Part shown: positions 1 to 64,000 of the stretch, one piece after another
How the letters are laid out: the number at the start of each line of letters is the position of its first letter
Position numbering within the stretch: position 1 is the stretch's first letter
Assembly (NCBI GenBank): GCA_963773065.1
Contig: CAVYZN010000011.1
Span: 96,001-160,000 of the forward strand
DNA: 64,000 bases
Reading direction: 5' to 3'
Source of the DNA: an uncultured Gammaproteobacteria bacterium
GTDB lineage: Bacteria > Pseudomonadota > Gammaproteobacteria > UBA9214
Translations under genes and position numbers: made by a program
The notes under the pieces: model-generated
Databases searched by the model: none
Seen by the model: only the letters and a program-made list of their open reading frames with translations
What the model was told of the DNA's origin: nothing

Positions 1-1
1 C

Positions 2-595
2 CCTGTTGCATCGAAACTCGATTCCGCGCAGACAGACGGGTGCGAGGCGCAGAGTGCGGGCGATACTGCTTTCCCGTTGCGCTTCGACCCCTCCCCGCGC
101 AAGCAACTGCGCAGCCCTGACGTGCGCTTCGCATACGCCACTCTGGTGGAGCACGCGAGCGAAACGGACCTGAGCGCATTCAAGAACAAGATCGTGATTG
201 TCGGGCAAAGCAACGACGCCAACGAGCGGTTTGACATCCAGCAGGGCGCGACGCGCGAAGCAAGGCAGGGTTTCGAATTGCAGGCCGACGCGATTCGCAC
301 GCTGCTCGACGTCAAGTCCGTTCGCGACGTGCTCAGGCCGCTCGATACCCCGTGGCAGGTAGTCCTGATTACCGCGGTTTGTGTGCTGGGAATATTGCTG
401 GCGCTCGTCTCCGGATCGCTGCAATCCGTGTGGCGTGTACTGTTGTTATGTGCCTGCGTCGTCGCGTACGGAGCGCTGGCAAGCCTGGTTTACCGCGAGG
501 CTCGTATCGTTCTGCCATTGTCCTACCCGATCGCGGCCTCGTTACTCACCTTTTTCGCGACGCGCAACGCCTTTACCAAAGGAGTGCGCACATGA
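2..595 (+). CDS. CHASE2 domain membrane protein, C-terminal part (runs off the 5' end of the window)
   Basis: Frame open from position 2. FKNKIVIVG...GFELQADAIRTLL resembles the CHASE2 C-terminus, followed by three hydrophobic helices. Stop overlaps the next ATG (ATGA 592-595). Confidence 0.65.
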   Translation, partial: PVASKLDSAQTDGCEAQSAGDTAFPLRFDPSPRKQLRSPDVRFAYATLVEHASETDLSAFKNKIVIVGQSNDANERFDIQQGATREARQGFELQADAIRTLLDVKSVRDVLRPLDTPWQVVLITAVCVLGILLALVSGSLQSVWRVLLLCACVVAYGALASLVYREARIVLPLSYPIAASLLTFFATRNAFTKGVRT

Positions 596-1476
596 AGAAC
601 GCACCGAAACTCGCCCGACACTCACCGAACCCAGGGAAGGTAGAAAGAGATTCCTGGTTCCCGCTCCGTTTCCGATTGAGCAAGGAAGCGAACGTGTCGC
701 TGCTCACCTGTGTCATGTGCATGGCCACTGTGCTGGCCGCCGGCTGCAGCACCACACTCGACGGCGTGTTCCCCGATGGGCGGCGCCTCGCGGAGGCGCC
801 AGTCGAGTGGGCCGGGGTGACCATCCAGCGGGGCGAAAAGCGAATCGCGTCGGAAAAATACCTGCCATTGGAGAAGGGCGACTTGATTCAGACCGACTCA
901 CGCACCTACGCGCTGATCCGATTCGCTTCCGGCACGGAGGCTTATCTCGCACCGAATTCCCGTGCCCGCATCGGATCGCTGGACGAGTTCTTCGGAGAGG
1001 TGCTGGCCAAGGTGCGCGGTGCGTTCGAGGTCAAGACGCAGTACATCACGGCCGCGGCGAAGGGCACCGTCTTCCTGGTGCGCTCGACCGGCGAGGGTGT
1101 TGCCGAGGTGATCGCGCTGGAAGGGGTGATCAGTCTCTCGTCCACCGCGGGGCGATGGCCATCCATTGATCTGCGGGCGGGCGAAAAGGCCACCGTCGTC
1201 CGGGACCAGGCACCCACGCAGATCAGCGCCTCCAAAGCGGAACTCGAAGAAATCGAACATCGGTACGAGCCGATCGAGAAAGCGGCCCCGATTTCGAAAG
1301 GCACGGCTGTGGGTACCGGCATCGCAATCGGCGCCGTGGTGGGCACTGTCATTTATACTGTGACGAAGGACTCTCATCACGGAGGAAACGGAGGATCAGG
1401 CTCGGGACGGGGCACTGCTGTCCCGTTAAATTCCTCTCCCACTGGGACCACTGACGCTCCTATTGCGGTTCCATAG
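592..1476 (+). CDS. FecR domain-containing protein, probable lipoprotein (true start may be 694-721)
   Basis: GDLIQTD...IRFASGT..LAPNS...FEVKT...AAAKGTVFLV...ALEG.I pattern of FecR domains. LAAGC lipobox-like motif; hydrophobic and Gly-rich tail. Confidence 0.7.
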   Translation: MKNAPKLARHSPNPGKVERDSWFPLRFRLSKEANVSLLTCVMCMATVLAAGCSTTLDGVFPDGRRLAEAPVEWAGVTIQRGEKRIASEKYLPLEKGDLIQTDSRTYALIRFASGTEAYLAPNSRARIGSLDEFFGEVLAKVRGAFEVKTQYITAAAKGTVFLVRSTGEGVAEVIALEGVISLSSTAGRWPSIDLRAGEKATVVRDQAPTQISASKAELEEIEHRYEPIEKAAPISKGTAVGTGIAIGAVVGTVIYTVTKDSHHGGNGGSGSGRGTAVPLNSSPTGTTDAPIAVP

Positions 1477-1579
1477 CAGAAGCACCGTTAATTCCCTCAC
1501 CCACCGCCGGGACCTCGGTGCCCGGTATGGGTAGGGGGCTAGGAGTAGGGCTAGGAGAGGGGATTAAATCCTATTCATC

Positions 1580-3826
1580 GTGATGATTGAGACCCTGCAA
1601 CGCATTACGCAACAGATCAACGACGCGTCCGACCTGGACGAAGTCTTCGCCGTCGTCGTGCGTAGTGTCAAGGCATATCTCGGGTCGGATGCATGTTCCG
1701 TGTATCTCGTCGATGCATCGGGCGAGAACTGCATTCTCGCAGCCACCGACGGTTTGGACCCTCACGCTATCGGCTCCGTCCGCCATGTTCTCCGGGAAGG
1801 GCCGGTGGGATTGGTGGTTCGTCGTCAGCAGCCCGCGGGCTTGCCGGATACCCAACGGCAGCCTGCTTTCCGCCATTTCCCGGAATACGGTGAACAGGTC
1901 TATCAGGCATTTCTCGGCGTGCCCATTATTCACTATCGGAAGGTACTGGGCGTGCTGGCCGTGCAGCAAATAAACGAGCGCGCGTTCGCAGGCCAGGATG
2001 AGGCCTTTCTGATGGCCATCGCGGCGGAACTTGCAGGTTTGGTTCACGCCGCAGTAACTGGCGAGACCGACGTTTTTGCGCGCGGCGGACAGCAGACTCT
2101 AGGTCTCCTTAGAGGCGTCAAGGCAGCACCCGGCGTGGGGTTCGGTCGGGGTGTGCTGCCCTCGCCAGCGGCCGATATCGATTCCGTGTCCGACAGCATC
2201 GTCGAAGACGTCCAGGCTGAGGAAAATGCTTTCAGGCGAGCAGTGGATGCAGTTCGGGCGGAATTGCGCGCCAGCGGGGAACGCATGGCGGCCGAGATAC
2301 CGACCGAGGCGCACGCCATGTTTCGGGTCTATGCCGCGCTGTTGGACGATGACCAGTTGTTCTCGGATACGCTGGCGCGGATCCGCACCGGCATCTGCGC
2401 CCCCGCAGCGCTAGGGAAGAGCATCGCGCAACACGCGAGAACCTTCGAGGAAATGGAGGATCCCTACCTTCGGGCACGCGCGGAGGACATCCGCGGCCTG
2501 GGACGCCGCGTCTTGTTGCGTCTCCGGTCTGGTGAGGGGGAACGTACGCAATACCCGGAGCACTGCGTGCTGGTAGGCGAGGAAATCAGTGTCGCCCGTA
2601 TCGCGGATGTGCCGATCGGGCAACTTGCCGGGATCGTATGCACGCTTGGTTCGCCCTTTTCTCATGCGGCGATCCTGGCACGCACGCTACGCATACCCGC
2701 CGTGGTAGGCGTCGGCAACGTTCCGCTCGGACAGTTGGGAGGCCGCGAGCTCCTCGTGGACGGGCATCAAGGGCGCGTCTTTGTGGAGCCTTCGCCGGCC
2801 GTGCTCGAAGAATTCCAGCGGCTGATCAGACAGGAAGAGCAACGCGCCGCGGAACTGGAAGCACTGCGTGACTTGCCGGCCGAAACACAGGACGGCGTGC
2901 GCGTGGTGCTCCAAGCCAATGCGGGCCTGCTCTCCGATCTCGGCCCTGCCTTGAGCAGCGGCGCTGAGGGAATCGGTCTTTATCGCACCGAGTTCACGTT
3001 CATGGTGTGCGACTCGTTCCCCGGGGAAGACGACCAGTACGAGGTCTATCGCCAGGTGGTGGAATCGTTTGCGCCCAGGCCGGTCACCATACGCACTTTG
3101 GATGTGGGAGGCGACAAAGACCTCCCTTACTTCCCAATCCGCGAAGACAACCCGTTCCTCGGTTGGCGCGGAATCCGGCTGACGCTCGACAACCCGGGAG
3201 TCTTTTTGATCCAACTGCGGGCCATGTTGCGAGCCAACGCGGGTTACGGCAACCTGCGGATCCTTCTGCCCATGATCAGCTCAGCCGCTGAGGTGGATGA
3301 AGTCCACGCCTTGCTCGATCGCGCCGAACGCGAGTTGCAACACGAGGGGCTGGCGGCGGCCAGGCCGAGCGTGGGCGCGATGATCGAGGTGCCATCGAGT
3401 CTCTATCAAATGGACGCACTGGCACAGCGCGTGGACTCCTTCTCGATCGGGACCAACGATCTCACGCAGTACCTGCTCGCTGTCGACCGCAACAATGCCC
3501 GCGTCTCTGCCCATTACGACAGTCTGCATCCGGCCGTAATCCGGGCGCTTGAGCATGCTATTCGTCAAGCACACCATGCCGGCAAGCCGATTGGCGTCTG
3601 TGGCGACATGGCCGGCGATCCCGCCTCGGCGATTCTGCTATTGGGTCTGGGAGTCGATTCCCTGAGCATGGCGTCGCCCAGTATCCCGCGCGTCAAGCGG
3701 GCACTTCGCGGCTTCACCCGGCAACGGGCCCAGGAGTTGGTGACGAAGGCAATCGCGTTGGAAGACCCGCAACAAATCCATCTATTGCTCGATACCGCCA
3801 TCGAGGAGGCCGGTCTGGGGACTTAG
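1580..3826 (+). CDS. ptsP: Phosphoenolpyruvate-protein phosphotransferase EI-Ntr (GAF + PEP-utilising domains)
   Basis: 748 aa with N-terminal GAF. SHAAILAR phospho-His motif, GIGLYRTEF, RTLDVGGDK, EDNPFLGWRGIR, SIGTNDLTQY. Confidence 0.95.
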   Translation: MMIETLQRITQQINDASDLDEVFAVVVRSVKAYLGSDACSVYLVDASGENCILAATDGLDPHAIGSVRHVLREGPVGLVVRRQQPAGLPDTQRQPAFRHFPEYGEQVYQAFLGVPIIHYRKVLGVLAVQQINERAFAGQDEAFLMAIAAELAGLVHAAVTGETDVFARGGQQTLGLLRGVKAAPGVGFGRGVLPSPAADIDSVSDSIVEDVQAEENAFRRAVDAVRAELRASGERMAAEIPTEAHAMFRVYAALLDDDQLFSDTLARIRTGICAPAALGKSIAQHARTFEEMEDPYLRARAEDIRGLGRRVLLRLRSGEGERTQYPEHCVLVGEEISVARIADVPIGQLAGIVCTLGSPFSHAAILARTLRIPAVVGVGNVPLGQLGGRELLVDGHQGRVFVEPSPAVLEEFQRLIRQEEQRAAELEALRDLPAETQDGVRVVLQANAGLLSDLGPALSSGAEGIGLYRTEFTFMVCDSFPGEDDQYEVYRQVVESFAPRPVTIRTLDVGGDKDLPYFPIREDNPFLGWRGIRLTLDNPGVFLIQLRAMLRANAGYGNLRILLPMISSAAEVDEVHALLDRAERELQHEGLAAARPSVGAMIEVPSSLYQMDALAQRVDSFSIGTNDLTQYLLAVDRNNARVSAHYDSLHPAVIRALEHAIRQAHHAGKPIGVCGDMAGDPASAILLLGLGVDSLSMASPSIPRVKRALRGFTRQRAQELVTKAIALEDPQQIHLLLDTAIEEAGLGT

Positions 3827-4145
3827 TTCAAGATAGGGCCACCGGGAAAATAGCGTCACCGGAGCGTTGCGTTGGGCGCGAGCACGCCATGAAAGCGGAT
3901 CCGATGCAACCGCGGACGGGAGACGTTTGCTTAACGTGCTGACTGCAGAACCTGGGCGAGGGCGCGTACCAGCTCAACTGGGCCACGAGGAAGGCCTTCG
4001 CCGGCACCTGCCGCCGGCTGCGGCTCGATCTGGGCGAGCAGTATCCGAACGGCACGCGCTTCTACCGCAGCGCCGATTTCCGCTTCACCAAATAGACGGG
4101 CACCGCGCCCGCGCCGGGAATTGCGGGGCCAGTTTCGTAGCCCGC

Positions 4146-4229
4146 GTAGGGCGCAATAAGGTGCAGCCGCATTGCGCCGCATGTTGCGTGTTGCATCCGG
4201 TGCAATGCGCTTCGCTTATTGCACCCTAA
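4146..4229. repeat. GTAG-type REP doublet (palindromic)
   Basis: gtagggcgcaataag ... cttattgcaccctaa inverted pair between convergent genes; a further hairpin lies near 4272-4303. Confidence 0.6.
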
Positions 4230-4386
4230 GCGCTTTCATTAAGAGATGCGTTGTGTTGCTTCGCAACGCCTGGTGGGTTACGCAAAAAACGCTAACCCAC
4301 CCTACATTTCTATTTACGAATCACGATGCTGTGTAGCAACCTACGCGGCTGGCATTCCTGGCGGCGTTATGGGGGAGAAACCGGAG

Positions 4387-5187
4387 CTAACCGTAGCGTC
4401 CCTCGATGTAGTCGGCGGTCTCCCGGTTGCGGGGCGTGACGAACATGGTTTCGGTGGCGACGTGCTCCACGACCTTGCCCATCAGCATGAAAATGCATTC
4501 CTCGCTGGCGCGGCGGGCCTGGGCCATGTTATGGGTCACGATGAGGATGGTGTATGTACCGCGCAGGTCCCAGATCAGTTCCTCGACGGCCTCGGTGCCT
4601 TTGGGATCGAGCGCGGAACAGGGCTCGTCCATCAGCAGCACGCCGGGTTTGACCGGCAGCAGGCGCGCGATGCAGAGTTTCTGCTGCGCCTCGAGGGAGA
4701 GATCGGTGGCCTTGATGTGCAGCCGGTCCTTGACTTCGTCCCACAACAGCACCTGCCTGAGCGCATCCTCGACGATTCCATCCTGCTCCGTGCGCGAGGC
4801 GCGTTTGCCCTGCGCATGCAGCCGGTAGCCGAACAGGACGTTCTCGCGTATGGAGACCGGCAGGGGATTGGGCCGCTGGAAGACCATGCCCACCTGCTTG
4901 CGCACCTGCACGAGCTCCACGGCGGGGCCGTAAACATTGTGGTCATGAACCCTGATCGTGCCCTCGATGCGCACGTAACCGAGTCGCTCGTTGATGCGGT
5001 TGATGCTGCGCAGCAACGTGGATTTGCCGCAGCCCGAGGGGCCGATGAGGGAGGTGATGAGGCCATTGCGGATATTCAGGTCCACGTCGAACAGGGCCTG
5101 GAACGTGCCATACCAGAGATTCAGCTTCTCCGTTTGGATGGCGTAGCGCACGTATTTGTCGTAGGCCGCCTGGCGGGTTGAATTCAT
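4387..5187 (-). CDS. pstB: Phosphate ABC transporter ATP-binding protein (copy 1)
   Basis: GPSGCGKS Walker A, MVFQRPNP, LLMDEPCSALDP, IVTHNMAQARR, C-terminal YIEGRYG. ABC signature is degenerate (LSLEAQQ). Confidence 0.93.
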   Translation of the reverse strand: MNSTRQAAYDKYVRYAIQTEKLNLWYGTFQALFDVDLNIRNGLITSLIGPSGCGKSTLLRSINRINERLGYVRIEGTIRVHDHNVYGPAVELVQVRKQVGMVFQRPNPLPVSIRENVLFGYRLHAQGKRASRTEQDGIVEDALRQVLLWDEVKDRLHIKATDLSLEAQQKLCIARLLPVKPGVLLMDEPCSALDPKGTEAVEELIWDLRGTYTILIVTHNMAQARRASEECIFMLMGKVVEHVATETMFVTPRNRETADYIEGRYG

Positions 5188-5233
5188 GACTATTGGTTTC
5201 CAATACGGTATCGGGAAGCGGTGCGCGCACCGC

Positions 5234-6043
5234 TCAGCCGAACCGCCCCTCGACGTAATCGCGGGTGCGGGGGTCCTTAACCTCTCCGGAGAACAGCGCC
5301 TCGGTCTCGCCGATCTCTACGCACGCGCCGTCGAGAAAGAACGCGGTACGCTGGGCGAGACGCCGCGCCTGCTGCACCAGGTTGGTGACCAGGATGATGG
5401 TCATCTCCCGCTTGAGTTCCTTGAGGACATCCTCGATGCGCATGGTGGTGACCGGGTCCACCGCGATGGAAAACTCATCGAGCATCAGGACCTCGGGATC
5501 CTGCGACAGGGCGCGGGCGATCGTCAGGCGCTGCTGCTGGCCGCCGGAAAGCAGGCTGCCCAGTGAGTTCAGGCGGTCCTTGACTTCATCCCAGAGCGCC
5601 GCGCGCGCCAGGCAGCGTTCGACGATGATGTCGAGATCGGTTCGGTTCCTGATGCCGGCCAGACGCGGTGCCAGCGCCACGTTGTCATACACCGTCATGG
5701 GCAAGCCGACCGGCAGAGGGAACACCACGCCGATGCGCGAGCGCAGCGCATAGACATTCTTGAGGCGGCGGATATCGCGGCCGTTGAACAGGATTTCACC
5801 GTCCACATGCATGCCCGGGGTGAACATGTCCATGCGGTTCAGCGCCTTCAGGAACGAGCTCTTGCCGGCATTGGCCGGTCCGATGATGCCGAAGATCTCA
5901 TGCTCGCGGATCTGCAGACTGACCTTGTCGAGGACGGTGGTATGGCCGTAACGGATGCCGAGGTTGCGCACCTCCAGTTTGACCGGGGGCTGCGCCGCGG
6001 CCGTGGCTCCCGCAGCCGTTGCGAACGGTTTCGCGGCTACCAT
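5234..6043 (-). CDS. pstB: Phosphate ABC transporter ATP-binding protein (copy 2)
   Basis: Start MVAAK at 6043 overlaps the pstA stop. GPANAGKS, LSGGQQQRL, LDEFSIAVDP, YVEGRFG. Confidence 0.9.
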   Translation of the reverse strand: MVAAKPFATAAGATAAAQPPVKLEVRNLGIRYGHTTVLDKVSLQIREHEIFGIIGPANAGKSSFLKALNRMDMFTPGMHVDGEILFNGRDIRRLKNVYALRSRIGVVFPLPVGLPMTVYDNVALAPRLAGIRNRTDLDIIVERCLARAALWDEVKDRLNSLGSLLSGGQQQRLTIARALSQDPEVLMLDEFSIAVDPVTTMRIEDVLKELKREMTIILVTNLVQQARRLAQRTAFFLDGACVEIGETEALFSGEVKDPRTRDYVEGRFG

Positions 6044-6906
6044 CTCTTCTTCCCCCGCAGGTACACGCGGAAGGCGATGGAGAGACTGTTCATCAGCAGG
6101 ACCAGGGCGATCAGCACCAGCGCCACGCCGTAGGGGAGGTCCTCCGGAACGTCGGTCACCTGGGTCGAGACCACGAACAGGTGCAGGGACAGGGCCATGG
6201 TCTGGTCGAAGATCCCCTGGGGCAGAAACGGGGTGAAGAACACCGCGCCGGTAAACATGATGGGCGCGGTCTCGCCGGCGGTGCGCGAGACCTCGAGGAT
6301 GACGCCGGTGAGGATGCCGGACACCGCGTTGGGCAGGACCACCCGGCGGATGGTCTGCCAGCGCGTGGCGCCCATATTCCAGCACGCCTCGCGAAACGCC
6401 AGGGGAACAGCCTGCAGGGATTCGCGCGTCGCCACGATCACCACCGGCAGGGTCATGATGGCCAGCGTGAGGCTGGCGGCGAGAATGCTGGTGCCAAACC
6501 TGAAGAACAGCACGAAGGCGCCCACGCCGAACAGCGCGTGCACGATGGACGGTACGCCCGCCAGGTTGATGACGGCGAGGTTGATGACTCGGGTGAACCA
6601 GTTGTCGGCGGCGTACTCGCTGAGGTAGATGGCCGCCGCCACCCCCAGCGGGACCGAGATCAACAGCGCCACCGTCACCAGCCAGATGGTGCCGAGCAGG
6701 GCGGGGAAGATGCCGCCCGCGGTCATGCCGTGGGTCGGATTGGTGAACAGGAAATCGATGGAGATGACCGAACCGCCCTTGGCGATCAGCGTCGTCAGGA
6801 TCAGCAGCACCGGCGCAATCAGCAGGGCGGTCATCAGCAGAAACAGGATCCCGAACAGCCGCTGGATGCGCTGGTTGCGTCGATTGAGTTCGGTGGCCTC
6901 GAACAT
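6037..6906 (-). CDS. pstA: Phosphate ABC transporter permease PstA
   Basis: Start MFEATEL; LAGVPSIV, LPVVIVATRESL, SRTAGETAP motifs. Confidence 0.95.
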   Translation of the reverse strand: MFEATELNRRNQRIQRLFGILFLLMTALLIAPVLLILTTLIAKGGSVISIDFLFTNPTHGMTAGGIFPALLGTIWLVTVALLISVPLGVAAAIYLSEYAADNWFTRVINLAVINLAGVPSIVHALFGVGAFVLFFRFGTSILAASLTLAIMTLPVVIVATRESLQAVPLAFREACWNMGATRWQTIRRVVLPNAVSGILTGVILEVSRTAGETAPIMFTGAVFFTPFLPQGIFDQTMALSLHLFVVSTQVTDVPEDLPYGVALVLIALVLLMNSLSIAFRVYLRGKKRW

Positions 6907-6911
6907 GGCGA

Positions 6912-7844
6912 TCAGCCCCTGCGTACTCCGCGCACGATCAGATCGGCGGTGAGATTGATGACGAAGGTGATCAGGAACAGGAAGATGCCGATGGTGAACA
7001 GGGCCTGGTAGTGATCGGAACCGACGGCGGCCTCGCCCAGTTCCGCCGCGATCGTCGCCGTCAGCGCGCGCACCGAGTCGAAGATGCTGTGCGGGATATT
7101 GATCGAGTGGCCGGTCGCCATCAGCACCGCCATGGTCTCCCCGAAGCCCCGGCCGACGCCGAGCAGCACCGCGCCGAGCAGGCCGTTCCTGGCCGCCGGC
7201 AGCACGGTCTTGTAGATGACCTGCCAGTGCGTGGCGCCCAGGGCCTCGGCCGCCTCCCGGTAGCGGTCGGGGACCGCCTTGAGCGCGTCCTCGGCGATAG
7301 AGGTCATGATGGGCGCGGCCATCAGCCCGAGGATGATGCCGGCGTTCAGGACATTCAGCCCTACCGGGACGTTGAACAACGCGATGATCAGCGGATTCAT
7401 GATGGTGAGTCCGATGAAACCCCAAACCACGGAAGGGATCGCGGCCAGCAGTTCCACCAGTACCTTGAGCGCCTCGCGCGTCTTGCCGCTGGCGAATTCC
7501 GCGATGAAAATCGCCGCCCCGAGTGAAAACGGAATGGCGACCAGCATGGCCAGGCCGGTCACGCTGGCCGTGCCGGCGATCAGCGCCAGGATGCCGTATT
7601 CCGGGTCATCCGCGTCGGCGGGATACCAGTAGGGCGAGGTGAAGAATTCCCTGAAATCGAACCGGCCGAGGATAAAGCCCAGCCCTTCCTTGGTGATGAA
7701 GACGAAAATGCCGATGATGAAAACGATGACCGAGATGCCGCCGATGAAGACCAGCACCTGGGCCAGCTTGTCGATGTACCAGTCGGCGTTGCGCCGGTCG
7801 AATTCCCCCGCGCGGCGAGTCCGTACCGGCTGGCGACCGGCCAT
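6912..7844 (-). CDS. pstC: Phosphate ABC transporter permease PstC
   Basis: ELLAAIPSVVWG, EDALKAVP, GRGFGETMAV. Confidence 0.95.
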   Translation of the reverse strand: MAGRQPVRTRRAGEFDRRNADWYIDKLAQVLVFIGGISVIVFIIGIFVFITKEGLGFILGRFDFREFFTSPYWYPADADDPEYGILALIAGTASVTGLAMLVAIPFSLGAAIFIAEFASGKTREALKVLVELLAAIPSVVWGFIGLTIMNPLIIALFNVPVGLNVLNAGIILGLMAAPIMTSIAEDALKAVPDRYREAAEALGATHWQVIYKTVLPAARNGLLGAVLLGVGRGFGETMAVLMATGHSINIPHSIFDSVRALTATIAAELGEAAVGSDHYQALFTIGIFLFLITFVINLTADLIVRGVRRG

Positions 7845-7845
7845 A

Positions 7846-8931
7846 TCAGGGCGCCCCCTCGCCGCGCAGGGTTTCCATCAGATCGCGAATCCGGGCCCCC
7901 AGATCACGATAGATGTCTTCCAGCCATTTCTCGATTTCGCCGGCCTCGCCGCTCTCGGGCAGCGGGGCGATATCCCACTCGAGCGGCGTGGTGTGGAAGG
8001 GGACCTGTACAAAATAGGATCTTACCGGCCCCTGCAGGCTGACGATGATGTGCTGGATGGTGAGTTCCAGCGGAGTCATGTCGATGGGCTGGGGTTTGCC
8101 GGCGTCGATGCTGATGCCGTGTTTGTCCAGAAAGGCCGTCATGACCGGGTTCAGGGCGCGGACGGGCCGGCGTCCCGCGCTCGTGTAGTTGCCGCTGCCG
8201 GGAAAATACTTGTGCGCCATGGCCTGCGCCATCTGGCTCTGGCAACTGTTGTCCTCATCCACGAACAGGATGTTGTAGATCTTGGGCGCCTTCATCTCGC
8301 CGGTGGCCGCGAACACGGTTTCCTCGCAGATGTTCTTGGCCTGGTCCGCGACCCGTTTCAACTGGCTGAAGATCGCGAATACCGCCAGGATGTTCTTCAC
8401 GGCCTCGCGCTCGTCTTTGGCCATCAGTTCGGCGTAGACGATATCCAGGTCATTCTCCATTTGTTCTTCCATGATCATGGTGCTTCTGGCCATTTCCGCG
8501 TTGAGTTCGTTGAAGGCCCTGATGGACTGATGCAGCATGAGCTGTGTCTCGCCGCCCACGCGCTCCAGTTCATGCGCCATCGAACCCTCGGGCGGATCCG
8601 GCAGTTGCAGGGCTTCACGGGCGATGGTGACGGCGTAATCGCCGATGCGCTCCAGTTCGATATTGGCCCGGATGACCGAGGAGAGCAGCCGCAGATGGCC
8701 GGCGCTAGGCAGATGCAAGGCGATGAAGCCATGACACAGCTTGTCGATCTCGCGCATGGTCCGGTTGATCTGGTGATCGGCGAGTACGGTCGCGGCCGCG
8801 AGCGTGTTATCGCCGGTTTGCAGGGCGCGCATGGCGTTTTTGACAGCCGTTTCCACATGACCGGCCATGTCCGCCACGTGCTTGCGGATCCGTGTCAGGT
8901 CTCTTTCCAGGCGTTCTTCATAGTGGCTCAT
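7846..8931 (-). CDS. phoU: PhoU fused to a C-terminal ArsC/LMW-PTP-like domain with degenerate active site
   Basis: PhoU repeats (ELERIGDYA, LKRVADQAKNICE), then ILFVDEDNSCQSQMAQA...SAG..P...NP, versus the canonical ILFxCxxNSCRSQMAE. Confidence 0.88.
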   Translation of the reverse strand: MSHYEERLERDLTRIRKHVADMAGHVETAVKNAMRALQTGDNTLAAATVLADHQINRTMREIDKLCHGFIALHLPSAGHLRLLSSVIRANIELERIGDYAVTIAREALQLPDPPEGSMAHELERVGGETQLMLHQSIRAFNELNAEMARSTMIMEEQMENDLDIVYAELMAKDEREAVKNILAVFAIFSQLKRVADQAKNICEETVFAATGEMKAPKIYNILFVDEDNSCQSQMAQAMAHKYFPGSGNYTSAGRRPVRALNPVMTAFLDKHGISIDAGKPQPIDMTPLELTIQHIIVSLQGPVRSYFVQVPFHTTPLEWDIAPLPESGEAGEIEKWLEDIYRDLGARIRDLMETLRGEGAP

Positions 8932-9104
8932 GATCTGGCATCCCGCGGTTGCGTGCTGAATGGTGGATGTGGCTTGCGCCGCCCTGACGGAGCATTCCCG
9001 CTCTGCCGGGTCCCGGCACCGGCCGCGCTGTCGTTGCCAGCATGCACATGCTTTTCCAGCCGGAACGAATGTACCCTCTCGTTGCAATCATCCGGTGACG
9101 CTCC

Positions 9105-9180
9105 GTAGGTTGGCGCTGAGCGCAGCGAAGCCCAACGCACACCGGTCCGGTGTTGGGCTTCGTGCCTCAGCCCAACCTAC
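9105..9180. repeat. GTAG-type REP doublet between pstS and phoU
   Basis: gtaggttggcgctgag..gaagcccaac / gttgggcttc..ctcagcccaacctac inverted pair. Confidence 0.7.
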
Positions 9181-9199
9181 ATTGAGGCAATGATTGGTG

Positions 9200-10075
9200 T
9201 TATTCACACGTGACGTTGCGTACCGGGGCATAACCCTTCTTGAGCAGTATGCACTGGCCGGCATCGCTCAGGATCCAGTCGAGGTATTTCTTGATCTCGC
9301 CCCGTGGTTCGCCGTTGGTGTACATGAACAGCGGCCGGGCGATGGGGTAGCTGTGATCGAGGGCGGTGGGGACGCTGGGTACGACACAGGGACCGCCGGT
9401 CTGCGCGGCGATGCAGACCTTCTTGACGTGCTCCGTGGCATAGGCCAAACCGCTGTAGCCGATGGCGCAGGCGGTCTTCTCCACCAGGTCCACGACTTCC
9501 TTGGAGCCGTGCATGTCCAGGGTGCCGGTGCGGTACTTGCCCTTCTCGCCGAGCACGGTTTCCTTGAAGTAGGCATAGGTGCCGGAGTTGTTCTGGCGGC
9601 TGGCCACGACGATCTTATCGCTGTCGCAGCCGGGCACCTTCACGCCCAGGTCAGACCACTTGGTGTACTTGGGATCGCGGCCGTAGATATTGCGCAACTG
9701 TTCGATGGACAGAGAGCTGATTGGGTTGCTGTTGCTGAGGAACACGGCCAGCGCATCGAAGCCGACCAGATGCTCGACCGGGTGCTGTCCGTTGGCCTCG
9801 GCTTCCTTGATTTCCTTGTCCTCCATCCGGCGGCTGGCGTTGGCGATATCCACCGTGCCGTTGATCATGGCCGCGATGCCGGTGCCGGAACCGCCGCCGG
9901 AGACGGCGACGGCCACCTCGGGGTTGACCTCGGGATAGGCCTCCGCCCAGGCCTGGGCGACGTTCACCAGGGTGTCGGAGCCCTTGTTCTGGATCAGGGT
10001 GCGCGCCTGGACGGTCAGGGCGGCAGTCAGGCCGGCCGCCAGTAACGATGTTGCAATAATCAAGTTCGCTTTCAT
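9200..10075 (-). CDS. pstS: Phosphate ABC transporter substrate-binding protein
   Basis: Signal peptide MKANLII..., KGSDT, GGGSGTGIAA, IANASR, SRQNNSGT, YPIARPLFMY. Confidence 0.95.
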   Translation of the reverse strand: MKANLIIATSLLAAGLTAALTVQARTLIQNKGSDTLVNVAQAWAEAYPEVNPEVAVAVSGGGSGTGIAAMINGTVDIANASRRMEDKEIKEAEANGQHPVEHLVGFDALAVFLSNSNPISSLSIEQLRNIYGRDPKYTKWSDLGVKVPGCDSDKIVVASRQNNSGTYAYFKETVLGEKGKYRTGTLDMHGSKEVVDLVEKTACAIGYSGLAYATEHVKKVCIAAQTGGPCVVPSVPTALDHSYPIARPLFMYTNGEPRGEIKKYLDWILSDAGQCILLKKGYAPVRNVTCE

Positions 10076-10362
10076 TGCGTTATTACCCCTCGCTCGATTG
10101 AGACTGAAAAACAGCTTGCGTGTGGCAAGCCGTGCATGGTTGTGGGTCCATTCTTCCGGTTGAACGCCGTCCGGTGGGTCCTGCGCGTCGCGTCGGAGCA
10201 TGGCTGAAGGCTGGCGGAGGATGGCATGGAAGGAGGAAACCGCAAAGGAAGGTTCTGAATTTTTGGGCGTATTATACCCATATTGAAGCGCCGCGACGCC
10301 AGCTACGTCGGGTTTGGTCAAATCGGGACGGGTTTCCGGCGCGCCGTGCGGCCTTGCGGGTG

Positions 10363-11129
10363 TCAGGACGGCGAACCGGCAGCGGCGGTGTGGAGTTGCC
10401 GTTTCACGTCGGCCCACAGGTTCTCGTAGCATTGCGCGGCCGGGCTCCTTCCCGCGAAACTCCCGAGCGGCGCGCGCATGATCCCCATGCGTTCCACCTC
10501 ACTGGTATAGGGAATGGCGGTCCCGAGGAGATTGGTCAGATAGTCGGGGGGATTGTCCACGATCGCGCGGTGCAGTTGTTTGCGCCGGTCGGCCATGGCG
10601 AAGAAAGGCAGCACCTTGAGGGATCGAGATCCTGCGCGGCGAGAAATTTCTTGATCTGTCTGAAGGTGCGCAGTGACAGCGGCGTCGGGATGGTCGGCAC
10701 CAGCACGGCATCCGCCGCGTAAAACACATTCTCGGACACCAGTGAAATGCTGGGCGGACAATCGAGGAAGACATAATCGTATTCGCCGGCCAGCGGTTCC
10801 AGCAGTTTGCGCAGCCGGTGGGTAGGTTTCTTCGCCTGTTCCAGGAAGAGGTCCATGTTGCGATAGGAAAAATCCGCCGGCAGGAGGTCGAGGTCCTCAT
10901 AATCGGTCCCCCGGATGCAGTCCTCCAGTTCGCTCTTGCCCGCGACCAGGCGCTTGCCGCCCCCCTTGATTCTGGGCTTGATGCGAAAGTAGAAACTCGC
11001 CGCCCCCTGGGGATCGAGGTCCCAGACCAGCGTCGGCGCGCCCTCGCGCGCGGCGAGGTAGGCCAGGTTGACGGCCGTGGCGGTTTTGCCGACACCGCCC
11101 TTGATGTTGTAGGTGGCCAGTACCTTCAT
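10363..11129 (-). CDS. ParA/Soj/MinD-family ATPase (one frameshift near 10620)
   Basis: Deviant Walker A KGGVGKT, DLDPQG, DCPP. The C-terminus (IPYTSEVERMG..RAPL..FA..SPAAQCY..LW) continues in the 10363..10761 frame. Start overlaps the CHAD stop. Confidence 0.85.
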
Positions 11130-12703
11130 GCCGCGGCATCCGCTTCGGCCGGGGTACATCCGGTAAACAGTCGCCGGTAATGCGCATGATTCCCGGGCGA
11201 GTCGAATTTCCCAAACCGGTCCGCGAATTCCGCGCGCGCCGCCTGCTGGCGGCGCTCCAACTCCTCGATCAGCATGCCCATGGCCAGCAGGGTATCCGGC
11301 GGGGCTTTGCCCTCGGCCGCCATCTGTTGACCGAAGTGTTTGAGGGTCGCGATCTGCACGGCGTAGTCCTGAAAATTGCCCAGGTTCTCCTGCAGCGCCT
11401 TGAGCGCGCCGATCGGCGACCTGATGCGCCGCGCCGGAAAAAGACTCTGGAAGAACTCCATCAGATAACGCAGTTTCTTGCAGGTCTTGCGCAGCTCATG
11501 GAGCGCCACCGCCGGCGTATCCGGCCCGATGGCCCGTCCCTCACTCAGGGTGCGCCGATAGAGGCGCCAGATGCGCTCGCAGGCAAGCGCCGACACGGGC
11601 CGGGTCGCGTTGGGCAGCCTTGAACGGTTCGGTACGGCCCGCAGGAGAAACTGCCGCCAGGTGTTGATCAGCCGGCGGTAGCGCACGCTGTCCAGCGCCT
11701 TCACCAAGGCATGGTGCTCGATGGCGCGTTGTCTGCCGATGAAATCCCGCAGGGGTTCGATATCCGCCTGGGCGGAAGCGGGCAGGCCGGCGCGATAAGT
11801 GTCGAAAGTCAGCAGGTAGACATCCAGGTCCCGCAGCGGGGTGGTTATCTGGCCGAGCCAGGCGAATTCGGTTTTATAACGGTTCACCGTGCGCAGCGGC
11901 AACACCCCCCGGATCTGGGTCAGGGCGGAGCGGGTGCGGCGTACGGCCACGCGGAAATCATGCAGGAACTCGGTATCCGTGCCGCCGCGGGTGCCGGCCT
12001 CGTTGGCTTCCATGATGTCAAGCAGCCGCAGCAGGATGACCCTGGCCGCCTGGTCGGCGCGCATGCCGCGCTCAAGGTGCAGGTCCAGTCTGGGCGTATA
12101 GCCGCCCGGTGTATGTCCGACCCTCGCCAGCGCCGTCAGCAGGGGATCGGCGTTTGCCGGCGCCAGTCCCAGATCTTCCAGCGCCTTCACGAGCTGCTTA
12201 CAGGGTTTTTGATAGCCCTTTACCGGCGCCACGACGGCGCGCCGGTCGAGCGCGTAAGACTTTCTTCCTTCCGGGCGGCGCGCCGAGTTTTCCTCGAAAA
12301 TCACGCGCGCCACGGTCTTCTCGTGCCGGTCCAGAACGCGCAGGGTGTGGACCCTGGAAATGATCATGACCAGCGGCGCCAGCTCGCGCATCTCCACGAG
12401 CGCTTCAAGATGCTCACGTAACCGGCCCGGCGGCAGGTCCCGGGCATAGCGTGGCGCCTTGTTCAGGATGGCCTGACCGCGCCGCTCGCCGCCATCCAGG
12501 TCGCGCCATACCAGCCGGTACCGTCCGCCGTCAGGAATACCCTCCAGCACGGCGTCGCTGGCATGAACCCGCCAGTCGAAGGTATCGAAGCAGGTTCGCT
12601 GCACTACGGCAGGCGGCTCCGGGACGAGTTGCAAGTCTGTCTGCAACGCGGACTGCACTGCCTCGGCATCCAGTTGGCTGGGAATAATGAACTCGAAACG
12701 CAT
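11126..12703 (-). CDS. CHAD domain (polyphosphate-binding) protein with CYTH-like N-terminal region
   Basis: DTEFLHDFRVAVRRTRS, RDLDV, LHELRKTCKKLRYLMEFF, LQENLGNFQD; N-terminal FDTFDWR. Confidence 0.9.
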   Translation of the reverse strand: MRFEFIIPSQLDAEAVQSALQTDLQLVPEPPAVVQRTCFDTFDWRVHASDAVLEGIPDGGRYRLVWRDLDGGERRGQAILNKAPRYARDLPPGRLREHLEALVEMRELAPLVMIISRVHTLRVLDRHEKTVARVIFEENSARRPEGRKSYALDRRAVVAPVKGYQKPCKQLVKALEDLGLAPANADPLLTALARVGHTPGGYTPRLDLHLERGMRADQAARVILLRLLDIMEANEAGTRGGTDTEFLHDFRVAVRRTRSALTQIRGVLPLRTVNRYKTEFAWLGQITTPLRDLDVYLLTFDTYRAGLPASAQADIEPLRDFIGRQRAIEHHALVKALDSVRYRRLINTWRQFLLRAVPNRSRLPNATRPVSALACERIWRLYRRTLSEGRAIGPDTPAVALHELRKTCKKLRYLMEFFQSLFPARRIRSPIGALKALQENLGNFQDYAVQIATLKHFGQQMAAEGKAPPDTLLAMGMLIEELERRQQAARAEFADRFGKFDSPGNHAHYRRLFTGCTPAEADAAA

Positions 12704-12892
12704 TATCGCATTATCGTCGTGTCCGGCCGCTTGGGCGGCGGCTCTGCCTGTTATGTACCTGCATGATGGCTAGCGCCAACGATTCACGAGTAGATGATGG
12801 ATTTGTTAGGTAGTGGGCAATTTTGTCACTATTATTGACGAATACGCAATGTCTGGCCGGGAACGCTGTCCGGCCGGGAAACGGGGGCTGTA

Positions 12893-14227
12893 ATGGACAT
12901 GACAGTATGGATTGAACTGATTCTGTTCGTCGTTCTATTGGTGTTTTCGGGTTTTTTTTCCAGTTCCGAGACCAGCCTGTTTTCGCTCAGCCGCACCCAG
13001 TTGGAACAGATGCGCCGTGATGGAAATCCCCACGTCAACCTGATCGAACGCCTGCTGAGCCAGCCACGGCGTCTGATCGTCACCATCCTGATCGGCAATG
13101 AATTCGTCAACGTGGCCGCCTCGGTGATATCGGCGGCGCTCGTCATCGAGCTGCTGGGAGCGGAGAACAAGCTGGTCAATCTTTTTATCATGGTGCCCAT
13201 ACTGCTGCTGGCGGGCGAGATCACGCCCAAGACGCTGGCCATCCGCAACAACGTCACGTTCGCCAGTTTTCTTTCACGGCCGATTGAATTGTTCGCCAAC
13301 CTGATCACACCGGTACGCCAGTCCGTGCGTTTCGTGGCGGACTGGGTGACCACGCTGATCGTCGGCAGGGAGCGTTCGCGCGCCAACATCGTCACCGAAG
13401 ACATGGTGCGCACCCTGGCGAAGGAGGCGGTTGGCGAGGGCGTACTCGACCCTCTGGAGGCGCAATACATCAATCATATCTTCGATTTTGGCAACAAGAG
13501 CGTCGCGCAGGTGATGACGCCGCGTTCCAATATCTTCTTTCTGCCCGCGGACATGACGCTTCCCGAGATGGTACGGCAGTTGCATCGCACGCGCCGCACC
13601 AAGATCCCCGTCTACAGCGGAAACCGGGACAATATCCTCGGGATACTCTACGCCCGGGATCTGCTCGGCCTGGACACGGCGGCAATTGCGGCGACTCCGG
13701 GCGGATTGCAGCGCGTGTTGCGCGCGCCCTATTACGTGCCGGAGTCCAAACTTGCCGCGGATTTGTTCCATCTGTTCCGCAAGCGCAGACTGTCGCTCGC
13801 GCTGACGGTGGATGAATACGGCGGGGTGACGGGTCTGGTCACCATGGAAGATCTGCTGGAATGCATCTTCGGTGACCTGCCCAGCGCCTCGGATGTGGCC
13901 GCCGGGATGGAATACCGGAAGTCTACGGACGGCAGCACCCGCATCGCCGGCAGCATGCGGGTGGAGCAGTTCAACCGCGAATTCGATGCCAATCTTTCCC
14001 AAGACGGGGCGGAAACCGTTGGCGAGCTGGTGCTGGAGCGATTGGGTGAATTGCCATCCGTCGGGGCCATGCTGGTCATGGAAGGTTTGAAGTTCAGTGT
14101 CGCAACCGTCAGGGACAACCGCATCCGGGAACTTTCCGTAAGCGCCATATCCGGCGCGGTGGAACCACGTTCCGGTCTTGAAAAACCCGGACCGGCTTCA
14201 TCCGTCGGGGGAAAAGACCGGGAATAA
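12893..14227 (+). CDS. CNNM/HlyC-CorC family transporter (DUF21 + CBS pair + CorC_HlyC)
   Basis: SGFFSSSETSLFSL, TILIGNEFVN, GEITPKT, VMTPR, VDEYGGVTGLVTMEDLLE. Confidence 0.92.
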   Translation: MDMTVWIELILFVVLLVFSGFFSSSETSLFSLSRTQLEQMRRDGNPHVNLIERLLSQPRRLIVTILIGNEFVNVAASVISAALVIELLGAENKLVNLFIMVPILLLAGEITPKTLAIRNNVTFASFLSRPIELFANLITPVRQSVRFVADWVTTLIVGRERSRANIVTEDMVRTLAKEAVGEGVLDPLEAQYINHIFDFGNKSVAQVMTPRSNIFFLPADMTLPEMVRQLHRTRRTKIPVYSGNRDNILGILYARDLLGLDTAAIAATPGGLQRVLRAPYYVPESKLAADLFHLFRKRRLSLALTVDEYGGVTGLVTMEDLLECIFGDLPSASDVAAGMEYRKSTDGSTRIAGSMRVEQFNREFDANLSQDGAETVGELVLERLGELPSVGAMLVMEGLKFSVATVRDNRIRELSVSAISGAVEPRSGLEKPGPASSVGGKDRE

Positions 14228-14230
14228 CTG

Positions 14231-15514
14231 ATGGGCGATATCCTAGTCACACTGGGGGTGATGATCGTCTGCCTGCTCCTGGAGGGTTTCTTCTCCGGTT
14301 CGGAGATCGGGGTCGTAAGCGCCGACCGCGTCAAGCTCCGGCATGATGCCGCCAAGGGTTCACGCGGCGCAAGACTCGCCCTGGCCATGCTCGACAGGCC
14401 CGAATGGCTGCTCTCGACGACCCTGGTGGGCACCAATATTTCGGTGGTGACCAATACCACTATGGTGACGGCGCTCATGATCGAACTGTTCGGGGAGACC
14501 GGCAGTTGGCTTGCCGTCGTGCTGGTGGTCCCGCTGATCTGGGTGTTCGGCGAGATCGTACCCAAAAGCGTCTTCCAGCAGCGCGCCGATCTTTACACGC
14601 CGCGCGTTATTTTTCTGCTGAAGTTCTTTTCCTGGCTGTTCTACCCGCTGCTCGCCGTATTCAGCGTCCTGACGCGATTCATTGCCAGGGTGATAGGCAA
14701 AAGCCCTGAAAACTATCCCTCCACACTGCGTGAGGAGATCGCCACGCTGCTGCAGATGTCCACGAGCGGCGGTGATATCAACCAGCATGAGAAGATCATG
14801 ATCCGCAGGCTGTTCGATTTCGAGGAAACGCCGGTACGTGATGTCATGATGCCATTGATCGATGTGATCGGGATCGAGCAGGGCGCCACCTGCTTTGAGG
14901 CGATGCGCCTGGCCAGGGAAAAAGCCCACAAGCGGCTGCCGGTCTACGAGCAGCGCGTCGACCGGATCGTGGGGGTAATCAACGCCCTGGAATTGCTGGA
15001 TGTCGATCCCGAGGCGCCTATCACTGCGTTCATCCGGCAAGCGGATTACATCCCGGCCTCCAAGAGCATCCAGGCGCTCTTGCAGGACATGCAGCGCGAC
15101 CATCATCAGATTGCGGTTGTCGTCGATGAATTCGGTGGCGCCGAAGGCATCGTAACGCTGGAAGATATCATCGAGGAGATTGTCGAGGATATCGCGGATG
15201 AGTTTGATGCGAAGGAGACCCCGACTCAATGGATGCGCCGGCTCGGCGAGCGTGACTATCTGGTCAGCGCCCGCATCGATCCGGGTTCCCTCACCGGTGA
15301 ACTGGGCATCGAGTTACCGCAAGGACAGTATGCGAGCCTGGCCGGATTTCTGCTCGAACGGGTGCACGATGTACCCAGGGTGGGCACCACCATACAGTAC
15401 AAGAAAGTGTCATTCACCATCCAGCGTGGTTCGACGCGCGTCATCGAGGAGGTCCGCGTCCGCTGCGTAATGATGGCAGCTCGCGAGCGCGACTATCTGG
15501 TCAGCGCCGCTTGA
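14231..15514 (+). CDS. Second CNNM/HlyC-CorC family transporter (3' end affected by a tandem duplication)
   Basis: EGFFSGSEIG, TTLVGTN, GEIVPKS, VVDEFGGAEGIVTLEDIIEE. The likely native end VRVRW* lies in the second repeat copy at about 15703. Confidence 0.9.
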   Translation: MGDILVTLGVMIVCLLLEGFFSGSEIGVVSADRVKLRHDAAKGSRGARLALAMLDRPEWLLSTTLVGTNISVVTNTTMVTALMIELFGETGSWLAVVLVVPLIWVFGEIVPKSVFQQRADLYTPRVIFLLKFFSWLFYPLLAVFSVLTRFIARVIGKSPENYPSTLREEIATLLQMSTSGGDINQHEKIMIRRLFDFEETPVRDVMMPLIDVIGIEQGATCFEAMRLAREKAHKRLPVYEQRVDRIVGVINALELLDVDPEAPITAFIRQADYIPASKSIQALLQDMQRDHHQIAVVVDEFGGAEGIVTLEDIIEEIVEDIADEFDAKETPTQWMRRLGERDYLVSARIDPGSLTGELGIELPQGQYASLAGFLLERVHDVPRVGTTIQYKKVSFTIQRGSTRVIEEVRVRCVMMAARERDYLVSAA

Positions 15515-15703
15515 TCCGGGTTCCCTTGCCGGTGAACTGGGCATCGAGTTGCCGCAAGGCCAGTATGCGAGCCTGGCCGGGTTTCTGCTTGAAAGGGTGC
15601 ACGATGTACCCAGGGTGGGGACCACCATACAGTACAAGAAAGTGTCATTCACCATCCAGCGTGGTTCGGCGCGCGTCATCGAGGAGGTCCGCGTCCGCTG
15701 GTA
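15245..15703 (+). repeat. Imperfect tandem duplication (about 220 bp x2) of the CNNM gene 3' end
   Basis: gagcgtgactatctggtcagcgc...gaggtccgcgtccgctg occurs at about 15248-15466 and again at about 15485-15700, with mostly synonymous differences. Confidence 0.9.
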
Positions 15704-16032
15704 GGAAAAGGGCTTTGACACCTTTTCTAGTGCCTGCGCAACTGAACTGGAGCTTGCCGGCACAAGCTCCGCCGCGCATTACCGCACCGCATCGCCGTGG
15801 GGTCGCCAAAAATCGCAAGAATAGGAAGAAATTCGGGAATGCCTGCTTACAATATAAGCAGTTATATCCGCCGATATGCGTGGCGAAAGTCAGGCTAGCG
15901 GTGCGGATAGAGAGAGCAGATGAGAAACGAATTGGTGATGTTGGATTAGGGAGCCCCACTTGGGTGGGGCTCCTCCGCTAACTTCTACATCCTATGATTT
16001 ATGGACCATAGTCGAGCGTCGCAGGATTTGTC

Positions 16033-17045
16033 TCACCGAAGGTCAAGAACCAGGGGAGTTCCAGCTCGCCCTGCAAGCACGAAGGAATCGTACGTCTTGG
16101 TTGTCACGTCGTAGAGGCGCACCTCACCCGTGTTGGTGATCGGGACGAAGAGTTTCCCATTCGGGCCGAAGAGGAGCGCCTGCGCGTAGGTCCGCGCGCC
16201 GCCGACGGTATCCAGATCAATCTGATCGACAAGGGTTGGTCCGCTATAGATGAGGATCTTGTCGTTGTCGCTGGCGTTCGCGCGGAAGCTCGTGACGTAG
16301 AGTCTGCCATCGGGGCCGAAGACCAGTCCCGACGGCCGGTTGAGGAATCCGGGCCCTCCTTCGCTGGAAATAAGTGCATCCACAAATGTCCCATCGGTAC
16401 GGAACCGCAGGACATCCCCTCCAAGCCCGGACCCGTTCGGGGGAGGAGGGTTCCGAACGTTGGATACATAGAGCAATCCGTCAGGTCCGAGCACGACGCC
16501 GCGAGGGTGAAAGGCGGCCGTAAACGATATGTCGGGGACGGAAGCGCCGAGGAAGACACCGGCACTATTGTATCGGCGAAAAATGGCTGGAGGGACGGGA
16601 TTACAGCCTTAATGGCATACGCATTGCAGATCGGCAACGAACAGGATGTTACTCGCGAGGATGATTCCCTGTGGGGCCCACGGTGCATTGGGACCACTGC
16701 TTCTGACCAGCTGGTTCAGCAGCTTGCCGGCGCTGCTATATTGCAAAATTTCACCGCGGGTTCCCGTATTGCCGTTCTGGTTGGCCAGCAGCAGGTTTCC
16801 CGCCGGATCGAAAACGATGCCGTTTGGAAAATGCACCCCCCCTGCGATTTCACAAATTTCCCCTGGAAGTCCCCTGTGCCGGCGTCAAACTGTTTCACTG
16901 TGTTGTCGTAGTAGTCTCCGATGTATAAGGAATCTGCATTGGCTGTGTAGCCCGCGCCGAACCACATCGTCAACGCCACGAGCGTCATGCCGATTGCCGT
17001 CCCAATGTTTCGCAAACACTTGCTTGTTGTGTGAATCGTCTTCAT
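16033..17045 (-). CDS. Secreted NHL-like beta-propeller repeat protein (split by frameshifts)
   Basis: Signal peptide, then repeats spread over three frames: SLYIGD, PNGIVFDPAGNLLLAN, PQGII, LGPDGLLYVSN, PSGLVFGPDGRLYVTS, LLFGPNGKLFV. Confidence 0.65.
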
Positions 17046-17402
17046 GATTGTTGTTCCTTTCTTGATTAAGGTTATTTTACTGATGCAATCAATAACGTTG
17101 TTAACTGCGTCACCTGGTGTTGACGTTGCGAATTGGACTGACTGGTATTCCCGGCTCGTGCCCGGTGATAACCGTAAAGTTCCATCTCGCTACGAAACGT
17201 AAAGATATGTAGTTGCGGCCTATCTGTCTATACGTGTAATCACGTAGGAAGGCCTCCTTTTTGATTGGCAGGAAGGTTCGGCCAACTAAAGGCGCGGAAA
17301 AGGAAGATGCGGAAAAAGGGTCAACGCCCTTGTCATCTTGCGCGGCGTGAGCGGCGCCGGTTGGATTTTTAACCGCCCTTCAACGCAACCTTTCAACTAC
17401 GA

Positions 17403-17419
17403 GGTTGCACATTGCAACC
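17403..17419. promoter_or_regulatory. Putative TA autoregulatory operator
   Basis: Perfect inverted repeat ggttgca-cat-tgcaacc about 40 bp upstream of the RHH antitoxin. Confidence 0.5.
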
Positions 17420-17461
17420 ATGCTCGGCTAGACTGGTCAAAGTCACATCGAGGCAATCACC

Positions 17462-17710
17462 ATGGCCACCCTTCACGTACGCAACGTCCCTGAAAAGCTC
17501 TACAAGCGCATCCAGAAACTCGCGGAAGAGGAAAACCGTTCGGTGACGGCTGAGGTCATACAGCTTTTGAGTCAGGGGCTGCAGGCGCGCGAGGCCCGCC
17601 GCAACGCCGCCGCCACCGTTGACCGCATCCGGGATCGGACGCAGAAAGTCGCGCTTCCCCGCGGATGGACGGATTCGGTCGATCTGATCCGCGAGGACCG
17701 CCGCCGGTGA
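17462..17710 (+). CDS. Ribbon-helix-helix antitoxin (FitA/Arc-like)
   Basis: MATLHVRNVPEKLYKRI...NRSVTAEVIQLL; C-terminal IREDRRR; overlaps the PIN gene start (GTGA). Confidence 0.85.
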   Translation: MATLHVRNVPEKLYKRIQKLAEEENRSVTAEVIQLLSQGLQAREARRNAAATVDRIRDRTQKVALPRGWTDSVDLIREDRRR

Positions 17711-18162
17711 ATCCGGCTCCGCTGCGGGCGGTGGTGGATGCCAGCGTCGCGGTGAAGATTTTCGTTCCCGAGGCATTGTCCGCCCAAGCGCAGACCGTCT
17801 TTATGCGGTTCGCTTCGGAAAACGGCGCCGAGCTGATCGTCCCCGATCTCTTCTTCATCGAGTGCGCGAATGTATTCTGGAAGTGGGTGCAGCGATCGGG
17901 CTATGCCGGCAAGGACGCCCGGGAACATTTGCGCGATCTGGCCATGCTTGGCCTGACGGCAATCCCGACCCAGGTTCTGGCGGATGAGGCATTGGGAATC
18001 GCTTTGACGCATAAAATTACGGCCTACGATGCGTGCTACCTCGCCGCGGCGACCCAAGTCAAGCTGCCTTTGATTACGGCGGACGAGAAGCTGGCAACAA
18101 AGCTCGCGACTGGTTCCTGTGAAGTGCGGTGGTTGGGCGACATCGAGGCCGTGTCGAAATAG
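17707..18162 (+). CDS. vapC: PIN-domain toxin, VapC family
   Basis: VVDASVAVK, E(CAN), ITAYDACYLA, LITADEKL acidic PIN residues. Confidence 0.88.
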   Translation: MNPAPLRAVVDASVAVKIFVPEALSAQAQTVFMRFASENGAELIVPDLFFIECANVFWKWVQRSGYAGKDAREHLRDLAMLGLTAIPTQVLADEALGIALTHKITAYDACYLAAATQVKLPLITADEKLATKLATGSCEVRWLGDIEAVSK

Positions 18163-18177
18163 CATCCAGGAGATCCC

Positions 18178-18538
18178 GTGGATCCCGTTTTCGTGGTGGC
18201 CGTGATAACCGTCGCGGCGATTATCATCTTCGATTACACCAACGGCTTTAACGATGCCTCCAGTATCGTGGCCACGGTGATCGCCTCGCGGGCCATGACG
18301 CCGGTTCAGGCCGTGATGCTCACGGCGCTGTTCGAATTCCTGGGGCCGCTGTTCGGCGGTACGGCGGTGGCCAATACCATCGGTAACTTCGTCGCCATCG
18401 GCGATCTGCCGGAATTGCCCGCGCTGATCATCATCCTGTGCGGCATCGCGGGCGCCATCGCCTGGAATATCCTCACCTGGTGGTTCGGTATCCCTTCCTC
18501 GTCATCCCATGCGCTCGTGGGCGGACTGGTCGGCGTGG
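18178..18538 (+). pseudogene. Truncated 5' copy of the Pit transporter gene
   Basis: Near-identical to 21224-21584 up to ggactggtcggcgtgg, then switches to unrelated sequence. Confidence 0.85.
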
Positions 18539-18965
18539 CCAGAACGTGTTGGCCAGCGGCTACTTCAAGACCTATGCACGCAGCGTGGGCTTCCCGAAGA
18601 CTCTCCTACACCCATCCATTGCTGATGAAGTTTGGCTTGACATTGTTCGCAGAGATATCGAAACAGCAGTTTTTAAGGCATTCAGGGCTGTCGAGATTGC
18701 TGTGCGTGAAGTTGGCAAATACTCTGACACCGATATAGGTACGCCGCTAATGCGCAAGGCTTTCGACAAGACCACTGGCCCACTTTCAGATCAGAAACAG
18801 CCTGAAGCAGAACGCGAGGCATTGGCGCACTTATTTGCTGGCGCAATCGGTTCCTACAAGAATCCTCACTCTCACCGTACCGTTACTATCAGTGATCCGA
18901 CGGAAGCCCAAGAGATGGTGATCTTGGCTAGTCATCTGCTTCGCATCGTTGATAGCAGACGATAA
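18539..18965 (+). pseudogene. TIGR02391-family protein, 5'-truncated cassette gene
   Basis: AVFKAFRAVEIAVR...GTPLMRKAF..GPL...EREALAHLFAGAIGSYKNPHSHR. Lower GC than flanks; followed by an attC-like site. Confidence 0.7.
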
Positions 18966-18993
18966 ACAGATCCCAAGCTGATTGCTATGCGAC

Positions 18994-19058
18994 GCCGTAC
19001 CCATCATTCCACCGGTCCTGCGCAAAAAGCCGCGCAGGCCGGTGAATTCAAACGTTAT
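18994..19058 (+). mobile_element. attC-like integron recombination site (left end degenerate; right core interrupted by intron)
   Basis: gccgtac-ccatcattccaccgg-tcctgcgc-aaaaagcc-gcgcaggccggtgaattcaaac-GTTAT imperfect palindrome directly after a stop codon. Confidence 0.7.
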
Positions 19059-19821
19059 CGCGCCGGGATAAGCTCGGCGTATCTTGCGGGGTGGGAGTCC
19101 CCGTCGGGAAAGGGCTAGAACCTCCCCGTATCGAGTGTTGGCTTCATTGAGGAGTGGGGTAACCCGCGAACGATAGATGAGGTAAGCGTACACAGAGAAT
19201 CCTGTAGGCCGTAGGGGCGACCGTGCGCCCTGAAGTGCTGGTACAGCTTCGAAATGAGCTTGTTGCGGATGCGAGGGTTTTAACGTACACCGAAGGCGAT
19301 ACAGAAGCACCCGTTATGGCGAGGGTGTGGAGGTCCGCCGGAGTCCACAGGCCGTGGCATGCAGGAAGAGATACGTCAGAGAACCCGGGAAGCCCCAGGA
19401 GTTCCTGGTCGGGGTTGGGTTTTGAAGCCGTCAGAGCGAGAGACACGTAAGGGAGGAGATCCTGGAAACCGGACTGGGCTCGGGTGGAGAGATCTAACAG
19501 GGAGCGGGTCAGGCAGGCTGTCATGGAAGCTGGCCGCATACGAATGGGGTGTCTTATCAGGCATAGTACTCGGCGCATGGGAAAGCCATGCACATGGGGA
19601 AGGACCTGATGGAAGTACGCAGCTCGCAAAGGAAACTCGTGCCGGACAGCGTCGGATCGGGAAAACTTGAGCCAACCTTCACTGCGAGCAATAGCCTACA
19701 GGTTAAGAAACTGGTAACAGTGTTGATCTGCGCGGATGCGAGTACAACCGAGGAACCGGATGCGGGAAAACTGCACGTCCGGGTCTGTGCGGGGGGCGCC
19801 GGGTAACCGGCGCCCTACCGT
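19058..19821 (+). ncRNA. ORF-less group II intron (about 760 nt)
   Basis: Domain V gaaccggatgcgggaaaactgcacgtccgggtc (19753-19785) followed by domain VI ggggggcgccgggtaaccggcgccctacc. 5' end (t)cgcgccgggataagctcggcg. No RT ORF, only an SLRAIA-like relic at 19679-19696. Exact ends uncertain by 1-2 nt. Confidence 0.8.
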
Positions 19822-19840
19822 GCGAGCTAAAATAATCAGC

Positions 19841-19869
19841 TTGCATCATGTAATCCAATGGATTACATT
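19841..19869 (+). promoter_or_regulatory. higBA promoter with overlapping palindromic operator
   Basis: ttgcat-N17-tacatt overlapped by the perfect IR atgtaatcca-a-tggattacat (19848-19868). Confidence 0.6.
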
Positions 19870-19875
19870 TAATGC

Positions 19876-20232
19876 ATGCTGACCACTATCAGCGAAATGC
19901 CTGAGTATATTCACCGCGCCGACGAACTCCTCAGCGAATCAGAACGTAAATCGGTCATTGACTACCTTGCTGCACATCCGCGAGCTGGCGACCTCATGGA
20001 GGGTACTGGCGGAATTCGGAAATTGCGCTGGGGACGTGGAAACAAAGGTAAAAGTGGTGGCGTTCGCGTCATCTTTTACTACCACGATGAACGTATTCCT
20101 TTATATCTACTGACAGTTTTTGGAAAGAACGAACGCGCTAACTTGTCAAAAGCGGAGCGAAACGAGTTGGCCAAATTGGTAAATGTGCTGGTACATACCG
20201 CACTGGAGAAATCTTATGGCAAAAGCATATGA
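19876..20232 (+). CDS. higB: RelE/HigB-family toxin
   Basis: P.AGDLMEGTGGIRKLRW...GKSGGVRVIFYY; toxin-first gene order. Confidence 0.88.
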   Translation: MLTTISEMPEYIHRADELLSESERKSVIDYLAAHPRAGDLMEGTGGIRKLRWGRGNKGKSGGVRVIFYYHDERIPLYLLTVFGKNERANLSKAERNELAKLVNVLVHTALEKSYGKSI

Positions 20233-20500
20233 CAGCATCGCGAAGGGTCTGCGTGAGGCCATTGACCTCAACAAGGGCAAGCCTGTCGCCGCAAAGACCC
20301 ACCGCCCTGAAGAAATCGACGTTGCACAGTTGCGCCACAGCTTAGGTTTGACGCAGACTGAGTTTGCAGCCAAATTCTGCATCAGCCTTGGCACGCTTCG
20401 GCATTGGGAGCGAGGCGATCGAAAGCCTCATGGCCCTGCCCTTGCCTTGCTGCACATCGTAGCCAAGGAGCCTAAAGCCGTTCTTAGAGCTTTGGGCTAA
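20216..20500 (+). CDS. higA: HigA-type XRE-HTH antitoxin
   Basis: MAKAYDSIAKGLREAI...LGLTQTEFAAKFCISLGTLRHWERG.RKP.GPA.ALL..VAKEP. Confidence 0.88.
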   Translation: MAKAYDSIAKGLREAIDLNKGKPVAAKTHRPEEIDVAQLRHSLGLTQTEFAAKFCISLGTLRHWERGDRKPHGPALALLHIVAKEPKAVLRALG

Positions 20501-20555
20501 CAAGTCATTCAACAGAACGCTTTAAAGCGGTGCTCCTTCGTCACCACCGCGTTGC
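20495..20555 (+). mobile_element. Truncated attC site
   Basis: GGCTAAC-aagtcattcaac overlaps the higA stop; central cggtg-ctccttcgtcac-caccg hairpin; right arm missing. Confidence 0.55.
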
Positions 20556-20557
20556 GG

Positions 20558-20707
20558 TTACGTGGTCTCAGCAAGCCGCAATACAGGCTTCGAGTTGATG
20601 AATGGTGTATCTTTTATGATGTGTCCGGATCGACGGTGGAGATTCTGGCGATAGTGCAAAAATCGGAGGCAGAGTCATGGCTGGCGCAGTTCGGAAATCA
20701 CGAGTAA
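20558..20707 (+). pseudogene. 3' remnant of a RelE/ParE toxin
   Basis: Translates LRGLSKPQYRLRVDEWCIFYDVSGSTVEILAIVQKSEAESWLAQFGNHE*; no 5' half present. Confidence 0.7.
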
Positions 20708-20960
20708 AGAAGGCTTCCTTATCGGAAGTTAAAGATGATTTATCCAGGTTTCTCCGTGAAGCAGAGAAACAAGATGTTCTCATAACCCGTCATGGCAAGC
20801 CGGCAGGCATCCTGATTGGGTTTGCATCTGAAGAGGATTGGTTTGATTATCGCTTGGAAAACGATCCAAGTTTTCTGGAGAGAATTGAATCTGCCCGAGC
20901 AAGTTTGCGTGCAGGGCGCGGAGTGAGGCTTGGAAGATGTAAAAATCAAGTGACGCCGCG
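20704..20960 (+). pseudogene. Phd/YefM antitoxin (start codon altered, frameshift near end)
   Basis: KKASLSEVKDDLSRFLREAEKQDVLITRHGKPAGILIG; the expected start reads GTA. Confidence 0.75.
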
Positions 20961-21029
20961 CTCTAACAACACGATTGACTGGGACGCGTCGCAAAAGACG
21001 CGCCGCGCTCGTCATCGTAGTCGTTAGAA
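20961..21029 (+). mobile_element. attC site
   Basis: CTCTAAC aacacgattgac...gcgtcgcaaaagacgc...gtcatcgtagtc GTTAGAA; 69 bp with complementary R''/R' and L boxes. Confidence 0.8.
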
Positions 21030-21211
21030 ACCGTTCAGTGACGGCCGAGGTCATCCAGCTTTTGACTCAGGGGCTGCAGGCGCGCGAGGCCCGCCGCAGC
21101 GCCGCCGCGCTCGTTGACCGCATCCGGAGTCGGACTCGGAAAGTCGCGCTTCCCCGTGGATGGACGGATTCGGTTGATCTGATCCGCGAGGACCGCCGCC
21201 GGTGAATCCGG
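21027..21211 (+). pseudogene. Diverged 3'-half copy of the RHH antitoxin plus the first codons of vapC
   Basis: Matches about 17532-17716 (NRSVTAEVIQLL...IREDRRR*, gtgaatccgg), then jumps directly to the pit RBS. Confidence 0.85.
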
Positions 21212-21223
21212 CCAGGAGACTGC

Positions 21224-22264
21224 GTGGATCCCGTTTTCGTGGTGGCCGTGATAACCGTCGCGGTGATTATCATCTTCGATTACACCAACGGCTTTCACGA
21301 TGCCTCCAATATCGTGGCCACGATAATCGCCTCGCGGGCCATGACGCCGGTTCAGGCCGTGATCCTCACGGCGCTGTTCGAATTCCTGGGGCCGCTGCTC
21401 GGCGGTACGGCGGTGGCCAATACCATCGGTAACTTCGTCGCCATCGGCGATCTGCCGCAATTGCCCGCGCTGATCATCATCCTGTGCGGCATCGCGGGCG
21501 CCATCGCCTGGAATATCCTCACCTGGTGGTTCGGTATCCCTTCCTCGTCATCCCATGCGCTCGTGGGCGGACTGGTCGGCGTGGTGATGGCGGCCGCGGG
21601 ACACGACCACGTGGTCTGGGGAGTGCGTGAACTCGCCCAGGGGCATCTGACCGGTGTGACCAAGATCGTGCTCGCCCTGGTCATTTCTCCCGTCATCGGG
21701 TTCTGGTCGGGGTTTTTCATACACCGCTGGATGGGTTTTCTGCTGCGCGGGGCCCGTCCCTCGGTCAACAAATACCTGCGGCGGGTGCAGTTCCTTACCG
21801 CGGCGGGGCTGGCGTTTTCCCACGGCGCCAATGACGCCCAGAAGAGCATGGGCGTCATCACCCTGGTGCTGCTGCTCGGGGGCTACATCGGCGAGTTCCA
21901 TGTTCCCTTCTGGGTGGTGCTGGCCTGCGCCAGCGCGATGACCCTGGGCATCATGTCGGGCGGCTGGCGCATCGTGCGCACCGTGGGTTTCGGCATCTAC
22001 AAGGTGCGGCCGCTGCATGCCGTGGACGCCCAGATCACGGCGGCATCGGTCATCTTCGGTTCCGCCCTGCTGGGCGCACCGGTTTCCACCACCCACGTGG
22101 TGAGCTCGTCCATCATGGGCATCGGCGCATCGGAACGGCCGAAGGCGGTGCGCTGGGCCAAGGCCAGGGAGATCGTCAGCACCTGGATCATCACCCTACC
22201 CGGCGCTGCCCTGGTGTCCGTGCTGGTTTTTTATTCGGTTCGCTTGGTGACCGGCCTGATATGA
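21224..22264 (+). CDS. pit: Inorganic phosphate transporter, PiT family
   Basis: NGFHDASN, GIPSSSSHALVGG, HGANDAQK, PVSTTH signature motifs. Confidence 0.93.
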   Translation: MDPVFVVAVITVAVIIIFDYTNGFHDASNIVATIIASRAMTPVQAVILTALFEFLGPLLGGTAVANTIGNFVAIGDLPQLPALIIILCGIAGAIAWNILTWWFGIPSSSSHALVGGLVGVVMAAAGHDHVVWGVRELAQGHLTGVTKIVLALVISPVIGFWSGFFIHRWMGFLLRGARPSVNKYLRRVQFLTAAGLAFSHGANDAQKSMGVITLVLLLGGYIGEFHVPFWVVLACASAMTLGIMSGGWRIVRTVGFGIYKVRPLHAVDAQITAASVIFGSALLGAPVSTTHVVSSSIMGIGASERPKAVRWAKAREIVSTWIITLPGAALVSVLVFYSVRLVTGLI

Positions 22265-22333
22265 GGCCGATTCCCGTCATGGTCAGGCGCTATCGTCATA
22301 ACCGGCCTTGCGGCCGGGAAGGAGGAATCAACG

Positions 22334-23033
22334 ATGAGCGGTAAAGGCACTTCCCGGATTGCCCGGCTGGTCGACCGGGTGTTCCCGCGCATGCCCGATT
22401 TCTATTCCCTGATCGACGATCAGTGCAATCTCACCGTGGAAACAATGGTGGAGTTCGTGAAATACATGGAGACCGGGGACCCGGCATGCGCTGACAAGGT
22501 GCGTGAACTCGAAAAGCGGGGTGATCTCCTCAAGGCCCGCAATAACGAGATTCTCGACAAGGCCTTTGCCACGCCCATGGATCGTGAAGACATCTTCCGG
22601 GCCATCGTCAGCATCGACCAGATCATCAACTACGCCAAGACCAGCGTGCGCGAGATGGAAGTTCTTGAGCTACGGCCGGACAAATACATGCTGCAGATGG
22701 CGATGCTGCTGCAGGAAGGCGCGATCGCCCTGCAGCAGGGTTTCCGGAAGCTTTCCATCAATCCCGCCGCCGCCGAGGCGCACGCCCAGGCCGCGCGCAA
22801 GGCCGAGCGCCGTATCGAGAAAGTCTACCGAAGCGCGATCGGCGAGTTGTTCAATCTCGAGCGGATAGCCGGGCCGCTGGCGAGCCCGGCGGATGACGCC
22901 ATCGAAGGCGGCGATGGTGAATATCATCGAGATATTCAAACACCGGGAAATCTACCGGCATCTCTCCAATGGCGGCGACCGGCTGGCGCATGCCGGCGAT
23001 AACCTGCACGACATCGTGGTCAAGATTGCCTGA
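22334..23033 (+). CDS. DUF47 (PhoU-like) Pit accessory protein (frameshift near 22905)
   Basis: ELEKRGD, FATPMDREDI. The C-terminus REIYRHLSN.GD......L.DIVVKIA* is in a shifted frame. Directly downstream of pit. Confidence 0.85.
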
Positions 23034-23083
23034 ATGACTCTTTGATATTGCAGACGTCGGGGTGCCGGTTGTACCGCCTGGAA

Positions 23084-25369
23084 TCAAGCGCCTTTCTGCA
23101 GGCGCTTGTGAAAATGATACAGCAGTTTCTGGCGCAGTTTCGCCTGCTGGTGCTTGGAAGCCGCGGACATGCGTTTTTGCGCCAGCTCGATGAAGGTTTC
23201 CTGGGAACTGCGCGATGCCTTGCCGGTTGTTTCCTGGCGCTCGATATAACTCCCGTCCGCCTGCATCTCCCAGACATTGCGGCGGCTCGATAACTGAACA
23301 TCGAGTATCAGACGCAACTCCTGGCGCAGCTTCGGGTCCTCGACCGGCGCGACGACCTCCACGCGGCTTTCGAGATTGCGCAGCATCAGGTCCGCGGAGC
23401 CGATGAAGTACTCCTCGGCCCCGCCGTTCCTGAAATAATAGATCCGCGCATGCTCCAGAAATCTTCCCACCACGCTGATGACCTGGACAGTTTCCGTGAG
23501 GCCCGGAATGCACGGGCGCAAGCGGCAGGTATCGCGCACGATGAGGTCTATCTTGACGCCGGATTGGGCCGCGCGATACAGCGCGCGGGTGATGTCCACA
23601 TCCTCCAGGGCATTTATCTTGAGCTGGATGAGCCCGGGGGACTCGCTCGTATGAAGCTTGATCTCGCGGTCGATCTTGTCCAGCAGCGCCTTTTTCAGGG
23701 TATAGGGTGAGGTCAGGATCTTGCGGTAGCGCGGCGGCGGGGAATACCCGGTCAGGTAGTTGAACAGCTCGGTCAGGTCCTGGGTGATCCCGGCGTCGGC
23801 GGTCAGCATGCCAAGATCGCAGTACAGGCGGGCGGTTCCCGCGTGATAATTGCCGGTTCCGATGTGGGCGTAGCGGCGCAGGCCGTTATAGTCCTTGCGC
23901 ACGACGAGTATGACCTTGCTGTGGGTCTTGAGGCCGACCACGCCATAGGTGACGTGAATGCCGGCCTGTTCCATGCGCCGCGCCCAGCGGATATTGGCGG
24001 CCTCGTCGAAGCGGGCCTTGAGCTCAACCAGCACCGCGACCTGCTTGCCGTTACGCGCCGCCTTGATGAGCGATTCGACGGTATTGCTTTCCGAAGACGT
24101 GCGATACAGCGTCATCTTTATCGCCAGCACCTTGGGATCCTCGCTCGCCGTGCGCAGGAAACGCTCGACGCTGGTGCTGAACGACTCGTAGGGGTGCTGC
24201 AGCAGCATCGCGCCGCGTTCCCGTATAATATGGAAGATGTTGCGGGTATCGTGCGCCAGGCGGTTATGGTCGACCGGCTTGTGGGGCGGGTCGTGCAATT
24301 CGGGAATATCCAGGCCGGCGATCTCGAACAGGTCGCGCATGCCCATCATCGCCTCGGCTTCGAATACATCGGCTTCTTCGTTCAGGCCGAGTTCCGCGGC
24401 CAGCATGCCACGGTTGGTCGGGTTCATGCCCTTGTCGACCTGCAGGCGGACGATGGGTGCAAAATGGCGATCACGCAACTCGGTCTCGATCATCGCCAGC
24501 AGGTCATCCGCTTCCTCTTCCTCTATCTCGACGATGGCATTGCGCGTCACCTTGAAGAGCTCGCAGGATATGATCTGCATGCCCGGGAACAGCAGGTCGA
24601 GGTTGTTGGCGATCAAATCATCGAGCCTGACGAAGGTGTTGCTGCTGCCGACGGCCACGAAGCGCGGCGCGATATCCTTGACCATCGGCACCTTGACGCG
24701 GGCGTAGTGACTGCCGCTGCTGCCGGGATAACACAGTGTCACAAGCAGGTTCAACGCCAGGTTCGAGATAAACGGAAAGGGATGGCCCGGGTCCATGGCA
24801 AGCGGCGTCAGCAGCGGGAAGATGTTGGCGATGAACTTCTCCCGCAGTTCTTCCCGTTCGGCGTCGGACAGTTGCGTGTACGTGACGAGGCGGATGCCCT
24901 TCGCATCAAGCAGTTCGAGCAACTGATGAAAGATCTGGTTCTGCTCGCGGTGCAGCTCCCTCACCATCACCTGGCTTAAGCGCATCTGTTCCATGGGTGT
25001 GCGGCCATCGACGGTCGGCGCGCTGATGCCGGCGGCGATCTGCTGCTTCAGTCCGCCGATGCGCTTCATGAAAAATTCATCCAGATTGCTGCTGACGATG
25101 GCCAGGAACTTGACGCGCTCGAGCAGGGGTGTCTGCGCATCGGCGGCCATGTGCAGCACACGGCGGTTGAATTCCAGCCAAGTCAGTTCCCGATTGAGAT
25201 ATAGCTCGGGAGCATTGATGTCAATGACGGCAGGCTTCGGAACATCCGTCGCGGTTGCGGCACGAACGCCTGTTGTTTGTGTGGATCCCGGGGTCTTCCT
25301 GCGTGGCGCGGCGCGGCCGGCTGCCCGCGCCGGGGCCGTATCCTGGGTAGTTGCCGGGGTCTTATCCAT
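23084..25369 (-). CDS. ppk1: Polyphosphate kinase 1
   Basis: YLNRELTWLEFNRRVL, SNLDEFFM, HPFPFISN, HPYESF, ELKARFDE, LKTHSK, GTGNY, GRFLEH, GSADLM.RNL. Confidence 0.97.
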   Translation of the reverse strand: MDKTPATTQDTAPARAAGRAAPRRKTPGSTQTTGVRAATATDVPKPAVIDINAPELYLNRELTWLEFNRRVLHMAADAQTPLLERVKFLAIVSSNLDEFFMKRIGGLKQQIAAGISAPTVDGRTPMEQMRLSQVMVRELHREQNQIFHQLLELLDAKGIRLVTYTQLSDAEREELREKFIANIFPLLTPLAMDPGHPFPFISNLALNLLVTLCYPGSSGSHYARVKVPMVKDIAPRFVAVGSSNTFVRLDDLIANNLDLLFPGMQIISCELFKVTRNAIVEIEEEEADDLLAMIETELRDRHFAPIVRLQVDKGMNPTNRGMLAAELGLNEEADVFEAEAMMGMRDLFEIAGLDIPELHDPPHKPVDHNRLAHDTRNIFHIIRERGAMLLQHPYESFSTSVERFLRTASEDPKVLAIKMTLYRTSSESNTVESLIKAARNGKQVAVLVELKARFDEAANIRWARRMEQAGIHVTYGVVGLKTHSKVILVVRKDYNGLRRYAHIGTGNYHAGTARLYCDLGMLTADAGITQDLTELFNYLTGYSPPPRYRKILTSPYTLKKALLDKIDREIKLHTSESPGLIQLKINALEDVDITRALYRAAQSGVKIDLIVRDTCRLRPCIPGLTETVQVISVVGRFLEHARIYYFRNGGAEEYFIGSADLMLRNLESRVEVVAPVEDPKLRQELRLILDVQLSSRRNVWEMQADGSYIERQETTGKASRSSQETFIELAQKRMSAASKHQQAKLRQKLLYHFHKRLQKGA

Positions 25370-25629
25370 TGAAGAAGCATCTGTTGGGGTTGGGTTAAAT
25401 TATACCAATTATACCCTAGATAATAGGAGGCAAGCCGTTCAGGATCCCGGCAATGGGACCGCCGCGGGGCAGCGCTGGATTGTGATTACAGGGCCGACTG
25501 GCGTGATACGGACACCCTCATACCAGGCTGTCATCCGCCGGTGAGAGAGCGTCCGTATCACGCCGATAGCGTCGGGTTGCTGATGCGCCCTCGGGCGCAG
25601 AGGATATTTTCTGTCCCGGCGCCTGAAAC

Positions 25630-26697
25630 TTACATCGTGGTCAACGGTATTGACAGGCCCGAGGTGGACAAGAACGTCCTGGCGAGAAACTCTTCCCGCG
25701 GGAATCTGGCCAGGGTAACGACGCGCGGCAGTAGTTCACCAATGCTGACCTCGGTCAGATTGAGGGTGTTGCAGGGTTGTGTTGCCGCCGCATCGATTTT
25801 GATGCCCATCTTGTTCAGCCTGAGCGTTGACTCCTGCAGCCGGACGAACTTTTCCGGATTGCTGAACACCTCCACCACCTGCTCGAGGCTGACCTGCGGC
25901 GTTGCCAGATGGATTTTCCTCAAATCCTCCTCGGTCTTTTCGAGTTTGAGCTTTAGTTCTTCAATTTCACGTTTGCCGTCAATCTCGGATGTCGGCCGCT
26001 CGATCTGCTTGTCCAGCATATACTGGGCATGCCGCAGTCTTGCCTGCAGCATTTGACGTTCGTTTTGCAGACGCTGGTTCGACAGTCTGAGTTGTACGAC
26101 ACGCTCCAAGGTGTTGGTGACCAGACCTTCAAACAGGCATTGTTTCAGCCCTTGCCGCGTTTCCGCTTCGGTCGATGCCGGTGAATAGATCCGGTGATCC
26201 GAGAAGTTCACCGCGATCTGCTTCACGTCCTTTTTCAGGATATCGCCGTCAAGCTCTACGCCCAGAACGGTTTTTTCCGTCTTGCGCATACAAAGCAGGG
26301 CGCAGCATTGTGTGATTTCCCCCTGCGCGATATCTTCCATGAACTCCCGTATTTCCGAACTCTGGGAGAAAATCGTCTGCACATCCCGGGTGTTTGAAAA
26401 GAAAGCATTGACGTAGGGATCGGAGACAAACGTTCTGCTGCTGACTTCTATCGCCCCGGGGAAGCGATCGATCAGGGCGTCGGTGAAGTCGAGGGAATTT
26501 CTTATGACATGCTGAAGTTTCTTCCTGTAACCGCTGACCAGACGTATTCTGCCGTCGATGCCGTCGATGACCCTTTCCACAGTCATCGCAATATCGGGAT
26601 ACTGATCCTGCCGGGGGTCTTTGTCGTGTTGTTTGTATTGCAGGACGTTACGCAGACCGGATAGTTTCATATCGGGGAATAGCTTCATACTGTTCAT
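25630..26697 (-). CDS. Hypothetical protein with coiled-coil segment
   Basis: 355-aa ORF preceded by a gaggag RBS; no recognisable motif. Confidence 0.7.
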   Translation of the reverse strand: MNSMKLFPDMKLSGLRNVLQYKQHDKDPRQDQYPDIAMTVERVIDGIDGRIRLVSGYRKKLQHVIRNSLDFTDALIDRFPGAIEVSSRTFVSDPYVNAFFSNTRDVQTIFSQSSEIREFMEDIAQGEITQCCALLCMRKTEKTVLGVELDGDILKKDVKQIAVNFSDHRIYSPASTEAETRQGLKQCLFEGLVTNTLERVVQLRLSNQRLQNERQMLQARLRHAQYMLDKQIERPTSEIDGKREIEELKLKLEKTEEDLRKIHLATPQVSLEQVVEVFSNPEKFVRLQESTLRLNKMGIKIDAAATQPCNTLNLTEVSIGELLPRVVTLARFPREEFLARTFLSTSGLSIPLTTM

Positions 26698-27169
26698 GCT
26701 CCTCTTGACCGGCGTGTTTATCCCCCGATGTGTTGTTGGGGAAATGTATTGGAAAGTTCTTATATAGTTATAGTCTTACATGGGTAGTAAGTCGGCTTTC
26801 TACCGCGACTCACTTTACCGTAACTTTTATGGAAGTTGCAATGCGAAGGACAGGATGTCCGAGTGTCGCGGAGCACATGGAAGTGCGAGAGCGGCCGGGA
26901 CTGACACACACGATCCCCTCTTTCAGGGATCAAATCGGTCATTACATTCGCGCCGTGTGCCAAGATGCAAAGGGGATGATCGCATCCTGCCGGCTTCCAC
27001 TGGATTGATTGTGATATCGTGTCCATAGTAGGCACCACGCGGTTTCCTGATCGATTCATTTATGTTACCAATGCCTTGTCAGTAGAGCCACTTTGCGGGA
27101 GCCGGACCGGGATGTGCTTGCCGGAACCGTCTGCCGCCTGGCTGGACACGACAAGCCTTCGGAAACGCA

Positions 27170-27652
27170 ATGGCGGTAGAAATAGAACGGAAGTATCTGG
27201 TCAGGAATGACGGCTGGCGCACATCGCGCACCGGGATCCGTTACCGGCAGGGATATCTGTCAACGCAACCCGGCCGCAGCGTCCGGGTGCGGGTGGGCGC
27301 GGGCAGGGGGTTTCTCACCATCAAGGGACTGATCGTTAACGCGACACGCTCCGAGTACGAGTATCCCATCCCGGTAGATGATGCCAACGAGCTGCTGAAC
27401 ACCCTCTGTCTGCGGCCGATCATCGAAAAAACCCGCTACACCATCGCACATGAAGGACTGCTCTGGGAGATCGATGAGTTCGAGGGGGTGAACGCCGGGC
27501 TGATTATCGCCGAAGTGGAACTTGCCGAGCCGGATCAGCAAATCAGGCTGCCGGACTGGGTCGGGAAGGAGGTTACCGATGACCCGCGTTATTACAATGC
27601 CTGCCTGATCGCAAATCCGTTTACAAAATGGAGCAATCGCTCATCGGGCTAG
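27170..27652 (+). CDS. CYTH domain protein (triphosphate tunnel metalloenzyme)
   Basis: EIERKYLV, QGYL, VRVR, LTIKG, R.EYEY.I, IEKTR, WEIDEF, AEVEL, EVT.DPRYYN. Confidence 0.92.
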   Translation: MAVEIERKYLVRNDGWRTSRTGIRYRQGYLSTQPGRSVRVRVGAGRGFLTIKGLIVNATRSEYEYPIPVDDANELLNTLCLRPIIEKTRYTIAHEGLLWEIDEFEGVNAGLIIAEVELAEPDQQIRLPDWVGKEVTDDPRYYNACLIANPFTKWSNRSSG

Positions 27653-27730
27653 TGTCATGACCGTCCTGACGGCGGTCATCGGCGCACCGGCCCGTGATGC
27701 GCCGACACGGCGTAACCGGCTGATTTCAGG

Positions 27731-27744
27731 TTGATACAAATCAA
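27731..27744. promoter_or_regulatory. FNR/Anr/FixK box
   Basis: Perfect TTGAT-acaa-ATCAA upstream of the ybaK-like gene. Confidence 0.75.
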
Positions 27745-27892
27745 CACATGGAATTTCCGCGTGGACTAATATTTTAACAAACGGTAATCGATGTGTGTCG
27801 CAGCGGTGCGCAGTAGCGGACCGCGGGTCGCATTCGCAATGAACGATTAAACAGAACCGCCCTTAACAAGGCGCGGGTGCGCGAAGGAGGAG

Positions 27893-28372
27893 GTGTTGAA
27901 AATGACCATGTCACTCACGCTTGAAGAATACCTGAATCAGCATAATGCAAGCTATGATCTCATCCCTCATCCGCATACGGGGAGCAGCATGGAAACGGCG
28001 GAGGAGGCGCATGTCCCGGGTATGCGGCTCGCCAAGGCAGTCGTCATCAGGGATGATGATCGGTACCTAATGGTGGTGGTGCCGTCCGCGGAGCATGTTG
28101 ATATGACGGTATTGCGCCAGCAATTCGGACACGCCGTTGTACTGGCGTCGGAAGCGGAACTGGCCGACCTGTTTCCCGATTGCGAGGTCGGCGCCGTCCC
28201 GCCGTTAGGGGCGGCCTGGGGTGTGGATACCTTCGTTGATGAGACTCTGCTTGCCGAGTCGGAGGTATTTTTCGAAGCGGGAGATCACGAGGCGGTGGTC
28301 CGGGTGACCGGTGATCAGTTCGAACGACTGCTGGAAGACGCCGAACGCGGTTATTTTGGCCGTGCGTTGTGA
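27893..28372 (+). CDS. YbaK/EbsC-family aminoacyl-tRNA deacylase-like protein
   Basis: AKAVV, LASEAEL..LFPDCEVGAVPPLG, FEAGDH. Confidence 0.88.
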   Translation: MLKMTMSLTLEEYLNQHNASYDLIPHPHTGSSMETAEEAHVPGMRLAKAVVIRDDDRYLMVVVPSAEHVDMTVLRQQFGHAVVLASEAELADLFPDCEVGAVPPLGAAWGVDTFVDETLLAESEVFFEAGDHEAVVRVTGDQFERLLEDAERGYFGRAL

Positions 28373-28543
28373 GACTGGGGCGGTAGATGACCTGCCGTTC
28401 CGAAGCCCCGGGCAGGCGCAGGGCGCCGGCCCGGATCAAGTAATAATAAACGCCGCTCACCTTGCTTCGGCCGCGGCGGCGGGTTGCTGACTACCTGGTT
28501 GGCGCCATGACGTTGTAGCAGCCTCCCCGGGTGGATGGGCGAA

Positions 28544-28981
28544 TCAGAGGCGCTCCGGCAGATGGGAACGGATCTCGTGGCTGCTGTATTGTCCCAGGTT
28601 CTTGCCGATCTCGCTGATCTCGATGCCGTTCAACGCGTTCAGGTGTTCACGCAGCAGGCCAAGAAAATGCGGCCCCGCCACCAGCAGCAGGCGGTTACAG
28701 CGGCCCTGCTTGCATCCCGCCCGCACATGCTCCGCGACCTGCTTGGCGAAGCGAATCGACTCCTGCTCCTTGGGATCCGCCGGTGTCACCATGGCGTGAC
28801 GCCCGCCCAGGCCGCTGCTGTCAAAGCTGCGCCCCGGAAGATCCGTGGTCAGATCCTGGGTACGCTCGCGTCCTTCGGGATGTACCAGTTCCGCCACTTC
28901 CTGCAACGGGCCGCGGGGATTATCGACGGTAAAAATACGGGCCTTGCTTTGGTCTGCTACGACAATCCAGGGTTTAGACAT
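28544..28981 (-). CDS. Host attachment protein (AtsE / bacterial eRF1-like family)
   Basis: WIVVADQSKARIF, DLPGRSFDS, FAKQVA, LLLVAGPHFLGLLR. Confidence 0.85.
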   Translation of the reverse strand: MSKPWIVVADQSKARIFTVDNPRGPLQEVAELVHPEGRERTQDLTTDLPGRSFDSSGLGGRHAMVTPADPKEQESIRFAKQVAEHVRAGCKQGRCNRLLLVAGPHFLGLLREHLNALNGIEISEIGKNLGQYSSHEIRSHLPERL

Positions 28982-29352
28982 GATACCTCCCGATGAGAAT
29001 CTGACGTTACCGTTACGATCATCTGCACACTTGCACCGTTCTTGCGGCATGCATGCAGATGAGTCCGCTCCTGTTTGATGGTCTCTCCCCGATTTGCCAT
29101 CTTGATCGGATTGAGAAATCTATTTATCGGCAAGGCTTGCTCCACCCCTGCCTTTCTACTTTCTCACTTGGGATGAAATGATCCGGCAGAGAGAATTAAC
29201 CACAACTTGTTTAATCATAGTATGGATAGTGGATGATGGTCTGTATGGACAAAGATCATCAATGTTGATGTGCGGATTGTCCATGGCGCGGATGATGCGA
29301 CCGGTCTGTAATGCCTTATGTCGTTCTGCCGCCGCCCGGTGAGAAATTCGGG

Positions 29353-30783
29353 CTAACCCTTGACGCAGATGACCGGCCTGAGCTTGGCGACCTTGCGCGC
29401 CAGACCGGCCGCGGCCGCGGCATCGACCACGGCATTTACGTCCTTGTAGGCGCCCGGTGCTTCCTCGGCCACGCCGCGTGATGACGGGCTGCGAATCAGG
29501 ATGCCCTCCTCGCGCAGGGCATCGATGACCTGCCGGCCCATCCAGGTCTTGTAGGCGCTGCGCCGGCTCATGGCGCGTCCCGCGCCGTGGCAGGCCGAGG
29601 AAAATGCGCTCGTTTCGGATTCGCGATTTCCGGCGAGGATATGCGAGGCCGTTCCCATGGAGCCGCCGATCAGCACCGGCTGGCCGGTGCCGCGGAATTC
29701 ACCGGGCAGATCCGGGTGCCCGGGACCGAATGCGCGCGTTGCGCCCTTGCGGTGTACATACAGCCGGCGCGGCTTGCCGTCGATGACGTGTTCTTCCACC
29801 TTGCAGGTGTTGTGTGATACGTCATAGAGCAGGTCCAGGGTTGTGCCGGGAATGACGCGCGCGAACACTTCGCGGGCCAGGTGGGTGATGATCTGCCGGT
29901 TGGCCAGTGCGCAGTTGATCCCCGCGCGCATGGCGCCCAGATAGTTCTGGCCGATGGTCGATTGGATCGGCGCGCAGGCCAGTTCACGGTCGGGCAGGGT
30001 GAGGCCGTGCTCATGGGCGGTGATCACCATCGACTTCAGGAATTCCGTACCGATCTGGTGGCCGAGGCCGCGTGAACCGCAATGGATGCTGAGCACGATA
30101 TCGCCCCGGCTGATTCCAAAGGCGGTGGCCGTGTCGGGATCGGAGATCTCGCTGACCTCCTGCACCTCGAGGTAATGGTTGCCGGAGCCGAGCGTGCCCA
30201 TTTCACTGCGCTGACGCTTGCGGGCTCGTTCCGATACCGCCTCCGGCTGCGCGCCTGACATGCAGCCCTGTTCCTCGATGCGCTGCAGGTCTTCGCGGTA
30301 ACCCCAGCCGCAGTTCACCGCCCAGCGGGCGCCGCCCGCGAGCATGGCGTCCAACCCAGCCTCGTCGAGGTGGATGCGGCCGGTGCTGCCGAGGCCGACC
30401 GGGATGCTGCCATAAAGTGCATCGGCCAGGCGCTCCTTGACCGGTTCGATATCGGCGCGTTGCAGTCCGGTGTGCAGGGTGCGGACGCCGCAGGAGATGT
30501 CGAAGCCGACGCCGCCTGCGGAAACCACGCCGCCCTGGTCGGCGTCGAATGCGGCGACCCCACCGATGGGAAAACCATAACCCCAGTGAGCATCGGGCAT
30601 GGCATACGATGCCTTGACGATGCCGGGCAGGGAGGCGACGTTGGTGACCTGTTCGAGCACCTTGTCATCCATGGCGCGAATCAGTTCCACGCTGGCGAAA
30701 ATGATGCCGGGGACCCGCATGGCGTCGCGTGGTTCGAGGCGCCACTCAAATTCAGTGACCCGGGTCAATCGTGAAGTGTCCAT
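29353..30783 (-). CDS. rtcB: RtcB RNA-splicing/repair ligase (archaeal-like long form)
   Basis: MPDAHWGYGFPIGGV, GVGFDISCG, GTLGSGNHYLE, HCGSRGLGH, SHN, HRKGAT, HGAGR, EEAPGAYK. Confidence 0.95.
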   Translation of the reverse strand: MDTSRLTRVTEFEWRLEPRDAMRVPGIIFASVELIRAMDDKVLEQVTNVASLPGIVKASYAMPDAHWGYGFPIGGVAAFDADQGGVVSAGGVGFDISCGVRTLHTGLQRADIEPVKERLADALYGSIPVGLGSTGRIHLDEAGLDAMLAGGARWAVNCGWGYREDLQRIEEQGCMSGAQPEAVSERARKRQRSEMGTLGSGNHYLEVQEVSEISDPDTATAFGISRGDIVLSIHCGSRGLGHQIGTEFLKSMVITAHEHGLTLPDRELACAPIQSTIGQNYLGAMRAGINCALANRQIITHLAREVFARVIPGTTLDLLYDVSHNTCKVEEHVIDGKPRRLYVHRKGATRAFGPGHPDLPGEFRGTGQPVLIGGSMGTASHILAGNRESETSAFSSACHGAGRAMSRRSAYKTWMGRQVIDALREEGILIRSPSSRGVAEEAPGAYKDVNAVVDAAAAAGLARKVAKLRPVICVKG

Positions 30784-30860
30784 GGCCATGTCCTGCGTGT
30801 GGGTGCGTGCGAGGACGCCTCATACTGACAAGTCTAGTGGCCCTCCCTAAAGAAATAAAC

Positions 30861-30992
30861 TCACCGCAAAGGCGCCCGACTGCAGGGATGCAGGAGGTAG
30901 GGCAACGCAGGGAGCGGTTGCCGAAAGAACGCAAAGCTGTTTAATTGTTTTTTTGAAAGAATTCCTTTGCGAACTTGGCGTCTTTGCGGTGA
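30861..30992. repeat. Palindromic repeat family 'caccgcaaag' with a 48-bp nested insert
   Basis: tcaccgcaaaggcgc...gcgtctttgcggtga; related copies at about 38809-38952 and 59625-59756. Confidence 0.7.
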
Positions 30993-31019
30993 AAATGGCG
31001 TTGATGGATGGACACTGGC

Positions 31020-31430
31020 CTAGACATCCACGACACATTGGGCATGCCACACGCCCGGGGGATCCTCGAATAACGCCAGCGCCGTATAGGTGGCTCCCTT
31101 GACCTCCGTGGCCGGCTGGTGGCGCGCTCTGTCGATGGTTTCCCCGCAGGCGGTTCCGTGCAGTCGCGGACCGTCGAACTCGACCTTGAAGCGGCGGAAC
31201 AGCATGCGGCGGGTCGCCATTTCATAGATCAGCGCATTGAGCCAGTCGACCAGGAGGAGTTCCCGGTCGGGCGCCTCGCAATCCACCGCCACGGTTTCCC
31301 GGCAGGTCACGCTCTGCGGGTCGGTAATGACGGCCGTCATTGCCACGGCCGCTTCCTGAAAGGCCTGCTCCGGGCTGTCACCGATGCCGTGTATGCCGAT
31401 GTCGGCCTCGTGAGGGAAGTGCCGCCACAT
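31020..31430 (-). CDS. Archease
   Basis: HEADIG, LLVDWLNALIY, EVKGATY, C-terminal VVDV; upstream of rtcB. Confidence 0.92.
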   Translation of the reverse strand: MWRHFPHEADIGIHGIGDSPEQAFQEAAVAMTAVITDPQSVTCRETVAVDCEAPDRELLLVDWLNALIYEMATRRMLFRRFKVEFDGPRLHGTACGETIDRARHQPATEVKGATYTALALFEDPPGVWHAQCVVDV

Positions 31431-31473
31431 GGACGTCGCCGCCGTTTGGCGACGGCGGCGCTACAGTACGGTC

Positions 31474-31848
31474 TTACGGCGCCTGTTGAGGTACGGGTCT
31501 TGCCGTCGGGTGGTTCTTTATCTTGCCTCGCCGGCGCGCCTCGTAGTCCTCCAGCTTGCGCCGCGCGCTGTTGAAGGCATCCCGGATCGCCACATAGACA
31601 TCTTCATGGGCATGATTGTCCTCTGGAGTACGGCTGACCACGATCTCGGCATCCGGTACGGCGATATCGACCGCGACGTGGTAGATGTTACCCTTGTGAT
31701 GATGTTTGTGAGGTGCTTCCACGGTGACGCGGCAACTGGTGATCTTGTCACAGAAACGCTCCAGCTTGGTTGCCCTTTCACGGATATTGGTCTCCACGGC
31801 GGCTGAAGGTTCCATATTATGAAATACGATCTGTAAAGGTATCTGCAT
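31474..31848 (-). CDS. HPF/RaiA-family ribosome-associated protein
   Basis: MQIPLQIVFHNMEPSAAVE...ITSCRVTVE.PHKHHHKG...HEDVYVAIRDAF..ARRKL. Confidence 0.85.
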   Translation of the reverse strand: MQIPLQIVFHNMEPSAAVETNIRERATKLERFCDKITSCRVTVEAPHKHHHKGNIYHVAVDIAVPDAEIVVSRTPEDNHAHEDVYVAIRDAFNSARRKLEDYEARRRGKIKNHPTARPVPQQAP

Positions 31849-31904
31849 ATTATTTTCCTCTATTATGATCACTCTTCATTGTGCCGGGCAGTGGCCGGAA
31901 TGCA

Positions 31905-31918
31905 ATGATCCCGGTCAA
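31905..31918. promoter_or_regulatory. FNR-like box upstream of the HPF gene
   Basis: TTGAC-cggg-ATCAT on the minus strand (2 mismatches to consensus). Confidence 0.5.
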
Positions 31919-32039
31919 GTTTCACCCCTACCGGCACTCCAAGGCAGGTCGCCCGCGCCGTCGCCGGAACATCATGACAGCCGTGCTTACCTGTTTATAT
32001 TATGCACCTCGACGCGCACGCCGTCTTCAATGCGATCAT

Positions 32040-32175
32040 CGCGGTAACTGTCGCCAAGAAACCGCCACGCCTCCGGCGGCGTGACCAGATCGGCGATGAC
32101 CCAGACACGCTGTTCCTCCACTCCGAGTGCGGAAATCTTGGTGAAGCCCGCCGGTTCGACGGTGCGCACCACGCT
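32040..32175 (-). pseudogene. Relic of an efflux RND/ABC periplasmic adaptor (HlyD-like) gene
   Basis: [28 protein letters not shown]...LGDSYR fragment only. Confidence 0.6.
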
Positions 32176-32194
32176 TACCGATTAAGCGCGGCTG

Positions 32195-32716
32195 TTAATG
32201 GACGCTGATCCTGAAGCGCTTGGACGGTTTCAGTTTGGGCATGGTCATTTCCAGAACCCCGTCCTTGAAACTGGCCTTGGCCTTCTCCCCATCGACGTTC
32301 GCGGGCAGCGTGACCACCCGGGTGAAACTGCCCCTGGACATCTCGCGGCGCGTGTATTCACCGGCTTCCTTTTCCTGCTTCTCGCCCCGGGTCGTGCCCT
32401 TGATGGTCAGCCGGTCATCGCTCAGCGAAACTTCCAGGTCCTCCTTGTCAACTCCCGGAATTTCCGCGCGCACCACGACTTCATCCTCACGGTCGATGAC
32501 ATCCACACTGGGTACGCGGATTTCCATGGACTTGGCCATCTCGCTCCAGAGCGGACTCTCCAAGCCGAATGGCCGCAGCCAACTGGGTCCGAAGAACCGC
32601 TCGAACAGGCGCTCCATATCCTCGAGCGGATTCAATGCCCGGGTTGGTCTGGCCGCGGTGAGTTCGCCTTTCCTGGTGGTAACTTCAATATCCTGTTTGG
32701 ATTCTTTCTTGGCCAT
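32195..32716 (-). CDS. Hsp20/alpha-crystallin small heat shock protein
   Basis: PSVDV, AEIPGVDKEDLEV, GSFTRVVTLP..VD, A.FKDGVLE...PK. Confidence 0.93.
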   Translation of the reverse strand: MAKKESKQDIEVTTRKGELTAARPTRALNPLEDMERLFERFFGPSWLRPFGLESPLWSEMAKSMEIRVPSVDVIDREDEVVVRAEIPGVDKEDLEVSLSDDRLTIKGTTRGEKQEKEAGEYTRREMSRGSFTRVVTLPANVDGEKAKASFKDGVLEMTMPKLKPSKRFRISVH

Positions 32717-32796
32717 CGGTAATCTCCTTGATGTAAAAGATGCCGCCTGCACAGGCTATGACGTGAAGAAGTATAGTAGAAGTTGCCGCGTTCTCA

Positions 32797-32810
32797 TTGA
32801 TGACAATCAA
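32797..32810. promoter_or_regulatory. FNR/Anr/FixK box upstream of hsp20
   Basis: Perfect TTGAT-gaca-ATCAA. Confidence 0.75.
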
Positions 32811-32974
32811 TACCCACAGTAATTTACCCCGGCGATATCAGCCCGGTGGCAGACGCTATCCCGGATCGCACCGCCGGCTGCGCAGCGTGTGGCGTTTGCT
32901 CACGGCCGGACGGCGAGGCGTGACGCCGCCACTCCAGCTTGGCCGCACCGGCTGCAACCGCCGTCATTTACGCG

Positions 32975-34284
32975 TTATGGGATCTTGCTGTCGATGGTGA
33001 TGGCGACGGTTTCGGAACCGCCGACGCTGACCGGGGATTTCGAACCCTCCAGGTCGCCGCTCTGCGGCATGGCGTTGCCGGAGGGGGAGACGCGGGCGCC
33101 GACCGTGACCTGCCCGAATTTCGACAGCGTCATGGCGGGTGACATGGCGAGCGAGTCATCCAGCGTGACCGTCACCGGCAAGTCTTTGACTTGCTTGCGC
33201 ACGATGGCGAGCGGCATGCGCGGGCCCTGGACGGCGCGCGCGAAGATGAACACGGTGTCCTCGGCACGGGCGTTCGCGGCCAGAGCAGGTGCCAGTGACA
33301 CCGTCACCTGGATCGCGCTGCCGGCGGCCGGTGTGCCGCTGGCGGTCGTCGAGGCGCTGCGGTCGGTGCCGTCGCGGCCGGTGCCGCAGCCGCAGCCGCG
33401 GGTTCCATGCCAAGGCGCTGCCGCACTTGGTTGATCTGCTGGGCGATGACCGCGGTGTCCTCGCTGCCCGCGGGGAGCAGGGCGGCGGCGCGCTGCCAGT
33501 AATCCAGCGCCTCGGTAGAGGAACCCTGCTGGTTTTTCCAGTGACCCATCAGCCACAGGGCCTTGACATTGTCGGGCTGGCCCTCGACGGCCCGTTGCAG
33601 CAGTTCACCCGCCTCATCGTTGAAGCGGCCGCCGTTGGCCATCACCAGCACATCGGCATAATCGGCCAGCAGTTCGGGGTTGTCGCCGCCGAGGCGGCGG
33701 GCGTTGCCATACGCGACGAGGGCATCGGCGTAGCGATTAAGGGTTTCGTTGCTTCTTGCCAGCAGGATCCAGCCTTGCAGGTCGTCGGGTTTCTCCTTCA
33801 GTCGCGCAGCCAGCACGTTGACCATTTCCTCCAGTGATTGCTTACCCATCTCATGTTGGGCCGGCGAGCTGGCGGCGGCGGTGGCGGTGGCGGTATTGCG
33901 CTGCTCCAGCAGCGGGATGATTTCCTTCGACCCGAGATGCTGATACAGCCCCACCGCCAGCAAGGGGATTGCCGCCACCAGCAGCAGTACCGCCCATTGG
34001 CCGCTACGGGCCGGTTTTAGCGTGGATCCCGAACCGGCAGGCGCGAGATCATCGAGCAGCTCGCATTCCAGGTCCCGGCGGGCGGCGGCGTACTGGTTCT
34101 CATCCAGCCGTCCGGTTTTGAGATCGGTTTCCAGTTCGGCGATCTGCGCCCTGATGACCTCGGTATTGAGCGTATCCTGATCCGGCTGCGACTTTGCGGA
34201 GCGCGACGCGCGCAGCATCCAGGGCACCGTAAACAACAGCGCGACGATGATCATGATGGCCGCCAATCCCCAGAAGACGCTCAT
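32975..34284 (-). CDS. ccmI: Cytochrome c biogenesis protein CcmI/CycH (frameshift near 33370)
   Basis: N-terminal TM, YQHLGS, TPR region (GWILLARS, ALWLMG), C-terminal VFIFARA..GPRMPLA..LPVTVTLDDSLAM. Confidence 0.88.
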
Positions 34285-34885
34285 TTCTGCTCGCCCTTCT
34301 CGGCCGCGGCGCCGAGGATTCCATCCAGGCGCTTGCGGTCTTCCGCGGAGATCGCCGGTTCCTGGACCTGCCGCTGCCGCCCCACCGCGCGCACCAGCAG
34401 CAGAGCGGCGATCGTCAGCAGCACGAACGGGCCATACCAGATGAGATACGTGGACGGTTTCACGGGAGGATTGTAAAGCACGAAGTCGCCATAGCGTTTG
34501 ACGAGAAAGTCGATGACCTCCTGGTCGCTCTTGCCGCTTTTCATTATCTCGTAGACCTCCGCGCGCAGGTCGTGGGCCAGATCGGCATCCGATTCGGCCA
34601 GGGTCTCGTTCTGGCATACCAGGCAGCGCAACTGGCCGATGAGATCCTTGAAGTGCTGCTCCTGCGCCTTGGTGGGGAAGGTGAAGGACTCGAGCGTTAC
34701 CGCGGCCGGCAGCGGGGCCGGCTATGACCAGCAAGAACAGCAGTATCGAAATAAGGAGGCTCTGAGTAAGCTGTCATTCCCGCGAAAGCGGGAATCTTGT
34801 CTGTCCAGGATCAGTGGGTTACTGGATCCCCGCTTTCGCGGGGATGACGTATTCAGAGTTTCCATACATTGTTCATCGGGTTCAT
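34281..34885 (-). CDS. ccmH: Cytochrome c biogenesis protein CcmH/CycL; 5' end interrupted by a palindromic element, plus an indel near 34705
   Basis: LRCLVCQNE, RYGDFVLYNPP. Removing 34755-34863 restores MNPMNNVFISILLFLLVIAG from an ATG overlapping the ccmG stop. Confidence 0.8.
34755..34863. mobile_element. 109-bp palindromic MITE/REP-like element
   Basis: Terminal IRs ggaggctctgagta / tattcagagtttcc enclose gtcattcccgcgaaagcgggaatc...ggatccccgctttcgcggggatgac. Confidence 0.75.
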
Positions 34886-35415
34886 GACTTCAATCTGGCG
34901 ACGATGGGCAGGATTTCCTCTTTAAGGATCTCGATGGTGATGGGGCCGACATGCTTGTGGCGGATGATGCCCTCCCGATCGATGATGAAGGTCTCCGGCG
35001 TCCCGTAGACCCCCCAGTCGATGCCCACGCGCCCGTCGCTGTCGAAGGCATTGGCGATGTAGGGATTGCCAAGCTGGGTAAGCCAGCGCTGGGCATCCGC
35101 GCGGTTGTCCTTGTAGTTCAGTCCGTAGATGTCGACCTGCCCTGTCCGCGCGAGCTGCACCAGCACCTCGTGTTCCCCTCGGCAGGACACGCACCAGGTC
35201 GCCCACACGTTCAGCAGGGAGACCTTCCCCTTGAAGTCGGCGTCGCTGATGGTGGCGGTAGGATCATCCAGGCGCGTGAGGGAGAACGCCGGGATGGGCT
35301 TGCCGACCAGCGGCGAGGGCACAATTTTCGGATCCAGGCTCAGGCCGCGAAAGAGTAGAGCGACCAGCAGCGCGAAGATCGCGAGCGGCACCAGGTAGCG
35401 CAGATAGCGTGCCAT
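34882..35415 (-). CDS. ccmG: Thiol:disulfide interchange protein CcmG/DsbE
   Basis: NVWATWCVSC, GLNYKD, GVYGTPETF. Confidence 0.95.
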   Translation of the reverse strand: MARYLRYLVPLAIFALLVALLFRGLSLDPKIVPSPLVGKPIPAFSLTRLDDPTATISDADFKGKVSLLNVWATWCVSCRGEHEVLVQLARTGQVDIYGLNYKDNRADAQRWLTQLGNPYIANAFDSDGRVGIDWGVYGTPETFIIDREGIIRHKHVGPITIEILKEEILPIVARLKS

Positions 35416-37422
35416 CAGGGGCTTCCGTTCGCGATCAGGCCGTCATTGCCGAGCGCGGCGGATGCCGGCACTTCATCACGCACCGCGATGCGGTAACGCC
35501 GGTCGCTCGCCGCGAGCAGTACCCCCGATGGCGATCAGCAGGCCGCCGAACCAGATCCAGCGTATGAAGGGCTTGTAGTACAGGCGCAGACTCCAGTCGC
35601 CATTGTCTAGCCCCTCGCCCAGCGAGACATAGATATCGCGGGTAAATCCCACATCGATCCCGGATTCGGTCATCGGCTTGGTCTGCACCGTGTAGACGCG
35701 TTTCTCCGGGTGCAGCAGGGCGACTTCGCGCTCGCCCCTCAAGACATGCACGGTGCCGCGATCGGCGCGGTAATTCGGGCCCTGGCGGGCCTGCACGCCG
35801 TCGAAGCGCAGGGTGTAACCGGCCAGGTCGGTGCTTTCGCCCGGCGACAGGCGGATGTCCTTCTCGACGTTATACTGCATCACGAAGGTCACGCCGATGA
35901 TGAAGACCGCCACACCGAAATGCGCCACCACCATGCCGTAATAACTGCCGCTGCCTTTCGTCCCCAGGTCTTGCCACAGCCCGGCCAGACCCTTGCGGTA
36001 GCGCAGCCGCTGGCGCAGGCTGAGCAACAGCGAACAGACGATCCACAGCGAGAGCGTCACCGCCAATCCAGCCCAGACCGAACCTTGGTGCAACAGCGGC
36101 AACGCGGTGAGGACGCCGCCGCCGAGGCTGACGAGCAGCGCGACGCGTAACTGCCGGGCAAGGTCGACCGGATCCTGGTGCTTCCAGCGCGACAGCGGCC
36201 CCATTCCCATGAGCACGACCAGGAAGGGGGTGAAGATCACGAACATGCGGTTGAACCAGGGAAATCCCACGGAGATCTTGCCCCAGCCGAGCGCGTCGTA
36301 GATCAGCGGGGCAAGCGTGCCCAGCAGCACGAAGGCCGTGATGATCACCAGCAGCAGGTTGTTTCCGAGCAGCAGCGTCTCGCGCGAGAACGCGTCGAAT
36401 CTGCCTCCCGAGGAGACGCTCGGCGCCCGCACGGCGTAGAGGCTCAGGGAACCCCCGATGACGATGCACAGGAAAATCAGGATAAAGAGTCCGCGGGCCG
36501 GATCCGAGGCGAAGGCATGCACGGAGGTGAGCACGCCGGAGCGCACCAGGAAGGTACCGAGCAGGCTGAGCGAGAAAGCCAGCAGCGCGAGCAGCACCGT
36601 CCAGCGCTTGAACGCGCCGCGTTTCTCGGTCACTGCCAAGGAATGAATCAGCGCCGTGGCCGCCAACCAGGGCATGAACGAGGCGTTTTCAACCGGATCC
36701 CAGAACCACCAGCCGCCCCAGCCGAGTTCGTTGTAGGCCCACCAGCTCCCGAGCGAGATGCCGATGGTGAGGAACATCCACGCCACCGTGGTCCACGGCC
36801 GCGACCAGCGTGCCCAGGACGCATCCAGTCTGCCGCCGATGAGGGCGGCTATGGCGAAGCTGAAGGCGACCGACATGCCGACATAGCCCATGTAGAGCAT
36901 GGGAGGATGGATCGCCAGTCCCGGATCCTGCAACAGGGGGTTCAGGTCGCCGCCTTCCAGGGGAACCGGGAAGACCCGCGCGAACGGGTTGGAGGTGAAC
37001 AGCAGGAAGGAGAGAAAGCCGATGCTCACCAGCCCCATGACGGAGAGCACGCGCGCCAGCACCACGGCGGGCAGGTGGCGGGCCAGCAGCGAGACGGCGA
37101 CCGTCCAGGAACTGAGGATGAGGACCCAGAGCAGCAGCGAGCCCTCGTGCGCGCCCCAGACGGCGGACACCTTGTAGACGGGGGGGAGCAGGGTGTTGCC
37201 GTTCTGGGCGACGTAGACCACCGAGAAATCGTCGTTCAGGAAGGAGCTGACCAGGCAGGCGAAGGCGATGGCAATAAAGAAAAACTGTCCCCAGGCGGCC
37301 GGGCGCGCCAGCGCGACCCAGCTCGGGGTGTTGTTGAGGCTGCCGATCATGGGAAAGATCGAGAGCACCAGCGCCAGGGAGAGGGCCAGGATCAGGGCGA
37401 GATGACCGAGTTCTGGAATCAT
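35415..37422 (-). CDS. ccmF: Heme lyase CcmF (frameshift near 35520)
   Basis: HEGSLLLW, LNPLLQDP, HPPMLYMGYV, WAYNELGWGGWWFWDPVENASFMPW, SVHAFA. Confidence 0.95.
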
Positions 37423-37886
37423 GGTTTTGTACCTCCGGTTGCGGCGCCTTCAGCGCCGTTCTTGTGAGCAGTCTTTAGCGCATCCGCCACTTCCGGCGGC
37501 ATGTATTTCTCATCGTGCTTGGCGAGCACTTCCTCGGCAATGAACAGGTTGCCGTCCTGCAGCCGTCCCCGCGCCACGATGCCCTGTCCCTCGCGGAACA
37601 GATCGGGCAGGATGCCGGTGTATTGCACCTTGATGGTCTCGGCATAGTCGGTGATATCGAAGGTCACGGTCAGACCGTCCTGCTGGCGCTTAAGGCTGCC
37701 GTCCGTGACCAGACCGCCGACGCGGATCAGGTGTCCGGCGGGCGCCTCGCCCCCGGCGACGGCGCTGGGGGTGTAGAAGAACATCAGGTTTTCGTTGAAG
37801 GCCTTGAGCGCGACGGCGATGGCGACGCCGACGCCGGCGACCATCATGGCGATCAGGATCAGGCGTTTCTTGCGTTTGGGTGTCAT
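37419..37886 (-). CDS. ccmE: Heme chaperone CcmE
   Basis: RVGGLV, LPDLFREGQG, LAKHDEKYMP. Confidence 0.96.
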   Translation of the reverse strand: MTPKRKKRLILIAMMVAGVGVAIAVALKAFNENLMFFYTPSAVAGGEAPAGHLIRVGGLVTDGSLKRQQDGLTVTFDITDYAETIKVQYTGILPDLFREGQGIVARGRLQDGNLFIAEEVLAKHDEKYMPPEVADALKTAHKNGAEGAATGGTKP

Positions 37887-38053
37887 GTGTTTCTCCTCGC
37901 GCGTCGTGCGCTGCGCGCGATATCAGCCAGCAGTTTCCTGCGCTGCCGGGCCGGCAGCAGGATATTGGCCAGCAGGACGATCAGGGCGATACCGTAGGAC
38001 GTCCACACGTAGAACGCGTATCCACCCATGTGAAAGAATTCATTCAGACTCAT
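37883..38053 (-). CDS. ccmD: Heme exporter protein CcmD
   Basis: MSLNEFFHMGGYAFYVWTSYG...; lies between ccmC and ccmE with ATGA overlaps. Confidence 0.9.
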   Translation of the reverse strand: MSLNEFFHMGGYAFYVWTSYGIALIVLLANILLPARQRRKLLADIARSARRARRNT

Positions 38054-38787
38054 TTTGACTCCGCGAGTTCTCTGACCCACTGGGTATTTCGTTCGCGCTC
38101 CAGGACTTCGCAGCGGGCGCGCATCAGGACCACCGTTGCATAATACAGCTTGAAGGCCACGGCCATCAGCAGCAGGGGGATCAGCATGCTGATATGGATG
38201 GATGGCGCGCCTAACTTGGTGACCGTGGCGCCCTGGTGCAGGGTGTTCCACCATTGCACCGAGTAGTGAATGATGGGAATGTTGACCACGCCCACGATGG
38301 TCAGGATGGCGGTGGCGCGCGCCGCCGTGCGCTTGTCCTCGACGGCGTTATAGAGCGCGATCACGCCGAGGTAGAGGAATAGCAGGATCAGCTCCGAGGT
38401 CAGGCGCGCATCCCATACCCACCAGGTCCCCCACATCGGCTTGCCCCAGAGCGAACCGGTGACCAGCGCGAGGAAGGTGAACGACGCCCCGATGGTCGCG
38501 CTGCTGATGGCAATCATCTCGGCCAGCTTGATGTGCCAGACCAGGCCGATGATGCCGGTGGCGGCCATCACCACGTAGACGAACATCGACATCCACGCGG
38601 CCGGCACATGGATGAACATGATGCGGTAGCTGTCGCCCTGCTGGTAATCCGGCGGCGCCTTCAGCAGGCCGTAGTACAGACCGGCCAGGATGAACAGCAG
38701 GCAGGATGCCGCCAGCCAGGGTATGAGACGGCCGGCGAAACTGTAGAAGTACTTCGGCGAGGCCATCTTGTGAAAGAACTGCATCAT
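38050..38787 (-). CDS. ccmC: Heme exporter protein CcmC
   Basis: HVPAAW, WGKPMWGTWWVWDARLTSEL, WWNTLHQ. Confidence 0.96.
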   Translation of the reverse strand: MMQFFHKMASPKYFYSFAGRLIPWLAASCLLFILAGLYYGLLKAPPDYQQGDSYRIMFIHVPAAWMSMFVYVVMAATGIIGLVWHIKLAEMIAISSATIGASFTFLALVTGSLWGKPMWGTWWVWDARLTSELILLFLYLGVIALYNAVEDKRTAARATAILTIVGVVNIPIIHYSVQWWNTLHQGATVTKLGAPSIHISMLIPLLLMAVAFKLYYATVVLMRARCEVLERERNTQWVRELAESK

Positions 38788-38808
38788 TAGGTTAGTACCG
38801 TAATTATT

Positions 38809-38952
38809 TCACCGCAAAGACGCAAAGCGCGCAAAGATAACCTTGGGTTGAGGCATACGAGGCACATCTACACTATGTAGATGAAAACTCGTAAGAATGG
38901 GTTTCGTTATTTTCAACTTCATTTACTTTGCGTCCTTCGCGCCTTTACGGTT
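38809..38952. repeat. Palindromic repeat family 'caccgcaaag' (copy without nested insert)
   Basis: tcaccgcaaagacgcaaagcgcgcaaag ... ctttgcgtccttcgcgcctttacggt. Confidence 0.6.
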
Positions 38953-38976
38953 ATGGATCGAAGCGTCCTACAGGTC

Positions 38977-39660
38977 TCAACTCAGGCTGATGCGCAGGGC
39001 CGCGGCCGTGGCCGGCGGCGAGAGACTCAGGGCCATGACCAGCAGCGCGCTGATGAACAGCAGGTGAGCGGAGACCGGCAATCCGGCCGCGGCGGTATCG
39101 ACCGCACTGGCGGCGAAGATCAGCAACGGGACATACAAGGGTAGCACGAGCAGGGACAGGATCATCCCCCCCCTGCGCAATCCCACGGTCAGGGCCACAC
39201 CCACGGAGCCAAGCAGGCTCAGGACCGGCGTGCCCAACAGCAGGGTGAACATCAGGATGCGGATGCCGTCCCCGGTCAGTCCGAGCAGGACGCCGAGCAG
39301 GGGAGATACCAGCAGCAGCGGCAGGCCGGTGATCAGCCAGTGGGCGAGTACCTTGGCCAGCACCAGGATCGACACCGGGTGGGAACTCAGCAGGAACTGC
39401 TCCAGGGTGCCGTCCTCGAAATCGGAACGGAAGATGCCGTCGAGCGACAGCAGGGCGGCGAGCAGGGCGGCCACCCAGATCACCCCCGGGCCGATGGCCT
39501 GCAGCAGATTGGGGTTGGCCCCGACCCCGAGCGGAAACAGGCTGGTAACCAGGATGAAAAACAGCAGCGGGTTGATCATCTCGGCGCGATGCCGCATGGC
39601 CAGCGTCAAGTCGCGTTTCAGCAGCAGGGCAAATGCGCGGGTGAGTGAGTCGGAAGTCAT
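38977..39660 (-). CDS. ccmB: Heme exporter protein CcmB
   Basis: LFPLGVG, DFEDGTLEQ, LLVLPLYVPLLIFA. Confidence 0.95.
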   Translation of the reverse strand: MTSDSLTRAFALLLKRDLTLAMRHRAEMINPLLFFILVTSLFPLGVGANPNLLQAIGPGVIWVAALLAALLSLDGIFRSDFEDGTLEQFLLSSHPVSILVLAKVLAHWLITGLPLLLVSPLLGVLLGLTGDGIRILMFTLLLGTPVLSLLGSVGVALTVGLRRGGMILSLLVLPLYVPLLIFAASAVDTAAAGLPVSAHLLFISALLVMALSLSPPATAAALRISLS

Positions 39661-40274
39661 GCGGACAGATTGATATGATGCGCCGGGGTCTTCACGAGGT
39701 TGACCGTGTGATGGGAGGTCATGGCCAGCATGCCGCCGTCCTGGGTGTGCGCCTCCAGCAGTCCCTCGATCAGCCCGATGCCGTGCACATCGAGCGAGGT
39801 AAACGGCTCGTCCAGGATCCACAGCGGCGCGTCGACGACCAGCAGGCGCGCCAGCGCCAGGCGGCGCTGCTGCCCGGCCGACAGATTGCGCGTCAGCACG
39901 TCCTCGTAGCCGTACAGATCGACCTGTTCCAGCACCGCCTCCAGCGTCATGTCGCTGGGTTTGCCCAGCGCGCGCGCCATGGCGAGATTTTCCAGCGGCG
40001 TCAGGTCTTGCTTGATGCCGTCGCGGTGTCCGACATAGGCCGTGTGCTCGTGGTAGTCGGGCCCCAGGTGATTGATGTCTTTGCCGCACCAGTTCACGCT
40101 CCCGGCATCCGGCAGGCGGATGCCGCACAGGATGCGCAGCAGGGAAGTCTTGCCGCTGCCGTTGCGGCCCTCCAGCAGCAGCGCCTGCCCGGCTTCGAGC
40201 CGGAACGCCAGGTCGCGGAACAGGGTGCGGTCATCGCGTATGCACTCCAGCCCAATGGCTTCGAGCGCCAGCAT
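39657..40274 (-). CDS. ccmA: Heme exporter ATP-binding protein CcmA
   Basis: GRNGSGKT, LSAGQQRRLALARL, WILDEPFT, TSHH. Start could be as far up as 40334. Confidence 0.95.
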   Translation of the reverse strand: MLALEAIGLECIRDDRTLFRDLAFRLEAGQALLLEGRNGSGKTSLLRILCGIRLPDAGSVNWCGKDINHLGPDYHEHTAYVGHRDGIKQDLTPLENLAMARALGKPSDMTLEAVLEQVDLYGYEDVLTRNLSAGQQRRLALARLLVVDAPLWILDEPFTSLDVHGIGLIEGLLEAHTQDGGMLAMTSHHTVNLVKTPAHHINLSA

Positions 40275-40728
40275 GTTGTTATACGATTGGGTCACTGCTA
40301 TTCGATTTGGAATCAATACATTTATTGTTAACACTGCCTATAGCCAAGCAAATGATACTCCCCGGGAGTAACCAGCCCAACTGGGAAAAGTATCGGGTTA
40401 AATAACCACAGATGCGTTGTGTCTGTATTAAAAAAAGGGGCGAGTAGGTCGCCCCTGTGCAGGAAAGGCCGGAACTAGAGAACAGCTCGGCCCTGAAAAC
40501 CACATTGTGATCGCTCTCTGGTTAACTGTGATCACACCAACCGTGATCACACCAACGCCACCCCCTTTCGCCGTGGTCCTGCCGCCGGCCGCGAGGGCCG
40601 ATGCAGTCACCGGGATTGCGCTTCCGACTTATAGTATAGGCACTATTCGTGCCGATTTGTGAACACTGGTATTTCAGTAGGTTAGTAACAGCGTGTCACG
40701 CGCAGATAATAGTTTGTCATGACAAGCA

Positions 40729-40775
40729 TGACAATAATGTCTATATTGTGGCTTCTACGTATGACATTATTGTCA
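40729..40775. promoter_or_regulatory. Two TGACA-N4-TGTCA boxes upstream of the activator (divergent ccm/activator region)
   Basis: tgacaataatgtct and tgacattattgtca; the same palindrome lies upstream of all three cytochrome genes. Confidence 0.6.
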
Positions 40776-40827
40776 TTAAGAATGGCTCGTTGAGGGCTGC
40801 GTTACATTTCACCCGGAGGATATAATA

Positions 40828-42239
40828 ATGCGCGTTCAAATTGCCAATCCGGCAACACATCGATACCCTTTGAACTGCAATCGCTGGTCGACTGCCATGA
40901 AGACCCGTTCGTCGTGATCGATCGCGACTTCCGCATCGTGGCGGTCAATAAGGCCTATGAGAAGACCTATGGCGCCGGTGGAGATTACCCGGTGGGTTTG
41001 CACTGCTACAAAATCAGTCATGACAATGATGCGCCGTGTTGCTGGTCGGGAGAGGATTGCCCGCACGAGAAACTGTTTAAAAACGGCACACAAAGTTCTT
41101 GCGTACACATCCACTACGACGAACAACACCGCATACACCAGGTGCGGGTGACCGCCTACCCATTGCACAGCAGCAGTGGTGAACTCTACATGGGGGAACT
41201 GATCCAGCCGATCTCGTCACTCGAAAATGACCAACTGGAGTATCACCGCCTGGTCGGCCAGGCGCGGTCATTTACGGCTTGCATGGAACAGCTCAAGCTG
41301 GTGGCGGCGACGGCGGCGCCGGTCCTGCTGCAGGGAGAGACCGGTACCGGCAAGGAACTGGCGGCGAGTTTTATCCACAGTCATTCACCGCGCCGTGAAA
41401 AAGCATTTCTCACCGTGGACTGCACCTCACTGACCGACACCCTGTTCGAGGCGGAGGTCTTCGGCCACGCCCGCGGTGCGTTTACCGGCAGCGTGGGTGA
41501 GAAGATTGGGCTGTTTGAACAGGCCGACGGCGGCACCCTGTTTCTCGATGAAGTGGGCGAATTGCCCATGAACCAGCAGGCGAAGCTGCTGCGGATCCTG
41601 GAAACCGGACAATACCGCCGGGTCGGCGGGCGCGGCACCCGCAAGGCCGATGTCCGCGTCATCTGCGCCACCAACCGCCACCTGTGGGAAGCCGTCCAGG
41701 CTGCCTCCTTCCGCGAGGATCTCTATTACCGCATCGCCTGCCTGACCGTGCGCCTGCCGAACCTGCGGGAGCGTCTCGATGACATCCCGGTGCTGGCGAA
41801 CAGCCTGCTCGAACCGGTCAGCAAGACGATGAGACGCCGCTTCAGCTTGACGCCGGATGCCCTGGAGTGCCTGAAGGCCTACCACTATCCCGGCAACGTG
41901 CGTGAATTGCGCAACATCCTGTTCGTGGCCGCGACCCACAGCACCAGTGACGAGATCTCTGCTGCCGTGATCGAGGACGTAATCGGTCAATTGGCGAAGA
42001 ATCGGGCGCCGCAGAAGTCGGCCGCGGAGGAGCAGGCGGCTCGGAATGCGGGCACGATACCAGAACCCGCACCCCGGCAAACAATGGGGAACGGGAGCAG
42101 TCCGCTCGGCGACGTCGAGGCCACGCACATCAAGGAACTGCTCGACCGGTACGCCGGTAATCGCCGCCAGGTGGCCGATGACCTGGGGATCAGCGAACGC
42201 ACCCTGTATCGCAAGCTCAAGAAATACAACCTGGCCTGA
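40828..42239 (+). CDS. Sigma-54-dependent transcriptional activator (Cys-rich PAS + AAA+ + Fis HTH); frameshift near 40858
   Basis: ggagga RBS before ATG 40828. GETGTGKE, FGHARGAFTGS, GGTLFLDEVGE, FREDLYYR, YPGNVREL, LGISERTLYRKL. Confidence 0.93.
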
Positions 42240-42447
42240 GGAAGCGGTCATTCCGGCAAACGATCTCGGGGTACGGTAGTTGAGGAAGGTCCGAAGGGTG
42301 CTTAACTTAATCCCTGATCCTGATAAATAGCTACACATAGCCACGGAAGCACACGGAAAAACACGGAATAATCACGAACAATGTCCGTGTCTTCCGTGGC
42401 CAACATGTTCTTTTTATCAATTGCGTTGCAGCGGCACTGACACGGGT

Positions 42448-42485
42448 ACTGACATTTGTGACATGACGGACAGACAAATTTGTCA
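42448..42485 (+). promoter_or_regulatory. Upstream activator sequence, copy A
   Basis: actgacatttgtgacatgacggacagacaaatttgtca aligns ungapped with 48514-48551 and 53342-53379. Confidence 0.7.
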
Positions 42486-42595
42486 TGTTTTCAGAGGCCG
42501 TGTCCCTACGACCCGACGCTGGGCGTCAATGAGATGTCGTCAACATTGCTTGTTTTTACAGGTTGTTAGCCTGCCGGGAAAGACCATGGTCTTTT

Positions 42596-42612
42596 TCGGC
42601 ACAGATGTTGCT
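42596..42612 (+). promoter_or_regulatory. Sigma-54 -24/-12 promoter, cytochrome A
   Basis: tcGGcacagatgttGCt (GG-N10-GC). Confidence 0.75.
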
Positions 42613-42746
42613 GTATAGATGACAGGCCATTCACTGCTTGGGTGATTTCGAGCAGGCGAGGGCATACACCGGGTTGCACAAACAGTTGCGCATATTCTAA
42701 TCAGTGTGGAACGTCAAGGCAGACGTTTTTTATGAGGGGAGAAATA

Positions 42747-45700
42747 ATGAAAACGCCATCAGGTAGCCGTAGGTTTTTAACTCGTCTTGTGTTCTCCGTA
42801 TTTTCCGGAATCGCGTTGGCGGTCTTTGCCGTGACGGCGGACGCCGCTCTCGCCGCTCCCGCCGCTCCCGGCGGCGGCAACAAGTTCACCTGCTCGATCG
42901 CGAATCCCGGTGCGGTCACCGCCGGCCAATCGAAGACCTTCACCGGAACCGTGAACGGTGGCAAGTCGCCGTACACTGTCAAATGGACCTTCCCGAATGC
43001 AACGCCGGGGACGGTGACCACGCCGAACGTGCAGCCGGGCAACACCACGGCCGCCACGACCTTTAATCAGAATGCGGCTGGATCGCAGACCGTCTCCATG
43101 ACCGCCACGGGAGCGGCTGGCAGCAACCCCAAGACCTGCAGCGCCAGTTTGCAGGTGACAGTCTTGGCGTCTGTCGGCGGCACTCCCACGGCGCGCGGTG
43201 ACACCTACGGGACGCCGGCAGGGAAAACGCTGACGGTGCAGCTCTCCCGCGTCTCCGGCGTGCTCTACAACGACTTCGACACCAATGTGGCGACCGGCAA
43301 TCCGATTGGCAATGCGGGTCTCACGGCCGTTCTGGTGACTGGCCCCACCCACGGTTCCCTGAGCCTGAATGCCAACGGCTCGTTTACCTATACCCCCAAT
43401 GGCGATCAGGGCGACAACGACAACGACGGCTTCACCTACAAGGCCAAGGATGCCGATGGCTACTTTTCGAACGTGGCGACGGTGAATATCCACATCGAGT
43501 CCGACCAGCCGGATTTCAAGATCATGATGAACTACGAGCTCGGCATGCACTGCACCGGCTTCGAGTTCTCCTACTGCTGCGTGCTGCCACCCTACAACTC
43601 GATCCTGGCGCAGGTGGTGAAGCCCCAGACACCCGGTGCGCCGACTACCAATGCGGACTATCCGCGGCTGCTCACGGCCGACCCGAACAACGGCCTCGAT
43701 GCGCTGGGCCGCGAGACGGTGCTGCGCGATTACGACAGCGCCGGGAACATCCACAAGTACTACCTGGAGTATTTCCACGACGCCCAGCCGCGCCGTGAAG
43801 GCAATATGCCCGGCTTCTTCAACGATCAGACCTCGACGCTCATCAGCGCCATCGAGGGCAACTCGATGCTCTACTGGAATACCCCGTATGATTCGGCGAA
43901 GGTGGATGGCTCCGGCAAGCTGGTCAAAGGAGACTATGCCGGAGTCCACAACGTGGTCCTGGGTGACGGCGATTACACCGACAACACCGACAACTTCGCC
44001 AACGGCTGGTTGAATCACTTCTACATCTACGCCGACCTCGAGGGGAGCAATCCCGCTCACACCAGCCTGGAGGCCGAACAAGATCCGTCTCGGTGTCGCC
44101 GGCATGGTCGAGTATCCGGCCGATTCCGGCGCCGCCCTGCAGCCCATGGGACCGACCGGCAACGGTACGCCCTTCGACAACGTGCTGACCTTCTCCGGCG
44201 ACACCGGCACGGTGGTCTACACCCAGATGAAGGTGCTGGAGAACCTGCCGATCATGCTGACCGCGCCGCGGATCTGGGAAGCCCTCGGCATGCCGCTCAC
44301 CCCGTTCGAGGACTCGATCAACTTTCTTCGCCGACCCGGGCAAGGTGGACGAGGACTCGATCCGTCCCTATGTGGCGATGAAGGCGCAACTGTTCGACGC
44401 CGACTGTGTCGAAGGCACCGGTGTATGCACCAAGGGTGCCGCGGTGGTCGGCAGCAACGGCCAAGCCGGTGATCGGCTTCGGCTCCGCCCCCATCGACAT
44501 CCCGAACTGCGAGCGCTGCCACTCGGTGCCGGCGTTTAAGGCCGATGGGGTCACGCCGAATGTCAACAGCCCGAGCTACGTGCGCCGCCAGAACGGGCCC
44601 AAGCCCTACTACGGACCGGGGGGCGAGACCCTCGAGGCGATGGAAGACCTGGAGAAAAACTTCTGGAAGGCTTACTACGATCTGGATCCCGCCGCAGGGT
44701 GACACGGACTGGTACCCGCGGCTCAAGGGTGCGGCCATCAGCATCGAGGTCATGCACGACTACGACGTGGGCACCAACTTCACCGCCAACTATCCGGTGA
44801 CCAGCGGCAATCCCCTGGGCCTGCCGCCCTCCAAGGCCGCCATCGTTCAGAACACCCGCATGGGTCATGAGTCGGTCATCTGCCAGAAGTGCCACGCCGA
44901 CAACGTCATCGCCGTGGTCAAGTCGGCCTGCAAGAGCGGCTACTAACCCCTGCCCGCAGGCTTCGCTCGTTCCGCCCATCTCGGAGGCGATACACAACAC
45001 CCACAAGAGCGTGAGCGAAGGCGGCAAGATCGTCCTGAATGACGGCCTGGGGCGTGACGGCGGCTGTCAGGGCTGCCATCCGGCGCACCGCTCCGACGGC
45101 ACAATGGACGGCTATCCCATCACCAAGGGCGGCGACAGCGGCAATCCCACTGGCGACAACCGCCTGAACCAGGGCGGCTGCTTCGTCGGACGCGACGTGC
45201 ACTCCAACCCCTTGAAGGACGTGGACGGGGCGGAGACGCCGGCGCACCTCAACGCGGTCGGGCAGTGGCTGGCGGACAACGTCTTCTACAACCAGGGGGG
45301 AAGCCTGGCAGTACGGGTACGCCCACCCGAGGCATCTGGTGCACCAACTGCCATACCCAACTGAGTCAGGAGATCTGGCGCACGGAGGACTGCAATGACC
45401 TGATCCACGGTAATTGCCTGGTCAACCCGCGCGGGCAGGCGACACTGGCGGGAGTGGCATCGGCGGTGGGCGTGAGCCTCAGTCAGGCGATTGCCTGGCT
45501 GGATCCGAACAAAGTGGTCCCAAGGCGCGAGGGTCTCCATGGCACCGGGCTGGCTGATTCCACCCATGCCATCTGGAATGGAAATACGAACTACCCGGAT
45601 GCCAACGTGGCGACCATCGAGGTTAGCGGGAGCGGGCCGGTGGTGACGACGGATGCGGACGGTGACCCGAGCGTCAACATCCTCTCCTTCTGCACCACCG

Positions 45701-46626
45701 CGGATTGCGTCAGCAAGATCAACGCCAACAAGAGCAACCAGAGCCTGTGGCGCTACCCCGCCAATCCGTTCATCAACACGGCGAACACGGCCGTGGCGGT
45801 GCCCTTCAGCGCCGCCGACGATGCCCGTGACCATTGGCTGGCGGCCGGCGAGCCCCACTGCGCGGACTGCCATACGGCGCCCTACGTGGAGCAAAGCGGC
45901 AACATCACGGCCTTCCCGCCCTTCAATTACCCGGCGAAGGCGAGCCTGATGCGTTACACCCGCGGCCACCAGGACCTCAGTTGCCAGGCCTGTCACGAAT
46001 CGATCCACGGTCTCTATCCGGTGAGCCCGTCGATCGATACCACGACCTACGCCCAGGCGGCGGCGCTGAACAAGGACGGCTCGCACGGTCCGCTGAAGTG
46101 CGGCACCTGCCACACCGTCAATGGGCAAGGCATCCCCACCTGGATCGGTGTTTTGGGTGGCGGGGCGATCCTGCCGCAGGTCAGTAACTTCGACGCTGCC
46201 GTGGGTTGGGCGCATACCTATACGGCCGAGGCCAATGTGCTCAACACGACCTGCCAGAACTGCCACGGTGTGAACGGTGTCTTCGGCGCCGGCGCTATCA
46301 ACACCAACAGCACGCCGGCGCAGTGGACCTTGGTCGCAAGCCACGCGGAGGGTTTCCTGGCGCATGCCATGAACGGGTTCACCTCGCGGCAGATGATGGA
46401 CAAGGCCGAGGTTCTCGTGAACGGGGCTGTCTATGGATCGCCATCACACGGTTCGGACGGCGTCTGCCTGGGTTGTCACACAGACAACAGTCCTGCGCTG
46501 AATACCGAGGGTTGCGACCTGGACAGCGAACCCACATGGTTCCAGCACCTGACCCAGGGACGCGTCGCCGAATCGGTGTGGGAGGATGTCTCCCAGTTCC
46601 AGACGGGTACACGCTGCGGCTGGTAA
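42747..46626 (+). CDS. Large secreted multiheme cytochrome c 'A' (PKD/Ig-like + Big_9/cadherin-like domains, 9 CxxCH); about five frameshifts
   Basis: Signal peptide; GSLSLNANGSFTYTP...FTYKA repeat; MNYELGMHCTGFEFSYCCVLPPYN. Hemes CERCH, CQKCH, CQGCH, CTNCH, CADCH, CQACH, CGTCH, CQNCH, CLGCH lie across consecutive ORFs collinear with the paralog at 53.6-57.7 kb. Ends RCGW*. Confidence 0.85.
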
Positions 46627-46672
46627 CTGCCACGGTTGCGCCCGTTCGGGGTAGTGAACGGGCGCGTCAATC

Positions 46673-46707
46673 GATGGAGGGGAAACCTGTTTCCCCTCCA
46701 TTTTTTC
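46673..46707 (+). terminator. Rho-independent terminator
   Basis: atggaggggaaa-cctg-tttcccctccat-tttttt; near-identical copy after cytochrome C. Confidence 0.8.
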
Positions 46708-46742
46708 TGACAGTCCCCGGATGCTTAAGGAACATCTCAACA

Positions 46743-46888
46743 TGTCATCCCCGCGCAAGCGGGGATCCAGTAGTAATAACCCAAGCAATGGCTCGACAAC
46801 CTGGATGATTCGCTTCGCTCACCCTTCGGGCCGCCCTCCGGGCGTTCAACGCGCTACGCGCTTTTGTCCCGCTTTCGCGGGAATGACA
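46743..46888. repeat. Palindromic REP-like doublet with a nested insert of about 61 bp
   Basis: gtcatccccgcgcaagcggggatccag ... ctggat[gattcgcttcgctc...gcttttgt]cccgctttcgcgggaatgac. Confidence 0.7.
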
Positions 46889-46964
46889 ACTGTCAGCGAC
46901 GGTTGTCACTTGTAAGCCAGTTTCAATAAATTGAAATTCAGCAATCCTAATGAGGGTAACAATA

Positions 46965-48470
46965 ATGAAGGTAACAATAACGAAAGTTTTGCATGCGTTT
47001 ACGATCGCTCTGCTCATGCTCCCGGTTTGCGCGACCGGCTCTCTGGCCCGCGCCGCCGACACGCCGCCCAAGGCCGAGGCCGTCGATGACGTGATCGCGA
47101 AAGTGGGTGACCAGACCATCACCTTCAGCGAGATCAACGTCGCGCTCAACAGCTCGGCGATCGTCGGCGTATCCATCCCGGCACTGGGCACACCGGAGCG
47201 GGACACGGCGCGAATTGTGCTGCTGGACCGGTTCGTCAGCGCCAACCTGCTGTATCTCGATGCCCTCAAGCAGGGCGTCGACAAGGACCCGGGCTACCAG
47301 AAGGCGATCACCCGCTTCTCCAATGCGATCCTCGCCGGACTCTATCGGCAGCGCATCCAGGCGGGCGAGATTCCGATCACCGAAGAGGAAATCCAGGCCT
47401 ACTACAAACAGAACATTGCGCCGGGAACGGAACTGACCGATGACGTTCGCCTGCAGATCGAGGCGACGCTGCGCCGGCAGAAGCTCCATGAGCGGCTGGC
47501 CACGGCCCAGAAGACCCTGCGGGATGACGTAAAGGTGGTCGTGCACCCGGAAAACCTGGCGATCAAGGATGACGAGAAGCGCGCGGACGGCACGGCGCTC
47601 GCCGAGGTCGGTACGGAGACCATCACCTGGGGTCAGGTCAATGACAGGATCATTGCCGCCGGCAAGGGGGCGACCATGGAGACCCCGCCGGCCTCGGAGG
47701 ACCAGGCGCGCCGCGATGCCCTGGAACGCGAGATCGACCTGCGCATCATGGTGCAAAAGGCCAAGGCGGCGGGGGTCGAGGAGGACCCGCTGTATAAAAG
47801 TCGGATGAAGGAATTCCAGAAAACGCTGCTGACCAATACGTATCGCGAGAAACTGGCGAAGGGCATGGAGCCTTCGGACCAGGACCTCAAGGCCTATTAC
47901 GAGGCGAACCGCAATCGCTTCGTGGTGCCGGAGTCCCGCAAGGTGCAGATGGTCATCGTCAAGACCAAAGAGGAGGCCGATGACCTCAAGGGCAAGATCG
48001 AAGCGCATAAGATGACCATGTACCAGGCGGCACAGGATCATTCCATCGCCGCGAAGGCCAAGCAGGATCTGGGAGAGGTCGGCTGGATCAACAAGGGCGA
48101 GGTGGTGCCGGCCCTGGATGAGGTGATCTTCTCGCTGGGGCCCGGGGATATCGGAGGTCCGGTAGAGACGCCGGCCGGCTGGCACCTGGTGACAGTGGCT
48201 GAGGTGAAAGAGGCCAAGTTTACGGACTTCGCCGATGAGGCGACGCGCAAGCTCACCCGGCGCAAGTACCTGCACGAGAAACTGGATGCGTATACGGCGG
48301 AACTGCGCCTGCACCAGTTTCCGGTGGAGGTCTACCAGGACCGGCTGGTGCAGCTCGAGCAGCAGGAGGCGGACATGGTGAAGTCGCTGGCGCAGAAGGC
48401 GCAGCAGCCGGGATCGGTGACGCAGAAGCGCATCGAGGAATTGCAAAAGCTGATGAAACCGCCGAAGTGA
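46965..48470 (+). CDS. Periplasmic PpiC/parvulin-type peptidyl-prolyl isomerase with duplicated SurA-like N-domains (copy 1)
   Basis: Signal peptide; VIAKVGDQTIT, YYEANRNRFVVPESRKVQM, HSI...DLGEVGW, GDIGGPVETPAGWHLV. Confidence 0.88.
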   Translation: MKVTITKVLHAFTIALLMLPVCATGSLARAADTPPKAEAVDDVIAKVGDQTITFSEINVALNSSAIVGVSIPALGTPERDTARIVLLDRFVSANLLYLDALKQGVDKDPGYQKAITRFSNAILAGLYRQRIQAGEIPITEEEIQAYYKQNIAPGTELTDDVRLQIEATLRRQKLHERLATAQKTLRDDVKVVVHPENLAIKDDEKRADGTALAEVGTETITWGQVNDRIIAAGKGATMETPPASEDQARRDALEREIDLRIMVQKAKAAGVEEDPLYKSRMKEFQKTLLTNTYREKLAKGMEPSDQDLKAYYEANRNRFVVPESRKVQMVIVKTKEEADDLKGKIEAHKMTMYQAAQDHSIAAKAKQDLGEVGWINKGEVVPALDEVIFSLGPGDIGGPVETPAGWHLVTVAEVKEAKFTDFADEATRKLTRRKYLHEKLDAYTAELRLHQFPVEVYQDRLVQLEQQEADMVKSLAQKAQQPGSVTQKRIEELQKLMKPPK

Positions 48471-48513
48471 GCGGAGCATTTTTCCACGGCGGCGCTGACA
48501 GCGACCGCCGGTT

Positions 48514-48551
48514 ACTGACAGATATGACATGACAGAAGGACAAAACTGTCA
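48514..48551 (+). promoter_or_regulatory. Upstream activator sequence, copy B
   Basis: actgacagatatgacatgacagaaggacaaaactgtca. Confidence 0.7.
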
Positions 48552-48660
48552 GGGTTCGGAAGGCCGTAATCCAGGGATGGGCTGCCGGCATGAGGCTAAT
48601 GGAGATGCCAATGTCTGGTTTTACAGTGTGTTAAGGCGCCACACGACGGATGCAGCCAAT

Positions 48661-48677
48661 ATGGCATATCTATTGCT
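48661..48677 (+). promoter_or_regulatory. Sigma-54 -24/-12 promoter, cytochrome B
   Basis: atGGcatatctattGCt. Confidence 0.8.
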
Positions 48678-48766
48678 CATTACATATTGGGGTAGATCGT
48701 CGTGATCGACGTTTATCTGGTGGTTGTTCTCAAAATCCAATAACTCGTTAAGGAGGGGGATATATC

Positions 48767-51720
48767 ATGAATCCGACGGTTAGTAAGGGCGTCATCGCCA
48801 AAACCATCCCAGGTGGATGGTCATTCGTATTCTATTCGCTCGCCTTGATGGCGGCGATTGTGCTTGCCTCTCCCTATGCGCATGCCGCGCCCGGGCCGTT
48901 CATCAAGCTCTCCGGCAAGGTGACCAACAGCCTGACGCATGTCGGGGTGGCGGGCGCCACCGTTAAGCTTACCGCGACCGGGACGACGATCACCATGGTC
49001 ACCGATGCGGCCGGGAACTACGTCAACAACAAGGTCCAGGTGGGCAGCTACACGATGAACACCAGCGCCACCAACTTCACCCGTCAATCCCAGTCGGTCA
49101 GCCTCCTCAAGGGTCCGAAGCCGTGGTGAACGTGGCATTGGTGCCGGTGGCCAAGGTGATCGTGACGGCGAGCGTCGGCGGTACCAAGGTACCGGGCGCG
49201 GCGCTGCCCGCGACGGGTAGTTACATCATCATGGATGGATCGACCTTTATCAGCACCACCTGGAGCCAGACTCCGGGCGAGGGTGTGACGGCCACGATCA
49301 GCAACCCGGCAATCACGAACCCCACGATAACCCTGGGCACTGCCACCGCGTACGCGTCGGAACTCATCGAGGTGCTCCAGTCGCCCCCGATCAGCGAAGC
49401 CGACCTGCCGCCGGACATCAAGCTGCAGCCGTACAACGAGCACGAGAAGGGCCTGCAGGACCGCAACCAGGTGGTGGCGATCAATCCCTTCGCCTCCGAG
49501 AAGACGGAGACAGTCCCCTTGACCTTCGCGGTCAAGACGTCCTCCGGGACCTACAAGGCCAGCGTGAACCTGGTCACACAGATCCCCTGGGTGATCAACC
49601 CCGGTGTAAAGACCGTTCCGGTCAACGTGCCGGTGCTGGCACTGGCCAAGTGCGGCCAGTCGATTGTTAACGGAGAGTGGACGCCGTGTACCGTGACCAG
49701 TTTTTCCTGGACGATAGACTCAAAGCCCGGTGGTTCCACCGCGGCCTTGACCAACGCTACCAGCCGGACTCCGTGGTTCACGCCCGATAAAACGGGCACC
49801 TACGTGCTGAAGGAGGCAAACACGAACTTGTGCACCGCTCCTGCAGCCAAGGTAGGACTATCATGCACAGCTAATGCGGATTGCGATGTCCCCGCGGGTT
49901 CGGGTAATGGTAGTGGCGTTTGCGATGCGGATGTACTGCTGGATGTCCATGCCGGCCGTTATCACGGCGTGATCGACCCTGTTCTGACTTTGAATGACCT
50001 GTTATACGGGGACGGACACGGTGACGGTCGCCCTGAGACTGGCGATGAATGCCTCGGTTGCCACGATGACTCGACGGCGCCCGACGAGTTCACCCCCTGG
50101 CGCCAGACCGGTCATGCCGAGGCCTTTACCCAGGGCATCACCACCAACGCCCATTTCGGCACGTCCTGCTTTGCCTGCCACACCGTCGGCTTTGACCGGG
50201 ACAACGCCGGCGGCATCGACGACTCGCCCAGCTACACGGCCTTCCTGAATCTCCTGAGCAGCTCCCAGGCCGGCGGCAGTCCCATTGCGGACAACTGGAC
50301 GACCATGCTGGAGGATATGCCGGACACGGCACGGCTTACCAATATTCAGTGCGAGAACTGCCATGGCCCGCAGGACTATACCGAGGCCCACAAGGACCAG
50401 CCGGGCGCCCCGCGCGTCAGCCTCGGCGCGGAAGTCTGCGGGTCCTGCCACGGCGAGCCGGCGCGTCACGGCCGCTTCCAGCAGTGGCAGCTCAGCAGCC
50501 ATGCCGACTACGATCTCGCGCGCGACCGCGGAGCGCCGAGCGGCACCACGGCCGGCAGCACCACCAATTGTGCGCGCTGTCACTCGGGCAACGGCTTCAT
50601 TCAGTGGAGCGACCACGCTTTCGATCCGGCCTACCTGCTCACCGTGACCTGGGACAAGGATACCGTCGTGCCGCAGGTATGCGCGGCCTGTCACGAGCCG
50701 CATGACACCGGCACCACCAGCGGGGGACCCGAGACCAACGCCAAGGTGCGTCTCATGGGGGACACCAACACGCTGCTCGCCGGTTTCGTGGCTCAGGATG
50801 TCGGCAAGGCCGCGACCTGCATGTCCTGCCACAATTCCCGTGGCGGCTTCCAGTACCCGACACCCACCCCAAGCACCGACCCCTGGTATGGGCGCAACGA
50901 CGCGACCTGGAGCTTGCAGACCACCTCCCAGAAGACGGGTACACCGCACCACGGCGTGCAGGCCGACCTGCTCATGGGTCAGAACGCCTACTTCTTCACG
51001 CCGAGTGAACTCGTGCGCGGCAAGCATTCGCTGATCCCGGATGTCTGCATCACCTGTCACATGGAGAAGACGCTGCCGCCCGCCATCCTGTCGTATCAGC
51101 AGACGGGCACCAACCATACCTTTGCGGCGGACCCGAACGTCTGCAGTCAGTGCCATGGTGCCGGCGTCACGGCGGCTAACACCAACACCATCATCGTGGG
51201 TTACATGGGCGACCTGGCGACCGCGCAGGGAGGCGCCTACAAGCGGATGATGGTGCAACACTATCCCGTCACGCTAGCCGCCGCGAGGGTGCATCTGACG
51301 CGGGCTGCACGGGCGGGGCCGGCGGCGTGACCGGTCAATGGTACCACCCTCACGATCACGAACGTCGAGTGGGTCTATTCCAACCGGGTCAGAGTGACGA
51401 CGTCGGACGGCACTTGCAGGAACGTCGGGACAACGGGGACCTCGGGCATCAACGTGCATATCACGGTGAGTGCTGTGGAGACTCCCCTCCAGAACTTCGC
51501 CCTTACCGCGCCAACGAAAACATCTGGAAGGCCGTGTGGAACTACGGGCTCCTTGCGGAAGACTCGGCCGGGAGAACCGACCATCCCGGCGCCCGGGGTG
51601 TCCATAATCCGGACTTCTCCATCAAGGCTCTGACCCGCGCCACGACGGCGGTTCAAGGTGTTGCGTTCGAGTCCGTAACTCAATGTCGCCACCGCGCCCG
51701 CCAGGGCGCGGTGGCGAACC
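48767..51720 (+). CDS. Large secreted multiheme cytochrome c 'B' (carboxypeptidase-regulatory-like + PKD-like domains, 9 CxxCH, C-terminal GVHNP); frameshifted, 3' end approximate
   Basis: aggagg RBS; SGKVTNS...GATVKL...TDAAGNY. Hemes CLGCH, CFACH, CENCH, CGSCH, CARCH, CAACH, CMSCH, CITCH, CSQCH; KAVWNY...GVHNP. Confidence 0.83.
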
Positions 51721-51727
51721 TTCCCTC

Positions 51728-51758
51728 AAGGGGTACCCGTCCGGTACCCCTTTTTTTT
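51728..51758 (+). terminator. Rho-independent terminator
   Basis: aaggggtacc-cgtcc-ggtacccctt-tttttt. Confidence 0.75.
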
Positions 51759-51763
51759 GAAAG

Positions 51764-52657
51764 AAAAGGGGACATTCTGGTTTTTTAACTACCGTCTATG
51801 AGGCTGTCTACCATGAAGTGGTCAGAGAATCGACGATGAATTTCTGAAACTCACGGAATGCCATAAATTGGCCTCATTCCCGCAAGACTAAGTGCAGTCC
51901 CCGTCGTCCACGCTATTGGCAATTGTGTCAGCATCAGGAGTTGACGGTGTTGTCAGGCTTGCGTAAGGTTCCGGCATGCCAAGGACGGCACGCGCTTCGG
52001 TCGGGGGGCTGTGTTACCACGTAATCAATCGTGGCAATGCACGAGCTCCTGTGTTCCACGACTCGTCTGACTATCAGGCGTTTGTTCGTCTGATCGGTGA
52101 AGCCTGCACGCGCTTGTCATTGGATGTGCTGGCCGCCTGCCTGATGCCTAATCATATCCATCTCGTTTTGCGGCCCTATAGCGACGGGGACCTAAGCCGG
52201 TGGATGCAGTGGTTGTTGACCGCCCATGTTCGCCGTTATCACCGCCGCTACGGATCGAGCGGTCATGTGTGGCAGGGGCGTTTCAAGGCATTTCCAATTC
52301 AACACGATGCGCATCTGCTGCAGGTTATGCGCTATGTGGAGCGAAACGCATTGCGGGCAAATCTGGTTGTTCGCGCCGAAGACTGGCGATGGGGAAGTCT
52401 TGCCTGGAGGTGCGCCGGGCGCCCTGCGTCGCTTTTGGCATTGCCGCCGGTATCGCTTCCTGACGACTGGTTGGTTCGAGTCAACGCGCCGGAATCCGAA
52501 GTTGAGCTGGCGGCGTTGCGTCGAAGTGTCAACCGTGGCGCCCCGTTCGGGGATGCTGCCTGGGTTGAAGAAACGGCCATAGACCTGGGGCTGGAATCCA
52601 GTGTACGGCCTCATGGGCGTCCACGTAAGAGCAGGGAAAAGTAGAATGTCCCCTTTT
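51764..52657. mobile_element. Y1 (RAYT-like) transposon bounded by 15-bp perfect terminal inverted repeats
   Basis: aaaaggggacattct (51764-51778) and agaatgtcccctttt (52643-52657) enclose the transposase gene. Confidence 0.7.
51976..52644 (+). CDS. REP-associated tyrosine transposase (HUH/Y1, IS200-like)
   Basis: MPRTAR, YHVINRGN, LMPNHIHL (HUH), GHVWQGRF, RYVERN, W.WGS, GRPRK. Confidence 0.9.
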   Translation: MPRTARASVGGLCYHVINRGNARAPVFHDSSDYQAFVRLIGEACTRLSLDVLAACLMPNHIHLVLRPYSDGDLSRWMQWLLTAHVRRYHRRYGSSGHVWQGRFKAFPIQHDAHLLQVMRYVERNALRANLVVRAEDWRWGSLAWRCAGRPASLLALPPVSLPDDWLVRVNAPESEVELAALRRSVNRGAPFGDAAWVEETAIDLGLESSVRPHGRPRKSREK

Positions 52658-53158
52658 TACTTGCCGATCAGTTTCTCGATGGCTTGTATCATGTCCGGGT
52701 CATCCCAGTCGCGCGGGCCGTAGGCCACATGACTGAACGCGGCCTTGCGGATCGATCAGGAAACTGGTCGGATAGATATCGATCCCCCAGTCGGAGGCGG
52801 TCTGGCCGTCGCGGTCCAGCAGCAGGGGAAAATGAACCTGCACCTTGGCGGCGAACTTCCACACCGTGCCGGGTGACTCCTCGACATTGACGGCGAGGAG
52901 GGTAAAGGGCTTCCCGGCCATGGCCTCCTGCAGGCGTTGCATGCTGGGCATCTCGATCACGCAGGGCGCGCACCAACTGGCCCAGAAGTTCACCAGCACC
53001 ACCCGGCCGCGATAGTCCTGCAGCGAGTGGGCCTTGTGTCCCAGATCCTCCAGTGACAGCGCGGGTGTCTGACCGAAGCCCTGGTAGGGATCCAGTTGAC
53101 CCGCCGCCGGGCAGGACAGGTATAAGAGCATCAGCAGGCCAGTGAAGTATTTGATCAT
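52657..53158 (-). CDS. TlpA-family thiol-disulfide oxidoreductase (frameshift near 52735)
   Basis: Signal peptide; VNFWASWCAPC..EMP, YPTSFLID. Corrected tail AYGPRDWDD...KLIGK*. Confidence 0.88.
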
Positions 53159-53341
53159 GACGTGCAGCATACCCACAATCATCACGTACTGCCACGCGGC
53201 TGGATACGACGGCGTACCGCGCCGGCCGTATGGGCGGTGGTGGTTGTCGCCTGCCGGGCCGCAATACGGGAACACCCCACCAAACCCCGGATTTCCCCTG
53301 TGCAATATCCGGGCAACCTGTCAGACAAATCTGACAACGGT

Positions 53342-53379
53342 CCTGACATATGTGGCAGACCACCATGACAGAACTGTCA
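53342..53379 (+). promoter_or_regulatory. Upstream activator sequence, copy C
   Basis: cctgacatatgtggcagaccaccatgacagaactgtca. Confidence 0.68.
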
Positions 53380-53442
53380 GCCGGGGTGTTCGTTAATATG
53401 CTTATAAAAGGTAAGTACAACTACTTAGCGACGTGTCCGGCA

Positions 53443-53459
53443 CTGGCATAACAATTGCT
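53443..53459 (+). promoter_or_regulatory. Sigma-54 -24/-12 promoter, cytochrome C
   Basis: ctGGcataacaattGCt. Confidence 0.8.
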
Positions 53460-53594
53460 CTTACTTCTGGTTCACAGCGCCGTTGCCGCGCCGTGATGGG
53501 AGTGACAGGGAGTTCCGTGTTTGCAGTACTTGACCTCTGCCGCAAGGGTGGAAGTTCATTTCATTAGACATAAACCACTGAGGGGAACAATGGC

Positions 53595-56500
53595 ATGTGT
53601 ACAAAAACTCTGCTGAAGATGGCACGACGCGTGTTGCGGCTGGCGGCCGGTAGCCTGGCCGTCCTGACACTCGCTGCCCCGAATGCGTGGGCGGCGTTGA
53701 CCTGTAGTATTACACCGACGAATGGCACCGCGACGGTCAATGTGCCGTTTACCTTTACCGCCAACATAGCGGGGCAAAAGGGCCAGGTAACCTATGCCTG
53801 GACCTTCTCCGGGCCGGCCACGCCGACGACCTCGACCAGTTCGTCGCAGGCCGTGACCTACAGCACGGCGGGCGGACCGTTTGCGGTCAATCTGCACGTC
53901 GTCACGACCAAAAGCGGCGAGTGCACTGCCGCGACCAACGTGACGTGGTAACGGGCGGCACCAACAATCCGCCGGTCGCCAATGCCGACAGCTATAACGC
54001 CACCCAGGGCACGCTGCTGAGCGTGGGCGCCCCGGGCGTGCTCGGCAACGACACCGATGAGACCCAGGCGACGCTGACGGCCGTGCTGCAGGTGACGACC
54101 ACCAAGGGCACCCTCACCCTGAACGCGAACGGCTCGTTCACCTACAACTACACGGGCACGGGCACGTTACCCACGACGGATACCTTCACCTACAAGGCGC
54201 GTGAGGGGCAGACCCCCTTCCAGCTTTCCAACACCGCGACGGTGACGATCACCATTTCGGCGGCGGGCGCCAGCGGTTCGCCGGTCGGGCCGCGGCGACA
54301 CCTACGCGACCCCGGTGGGCACCACCCTGAACGTGGCGGCCTCGCGCGTCTCCGGCGTGCTCTACAACGACTTCGACACCGACTCCCTAGGCAACCCGAT
54401 TCCGGGTTCGGCCTCCACGCTGACGGCGCAGTTGATCACGGCCCGGCCAACGGCACCCTGACGCTGAACAGCCAACGGTTCGTTCACCTATACGCCGAGC
54501 ACGAGCCTGAGCGACAACGCCAACGACAGCTTCACCTACAAGGCGCGGGACCCCAATGCCAACCTGTCGGCCGTGACGACGGTGAACATCAACATCCTGT
54601 CGAAGCAGACGGATTACAAGATCATGATGAACTACGAGCTGGGCATGCACTGCACCGGCTTCGAGTTTGCCTATTGCTGCGTCCTGCCGCCCTACAACTC
54701 GATCCTGGCGCAGGTGGTGAAGCCGCAGGCCGTGGAACCGCCGGTGACGGGTGGCGATTTCCCGCGCCTGCTCTCGGGTGATCCCGGCAACGTGGACGGG
54801 CTGGGCCGCTCGAACGTGCTGCGCGACGCGCAACTGGACGGCTCCGGCAAGTTCAAGAAGTTCTACCTGGAGTACTACCACGACGCGCAGCCGCGCCACG
54901 AGGGTCAGGGCAAGGTGCAGACCTCGACGCTGATCAGCAACGTGGAGGGCAACTCGATGTTCTACACCTCGACCAAGTACGACTCGGCGGCGGTGGATGC
55001 CAACGGCAAGCTGGTGACGGGGACCTACGAGGGGGCCTACGGCGTGGTGAAGGGCGACGGGGACTTGACCGACGCGACCGACAACTACGCCAACGGCTGG
55101 CTGAACCACTTCTACATCTACTCGGACCTCGAGGGCAGCAACCCGCTCAACACCAGCCTGGAGACGAACAAGATCCGCCTCGGCGTGACCAATGGGACCA
55201 AGGGGATAGTGTATCCGGCCAACACGGGCGCGGCGCTGCAGCCGATGGGTCCGACGGGCAGCGCCTCGGGCTTCGACAACGTGCTGACGTTCTCGGGCGA
55301 GAGTGGCACGGTGGTGTACACGCAGATGAAGGTGCTGGAGAACCTGCCGATCATGCTGACCTCCCCGCGCATCTGGGAGGCGCTCGGTCTGCCGCTGGAC
55401 CCGTTTGAGGATACGATCAGCTTCTTCGCCGATCCGGGGCTGGTGAACGAGGACTCGATCCGTCCCTACGTGGAGATGAAGGCGGCGCTGCACACGGCCA
55501 CCTGCGATGCGAACGGACATAACTGCACCGAGGGTGCGGCGGTGATCGGCAGCAACGGCAAGCCGGTGATCGGATTTGGCACGGCGCCGATCGACATCCC
55601 GAACTGCGAGCGCTGCCACTCGGTGCCGGCGTTCACCAACAGCCTGCCGAACGTGAACAGCCCGAGCTACGTGCGCCGTCCGGGCACGGCGGCTCCCTTC
55701 GTCAAGACGCGGTGGTTCGTATGCCGGGGCGAGCCTGGAGGCGATCACCACGGGGGAGAAGAACTACTGGGATGCCTATTACGGCATCAGCACGGCGGCG
55801 GGGGATTCCGACTGGTACTCGCGCTTGAAGGGTGCGGCGATCAACATGCTGGCGCTGCATGACTTCGACAACGGCACCGGCTTCACGGCCAACTGGCCGG
55901 CCTGCGGCAGCGACCATGCGCCGCCGAGCACCTGTGCCGCGCCGGTGCAGAACACGCGGCTCGGCAAGGAGAGCGTGATCTGCCAGAAGTGCCATGCGGA
56001 CAACGTGATCGCGGTGGTGAAGTCGGCCTACAAGGATGCGGGCTTGACGCAGTTGATCAAGCCGATCACCGAGGCGATCCATCACCGGCACCGTGAGGTA
56101 GCGAGGGCGGCAGCATCAACTTCGCCGATAACGCCGGTCGCAGCGGCGGCTGTCAGGGTTGTCATCCGGCGCACCGTTCCGACGGCGTGATGGACGGCTA
56201 TCCGATCAGCTATGGCGGTACGAACGTCCAGGCGCAGAGCGACAACCGCCTGGCGGCGGGCGGCTGCTTCGTGGGCCGCGACGTGCACTCCAACGCGCTG
56301 AAGGACGTGGACGGGGCGGAGACGCCGGCGCACTTGAATGCGGTGGGCACCTATCTGTCGACCAACGTGTTCAACAACCAGGACGGGGTGGCCGGTGTGT
56401 CCGGTTCGCCGACGCGCGGTCTGTGGTGCACCAACTGTCACAGCCAGTTGGGTCAGGAGCTGTGGCGCGACGGAGAACTGTACGGACCTCATCAACAACA

Positions 56501-57653
56501 TCTGCACCACCAACCCGCGCGGGCAGTCGACGCTGTCGGCGGTGGCCGCGGCGGTGGGCGGTGAGCCAGGCGCAGGCGATTGCCTGGATGGATCCGACCA
56601 ACACCAACGCGCTGGGTGATTTCACCCATGCGATCTGGGATCCGGCGATTGCCGATGCCAACCTCGCGACCATCGAGGTGCGGGGTGGACAGCCCTTCGG
56701 CACCACGGATGCCGATGGAGACTTCTCGGTGCGCATCCTCAACTTCTGCACCACCGCGGACTGCGTGTCGGCGGCCCAGACGGTGCTGAACGGCGAGGGT
56801 AACGGCGGCACGGCGGTTGCCGTACCCTTCAGCGCGGCGACCGACGGCCGGGATCACTGGCTGGCGGCGGGTGAGCCGCACTGCGCGGACTGCCATGCGC
56901 CGCCCTATGTGGAGCCAAGCGGCGGCAACGTCGGCGAGGACACCCGTTCGGGTGAGACCAAGTTCAAGCCGCCGTTCAACTATCCGCGCAAGGCGAGCCT
57001 GATGCGCTACTCGAAGGGCCACCAGGGGGTGAGCTGTCAGGGCTGTCACGAGTCGATTCATGGTCTGTATCCGGTGACCCCGACGATCGACTCGACCAGC
57101 CTACGCGCAGGCGGCGGCGCTCAATGCGGACGGTTCGCACGGCCCGCTGAAGTGCGGCACCTGCCATGCGGTGGGCAGCGACGGCAGGCCGACCTGGATC
57201 AAGAAGCACGCTCTTCGGCTCGACCTTCGATGCCGCGGTGGGCTGGGCGCATACCTACACGGACGATGCCAGCCCGCTCGACTCGACCTGCCAGAACTGC
57301 CACGCCGATCGCCGCACCAGCATCAGCGAGTCGAGCGGCAGGTGGTTGCGGCACTCCTTCGTGGGACGCATCGGCCGGCAGACGCAGGACAAGGTCGAGA
57401 TGCCCAGTTGGGCCACGTGGCCGGTGATCCGGACACCAACGGCGACGGCATCAACGACCGCACGGCCACGCAGATCGCGAGCGGGGTCTGCGCCAACTGC
57501 CACGCGACCAACGGCGGGCCTTCGGGCAACTTCCTCAGTCTGGTCACCTGCAGCAACCTGACCTGGAAGCAGCACCTGGTCCAGGGCCGGCTGTCGCCCA
57601 AGGTCTGGGAGTTCATCTCCACCGCCCAGACGGGTTCGACCTGCGACTGGTAA
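53595..57653 (+). CDS. Large secreted multiheme cytochrome c 'C', paralog of A (PKD + two Big_9-like domains, 9 CxxCH); many frameshifts
   Basis: PPVANADSY..GVLGNDTD..GTLTLNANGSFTY; MNYELGMHCTGFEFAYCCVLPPYN. Hemes CERCH, CQKCH, CQGCH, CTNCH, CADCH, CQGCH, CGTCH, CQNCH, CANCH. Ends TCDW*. Confidence 0.85.
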
Positions 57654-57702
57654 GCACGGGTCCCGCCGGCCTTCCGGGCCGGCGGGTCATATCGACAACC
57701 GA

Positions 57703-57735
57703 TGGAGGGGAAGCTTCTTCCCCTCCATTTTTTTT
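57703..57735 (+). terminator. Rho-independent terminator
   Basis: atggaggggaag-ctt-cttcccctccat-tttttt. Confidence 0.8.
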
Positions 57736-57848
57736 ACCGGATTGGCATTCGACGGGAATGATTTGTTAAATTACGGGTCTTAACGCGTGGCAAGCAGACG
57801 CGGCAGACGTCGCAGGTCAGGGAAGCGTTGCGAGGAATCCCTGAACAA

Positions 57849-57929
57849 TGTCATCCCCGCGAAAGCGGGGATCGCATTAACCTGACGATCCCGGACACAC
57901 TGGATTCCCGCTTACGCGGAAGAATGACG
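57849..57929. repeat. Palindromic REP-like doublet (same family as 34755 and 46743)
   Basis: gtcatccccgcgaaagcggggatc ... ctggattcccgcttacgcggaagaatgac. Confidence 0.65.
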
Positions 57930-58027
57930 GGCATTATGATCAGAGCTTGCCATAAAAAACGAGATACTCCGGCCACAATCGGACCCTGACGTATCATTCA
58001 CATTCATTGAATTCGGGAAAATGCACT

Positions 58028-59542
58028 ATGAAGCGATTATTACGTGATTCCTTGCTGTTTTCTTTTGTACTGGTTTCCATCGGCCTGCAGGGCGCCTGCG
58101 GCAAGGAACCGCCGCAGAGTAGCGGCGGCAGCGGGCAGGACAGCGCCGCGGCATCCTCGGCGCCCGCGACGGCGGAGCCGCTGACCGATGATGTGATCGC
58201 GACCGTGGGTGACCAGAAGATCACCTTCAGCGAGATCAACACCATGCTGAACAGTTCGGCGGTGGTGGGGGTATCCCTGCCGGCCATGGGCACGCCCGAG
58301 CGCGACACGGTGCGCATCACGCTGCTCGACAAGATGGTGAGCGCGAACCTGATCTATCTGGATGCGCTCAAGCAGGGTCTGGACAAGGACCCGGACTACC
58401 AGCGCGAGATCGAGCGGTTCTCGGACGGAATACTGACGGCGCTGTACCGCAACACGTTTCTGCTGAAAGGGATGGAGGTCAGTGACGCCGAGGTCGAGGA
58501 CTTCTTCAAAAAGTCGACTGCGCCGGGGACGGAATTGACCGATGACGAGCGCACGGCGCTCAAGGCGACGCTGCGCAAGCAGCGGCTCACCGAGAAGGGC
58601 GGGGAACTGCGCGCTACGCTGCGCGAGGGTGTTACCGTGGAGATCAACGACGCGGAGATGGATCCGCTCAAGGATGCCGAGCGCGCCGATACCGCGGTGC
58701 TGGCCACGATAGACGGGGCGCCGTTTACCTGGGGCGCGGTCAAGGAGCAATTGGGCGCCGCGGTCAGTTCGACCTCCAGTGACCAGCGCCGTGAGGCGGT
58801 GAATTCGCTGGTGGATGAACGCATCATGGTCAACAAGGCCAAGGCGAACGGGCTCGAGCAGGACCCGGTCTACCAGGCGCGTTTCGCGGAGTTCCGCAAG
58901 ACCCGCCTGATCAACCTGCATCGCAACAATCTGGTAAAGACCATGGAGCCGAGCGACGCGGATCTGCGCGCCTATTTCGAGGCGAACCGCGCCCGGATCA
59001 CCATCCCGGAGTTCCGCAAAGTGCAGATGGTCGTGCTGAAGACCGAGGATGAGGCCAAGGAGATCAAGCGCAAGATCGATGCCGGCGAGATGACCCTGTA
59101 CCAGGCGGCGGCCGATCATTCCATCGCGCCCGAAGCCAAGGAGAACCTGGGCGAGATCGGCTGGGTGGAGAAGGGCAAGGCCCTGCCGGGATTGAACGAT
59201 GTCGTCTTCGCCCTGGGCCCGGGCGAGATCGGGGGGCCGGTGCAGGTGGGCGATGTCTGGCATCTGGTGATGGTGCAGGACGTGCGCGCGCCGCAGTATG
59301 CCGACTTCGAGGAGGAAAAGACCCGTACGATGACGCGGCGCCGGTACCTCCATGAGAAGCTCGACGAATATACCGCCAGGCTGCGCGAGAAGGAATTCGA
59401 GGTGAAGGTCGATGAGGACAAGCTGATCCGCCTGGCGCAGCAGGAAGCGGACATGGTGAAAGAACTCGCGGAAAAGGCCCAGCAACCGGGTTCCGAGACC
59501 GAGAAGCGCCTCGGGGAACTCCAGAAAATGCTGAAGCAGTAA
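58028..59542 (+). CDS. PpiC/parvulin-type peptidyl-prolyl isomerase (copy 2), possible lipoprotein
   Basis: Paralog of 46965-48470 (DDVIATVGDQKITFSEIN...RRYLHEKLD); signal ends GAC-GKE. Confidence 0.88.
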   Translation: MKRLLRDSLLFSFVLVSIGLQGACGKEPPQSSGGSGQDSAAASSAPATAEPLTDDVIATVGDQKITFSEINTMLNSSAVVGVSLPAMGTPERDTVRITLLDKMVSANLIYLDALKQGLDKDPDYQREIERFSDGILTALYRNTFLLKGMEVSDAEVEDFFKKSTAPGTELTDDERTALKATLRKQRLTEKGGELRATLREGVTVEINDAEMDPLKDAERADTAVLATIDGAPFTWGAVKEQLGAAVSSTSSDQRREAVNSLVDERIMVNKAKANGLEQDPVYQARFAEFRKTRLINLHRNNLVKTMEPSDADLRAYFEANRARITIPEFRKVQMVVLKTEDEAKEIKRKIDAGEMTLYQAAADHSIAPEAKENLGEIGWVEKGKALPGLNDVVFALGPGEIGGPVQVGDVWHLVMVQDVRAPQYADFEEEKTRTMTRRRYLHEKLDEYTARLREKEFEVKVDEDKLIRLAQQEADMVKELAEKAQQPGSETEKRLGELQKMLKQ

Positions 59543-59624
59543 GGGTGTCGAACCCGCCGTTCGGCATCGCTGCGGTCACGGCGCCGGATGGCGGGGGCCA
59601 GTGTCCATACATAAAGGAACAAAC

Positions 59625-59756
59625 TCACCGCAAAGACGCGCGACTACAGGGATGTAGGAGGTAGGGCAACGCCGGGAGCGGTTGCCGAAAGTTCGCGAAG
59701 AAACTTATTAACAAAAACAATTAAACGGCTTTGCGTTCTTTGCGCCTTTGCGGTGA
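59625..59756. repeat. Palindromic repeat family 'caccgcaaag' with a 48-bp nested insert
   Basis: tcaccgcaaagacgc[gcgactacagggatgtagg...gttgccg]aaag...gcctttgcggtga. Confidence 0.7.
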
Positions 59757-59800
59757 AAATGGTGTTTATGGATGTACCCTAAACTAGGCGGAAGAACCTC

Positions 59801-60228
59801 ATGAACTGGTGTGATCTTGCACGAATGGCCACCGTCATGCTCCTGCTGGCTTGGGTGCGCTGGCCGTTCAGGCCGAGGAGATGATGTCGACGGCGATGAC
59901 GCCGGAAGAGGTCAAGGCCAAGCTGGGCACGCCGCAGGCGCCGCTCATCGTGGACGTGCGCACGCCGGTGGAGTTCGGCATCGCCCACCTGCCCGGCGCC
60001 GTCAACATCCCGCTGGCGGAACTGGAGAAGCGCCTGGACGAACTCCGGCAGGACCACGGCAACGGCGTGCTCATCTACTGTCTCAACGGTTCCCGGACGC
60101 TACAGGCCGAGCCGATCCTCTATACGCACGACATAGACAACGTTTACCACCTCGAAGGATCCCTCGAGGGATGGTTGCTGAAAAACTATCCGATCGAGAA
60201 GGGCGGGGTTAACAGGAAGACGTGGTAG
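59801..60228 (+). CDS. Secreted rhodanese-domain protein (frameshift in signal region)
   Basis: IVDVRTPVEF...HLPGAVNIP, YCLNGSR active loop, LEGSLEGW. Confidence 0.85.
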
Positions 60229-60306
60229 TAGTATCAAAGGCGCGCCCGTTCCCGGGCAGATGCGGCAGGGGGATTCAAACCGCTTGCGGACCCCCGATAA
60301 AACCGG

Positions 60307-60780
60307 CTATTGACCTGCCCCCGGTGTCAGGACAGTTGTCGCGATCTCCTTTTGCAGCTCGCCGATATGTTCCTGCAGGCGCTGCATGGCGAGCTGGTTG
60401 CGCTGCTGGACCAGTTCGGGAAGGCGCTGGAGCACCTTCTGGCCGGTGGGCGAACTGTAAAAGGCATTCATCTCGTCAAGCTCCGCTTCCGTGAAGGCCT
60501 GCAGATACATCGCCGCGAGATCGTCTTTCAGACCTTGCCAGCCGATGTATTTTTCCAGGAAGGCGCGCAGCGCATCCTTGTGCTCCGCCAGGGCGGGATT
60601 CTGCGCGATCTGCAGGGTGAGGACGCCGTCGACGCTGTCCTCGATCAAGCGCTGCATATGCGTCAGCTCGAAGAGCCTGGCCACGGCCTGCCGGTGGCTG
60701 TCGGATGCGGCGTATGATCCGGCCGGGCAGGCAAATGCCAGCAGGAAGGCCAGCAGGCAGGTCAGGGTGCGGGTGTTCAT
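60307..60780 (-). CDS. DUF2059 domain-containing secreted protein
   Basis: YLQAFTEAELDEMNAFYSSPTGQKVL...P motif; signal peptide. Confidence 0.8.
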   Translation of the reverse strand: MNTRTLTCLLAFLLAFACPAGSYAASDSHRQAVARLFELTHMQRLIEDSVDGVLTLQIAQNPALAEHKDALRAFLEKYIGWQGLKDDLAAMYLQAFTEAELDEMNAFYSSPTGQKVLQRLPELVQQRNQLAMQRLQEHIGELQKEIATTVLTPGAGQ

Positions 60781-60980
60781 CGACGGCCTCCTTTCTCTAC
60801 TATCGCGCCAGATGCATTAGTGCTACTGTTCGTTGAAATAGCGGCGAAGATAACACAAACCGCCGGGTTCATAGACCGGCAATCCGTTCTTTCTTGACCA
60901 GCCCTGTCCTTTAACTACGCAGTTCAAAGATGGCGTATCGGCCTGAAGGCTGTCGGCAGCGTCTTCACGAGGAGGCATCC

Positions 60981-61442
60981 ATGCAACGAATCAATGAAAA
61001 CCGGTGTTCATCGGGGAATAGACCGGGGGTGGCGTATGCCGCTTCGGGACCGGCGCCGCGACGGCCCAGGCCTGTGTCGGGATCACTCGCGGCGCTGCTG
61101 GTATACGCCATGATCCAGATCACCGGCGTGGCGGGCACGGCGCAAGCCTCACAGTTCAGTCCGCCCAAGATGGACGGCTACAACCTGCAGGATGAACATG
61201 ATGCCGACGGCGATGGCGATGGCGTCAAGGAAACGCACATCCAGCAGTATTCCAACGCGGCCGGCGACAGCATCTTCAGCATGACCACCAATGGCCACCT
61301 GTGGGCCTGGAGTCTGAATACGAAGGGAGAGGAAACCGGCGGCCCAAACAATTACGTCATCCGCGACAGCGATTGCGACGGCGTGTTCGACGAGGTCTAC
61401 AGCCTGGACGACAAGTACTACGTCCCCGACTGCGTGAAATAG
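60981..61442 (+). CDS. Hypothetical secreted acidic protein with DxDxDG (Ca-binding-like) motifs
   Basis: gaggagg RBS before ATG 60981; DADGDGDGVKE and DSDCDGVFDE. Confidence 0.65.
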   Translation: MQRINENRCSSGNRPGVAYAASGPAPRRPRPVSGSLAALLVYAMIQITGVAGTAQASQFSPPKMDGYNLQDEHDADGDGDGVKETHIQQYSNAAGDSIFSMTTNGHLWAWSLNTKGEETGGPNNYVIRDSDCDGVFDEVYSLDDKYYVPDCVK

Positions 61443-61527
61443 CGGGTTGTGCGTGCGGGGCTGCAGTTGCTCCGGCGTTTCTCGCGTCCGGGACTCGAAG
61501 CCTGAAGCATTATTAATACCGCGCTGC

Positions 61528-63163
61528 TCAGGCCGTTTGAGCGCTTTTGAGCTCTTCCGCGGTGATTTCCTCCAGCCGACGTTTGCATGTCTCGATTCCG
61601 AAAAACATTACCGCGAGCACAGCCAGCGTCATGGGAATTGCCCCCATCAGCGCAACCGTCGCGATGGATGGCGTGGCGAACCCGAATGCAACCAGCGAGA
61701 TGATCGCGACGCCTCCCGCCTTGCTCGCGCCGGCGGCGAACCCCGTCGCCCGGGACCGGATGCGCGTCGGGTAAATCTCCGAGCTGTAGACCGAGAGCGC
61801 GGCCACCACCGCGCTGATGCCCCAGATCGGCACCACGAGCAGCGCATACAGCAGGACCCGGTTCTGCACGATGGAATCCCCCGCGATGACGAACCCGAAC
61901 AGCGCCGCCGCGGTGAGCGACGCGAGTATGATGATGGTTTTCTTGCTGCTCCAGAACCCGTACATCCACGCCACCAGGAACGTCAACGGAAAGCCGATCA
62001 AAGCCGAATTGCGGAGGATCGCATCGGCCTCGGTAAACCCGAGCTTGCGCAGGTTGGAAGGGATCCACAAATTGAAGCCGAACAACACCAACCCTGACCC
62101 GAGAGCGAGGCAGCCGACGACGAGTGTCAGCCCGAGGAATTGCGGGCTGACAAGCTGGCTCCAGCGGCTTTTTACCTCCGATCCGGCCTCCGTCTCGGAC
62201 GGCGTTAGCATCGACGATCGCGGCGCCGTAACGCGCCATCACCGAGCGCGCCTCCGCTTCCCGCCCAATGGCGAGCAGAAAACGCGGGGATTCGGGTATC
62301 CACCGGTTGAGCATGATGAACACTATGCCGGTCGGCAAACCGATGAGCCACAGGATGCGCCAACTGTATGTTGGTACCAAAGCGACCGCGATCCAACTGG
62401 TGAGAATATACGCGCCGGCGATATCCGCCCCGATCAGAATCATCATCCAGCCGCGGTGCCGAGCGGGTATGGTTTCGGCAAGCAGCGCGTAGGTAATCGG
62501 CAGCATGCCCCCCACCCCCACGCCCATGATGAAGCACATCACGAGGTTCCAGTAAAAGTCGGGCATCGCGCCGCAAATCGAAGTGGCGATGAAGACGATG
62601 CCGGCATAAAGTATCGACGCGCGCCGCCCGATCCGGTCGCCCAGCCATCCCCACAGCAAGGACCCCAGCACGGTACCCGTGATGCCGGAAAGCGCCATGT
62701 ACACCACCGGTATGGTTCCGGCCGGGTTCAGGGGAGACTTGAGCCCGTATTCCGCCGTCATGCCCGGCATGACGAAAGCGAGCGCCGTCGGCTTCATGAT
62801 GTCGATCGTTACGGCAACCGCCATCGTCAGCAGCAGAGAGACGTGGGTCCAGGAGATCCGTGCGTCGTCCAGCGCGCTGACCCGGATTTTCGAGGCGAGC
62901 GCCTGGTTGGTCGCGGCCGAACGCGGGTACAAACCATACAAACTGGCAAAAAGTCCCACGCCGATGGCCGCCATCCCGATTAACATAGGCGTGCCCATCG
63001 GCATGCCGGCGAGACGGTAGCCTATGTCTTTGCCCATCAGGTACATCGGGATGTGCAGGATGACTCCGGCCATGACCGCCACGGCCCCGAACCAAAACGC
63101 CCCTGGGTGATGAAAAGTGACGCCGCCAAGCCGCATGCCGTCTTGCTGAGTCTGCTGGTTCAT
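61528..63163 (-). CDS. MFS transporter (frameshift near 62208)
   Basis: GWLGDRIGRR, AETIPARHRG, IPESPRFL, SEIYPTRIRSRATG. Confidence 0.88.
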
Positions 63164-63300
63164 ATCCCGCTCCTTACCATTCATGAATAATTTAGATCAG
63201 CGTAGCGTAGACATCAACTTAAGGTGATTCGAAGCACACTCGTAATCTTACCATTAAGTATCACTAGCTGTCCCGGTTAACCAAAACAAGAAAGGCTTAT

Positions 63301-63435
63301 GCGAAGCTCTGATCAAGTCTCCCGTTCGCCCTGAGCTTGTCGAAGGATGAATGGGAAATGCCATAAATGTCAGGCGCATTTGTCCGTTCATGAGTTCGAC
63401 AGGCTCAGCCACGAACGGACTTAATGAGAGCTTCC
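63301..63435. repeat. Palindromic MITE-like repeat
   Basis: gaagctctgatcaagt-ccgttcgccctgagcttgtcgaa ... ttcgacaggctcagccacgaacgg-acttaatgagagcttc. Confidence 0.65.
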
Positions 63436-63474
63436 TTAAATCACAAAAAATGGTCAGCGGGCCGGGCGTAGTGC

Positions 63475-64000
63475 TCAGGCATTGGCTTTCGCCGTGTTCA
63501 TGCGGCGTGAGTCCAGCCACATCTCCAGCAGAAAGGCGGCCGGCCCCACGATGAAGAGCGCATAGAAAGGCGCGTAGACGATCTGGAACAGGCGCAGCAC
63601 CATTTCCACCAGCGCTATCAGGAAGGCCACCACACACTGCCCGCGCTTGGAGCGCACCGTGGTTTTCGGGTCGGTGATCATGAAGAAGATGAAGAGCTGG
63701 TACATGGGCCCGGTGATGGGCGCGACCTCGGCCTGCCAGGGGTGGCCGGTAATCCAACTGCGCAGCAAGGCGAACGCCAGGAACGAGACCACATAGGTGC
63801 CCGTGATGTTGAAACGGTGGACACGCCAGATGATGACCGAGCCCAGCACCCAGATCACCAGCATCGGCCAGACGTTGTTGCCCCATTGAATGCTCAGAGT
63901 GGCTACCGTCTCGGGCGCCAGCAACAGCAGCGCGGAAATGCCGAAATTGGACGGGTTCCAGATGTGGCGATTGTCGATCCGCAAGACATACTTCGACGTG
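63475..64000 (-). CDS. RnfD/NqrB-like (UnbU-like) membrane protein, partial
   Basis: SKYVLRI..RHIWNPSNFGI, LFIFFMITDPKT; runs off the window end. Confidence 0.7.
   Translation of the reverse strand, partial: TSKYVLRIDNRHIWNPSNFGISALLLLAPETVATLSIQWGNNVWPMLVIWVLGSVIIWRVHRFNITGTYVVSFLAFALLRSWITGHPWQAEVAPITGPMYQLFIFFMITDPKTTVRSKRGQCVVAFLIALVEMVLRLFQIVYAPFYALFIVGPAAFLLEMWLDSRRMNTAKANA

Follow-up and report, generated by a model that had tools for sequence, protein, structure and literature searches.

The placement and partition of bacterial polyphosphate (polyP) granules is an open question, and the available portions of two reviews from 2025/2026 describe the placing proteins as unidentified in most species and the use of energy as unknown (PMC13052382, PMC13081873). 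No energy-using component for polyP is known according to the excerpts of one of them (PMC13052382), and within the accessible text of three papers no ATP-driven positioning of polyP is known to the field (PMC13052382, PMC13081873, PMC13556221). AlgP of P. aeruginosa and PhaM/PhaF, as far as the available parts of the sources go, link granules of polyP or PHB to the nucleoid and determine how they are spaced (PMC9239181, PMC13052382), but these DNA-binding tethers are passive, lack an ATPase and are unrelated in sequence to the gene pair described here. CHAD domains, on the other side, bind polyP and localise to granules, as shown for CtCHAD and others, and do not bind nucleic acids; CtCHAD has KD values for polyP of 1.9 uM and 147 nM and a solved structure of its polyP complex, and in Ralstonia or E. 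coli no phenotype was apparent once CHAD proteins were lost (PMC6537752, sections available). The ppk-pptA-nudix operon of Streptomyces has its CHAD gene just 5' of pstSCAB and is under PhoP control, which resembles the pst context of the present locus, but no ParA is described for it in the accessible text (PMC8003754).

The locus lies on the minus strand of a 64,000-nt stretch of DNA (the window) from an uncultured Gammaproteobacteria bacterium. A 525-aa ORF at 11126..12703 encodes a protein of two domains, an N-terminal TTM/CYTH-like domain and a long CHAD domain recognised by Pfam, and is followed by the gene of a ParA-type ATPase. The CHAD stop overlaps the ParA start in an ATGA junction at 11126..11129 (minus strand; tcat on the plus strand), where the CHAD TGA (11128-11126) shares bases with the ParA ATG (11129-11127), just as the earlier note on this DNA had read it. 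The phosphate context given there is also present. pstS (9200..10075, minus strand; Pfam PBP_like_2, E 3.7e-39) starts 287 nt downstream of the ParA gene as the first gene of pstS-phoU/LMWP-pstC-pstA-pstB-pstB, and pit (21224-22264) with a truncated copy (18178-18615), a PhoU_div gene (22334-23002), ppk1 (23084..25369, minus strand; four PP_kinase Pfam domains) and a stand-alone CYTH gene (27179-27595) all lie at most 16 kb from the pair; pst and ppk1 are context, pst lying outside the conserved module. The truncated pit copy was considered as a second frameshift and rejected: tblastn recovers residues 1-141 only, with no continuation in another frame, and the truncation is therefore taken as real and uninformative on assembly quality.

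A conserved TCAATAnGGnTATAAT block at 10271..10286 (minus strand), whose core is identical in 4/4 aligned congener sequences, is likely pstS's own promoter, and the CHAD-ParA pair therefore reads as a separate two-gene unit. A consensus promoter scan of 9900-13000 returned no promoter, and a terminator scan of the same region gave one terminator-like hairpin where 2.5 are expected. The Pho box CTGTCAT-N4-CTGTCAT (E. coli type), allowing up to three mismatches, was matched six times against 4.1 expected, with no match near the pair or pstS, so Pho control is not claimed. The stretch between the ParA gene and pstS contains no conserved small ORF that would qualify as a third gene of the ParG or McdB kind. 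The absence of parB and parS from the window, also stated earlier, holds: a parS-like motif had no match at up to three mismatches, no ParB gene stands beside the ParA gene, and the sole ParB_N match of the genome is on another contig (C31), adjoining Soj.

The N-terminal part of the ATPase matches Pfam AAA_31 (E 2.2e-36, 125.9 bits against a gathering threshold of 27) and CbiA (E 5.3e-12, 46.2 bits against 25.4), and contains a deviant Walker A, KGGVGKT (of the form KGGxxGK[ST], with the signature lysine), Walker A' and Walker B. Among solved chains it comes closest to those of ParA and Soj proteins (8ray at E 1.6e-22, 6iub and 2bek), and it is about 35-38% identical to the Soj of the same genome. 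K10, K15, D37, D39 and D123 are invariant in 124/124 aligned orthologues, K10 and K15 also in 120 long relatives, and a basic run, R182-R183-K184, is conserved among the orthologues. The best score with the NCBIfam equivalogs (ParA_partition, RepA/SopA) is 77.9 bits where the cut-off is 180, and each of the 15 listed families falls short of its own cut-off. The earlier assignment as an orphan ATPase of the ParA/MinD type is supported, the catalytic motifs being intact in the relatives.

The ATPase gene is not intact over 10363-11129 in this assembly, which the earlier note had missed. The interval is 767 nt long, not a multiple of three, and hence not a single open frame: codons 1-168 (10626..11129, minus strand, read from 11129 to 10626) and the last 86 codons with the stop (10363..10623, minus strand, read from 10623 to 10363) are in different frames. 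Alignment with four congeners, in all of which ParA is intact, places a frame-breaking 1-nt deletion at 10622..10625 (minus strand), beside two GATC motifs, with one base missing from the window at GATCTCG-ATCC. The extra base is present in all five contigs that cross 10622-10624, one of them 98% identical over 259 nt, which come from four other public metagenome runs (best word share 0.46, so that no run contains half of the words), and ParA is intact in 16/16 complete relatives.

If the deletion were real, ParA would be a pseudogene and the module dead in this organism. The deletion is after all present in the assembly, its site is no homopolymer, and the family has lost the pair more than once, the ParA orthologue being absent from 9/24 same-family genomes. 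The five crossing contigs of the other metagenomes speak against such a loss here, as do the upstream CHAD gene, which is intact, and the two ParA halves, which keep 85-95% protein identity to congeners (95% to congener G004 for the N-terminal part, 85-92% to congener orthologues for the C-terminal part) without a further stop or indel. The source genome is a MAG of 33 contigs with 6.3% contamination, and the deletion falls inside GGATCGAGATCC and is flanked by two GATC motifs, a context prone to long-read basecalling errors. A dead module is doubtful, and the frame break stems more probably from a consensus error, or from a mutation private to this MAG, than from a trait of the family.

The partner protein is a CHAD protein, as expected. 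Pfam CHAD is matched at residues 223-454 with E 2e-60 (205.1 bits against a cut-off of 25.6), and the long-type domain, residues 206-517 (11153..12088, minus strand), was delimited with phmmer to 3e0s and 6qv7, the structures of the polyP-binding CtCHAD, which residues 204-517 match at E about 1e-47. H248, R251, R291, H402, R405, K409 and R412 of this domain are invariant in 69 sequences; no NCBIfam family was found for the protein. Residues 1-205 (12089..12703, minus strand) are modelled by AlphaFold2 as a degenerate TTM/CYTH-like beta-barrel with a pLDDT of 93.8. The best Foldseek match of this N-domain is E. coli YgiF (5a60, E 2.5e-7, TMq 0.59), the matches also including ThTPase, CYTH cyclases and VTC (E 2.5e-7 to 5e-4, TMq 0.4-0.6), and hhalign aligns it to the CYTH part of ParA-CYTH fusions with a probability of 83.9% (E 7.8e-6). 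With moderate confidence, the N-domain would have a tunnel-type beta-barrel fold and remote homology to TTM/CYTH proteins. Pfam CYTH is found in none of 72 CHAD-partner sequences at E of 0.01 or better. ExExK is the N-terminal catalytic signature of CYTH/TTM proteins; in the N-domain, positions 3-7 vary, and no column of acidic residues or of lysine is kept in 69 sequences.

A ParA orthologue with 57-95% identity is present in 17/40 relatives, and in all 17 the CHAD gene abuts it upstream, in nine with the 4-nt overlap. CHAD orthologues are found in the same 17 genomes; neither orthologue is found in 22, and one genome (G013) falls outside the assessment because its contig stops 87 nt past CHAD. 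A wider survey covered the best 80 genome-contig loci, 55-74% identical to the ParA, from Gamma- and Alphaproteobacteria, Trichloromonas, Actinomycetota and Acidobacteriota. CHAD is directly upstream of the ParA orthologue in 71 of the 78 loci that could be assessed, which represent four phyla or more, and in 52 of these 71 the two genes overlap by either 4 nt or 1 nt (41 by 4 nt). Since the abutment recurs in 71/78 loci, the CHAD/ParA overlap is beyond chance. In an even class sample a single ParA orthologue was found in 38/300 other genomes, one carrier (G170) being an unpublished genome; among the 37 carriers examined CHAD is directly upstream in 31, 26 of the upstream genes having TTM and CHAD and five CHAD only, and ppk1 stands there in one. 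Cultured carriers include Sedimenticola selenatireducens, Nitrosomonas marina and Thalassobaculum litoreum.

Judged by this gene order, the pair is a widespread, conserved module of two translationally coupled genes that are passed on together in several phyla. The clade of the ATPase also has members without a CHAD partner: no CHAD gene lies within reach in 7/78 loci of the wider survey and in 5/37 carriers of the class sample, and the genomes with an unlinked ParA have exactly one CHAD gene, of 511-535 aa, elsewhere (5/5). A Pfam survey of the flanking ORFs (65 upstream, 78 downstream) gave no conserved third gene on either side, and the list of the 25 commonest flanking families contains no ParB family. 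The earlier note had proposed a survey of CHAD-ParA adjacency and ppk1 linkage, and only the adjacency turned out to be general. ppk1 is found within 4 kb in just 5/80 loci of the wider survey, as is pstS, which is downstream of the pair in at least 12/17 relatives; ppk1/pst linkage is local to this family and not conserved.

The complex prediction suggested earlier gave a positive result, the model of the ATPase with the CHAD protein scoring 0.67 against 0.00 for the best control. The mark used is reached by 58/80 solved complexes and 2/110 mismatched pairs, a calibration that is only rough here since the model was built on our own alignments. At least 92% of the contacts are shared between runs, with a partner pLDDT of at least 86; the model is 1:1, and ParA ATPases act as ATP dimers. 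The contact with ParA is predicted on the TTM-like N-domain and not on the CHAD domain. The modelled face consists of residues 77, 122, 127-130 and 161-164 and takes in the best-conserved residues of the N-domain, namely K129 (69/69), G163 (68/69), Y164 (64/69) and R/K162 (66/69).

Which residues ParA has at the predicted contact depends on whether its partner has a TTM/CYTH domain. Among the 106 ParAs whose partner carries a TTM domain, F48 is found in 96, R49 in 105, K/R73 in 104, D76 in 102 and R219 in all 106, whereas five ParAs with a CHAD-only partner have L48 (5/5) and are variable at positions 51, 76 and 219, and 15 fusions of ParA with SBP_bac_3 have L48, E/D51 and L73 (15/15). The catalytic residues K10, K15, D37, D39 and D123 do not vary in any of the three groups. 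The same interface is impossible in G039, L118, L120, L121 and L124, because their partners have no TTM-like domain. On a FastTree tree the CHAD-only label changes about three times, the covariation being partly phylogenetic.

Natural fusions are also found. Pfam CYTH is present in 22 of the best 120 longer ParA relatives, with ParA N-terminal in 22/22, and CHAD in another 22; ParA-TTM-CHAD and TTM-ParA forms occur as well, and some of the longer relatives have SBP_bac_3 or HAD/S6PP domains as fusion partners. Many of the fusion proteins are single metagenome sequences, and CHAD-ParA fusions in gene order may be read-through or frameshift artefacts. Taken together, the complex model, the residue covariation and the fusions point to a physical association of the two proteins. 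The proposal that the CHAD protein is the adaptor of the ATPase agrees with these three lines, with the correction that the contact is predicted on the TTM-like domain instead of the CHAD domain.

We consider it somewhat more probable than otherwise that the pair is an ATP-driven organiser of polyP granules working like McdAB. The CHAD domain would coat the granule, polyP binding by this copy being expected from its homologues, and the TTM-like domain would offer its conserved face (K129 and R/K162-G163-Y164) to F48-R49, K73-D76 and R219 of the ATPase. The ATP-bound ParA dimer would bind a cellular matrix, most likely the nucleoid, and hydrolysis stimulated by the partner would then space, separate or partition the granules. 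Its tight coupling and its recurrence in several phyla make the module a strong candidate for energy-driven placement of polyP granules, in which DNA binding, ATPase stimulation and an effect on granules are inferred by analogy. The chance is about even that this would be the first ATP-driven polyP-granule positioning, with a ParA recruited by a degenerate TTM domain as docking or activating adaptor, joined to a CHAD anchor. The polyP granules of S. elongatus, evenly spaced with no ParA system according to the available part of PMC13081873, count against the proposal, as does the blank phenotype of CHAD loss in Ralstonia and E. coli (PMC6537752).

Instead of placing granules, the module may act on polyP chemistry, the ParA being an ATP switch on a TTM/CYTH-type enzyme or on granule nucleation, size or turnover. 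The N-domain has the fold of triphosphatases, cyclases and polyP polymerases, ParA is fused to a canonical Pfam CYTH in 22 of the best 120 long relatives, and neighbours acting on polyP or phosphate (ppk1, PPK2, His_Phos_1, H+-PPase) occur occasionally. In the sections available, the CYTH-CHAD protein of Acidithiobacillus is proposed as a polyP-regulated class IV adenylate cyclase (PMC6416229), and the polyPase activity of YgiF is enhanced by its CHAD domain (PMC6537752). Such an enzyme would nevertheless have to work without ExExK, with a first strand that is unconserved across 69 sequences and in a domain that fails Pfam CYTH in 72/72 cases; the best-conserved surface of the N-domain is that of the predicted ParA contacts, with no recognisable catalytic set, and one protein (P0130) has a canonical CYTH plus the TTM-like domain, which suggests different roles. 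ParA/MinD ATPases with the signature lysine are known as positioning switches and not as regulators of enzymes, and we regard the chemical role as unlikely.

It is decidedly improbable, in our estimate, that the ATPase uses a matrix different from the nucleoid to place granules or the CHAD protein, be it the pole, the membrane or polyP in place of DNA. Some bacteria have their polyP granules at a pole (PMC13052382, in the portion available), polyP is a polyanion like DNA, and the R182-R183-K184 run could bind either. No amphipathic C-terminal extension past the usual last ParA helix is seen, by eye, in 89 aligned orthologues, however, and a single sequence (P0187) joins a DNA-binding HHH_5 domain to TTM-CHAD, pointing to DNA. 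As CHAD binds polyP and not nucleic acids (PMC6537752, available sections), a separate DNA-binding part is needed, a role for which ParA is the evident choice. An ordinary partition ParA that stands beside a CHAD gene by chance would explain why relatives are annotated as 'chromosome partitioning protein' or 'BcsQ', and both papers that draw the Acidithiobacillus cluster treat ParA as a partition protein in their accessible text (PMC6416229, PMC10892726). Adjacency across phyla in 71/78 and 31/37 loci where stop and start overlap, the 77.9 bits against a ParA_partition cut-off of 180, the lack of parB and parS, the fusions and a complex model that passes its controls leave next to no room for meaningless adjacency, which the comparative data already contradict.

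Granule positioning by the pair, if true, would add a new cargo and a new type of adaptor to the ParA/MinD family, and the widespread TTM-like+CHAD 'phosins', for which deletion phenotypes are blank so far, would gain a function. Such an ATP-driven system would span thousands of protein clusters and several phyla, with a possible bearing on phosphorus-accumulating bacteria in wastewater treatment. In a bolder variant, the ATPase would read polyP itself as its polyanionic matrix. The module makes the placement question testable, being a two-gene unit with a predicted interface (K129/Y164 against R49/D76) and cultured carriers.

In Acidithiobacillus, a folD-ppk-parA-CYTH/CHAD cluster was drawn in 2019 and in 2024, and is here compared by the gene order drawn; neither paper, in its accessible part, gives ParA a role in polyP (PMC6416229, PMC10892726). 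The statement of the earlier note that no system of this kind is characterised stands to the extent that none is described in the searchable literature, but the cluster as such had already been drawn. No paper assigning this ParA a polyP role was found in a search with subscription journals and supplements outside its reach.

E. coli YgiF, a triphosphatase/polyPase and the best structural match of the N-domain, has the same order of CYTH/TTM and CHAD domains, but the CHAD domain here is of the long type, as in CtCHAD, the N-domain fails Pfam CYTH and has no ExExK, and YgiF has no described ParA partner in the available text (PMC6537752). The CtCHAD protein of Chlorobium tepidum is the closest solved CHAD relative, with measured polyP binding, and the crystallised residues 207-522 are from a longer protein of the same length class (PMC6537752, section available). 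With ParABS the pair shares the ATPase superfamily and its motifs, but falls below the ParA_partition cut-off and has neither an adjoining ParB gene nor parS. McdA/McdB is alike in having an orphan ParA-type ATPase beside the gene of a cargo-binding adaptor, without ParB or parS (in part from the accessible text of PMC13081873). The proposed working is also alike, a membraneless or proteinaceous cargo being spaced along the nucleoid, with the adaptor on the cargo stimulating the ATPase. The adaptor here is a TTM-like+CHAD protein that neither Pfam nor NCBIfam connects with McdB, a granule of an inorganic polymer would be the cargo, and the module is known from sequence and model; unlike McdA, the ATPase here keeps the signature lysine in KGGVGKT.

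The CHAD protein of the window (525 aa; Pfam CHAD at residues 223–454, E 2e-60) is encoded on the minus strand at 11126–12703, and its TGA overlaps the ATG of the ParA gene, as the earlier note had claimed (tcat on the plus strand at 11126–11129). The ParA-type ATPase, with the deviant Walker A motif KGGVGKT (Pfam AAA_31, E 2.2e-36), is read for 168 codons from 11129 to 10626 on the minus strand, and the remaining 86 codons, down to a stop at 10363, are found in another frame. The interval 10363–11129 is 767 nt long and is therefore impossible as one reading frame, a break that the earlier note had missed. Compared with four genomes of the same genus (congeners), one base is missing at GATCTCG-ATCC. 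Contigs of four public metagenome runs, each run with at most 0.46 of the sampled words, were aligned on 10300–11300, and all five that span 10622–10624 have one extra base; in one of these, the mismatches amount to no more than 5 of 259 positions. The source genome is a MAG of 33 contigs with 90.9% completeness and 6.3% contamination, and the deletion site is flanked by two GATC motifs. Since the crossing contigs carry the base, the 33-contig MAG is contaminated and the site lies between GATC motifs, the break probably reflects a faulty consensus or a mutation private to this MAG rather than a real pseudogene. Apart from the intact ParA, the earlier observation is confirmed.

CHAD and ParA genes are conserved as neighbours across genomes (17/17, 71/78 and 31/37 loci in three surveys), and among the relatives they are gained and lost together. 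Of 40 relatives, 17 have a ParA orthologue with 57–95% identity to the N-terminal part of the window protein (4/4 in the genus, 11/20 in the rest of the family and 2/16 in other families), the next-best matches being ordinary paralogues with at most 45% identity. The same 17 genomes contain the CHAD orthologue, which in every case ends at, or at most 17 nt from, the ParA start, with a 4-nt overlap in nine, and ParA is intact with 248–258 aa in all 16 complete cases. The only additional genome with a CHAD orthologue is the relative G013, where the contig ends 87 nt past the match, and 22 relatives have neither. A wider scan with the ParA alignment against one genome per species gave 80 best loci (55–74% identity) in Gammaproteobacteria (Sedimenticola, Thiodiazotropha, Methylococcales, Nitrosomonas, Nitrotoga), Alphaproteobacteria (Thalassobaculum), Trichloromonas, Actinomycetota and Acidobacteriota. 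Two are cut at a contig edge, and in 71 of the 78 assessable loci ParA is immediately preceded by a CHAD gene in the same orientation, recognized by Pfam in 69 (70 of 72 scanned including the window) and by a local HMM in two more. These 71 pairs overlap by 4 nt in 41 cases, 1 nt in 11 and 29 nt in 2, and are separated by 2–20 nt in 13 and 37–235 nt in 4. Five of the seven loci not linked to CHAD were examined, and each genome has exactly one CHAD gene elsewhere, with an open frame of 511–535 aa. Even sampling of 300 other genomes of the class gave one orthologue each (E ≤1e-60) in 38; for the 37 carriers examined, leaving out the unpublished genome G170, the upstream product is a TTM+CHAD protein in 26 and a CHAD-only protein of about 300–345 aa in 5, while ppk1 is directly upstream in 1 and nothing recognizable in 5. 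At the ppk1 locus, L117 (G254:C3), there is no CHAD gene in between.

Gene annotation agrees with the described location of the pair directly upstream of pstS (9200–10075, minus strand) and near ppk1 (23084–25369), pit and a stand-alone CYTH gene (27179–27595). Downstream of pstS the minus strand encodes PhoU (TIGR02135, E 2e-44) fused to a low-molecular-weight phosphatase/ArsC-like domain (7846–9087), followed by pstC, pstA and two pstB genes, the tandem pstB-like ABC ATPase genes at 4387–5187 and 5234–about 6000 closing the pst operon. Both the position between pstS and pstC and the fusion are unusual for phoU, and the fused gene is likewise found at loci L023 and L099 with 73% identity. The 287-nt gap between ParA and pstS contains a TCAATAnGGnTATAAT block, identical in all four aligned congeners, and no conserved small ORF was found there, for which reasons CHAD-ParA looks like a separate two-gene unit. 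Within what is presumably the pstS leader, a terminator-like hairpin with a T-run (10111–10133, minus strand) is located 36 nt ahead of the start codon; one congener shares it with the window, and two others have it deleted. About 115–135 nt upstream of the CHAD start a block at 12818–12840 (minus strand) is kept in five aligned sequences, the window and four congeners, including one with a different upstream gene, and a -10-like TACATAAC/TATATAGC is found at 12750–12757 on the same strand, about 47–54 nt from the start. Divergent from CHAD are two tandem CNNM/CBS/CorC genes of the Mg/Co efflux type (12893–15514, plus strand), and a CNNM/CorC homologue (26–30% identity) is upstream in L022, L023 and L099 too. 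A PIN-domain gene is directly followed by a truncated second Pit copy (17665–18738, plus strand), which has only residues 1–141, with 81% identity to the full Pit (21224–22264) and no continuation in any other frame; GC is lower over 16–22 kb of the window. A PhoU_div gene lies between the full Pit and ppk1, and a 355-aa ORF between ppk1 and CYTH (25630–26697, minus strand) matched no Pfam family. The absence of parB and parS holds as well, the sole ParB_N match of the genome adjoining Soj on another contig and no site like the parS motif being found within the window.

Linkage to ppk1 is not borne out across genomes, as ppk1 is at most 4 kb away in 5 of the 80 best loci, and pstS likewise in 5. 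Among the ORFs upstream of CHAD (n=65) M1 peptidases are the most frequent (9), with His_Phos_1 in 4 and Ppk1 in 3, and the ORF downstream of ParA (n=78) is patternless, with ABC_tran commonest (7) and PPK2 in 2. The surrounding phosphate island is a trait of the window organism's family and not of the two-gene module.

Residues 206–517 of the CHAD protein match the solved CHAD protein of Chlorobium tepidum (CtCHAD; 3e0s, 6qv7) at about 1e-47 and retain the invariant His, Arg and Lys residues. According to PMC6537752, CtCHAD binds polyphosphate (polyP) with micromolar to nanomolar affinity and was crystallized with it, the construct being residues 207–522 of a longer protein. Residues 1–215 of the window protein have no Pfam and no PDB sequence match, and the predicted fold is a barrel (pLDDT 93.8) that in structural comparison comes closest to the TTM domain of E. 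coli YgiF (E 2.5e-7, TMq 0.59), with thiamine triphosphatase, CYTH cyclases and VTC next. The TTM/CYTH catalytic signature ExExK was not found in this domain in the alignment of partner sequences, and the first strand is unconserved. The TTM-like family has 3838, 2618 and 1280 cluster representatives at E ≤1e-3, 1e-10 and 1e-30, and most of the top 150 members are 505–560 aa with the domain N-terminal.

For modelling of a complex, the CHAD protein of the window, with an alignment of 69 sequences, was paired with intact ParA from the congener G004, with one of 89; the two come from different species of one genus. The scores are 0.67, 0.67 and 0.65 versus 0.00 for all three controls, with contact agreement of at least 92% and partner pLDDT of at least 86; 58 of 80 solved complexes attain this score mark, as do 2 of 110 mismatched pairs, counts that are only rough because our own alignments served as input. 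Binding of the two proteins is thus predicted as proposed, but the contact is placed on the TTM-like domain and not on CHAD. The predicted interface is entirely within that domain (residues 77, 122, 127–130 and 161–164) and covers its best-conserved residues, K129 (69/69), G163 (68/69), Y164 (64/69), R/K162 (66/69) and D/E127 (61/69). On ParA the predicted contacts are residues 30, 48–51, 72–76, 81 and 219. In ParAs with a TTM-bearing partner, where assessable (n=106), F48 is found in 96, R49 in 105, K/R73 in 104, D76 in 102 and R219 in 106, and the signature is retained in the five from genomes with an unlinked TTM-CHAD gene. The five with a CHAD-only partner all have L48, with D/E/E/T/D at position 51, Q/V/D/A/P at 76 and Q/R/R/Q/Q at 219, and the catalytic residues are invariant in every partner group compared. 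On a FastTree tree some three changes are needed for the CHAD-only state, so that the contrast goes back to more than one event, though it is still not free of phylogeny.

A search for longer proteins with ParA gave 289 at E ≤1e-40, and among the 120 best, for which domains were assigned, Pfam CYTH is found in 22, CHAD in 22, SBP_bac_3 in 15 and HAD/S6PP in 10. ParA is N-terminal in all 22 CYTH fusions, an order that read-through from CHAD into ParA could not produce; CYTH is above the Pfam cut-off in 5/5 checked, R49, D76 and R219 are retained in 22/22, and the N-domain profile matches the CYTH part with 83.9% probability (E 7.8e-6). In 21 of the 22 CHAD fusions ParA is C-terminal, and as this mirrors the gene order some could be artefacts. 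Other fused forms are ParA-TTM-CHAD (protein P0084) and TTM-ParA (P0002), and the TTM-like and CHAD domains are preceded by a canonical CYTH in P0130, a DNA-binding HHH_5 in P0187 and a His_Phos_1 phosphatase in P0261, each a single representative, many fusions being single metagenome sequences. The fusions with a C-terminal SBP_bac_3 solute-binding domain or a sucrose-6-phosphate-phosphatase-like HAD domain (among P0026–P0051 and P0054–P0083) are close relatives of the ParA clade (46–54% identity), one HAD cluster having 28 members, and L48, E/D51 and L73 are found in all 15 with SBP_bac_3. These fusions suggest that the clade has also been recruited to partners other than CHAD proteins.

It is almost certain that the ATPase functions jointly with the TTM-like+CHAD protein, and very probable that the contact is made through the TTM-like domain. 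In the most economical mechanism beyond binding, proposed by analogy with the carboxysome positioning system McdAB and known CHAD behaviour, the CHAD domain would hold the protein on polyP granules, the TTM-like domain would recruit the ATPase and stimulate it, and the nucleoid-bound ATP-form dimer would space or partition the granules. The chief alternative is an enzymatic or regulatory role of the module on polyP chemistry, in line with the reading of an Acidithiobacillus CYTH-CHAD protein as an adenylate cyclase in PMC6416229, but the loss of the catalytic signature from the TTM-like domain makes it less likely. The ATPase might also act on a matrix other than DNA. Granule positioning by the pair may be regarded as the best available interpretation, and the value of the finding is that it is directly testable.

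A 2025 review states that it "remains to be seen" whether polyP localization costs energy (PMC13052382), and according to a 2026 paper no positioning mechanism has been defined for E. coli or Caulobacter, while that of S. elongatus does not depend on ParA (PMC13081873/PMC13556221). A parA-CHAD-ppk cluster has been drawn for Acidithiobacillus, where ParA is called no more than a partition protein (PMC6416229, PMC10892726). The earlier note knew of no characterized system of this kind, and this stands in so far as no polyP-positioning function for the pair was found proposed in the openly searchable literature (subscription journals and supplements being outside that scope), but the gene cluster itself was already on record. 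The ATPase has the ParA/MinD motifs that ParABS partition ATPases share, but is below every curated partition family cut-off (best 77.9 versus 180) and has neither ParB nor parS. The polyP organizer AlgP and the PHB tethers are passive DNA binders, whereas this module has an ATPase. The proposed mode of action would be like that of McdA, but with an adaptor unrelated to McdB, and both this adaptor type and the polyP-granule cargo would be new to cargo positioning by ParA/MinD ATPases.

Follow-up and report, generated by a model that had tools for sequence, protein, structure and literature searches.

A 64,000-nucleotide stretch of the genome of a sulfur-oxidizing soil bacterium (the window) encodes three large exported cytochromes with nine hemes each. 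They belong to two unrelated families, A (cyt1 and cyt3) and B (cyt2), and the only widely conserved arrangement within the locus is the pairing of a family A gene with a gene for a foldase. Sigma-54 control of the cytochrome genes is well supported by the predicted promoter elements. As a tentative explanation, the genes may form a sigma-54 regulon of surface cytochromes that trade electrons with a partner outside the cell or in insoluble form; we favor it over the view that family A is a periplasmic redox enzyme.

The locus and its host

The source genome contains dsrA and RuBisCO genes, and carriers of family A are mostly sulfur-oxidizing Gammaproteobacteria, with record names including Thiogranum, Sulfuricaulis, and Chromatiaceae. 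These names bear out the gammaproteobacterial host proposed in an earlier note on this DNA. A Pfam scan of 29-64 kb of the window (Table 1) also recovered the gene content that the note had described: a complete ccmABCDEFGHI operon on the minus strand, a divergent activator gene with PAS, Sigma54_activat, and HTH_8 domains, two large foldase genes with Rotamase_2 and SurA_N domains (their products, PpiC1 and PpiC2, are 55% identical), and a TlpA-like gene (AhpC-TSA/Redoxin). The rhodanese gene is present as well; the note described its product as secreted, but no signal peptide was seen in its frame. The ccmI gene is spread over two overlapping frames and breaks somewhere in the interval from about 33310 to 33459. 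A gene resembling REP-associated tyrosine transposases, absent from the earlier note, lies inside the locus (51976-52644), and two conserved members, the DUF2059 gene and an orphan open reading frame (ORF), sit past the end previously assigned to the locus.

Table 1. Features of the cytochrome locus (positions in the window)
Feature	Positions	Strand	Evidence or remark
ccmI (TPR and Ig-like CycH domains)	32978..34280	-	Pfam TPR_CcmH_CycH 82.5 bits, Ig_CycH 145.7 bits
ccmH	34284..34721	-	Pfam CcmH 165.4 bits
ccmG/DsbE-like thioredoxin	34885..35442	-	Pfam Redoxin 77.2 bits
ccmF	35479..37449	-	Pfam CcmF_C 410 bits; single tblastn match in genome
ccmE	37422..37922	-	Pfam CcmE 122.6 bits
ccmD	37883..38060	-	Pfam CcmD 64.4 bits, residues 77-119 of ORF 37883-38254
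ccmC	38053..38808	-	Pfam Cytochrom_C_asm 141 bits
ccmB	38977..39650	-	Pfam CcmB 252 bits
ccmA	39660..40337	-	Pfam ABC_tran 100.6 bits
TGACA-N4-TGTCA palindrome upstream of activator gene	40762..40775	.	
PAS-sigma54 enhancer-binding activator, Cys/His-rich sensor	40794..42236	+	Pfam Sigma54_activat 212.8 bits, PAS_4, HTH_8
Candidate palindromic upstream activator site of cyt1	42459..42485	.	
Candidate -24/-12 site of cyt1, CGGCACAGATGTTGCT	42597..42612	+	One mismatch to TGGCACN5TTGCW
cyt1, family A nonaheme cytochrome	42747..46626	+	Signal peptide; PKD, Big_9/cadherin, and orphan (330 aa) domains; nine hemes, sparsely spaced
TGACA..TGTCA palindrome between cyt1 and PpiC1	46884..46908	.	
PpiC1, SurA-N and parvulin foldase paired with cyt1	46950..48470	+	Pfam Rotamase_2 79.5 bits
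Candidate palindromic upstream activator site of cyt2	48525..48551	.	
Candidate -24/-12 site of cyt2, TGGCATATCTATTGCT	48662..48677	+	TGGCACN5TTGCW search
cyt2, family B nonaheme cytochrome	48767..51788	+	Signal peptide and CarboxypepD_reg domain; nine hemes in a compact block that includes an MtrC/MtrF II-IV type domain
TlpA/ResA-like thiol-disulfide oxidoreductase, divergent from cyt3	52703..53320	-	Pfam AhpC-TSA 85.9 bits; NCBIfam ResA 101 bits (below cut-off)
Candidate palindromic upstream activator site between TlpA and cyt3	53366..53379	.	
Candidate -24/-12 site of cyt3, TGGCATAACAATTGCT	53444..53459	+	TGGCACN5TTGCW search
cyt3, second family A nonaheme cytochrome, cyt1 paralogue	about 53595..57653	+	
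PpiC2, foldase partner of cyt3 and possible lipoprotein	58007..59542	+	Pfam Rotamase_2 70 bits; ..LQGAC, by eye
Single-domain rhodanese	59815..60228	+	Pfam Rhodanese 64.4 bits
DUF2059 protein with signal peptide, recurrent neighbor	60307..60780	-	Pfam DUF2059 63.7 bits
Orphan 170-aa ORF, recurrent neighbor	60930..61442	+	Pfam and NCBIfam: no match

Two cytochrome families, one conserved foldase pair, and sigma-54 control

The cytochrome genes, which are split by frame breaks (see below), were mapped piecewise on intact homologues, and CxxCH motifs were counted only in the frame agreeing with the homologue. The resulting proteins of about 1290 (cyt1), 1005 (cyt2), and 1350 (cyt3) residues have nine motifs each, in agreement with the earlier note (1000-1350 residues, nine motifs), and so do all six intact homologues examined. 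Each carries an SPase I-type signal peptide for Sec export. Pfam confirmed the Ig-type domains: cyt1 and cyt3 have PKD and Big_9/Cadherin_4, and cyt2 has CarboxypepD_reg. In family A, the Ig domains are combined with an orphan domain of 330 residues and sparse hemes (about 80 residues per heme versus 47 in family B), whereas family B joins its CarboxypepD_reg domain to a compact heme block that includes an MtrC-type pentaheme domain. Cyt2 exceeds the Pfam cut-off for the MtrC/MtrF II-IV domain (50.8 and 52.3 bits versus 30); the last part of this domain is weakly matched by 24 of 24 family A members (best E value, 1.8e-9). The earlier note could not place the cytochromes in any characterized multiheme family, and in our searches no NCBIfam model scored above its cut-off and no PDB relative was found by sequence or profile; both families are uncharacterized and lack a curated model.

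A PpiC gene lies within 1.5 kb downstream of the family A gene, on the same strand, in 56 of the 60 loci that have at least 1.8 kb downstream of it, and the two partners are co-inherited (Spearman coefficient, 0.40; n = 64, kin not being independent). Among 78 related loci, TlpA was found near family A genes in 37, a homologue of the orphan ORF in 23, a rhodanese in 19, DUF2059 in 16, and ccm genes in 8. The cyt2 family normally stands alone. Since the ccm operon is the only one in the genome (ccmC, ccmE, and ccmF are single copy), it is not dedicated to the cytochrome locus. The earlier idea of a self-contained system was not supported, and that of dedicated maturation and folding genes survives for the family A foldase but not for the general Ccm system; of the cytochrome-ppiC-ccm-activator synteny suggested for checking, the cytochrome-PpiC link recurs widely and the ccm link rarely. 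The rhodanese hints weakly at a sulfur link; a role in periplasmic thiol-redox chemistry, as a helper protein, would explain it just as well.

The proposal of sigma-54 control fared well: in addition to the activator, rpoN is present in the source genome, and each cytochrome gene is preceded by a candidate -24/-12 site and by a palindrome of the form TGACA-N-TGTCA. TGGCACN5TTGCW with at most one mismatch occurs six times in the window, three of them just upstream of cyt1 (about 135 nucleotides before the ATG at 42747), cyt2, and cyt3; among 71 related loci, 26 have a similar site ahead of the family A gene (background, 0.02 per 1300 nucleotides). The palindrome TGACA-N4-24-TGTCA has six matches in the window versus 1.05 expected (none of 100 shuffles reached six), all of which fall in intergenic regions of the cytochrome locus; of 71 related loci, 16 have the palindrome as well (background, 0.047). 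The activator motif C-x4-H-x5-C-x6-C-P-H is kept in 12 of 18 aligned neighbors.

Surface electron exchange and its alternatives

In the favored explanation, the Cys/His-rich PAS enhancer-binding protein would turn on the three genes, each from its own -24/-12 promoter, and each family A cytochrome would be co-produced with a private SurA-like parvulin foldase. The TlpA-like thiol reductase, the rhodanese, the DUF2059 protein, and the orphan ORF product would serve as further periplasmic helpers, and hemes would be attached by the cell's single general Ccm system, next door by chance. Exported perhaps by a type II secretion system, the mature cytochromes would be held by Ig-like stalks at the outer membrane or outside it and exchange electrons with a mineral, sulfur, or another cell; an MtrAB-type conduit and a CymA-like quinol dehydrogenase would carry electrons across the envelope.

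An extracellular role is plausible on the basis of predicted features: the SPase I signals, the N-terminal PKD, Big_9, cadherin, or CarboxypepD_reg domains, the dockerin, cohesin, or TSP_3 domains of some relatives, the MtrC/MtrF II-IV domain of cyt2, and a GspD gene in the source genome. Prolyl isomerases also accompany large cytochromes in operons proposed for extracellular electron transfer (EET), as described in the available parts of PMC5539420 and PMC10734462. On the one hand, the absence of a porin noted earlier holds for the window, where no MtrB/PioB match was found, and that of a quinol dehydrogenase and a molybdoenzyme for the scanned 29-64 kb; neither a porin nor a periplasmic decaheme occurs at the locus or as a conserved neighbor in the 78 related loci, which argues against a surface function. 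On the other hand, contig C30 of the same genome carries genes for an MtrB/PioB porin (TIGR03509, 500 bits), DmsE/MtrA-like and OmcA/MtrC-like decahemes (the latter TIGR03507, 296 bits), and a NapC/CymA-like protein; thus, the organism lacks neither the porin nor the quinol dehydrogenase. With a genome contamination of 6.3%, C30 could be mis-binned, although MtrB matches occur in all four genomes of the genus. Within the taxonomic family, MtrB was found in 24 of the 31 family A carriers versus 7 of the 23 genomes without family A. In the sister genome G001, an OmcA/MtrC-like decaheme lipoprotein gene is inserted between the activator gene and cyt1. Against a surface role, MtrB/PioB was not found in the other 7 of the 31 family A carriers, nor in two Ca. 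Thiodiazotropha and one Sedimenticolaceae genome with the module among five tested.

It is possible, though somewhat less probable, that family A is instead a periplasmic multiheme oxidoreductase in which the orphan domain and one heme form the active site for a sulfur compound or another inorganic one; electrons would leave through the remaining hemes for soluble c-type cytochromes, maturation would be aided by the foldase, TlpA, and rhodanese, and the Ig domains would be optional spacers. Identity across orders (49-77%) is unusually high for a surface cytochrome, the hemes are sparse, and many non-heme residues are invariant in 80 aligned sequences, including H23, C24, C32, C33, and C567 (P0124 numbering). 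The orphan domain, too, has invariant Cys and His, which looks more like an enzyme; however, seven intact members contain neither CxxCK nor C-x5-20-CH, and by count the invariant His are numerous enough for each of the nine hemes to have bis-His ligation. This domain was found only with hemes (cytochrome domains in 11 of 12 distant relatives tested), and its fusion to a class I cytochrome c domain (Cytochrome_CBB3/Cytochrom_C) in two of them points to a periplasmic partner, but there is no quinol dehydrogenase or FeS partner among the conserved neighbors of family A. The core is retained without Ig domains in the Ca. Thiodiazotropha and Sedimenticolaceae forms, whereas the adhesin-type domains, dockerin, and cohesin of other members favor a surface location. 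The sulfur-oxidizing hosts and the recurrence of TlpA and rhodanese would suit such an enzyme; cyt2 would be left unexplained.

It is improbable that the cytochromes polymerize or stack, as OmcZ or OmcS does, to give conductive filaments or a matrix outside the cell, with the Ig domains removed or used for assembly. The cytochromes are exported, heme rich, and equipped with Ig-like domains, cyt2 has a compact heme chain, and OmcZ is produced with C-terminal Ig domains that are later cleaved (PMC9473688, in the part available); however, the present cytochromes have their Ig domains at the N terminus, the conserved neighbors of family A include no subtilisin-like protease, none of the solved filament cytochromes was related in sequence, and a simple wire would need hemes more closely spaced than those of family A.

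The frame breaks are single-base assembly errors, and the locus is not decayed. Frame changes number six in cyt1 (between 44040 and 45325), two in cyt2 (near 49117 and 51287), and at least seven in cyt3. Contigs from other runs, 95-99% alike, differ by a single dropped or added base at 55709, 56101, 56469, and 56559, exactly where cyt3 changes frame; because these independent short-read contigs lack the breaks and because dsrA and rpoN are split too, we read the breaks as assembly errors, and the indel check that the earlier note advised gave no support for decay. A decaying remnant with real frameshifts and cytochrome pseudogenes is the least probable explanation of all: the three genes together have at least 15 frame changes and the G001 orthologue is fragmented as well, but each break consists of one base too many or too few, with no nonsense codon in the homologue-matching frame where followed, the fragments share 52-84% identity with intact homologues along most of their length (31% in the last ~190 residues of cyt3), the split genes include the essential dsrA, rpoN, and ccmI, and uninterrupted frames of 1260-1352 residues exist in other genomes of the taxonomic family.

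Comparison with known systems

The outer-membrane deca- and undecahemes of Shewanella-type Mtr systems, OmcA, MtrC, and MtrF (UndA) are likewise exported multiheme proteins; cyt2 shares their pentaheme domain type, and an Mtr conduit is encoded in the same genome. However, the cytochromes described here have nine hemes rather than ten, none of the three matches TIGR03507 at an E value of 0.001 or better, and they have an SPase I signal without the lipobox that is a feature of OmcA, MtrC, and MtrF. Their genes do not lie beside mtrAB, a private foldase is present, and Ig-like, CarboxypepD_reg, and orphan domains are added.

The earlier note ascribed a PpiC-type isomerase to the Geobacter omcZ locus, and MccB of the sulfite reductase clusters we take to be a prolyl isomerase. 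The available part of PMC9473688 does not mention a PpiC in the omcZ locus; there, the nanowire protein OmcZ is a multiheme cytochrome made with Ig domains, but it is an octaheme whose C-terminal Ig domains are cut off by the protease OzpA, which has no counterpart here. The octaheme sulfite reductases MccA/SirA are large multiheme enzymes of sulfur metabolism that, according to the available part of PMC6976685, depend for maturation on dedicated helper genes in their own cluster. They differ in a special heme motif with a long spacer and in an additional heme lyase; the seven intact members examined here lack this motif, and the source genome has a single ccmF. The SEEP-SRB1/Desulfuromonadales operon for which EET was proposed also joins very large exported cytochromes (16 and 26 hemes) to a dedicated prolyl isomerase; it differs in heme numbers, phyla, and a separate six-bladed beta-propeller protein, and the available part of PMC5539420 reports no sigma-54 control for it. 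The Uet (undecaheme electron transfer) cluster of cathode-oxidizing Tenderiales, compared by description only (PMC10734462, in part), holds undecaheme, tetraheme, three triheme, and NHL-repeat proteins and its own porin, and none of these listed components is a conserved neighbor here; yet it, too, is an EET cluster of a gammaproteobacterial autotroph in which a peptidylprolyl isomerase, UetB, stands beside multiheme cytochromes.

Gene content and reading frames of the locus

The ccm genes, which the earlier note had called a complete operon, were each matched by Pfam from ccmA to ccmI. The two genes that lie past the rhodanese, where that note ended the locus, recur near relatives elsewhere. 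The second of them, an orphan ORF, has two acidic DxDxDG-like loops (found by eye) that recall the calcium-binding loops of dockerins or EF hands; some members of family A, the family of cyt1 and cyt3, also bear dockerin, cohesin or TSP_3 domains.

Positions of the locus genes, DNA elements and related genes (window coordinates unless another stretch of the source genome, G000, or the sister genome, G001, is named)
Feature	Position	Strand	Remark
RtcB RNA ligase, archease, Hsp20	29356-32755	-	adjoin the ccm operon; order same in G001
ccmA, B, C, D, E, F, G, H, I		-	complete System I operon
29-nt hairpin	34820-34848		near ccmG/ccmH
29-nt hairpin	46743-46772, 57848-57873		after cyt1 and cyt3
Candidate activator-binding palindromes	40762, 42459, 46884, 48525, 53366		
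PAS/sigma-54/HTH_8 activator	40794-42236	+	
CACGGAA-repeat element	42333-42399		upstream of cyt1
-24 GG/-12 GC sites	42597, 48662, 53444		one mismatch each
cyt1	42747-46626	+	large cytochrome gene
PpiC1	46950-48470	+	SurA-N/parvulin foldase
cyt2	48767-51788	+	second cytochrome
Y1-transposase-like gene	51976-52644	+	between cyt2 and TlpA
TlpA-like gene	52703-53320	-	divergent
cyt3	about 53595-57653	+	third cytochrome
PpiC2	58007-59542	+	second foldase
Rhodanese	59815-60228	+	
DUF2059 gene	60307-60780	-	
Orphan ORF	60930-61442	+	
MtrCAB-like cluster with NapC/CymA-like gene	L089 (G000:C30) 122-7451		at contig end
MtrB/PioB-type porin	L089 (G000:C30) 122-1942		
MtrA-like gene	L089 (G000:C30) 2278-3360		frame-broken
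OmcA/MtrC-like gene	L089 (G000:C30) 4009-6028		frame-broken
NapC/CymA-like tetraheme gene	L089 (G000:C30) 6750-7451		
929-aa cytochrome	L090 (G000:C12) 3071-5857	-	
dsrA	G000:C27:22982-24194		in two adjacent frames
rpoN	G000:C23:40699-42130		in two adjacent frames
Decaheme lipoprotein	L009 (G001) 12676-15267	+	

None of the three cytochrome genes is a single open frame. Stop-to-stop fragments were mapped individually on intact homologs from the protein collection, with the pieces left unjoined, which placed six frame changes in cyt1 (between 44040 and 45325), two in cyt2 (near 49117 and 51287) and at least seven in cyt3. The sequence at the junctions is that of the homolog's codons plus one extra base, and no nonsense codon was found in the homolog-matching frame where that frame was followed. 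Contigs from four public runs were then aligned to window 42400-57800; the sampled words were covered to 0.26 at most in any sequencing run. In up to three runs, contigs of 95-99% similarity have one base fewer at 55709, 56469 and 56559 and one base more at 56101, which are exactly frame-change positions. The cyt1 breaks have no entries among the indels listed (63 further ones stand outside that list), and cyt1 region 44224-44525 is spanned by just one 300-letter contig, with two gaps. The genes ccmI, dsrA and rpoN are likewise split over two frames; the split dsrA and rpoN point to probable genome-wide single-base errors in this assembly. Because breaks are missing in other contigs, other genes are split, identity of the fragments to intact proteins stays at 52-84% for most of their extent (about 31% over the last ~190 residues of cyt3) and other genomes of the taxonomic family have uninterrupted family A frames of 1260-1352 aa, we conclude that the breaks are consensus errors rather than decay. 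Real frameshifts in a decaying remnant, a prospect raised in the earlier note, are thus highly improbable given the other-run contigs that lack the breaks at four cyt3 positions. Programmed frameshifting was rejected, as the breaks are too many and too irregular and are absent from other contigs. The case is a caution that intact loci can look decayed in long-read metagenome genomes. Contigs of an RNA library (X2) match parts of cyt1, PpiC1, cyt2 and cyt3, a placement that alone is no proof of transcription.

Several small DNA elements punctuate the locus. The inserted Y1/IS200-like gene most resembles REP-associated tyrosine transposases (Pfam Y1_Tnp 63.6 bits, over the cut-off; NCBIfam NF047646, REP_Tyr_transpos, 73.4 bits, under the 80-bit cut-off). 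At the corresponding position the sister genome has no DNA match to it; the source genome has four weaker paralogs elsewhere, and REP-like hairpins are close by. The 29-nt GC-rich hairpin (CCCCGC..GCGGGG core), with at least nine copies across the source genome, looks like a REP element and perhaps acts as an intra-operon attenuator between cytochrome and foldase genes. In metagenome contigs, 46770-46867 is replaced by many different short sequences; gene rearrangement at these joints was set aside in favor of a variable REP-like spacer. The CACGGAA element has 10 partial copies elsewhere in the source genome and three in the stretch of the sister genome.

Regulation and genomic neighborhood

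Sigma-54 control, as the earlier note had proposed, agrees with the activator's domains (PF00158, the AAA+ sigma-54 interaction domain, 212.8 bits; AAA_lid_14; HTH_8), an rpoN gene elsewhere in the genome (TIGR02395, 455 bits), sites upstream of the three cytochrome genes and enrichment in relatives. The window has six matches to TGGCACN5TTGCW at one mismatch or fewer, three of which sit 90-150 nt upstream of cytochrome start codons. Because the total of looser matches is not above chance, it is the placement of these predicted sites that counts, not their number. Upstream of family A genes elsewhere, a sigma-54-like site is enriched (26/71 loci), and so is a palindrome, TGACA-N4-24-TGTCA (16/71 loci). 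The palindrome was observed six times against 1.05 expected, and this locus has all six copies, one each ahead of the activator, cyt1, PpiC1 and cyt3/TlpA and an overlapping two ahead of cyt2. The PAS domain carries C-x4-H-x5-C-x6-C-P-H in 12 of 18 aligned neighbor activators, the remaining six being receiver-type activators. For such a Cys/His PAS domain, sensing of redox state, metal or sulfane sulfur is a fair guess, and the activator may be a sensor of this kind.

For family A there are 633 matches in the protein collection and, among species genomes, 137 relatives. Gammaproteobacteria provide most of the 78 loci retained, with a few records labelled otherwise; carriers are recorded as Thiogranum, Ectothiorhodospiraceae, Ca. 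Thiodiazotropha, Sedimenticolaceae, Chromatiaceae and Sulfuricaulis. Of the cytochrome-PpiC-ccm-activator order, the first part recurs: among the 60 loci with at least 1.8 kb downstream of the family A gene, 56 have a same-strand PpiC homolog that begins no more than 1.5 kb downstream, and three of the other four have one upstream. The rest holds less well, with a sigma-54 activator within 10 kb in 22 of the 78 loci and ccm genes in just 8. On the same count, TlpA is near family A in 37 loci, the orphan ORF in 23, rhodanese in 19, DUF2059 in 16 and family B in 6. Neighbor clustering agrees with these counts and adds a PAS histidine kinase in 14 loci; no recurrent porin, quinol dehydrogenase or protease was found near family A across the 78 loci. 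Cytochrome and foldase subtypes are co-inherited.

The maturation genes had been taken for dedicated ones, a view that the genome does not bear out. Because ccmC, ccmE and ccmF each occur once, the ccm operon appears to be the cell's general cytochrome maturation system, and a dedicated second Ccm system was rejected on the same single copy. Family B, that of cyt2, is patchy (2/300 evenly drawn genomes of the class). Among 80 metagenome loci it has family A nearby in three, PpiC in two and no other recurrent neighbor, with none outside close relatives; because of this patchiness without recurrent neighbors, cyt2 is probably a lineage-specific recruit to the locus.

The sister genome has the same order from ccm to rhodanese as the window, and differs in having no cyt3-PpiC2 pair there, in lacking the transposase-like gene and in having an extra decaheme lipoprotein between the activator and the cyt1 ortholog. 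This 864-aa protein has ten CxxCH motifs and a collagen-like Gly-X-Y stretch after its lipobox, and is distantly OmcA/MtrC-like (TIGR03507 106 bits, below the cut-off). A kinship with family B was dismissed, as a profile probability of 19.5% is no evidence.

Cytochrome families and readings of their function

Counted in homolog-matching frames, cyt1, cyt2 and cyt3 each have the nine CxxCH motifs claimed for them, as do 6/6 intact homologs. The paralogs cyt1 and cyt3 (67% at the DNA level) share the family A layout, in which a signal peptide is followed by PKD and Big_9/cadherin domains, a highly conserved orphan domain of 330 aa and nine hemes over ~650 residues. The Ig part is optional, and many relatives begin at the orphan domain. 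The C-terminal Cys-Gly-Trp is invariant in 80/80 aligned family A proteins (window about 46615-46623). In family B, a signal peptide and CarboxypepD_reg are followed by ~300 more residues and nine hemes within 380 residues, a block that includes the Pfam MtrC/MtrF II-IV domain. The two profiles have ~100 columns around three heme motifs in common (92% probability), and we treat them, on these profiles, as separate families.

The orphan domain has no Pfam, NCBIfam or Atlas match; Pfam found nothing on all 24 members of the family A alignment at E up to 1, and the ESM Atlas gave no usable match to the domain alone and only generic cytochrome c7/MtrC-domain clusters for the whole protein. A search of 1.84 billion representatives led to 166 proteins; 11 of the 12 distant ones examined are also cytochromes, two with a fused class I cytochrome c domain. 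The description of these cytochromes as uncharacterized stands: neither family reaches any NCBIfam cut-off, PDB searches by sequence and profile gave chance-level matches and no solved relative, and a full-text literature search found no paper on either. A pentaheme selenoenzyme paper is, in the part available, unrelated to both (PMC13510729).

The earlier note was right that the window holds no MtrB-like porin, whereas the genome does have one: contig C30 carries an MtrB/PioB porin, a DmsE/MtrA-like decaheme, an OmcA/MtrC decaheme and a NapC/CymA-like tetraheme. In 54 genomes of the taxonomic family, whose kin are not independent, MtrB/PioB was found in 24 and not found in 7 of the 31 with family A, and found in 7 and not found in 16 of the 23 where family A was not found. 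Among five further carriers, MtrB is present in one Thiogranum and one Sulfuricaulis genome; a search of the other three, two from Thiodiazotropha and one from Sedimenticolaceae, did not find it. The source genome also has dsrA, RuBisCO and GspD. A further cytochrome of 929 aa on contig C12, with nine CxxCH and PKD domains, was matched by neither the family A nor the family B queries at the cut-offs applied.

The regulon, export and private foldase are well founded, unlike the job of the nonaheme cytochromes. Surface electron exchange is our tentative reading, held at somewhat less than even confidence. In its favor are domains of adhesin type, an MtrC-type domain in cyt2, an Mtr conduit elsewhere in the genome that loosely co-occurs with family A, the sister locus's OmcA-like gene, and the precedent of isomerases in proposed extracellular electron transfer clusters, as the available portions of two papers describe them (PMC5539420, PMC10734462). 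That family A is instead a periplasmic enzyme seems rather unlikely; what speaks for it is that family A is conserved and sparse in hemes, has invariant Cys and His in its orphan domain and occurs in genomes where MtrB was not found, and that relatives have fused class I cytochrome domains. Filament formation by the cytochromes is very improbable.

A joint reading, which we regard as doubtful, would make family A a new multiheme oxidoreductase class with the invariant His/Cys of the orphan domain as its catalytic or docking site; sulfur-oxidizing autotrophs would pass electrons directly to or from solid sulfur, metal minerals or partner cells, under a redox-sensing sigma-54 activator and with a private foldase essential for assembly. 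If true, it would span soil Thiogranum-like bacteria to Thiodiazotropha symbionts of lucinid clams. Sulfur-oxidizing Gammaproteobacteria play a large part in soils, sediments and animal symbioses, and the locus bears on whether and how they trade electrons with solid phases or other cells. Here, two large nonaheme families for which no curated model, solved relative or paper was found appear under one inducible switch, and in many genera one of the two stays paired with a foldase of its own. Activator, DNA sites, cytochrome and foldase form a defined, testable set for asking what nine-heme proteins do.

Comparison with named multiheme systems

OmcA/MtrC decahemes have ten CxxCH motifs against nine in the window genes. 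The family model TIGR03507 (curated NCBIfam cut-off 209.3 bits) scores 295.8 bits on contig C30, and has no match at E 0.001 or better on P0132 and P0002, intact proteins of families A and B. PF22113, the MtrC/MtrF domain II/IV pentaheme fold, reaches 50.8 and 52.3 bits on cyt2 (cut-off 30) and is borderline on family A (30.7 bits in P0132, 23.2 in the window fragment). OmcA/MtrC are encoded beside mtrA/mtrB, unlike the window cytochromes, which have no porin or MtrA beside them in the window or among conserved neighbors of the 78 loci; the Mtr genes of this genome are on C30. The MccA/SirA octaheme sulfite reductase differs in having an atypical long-spacer heme motif and a dedicated second heme lyase, neither of which was found here: C-x5-20-CH and CxxCK are absent from seven intact members, and ccmF is single-copy.

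The Uet cluster, as given in the available part of its description (PMC10734462), comprises the undecaheme UetJ, tetraheme UetA, trihemes UetDEG, NHL proteins, the porin UetC and the isomerase UetB. The recurrent neighbors of family A loci include no porin, NHL protein or cluster of small cytochromes. Going by that description rather than by a sequence comparison of the isomerases, the isomerase alone is what the Uet cluster and this locus have in common.
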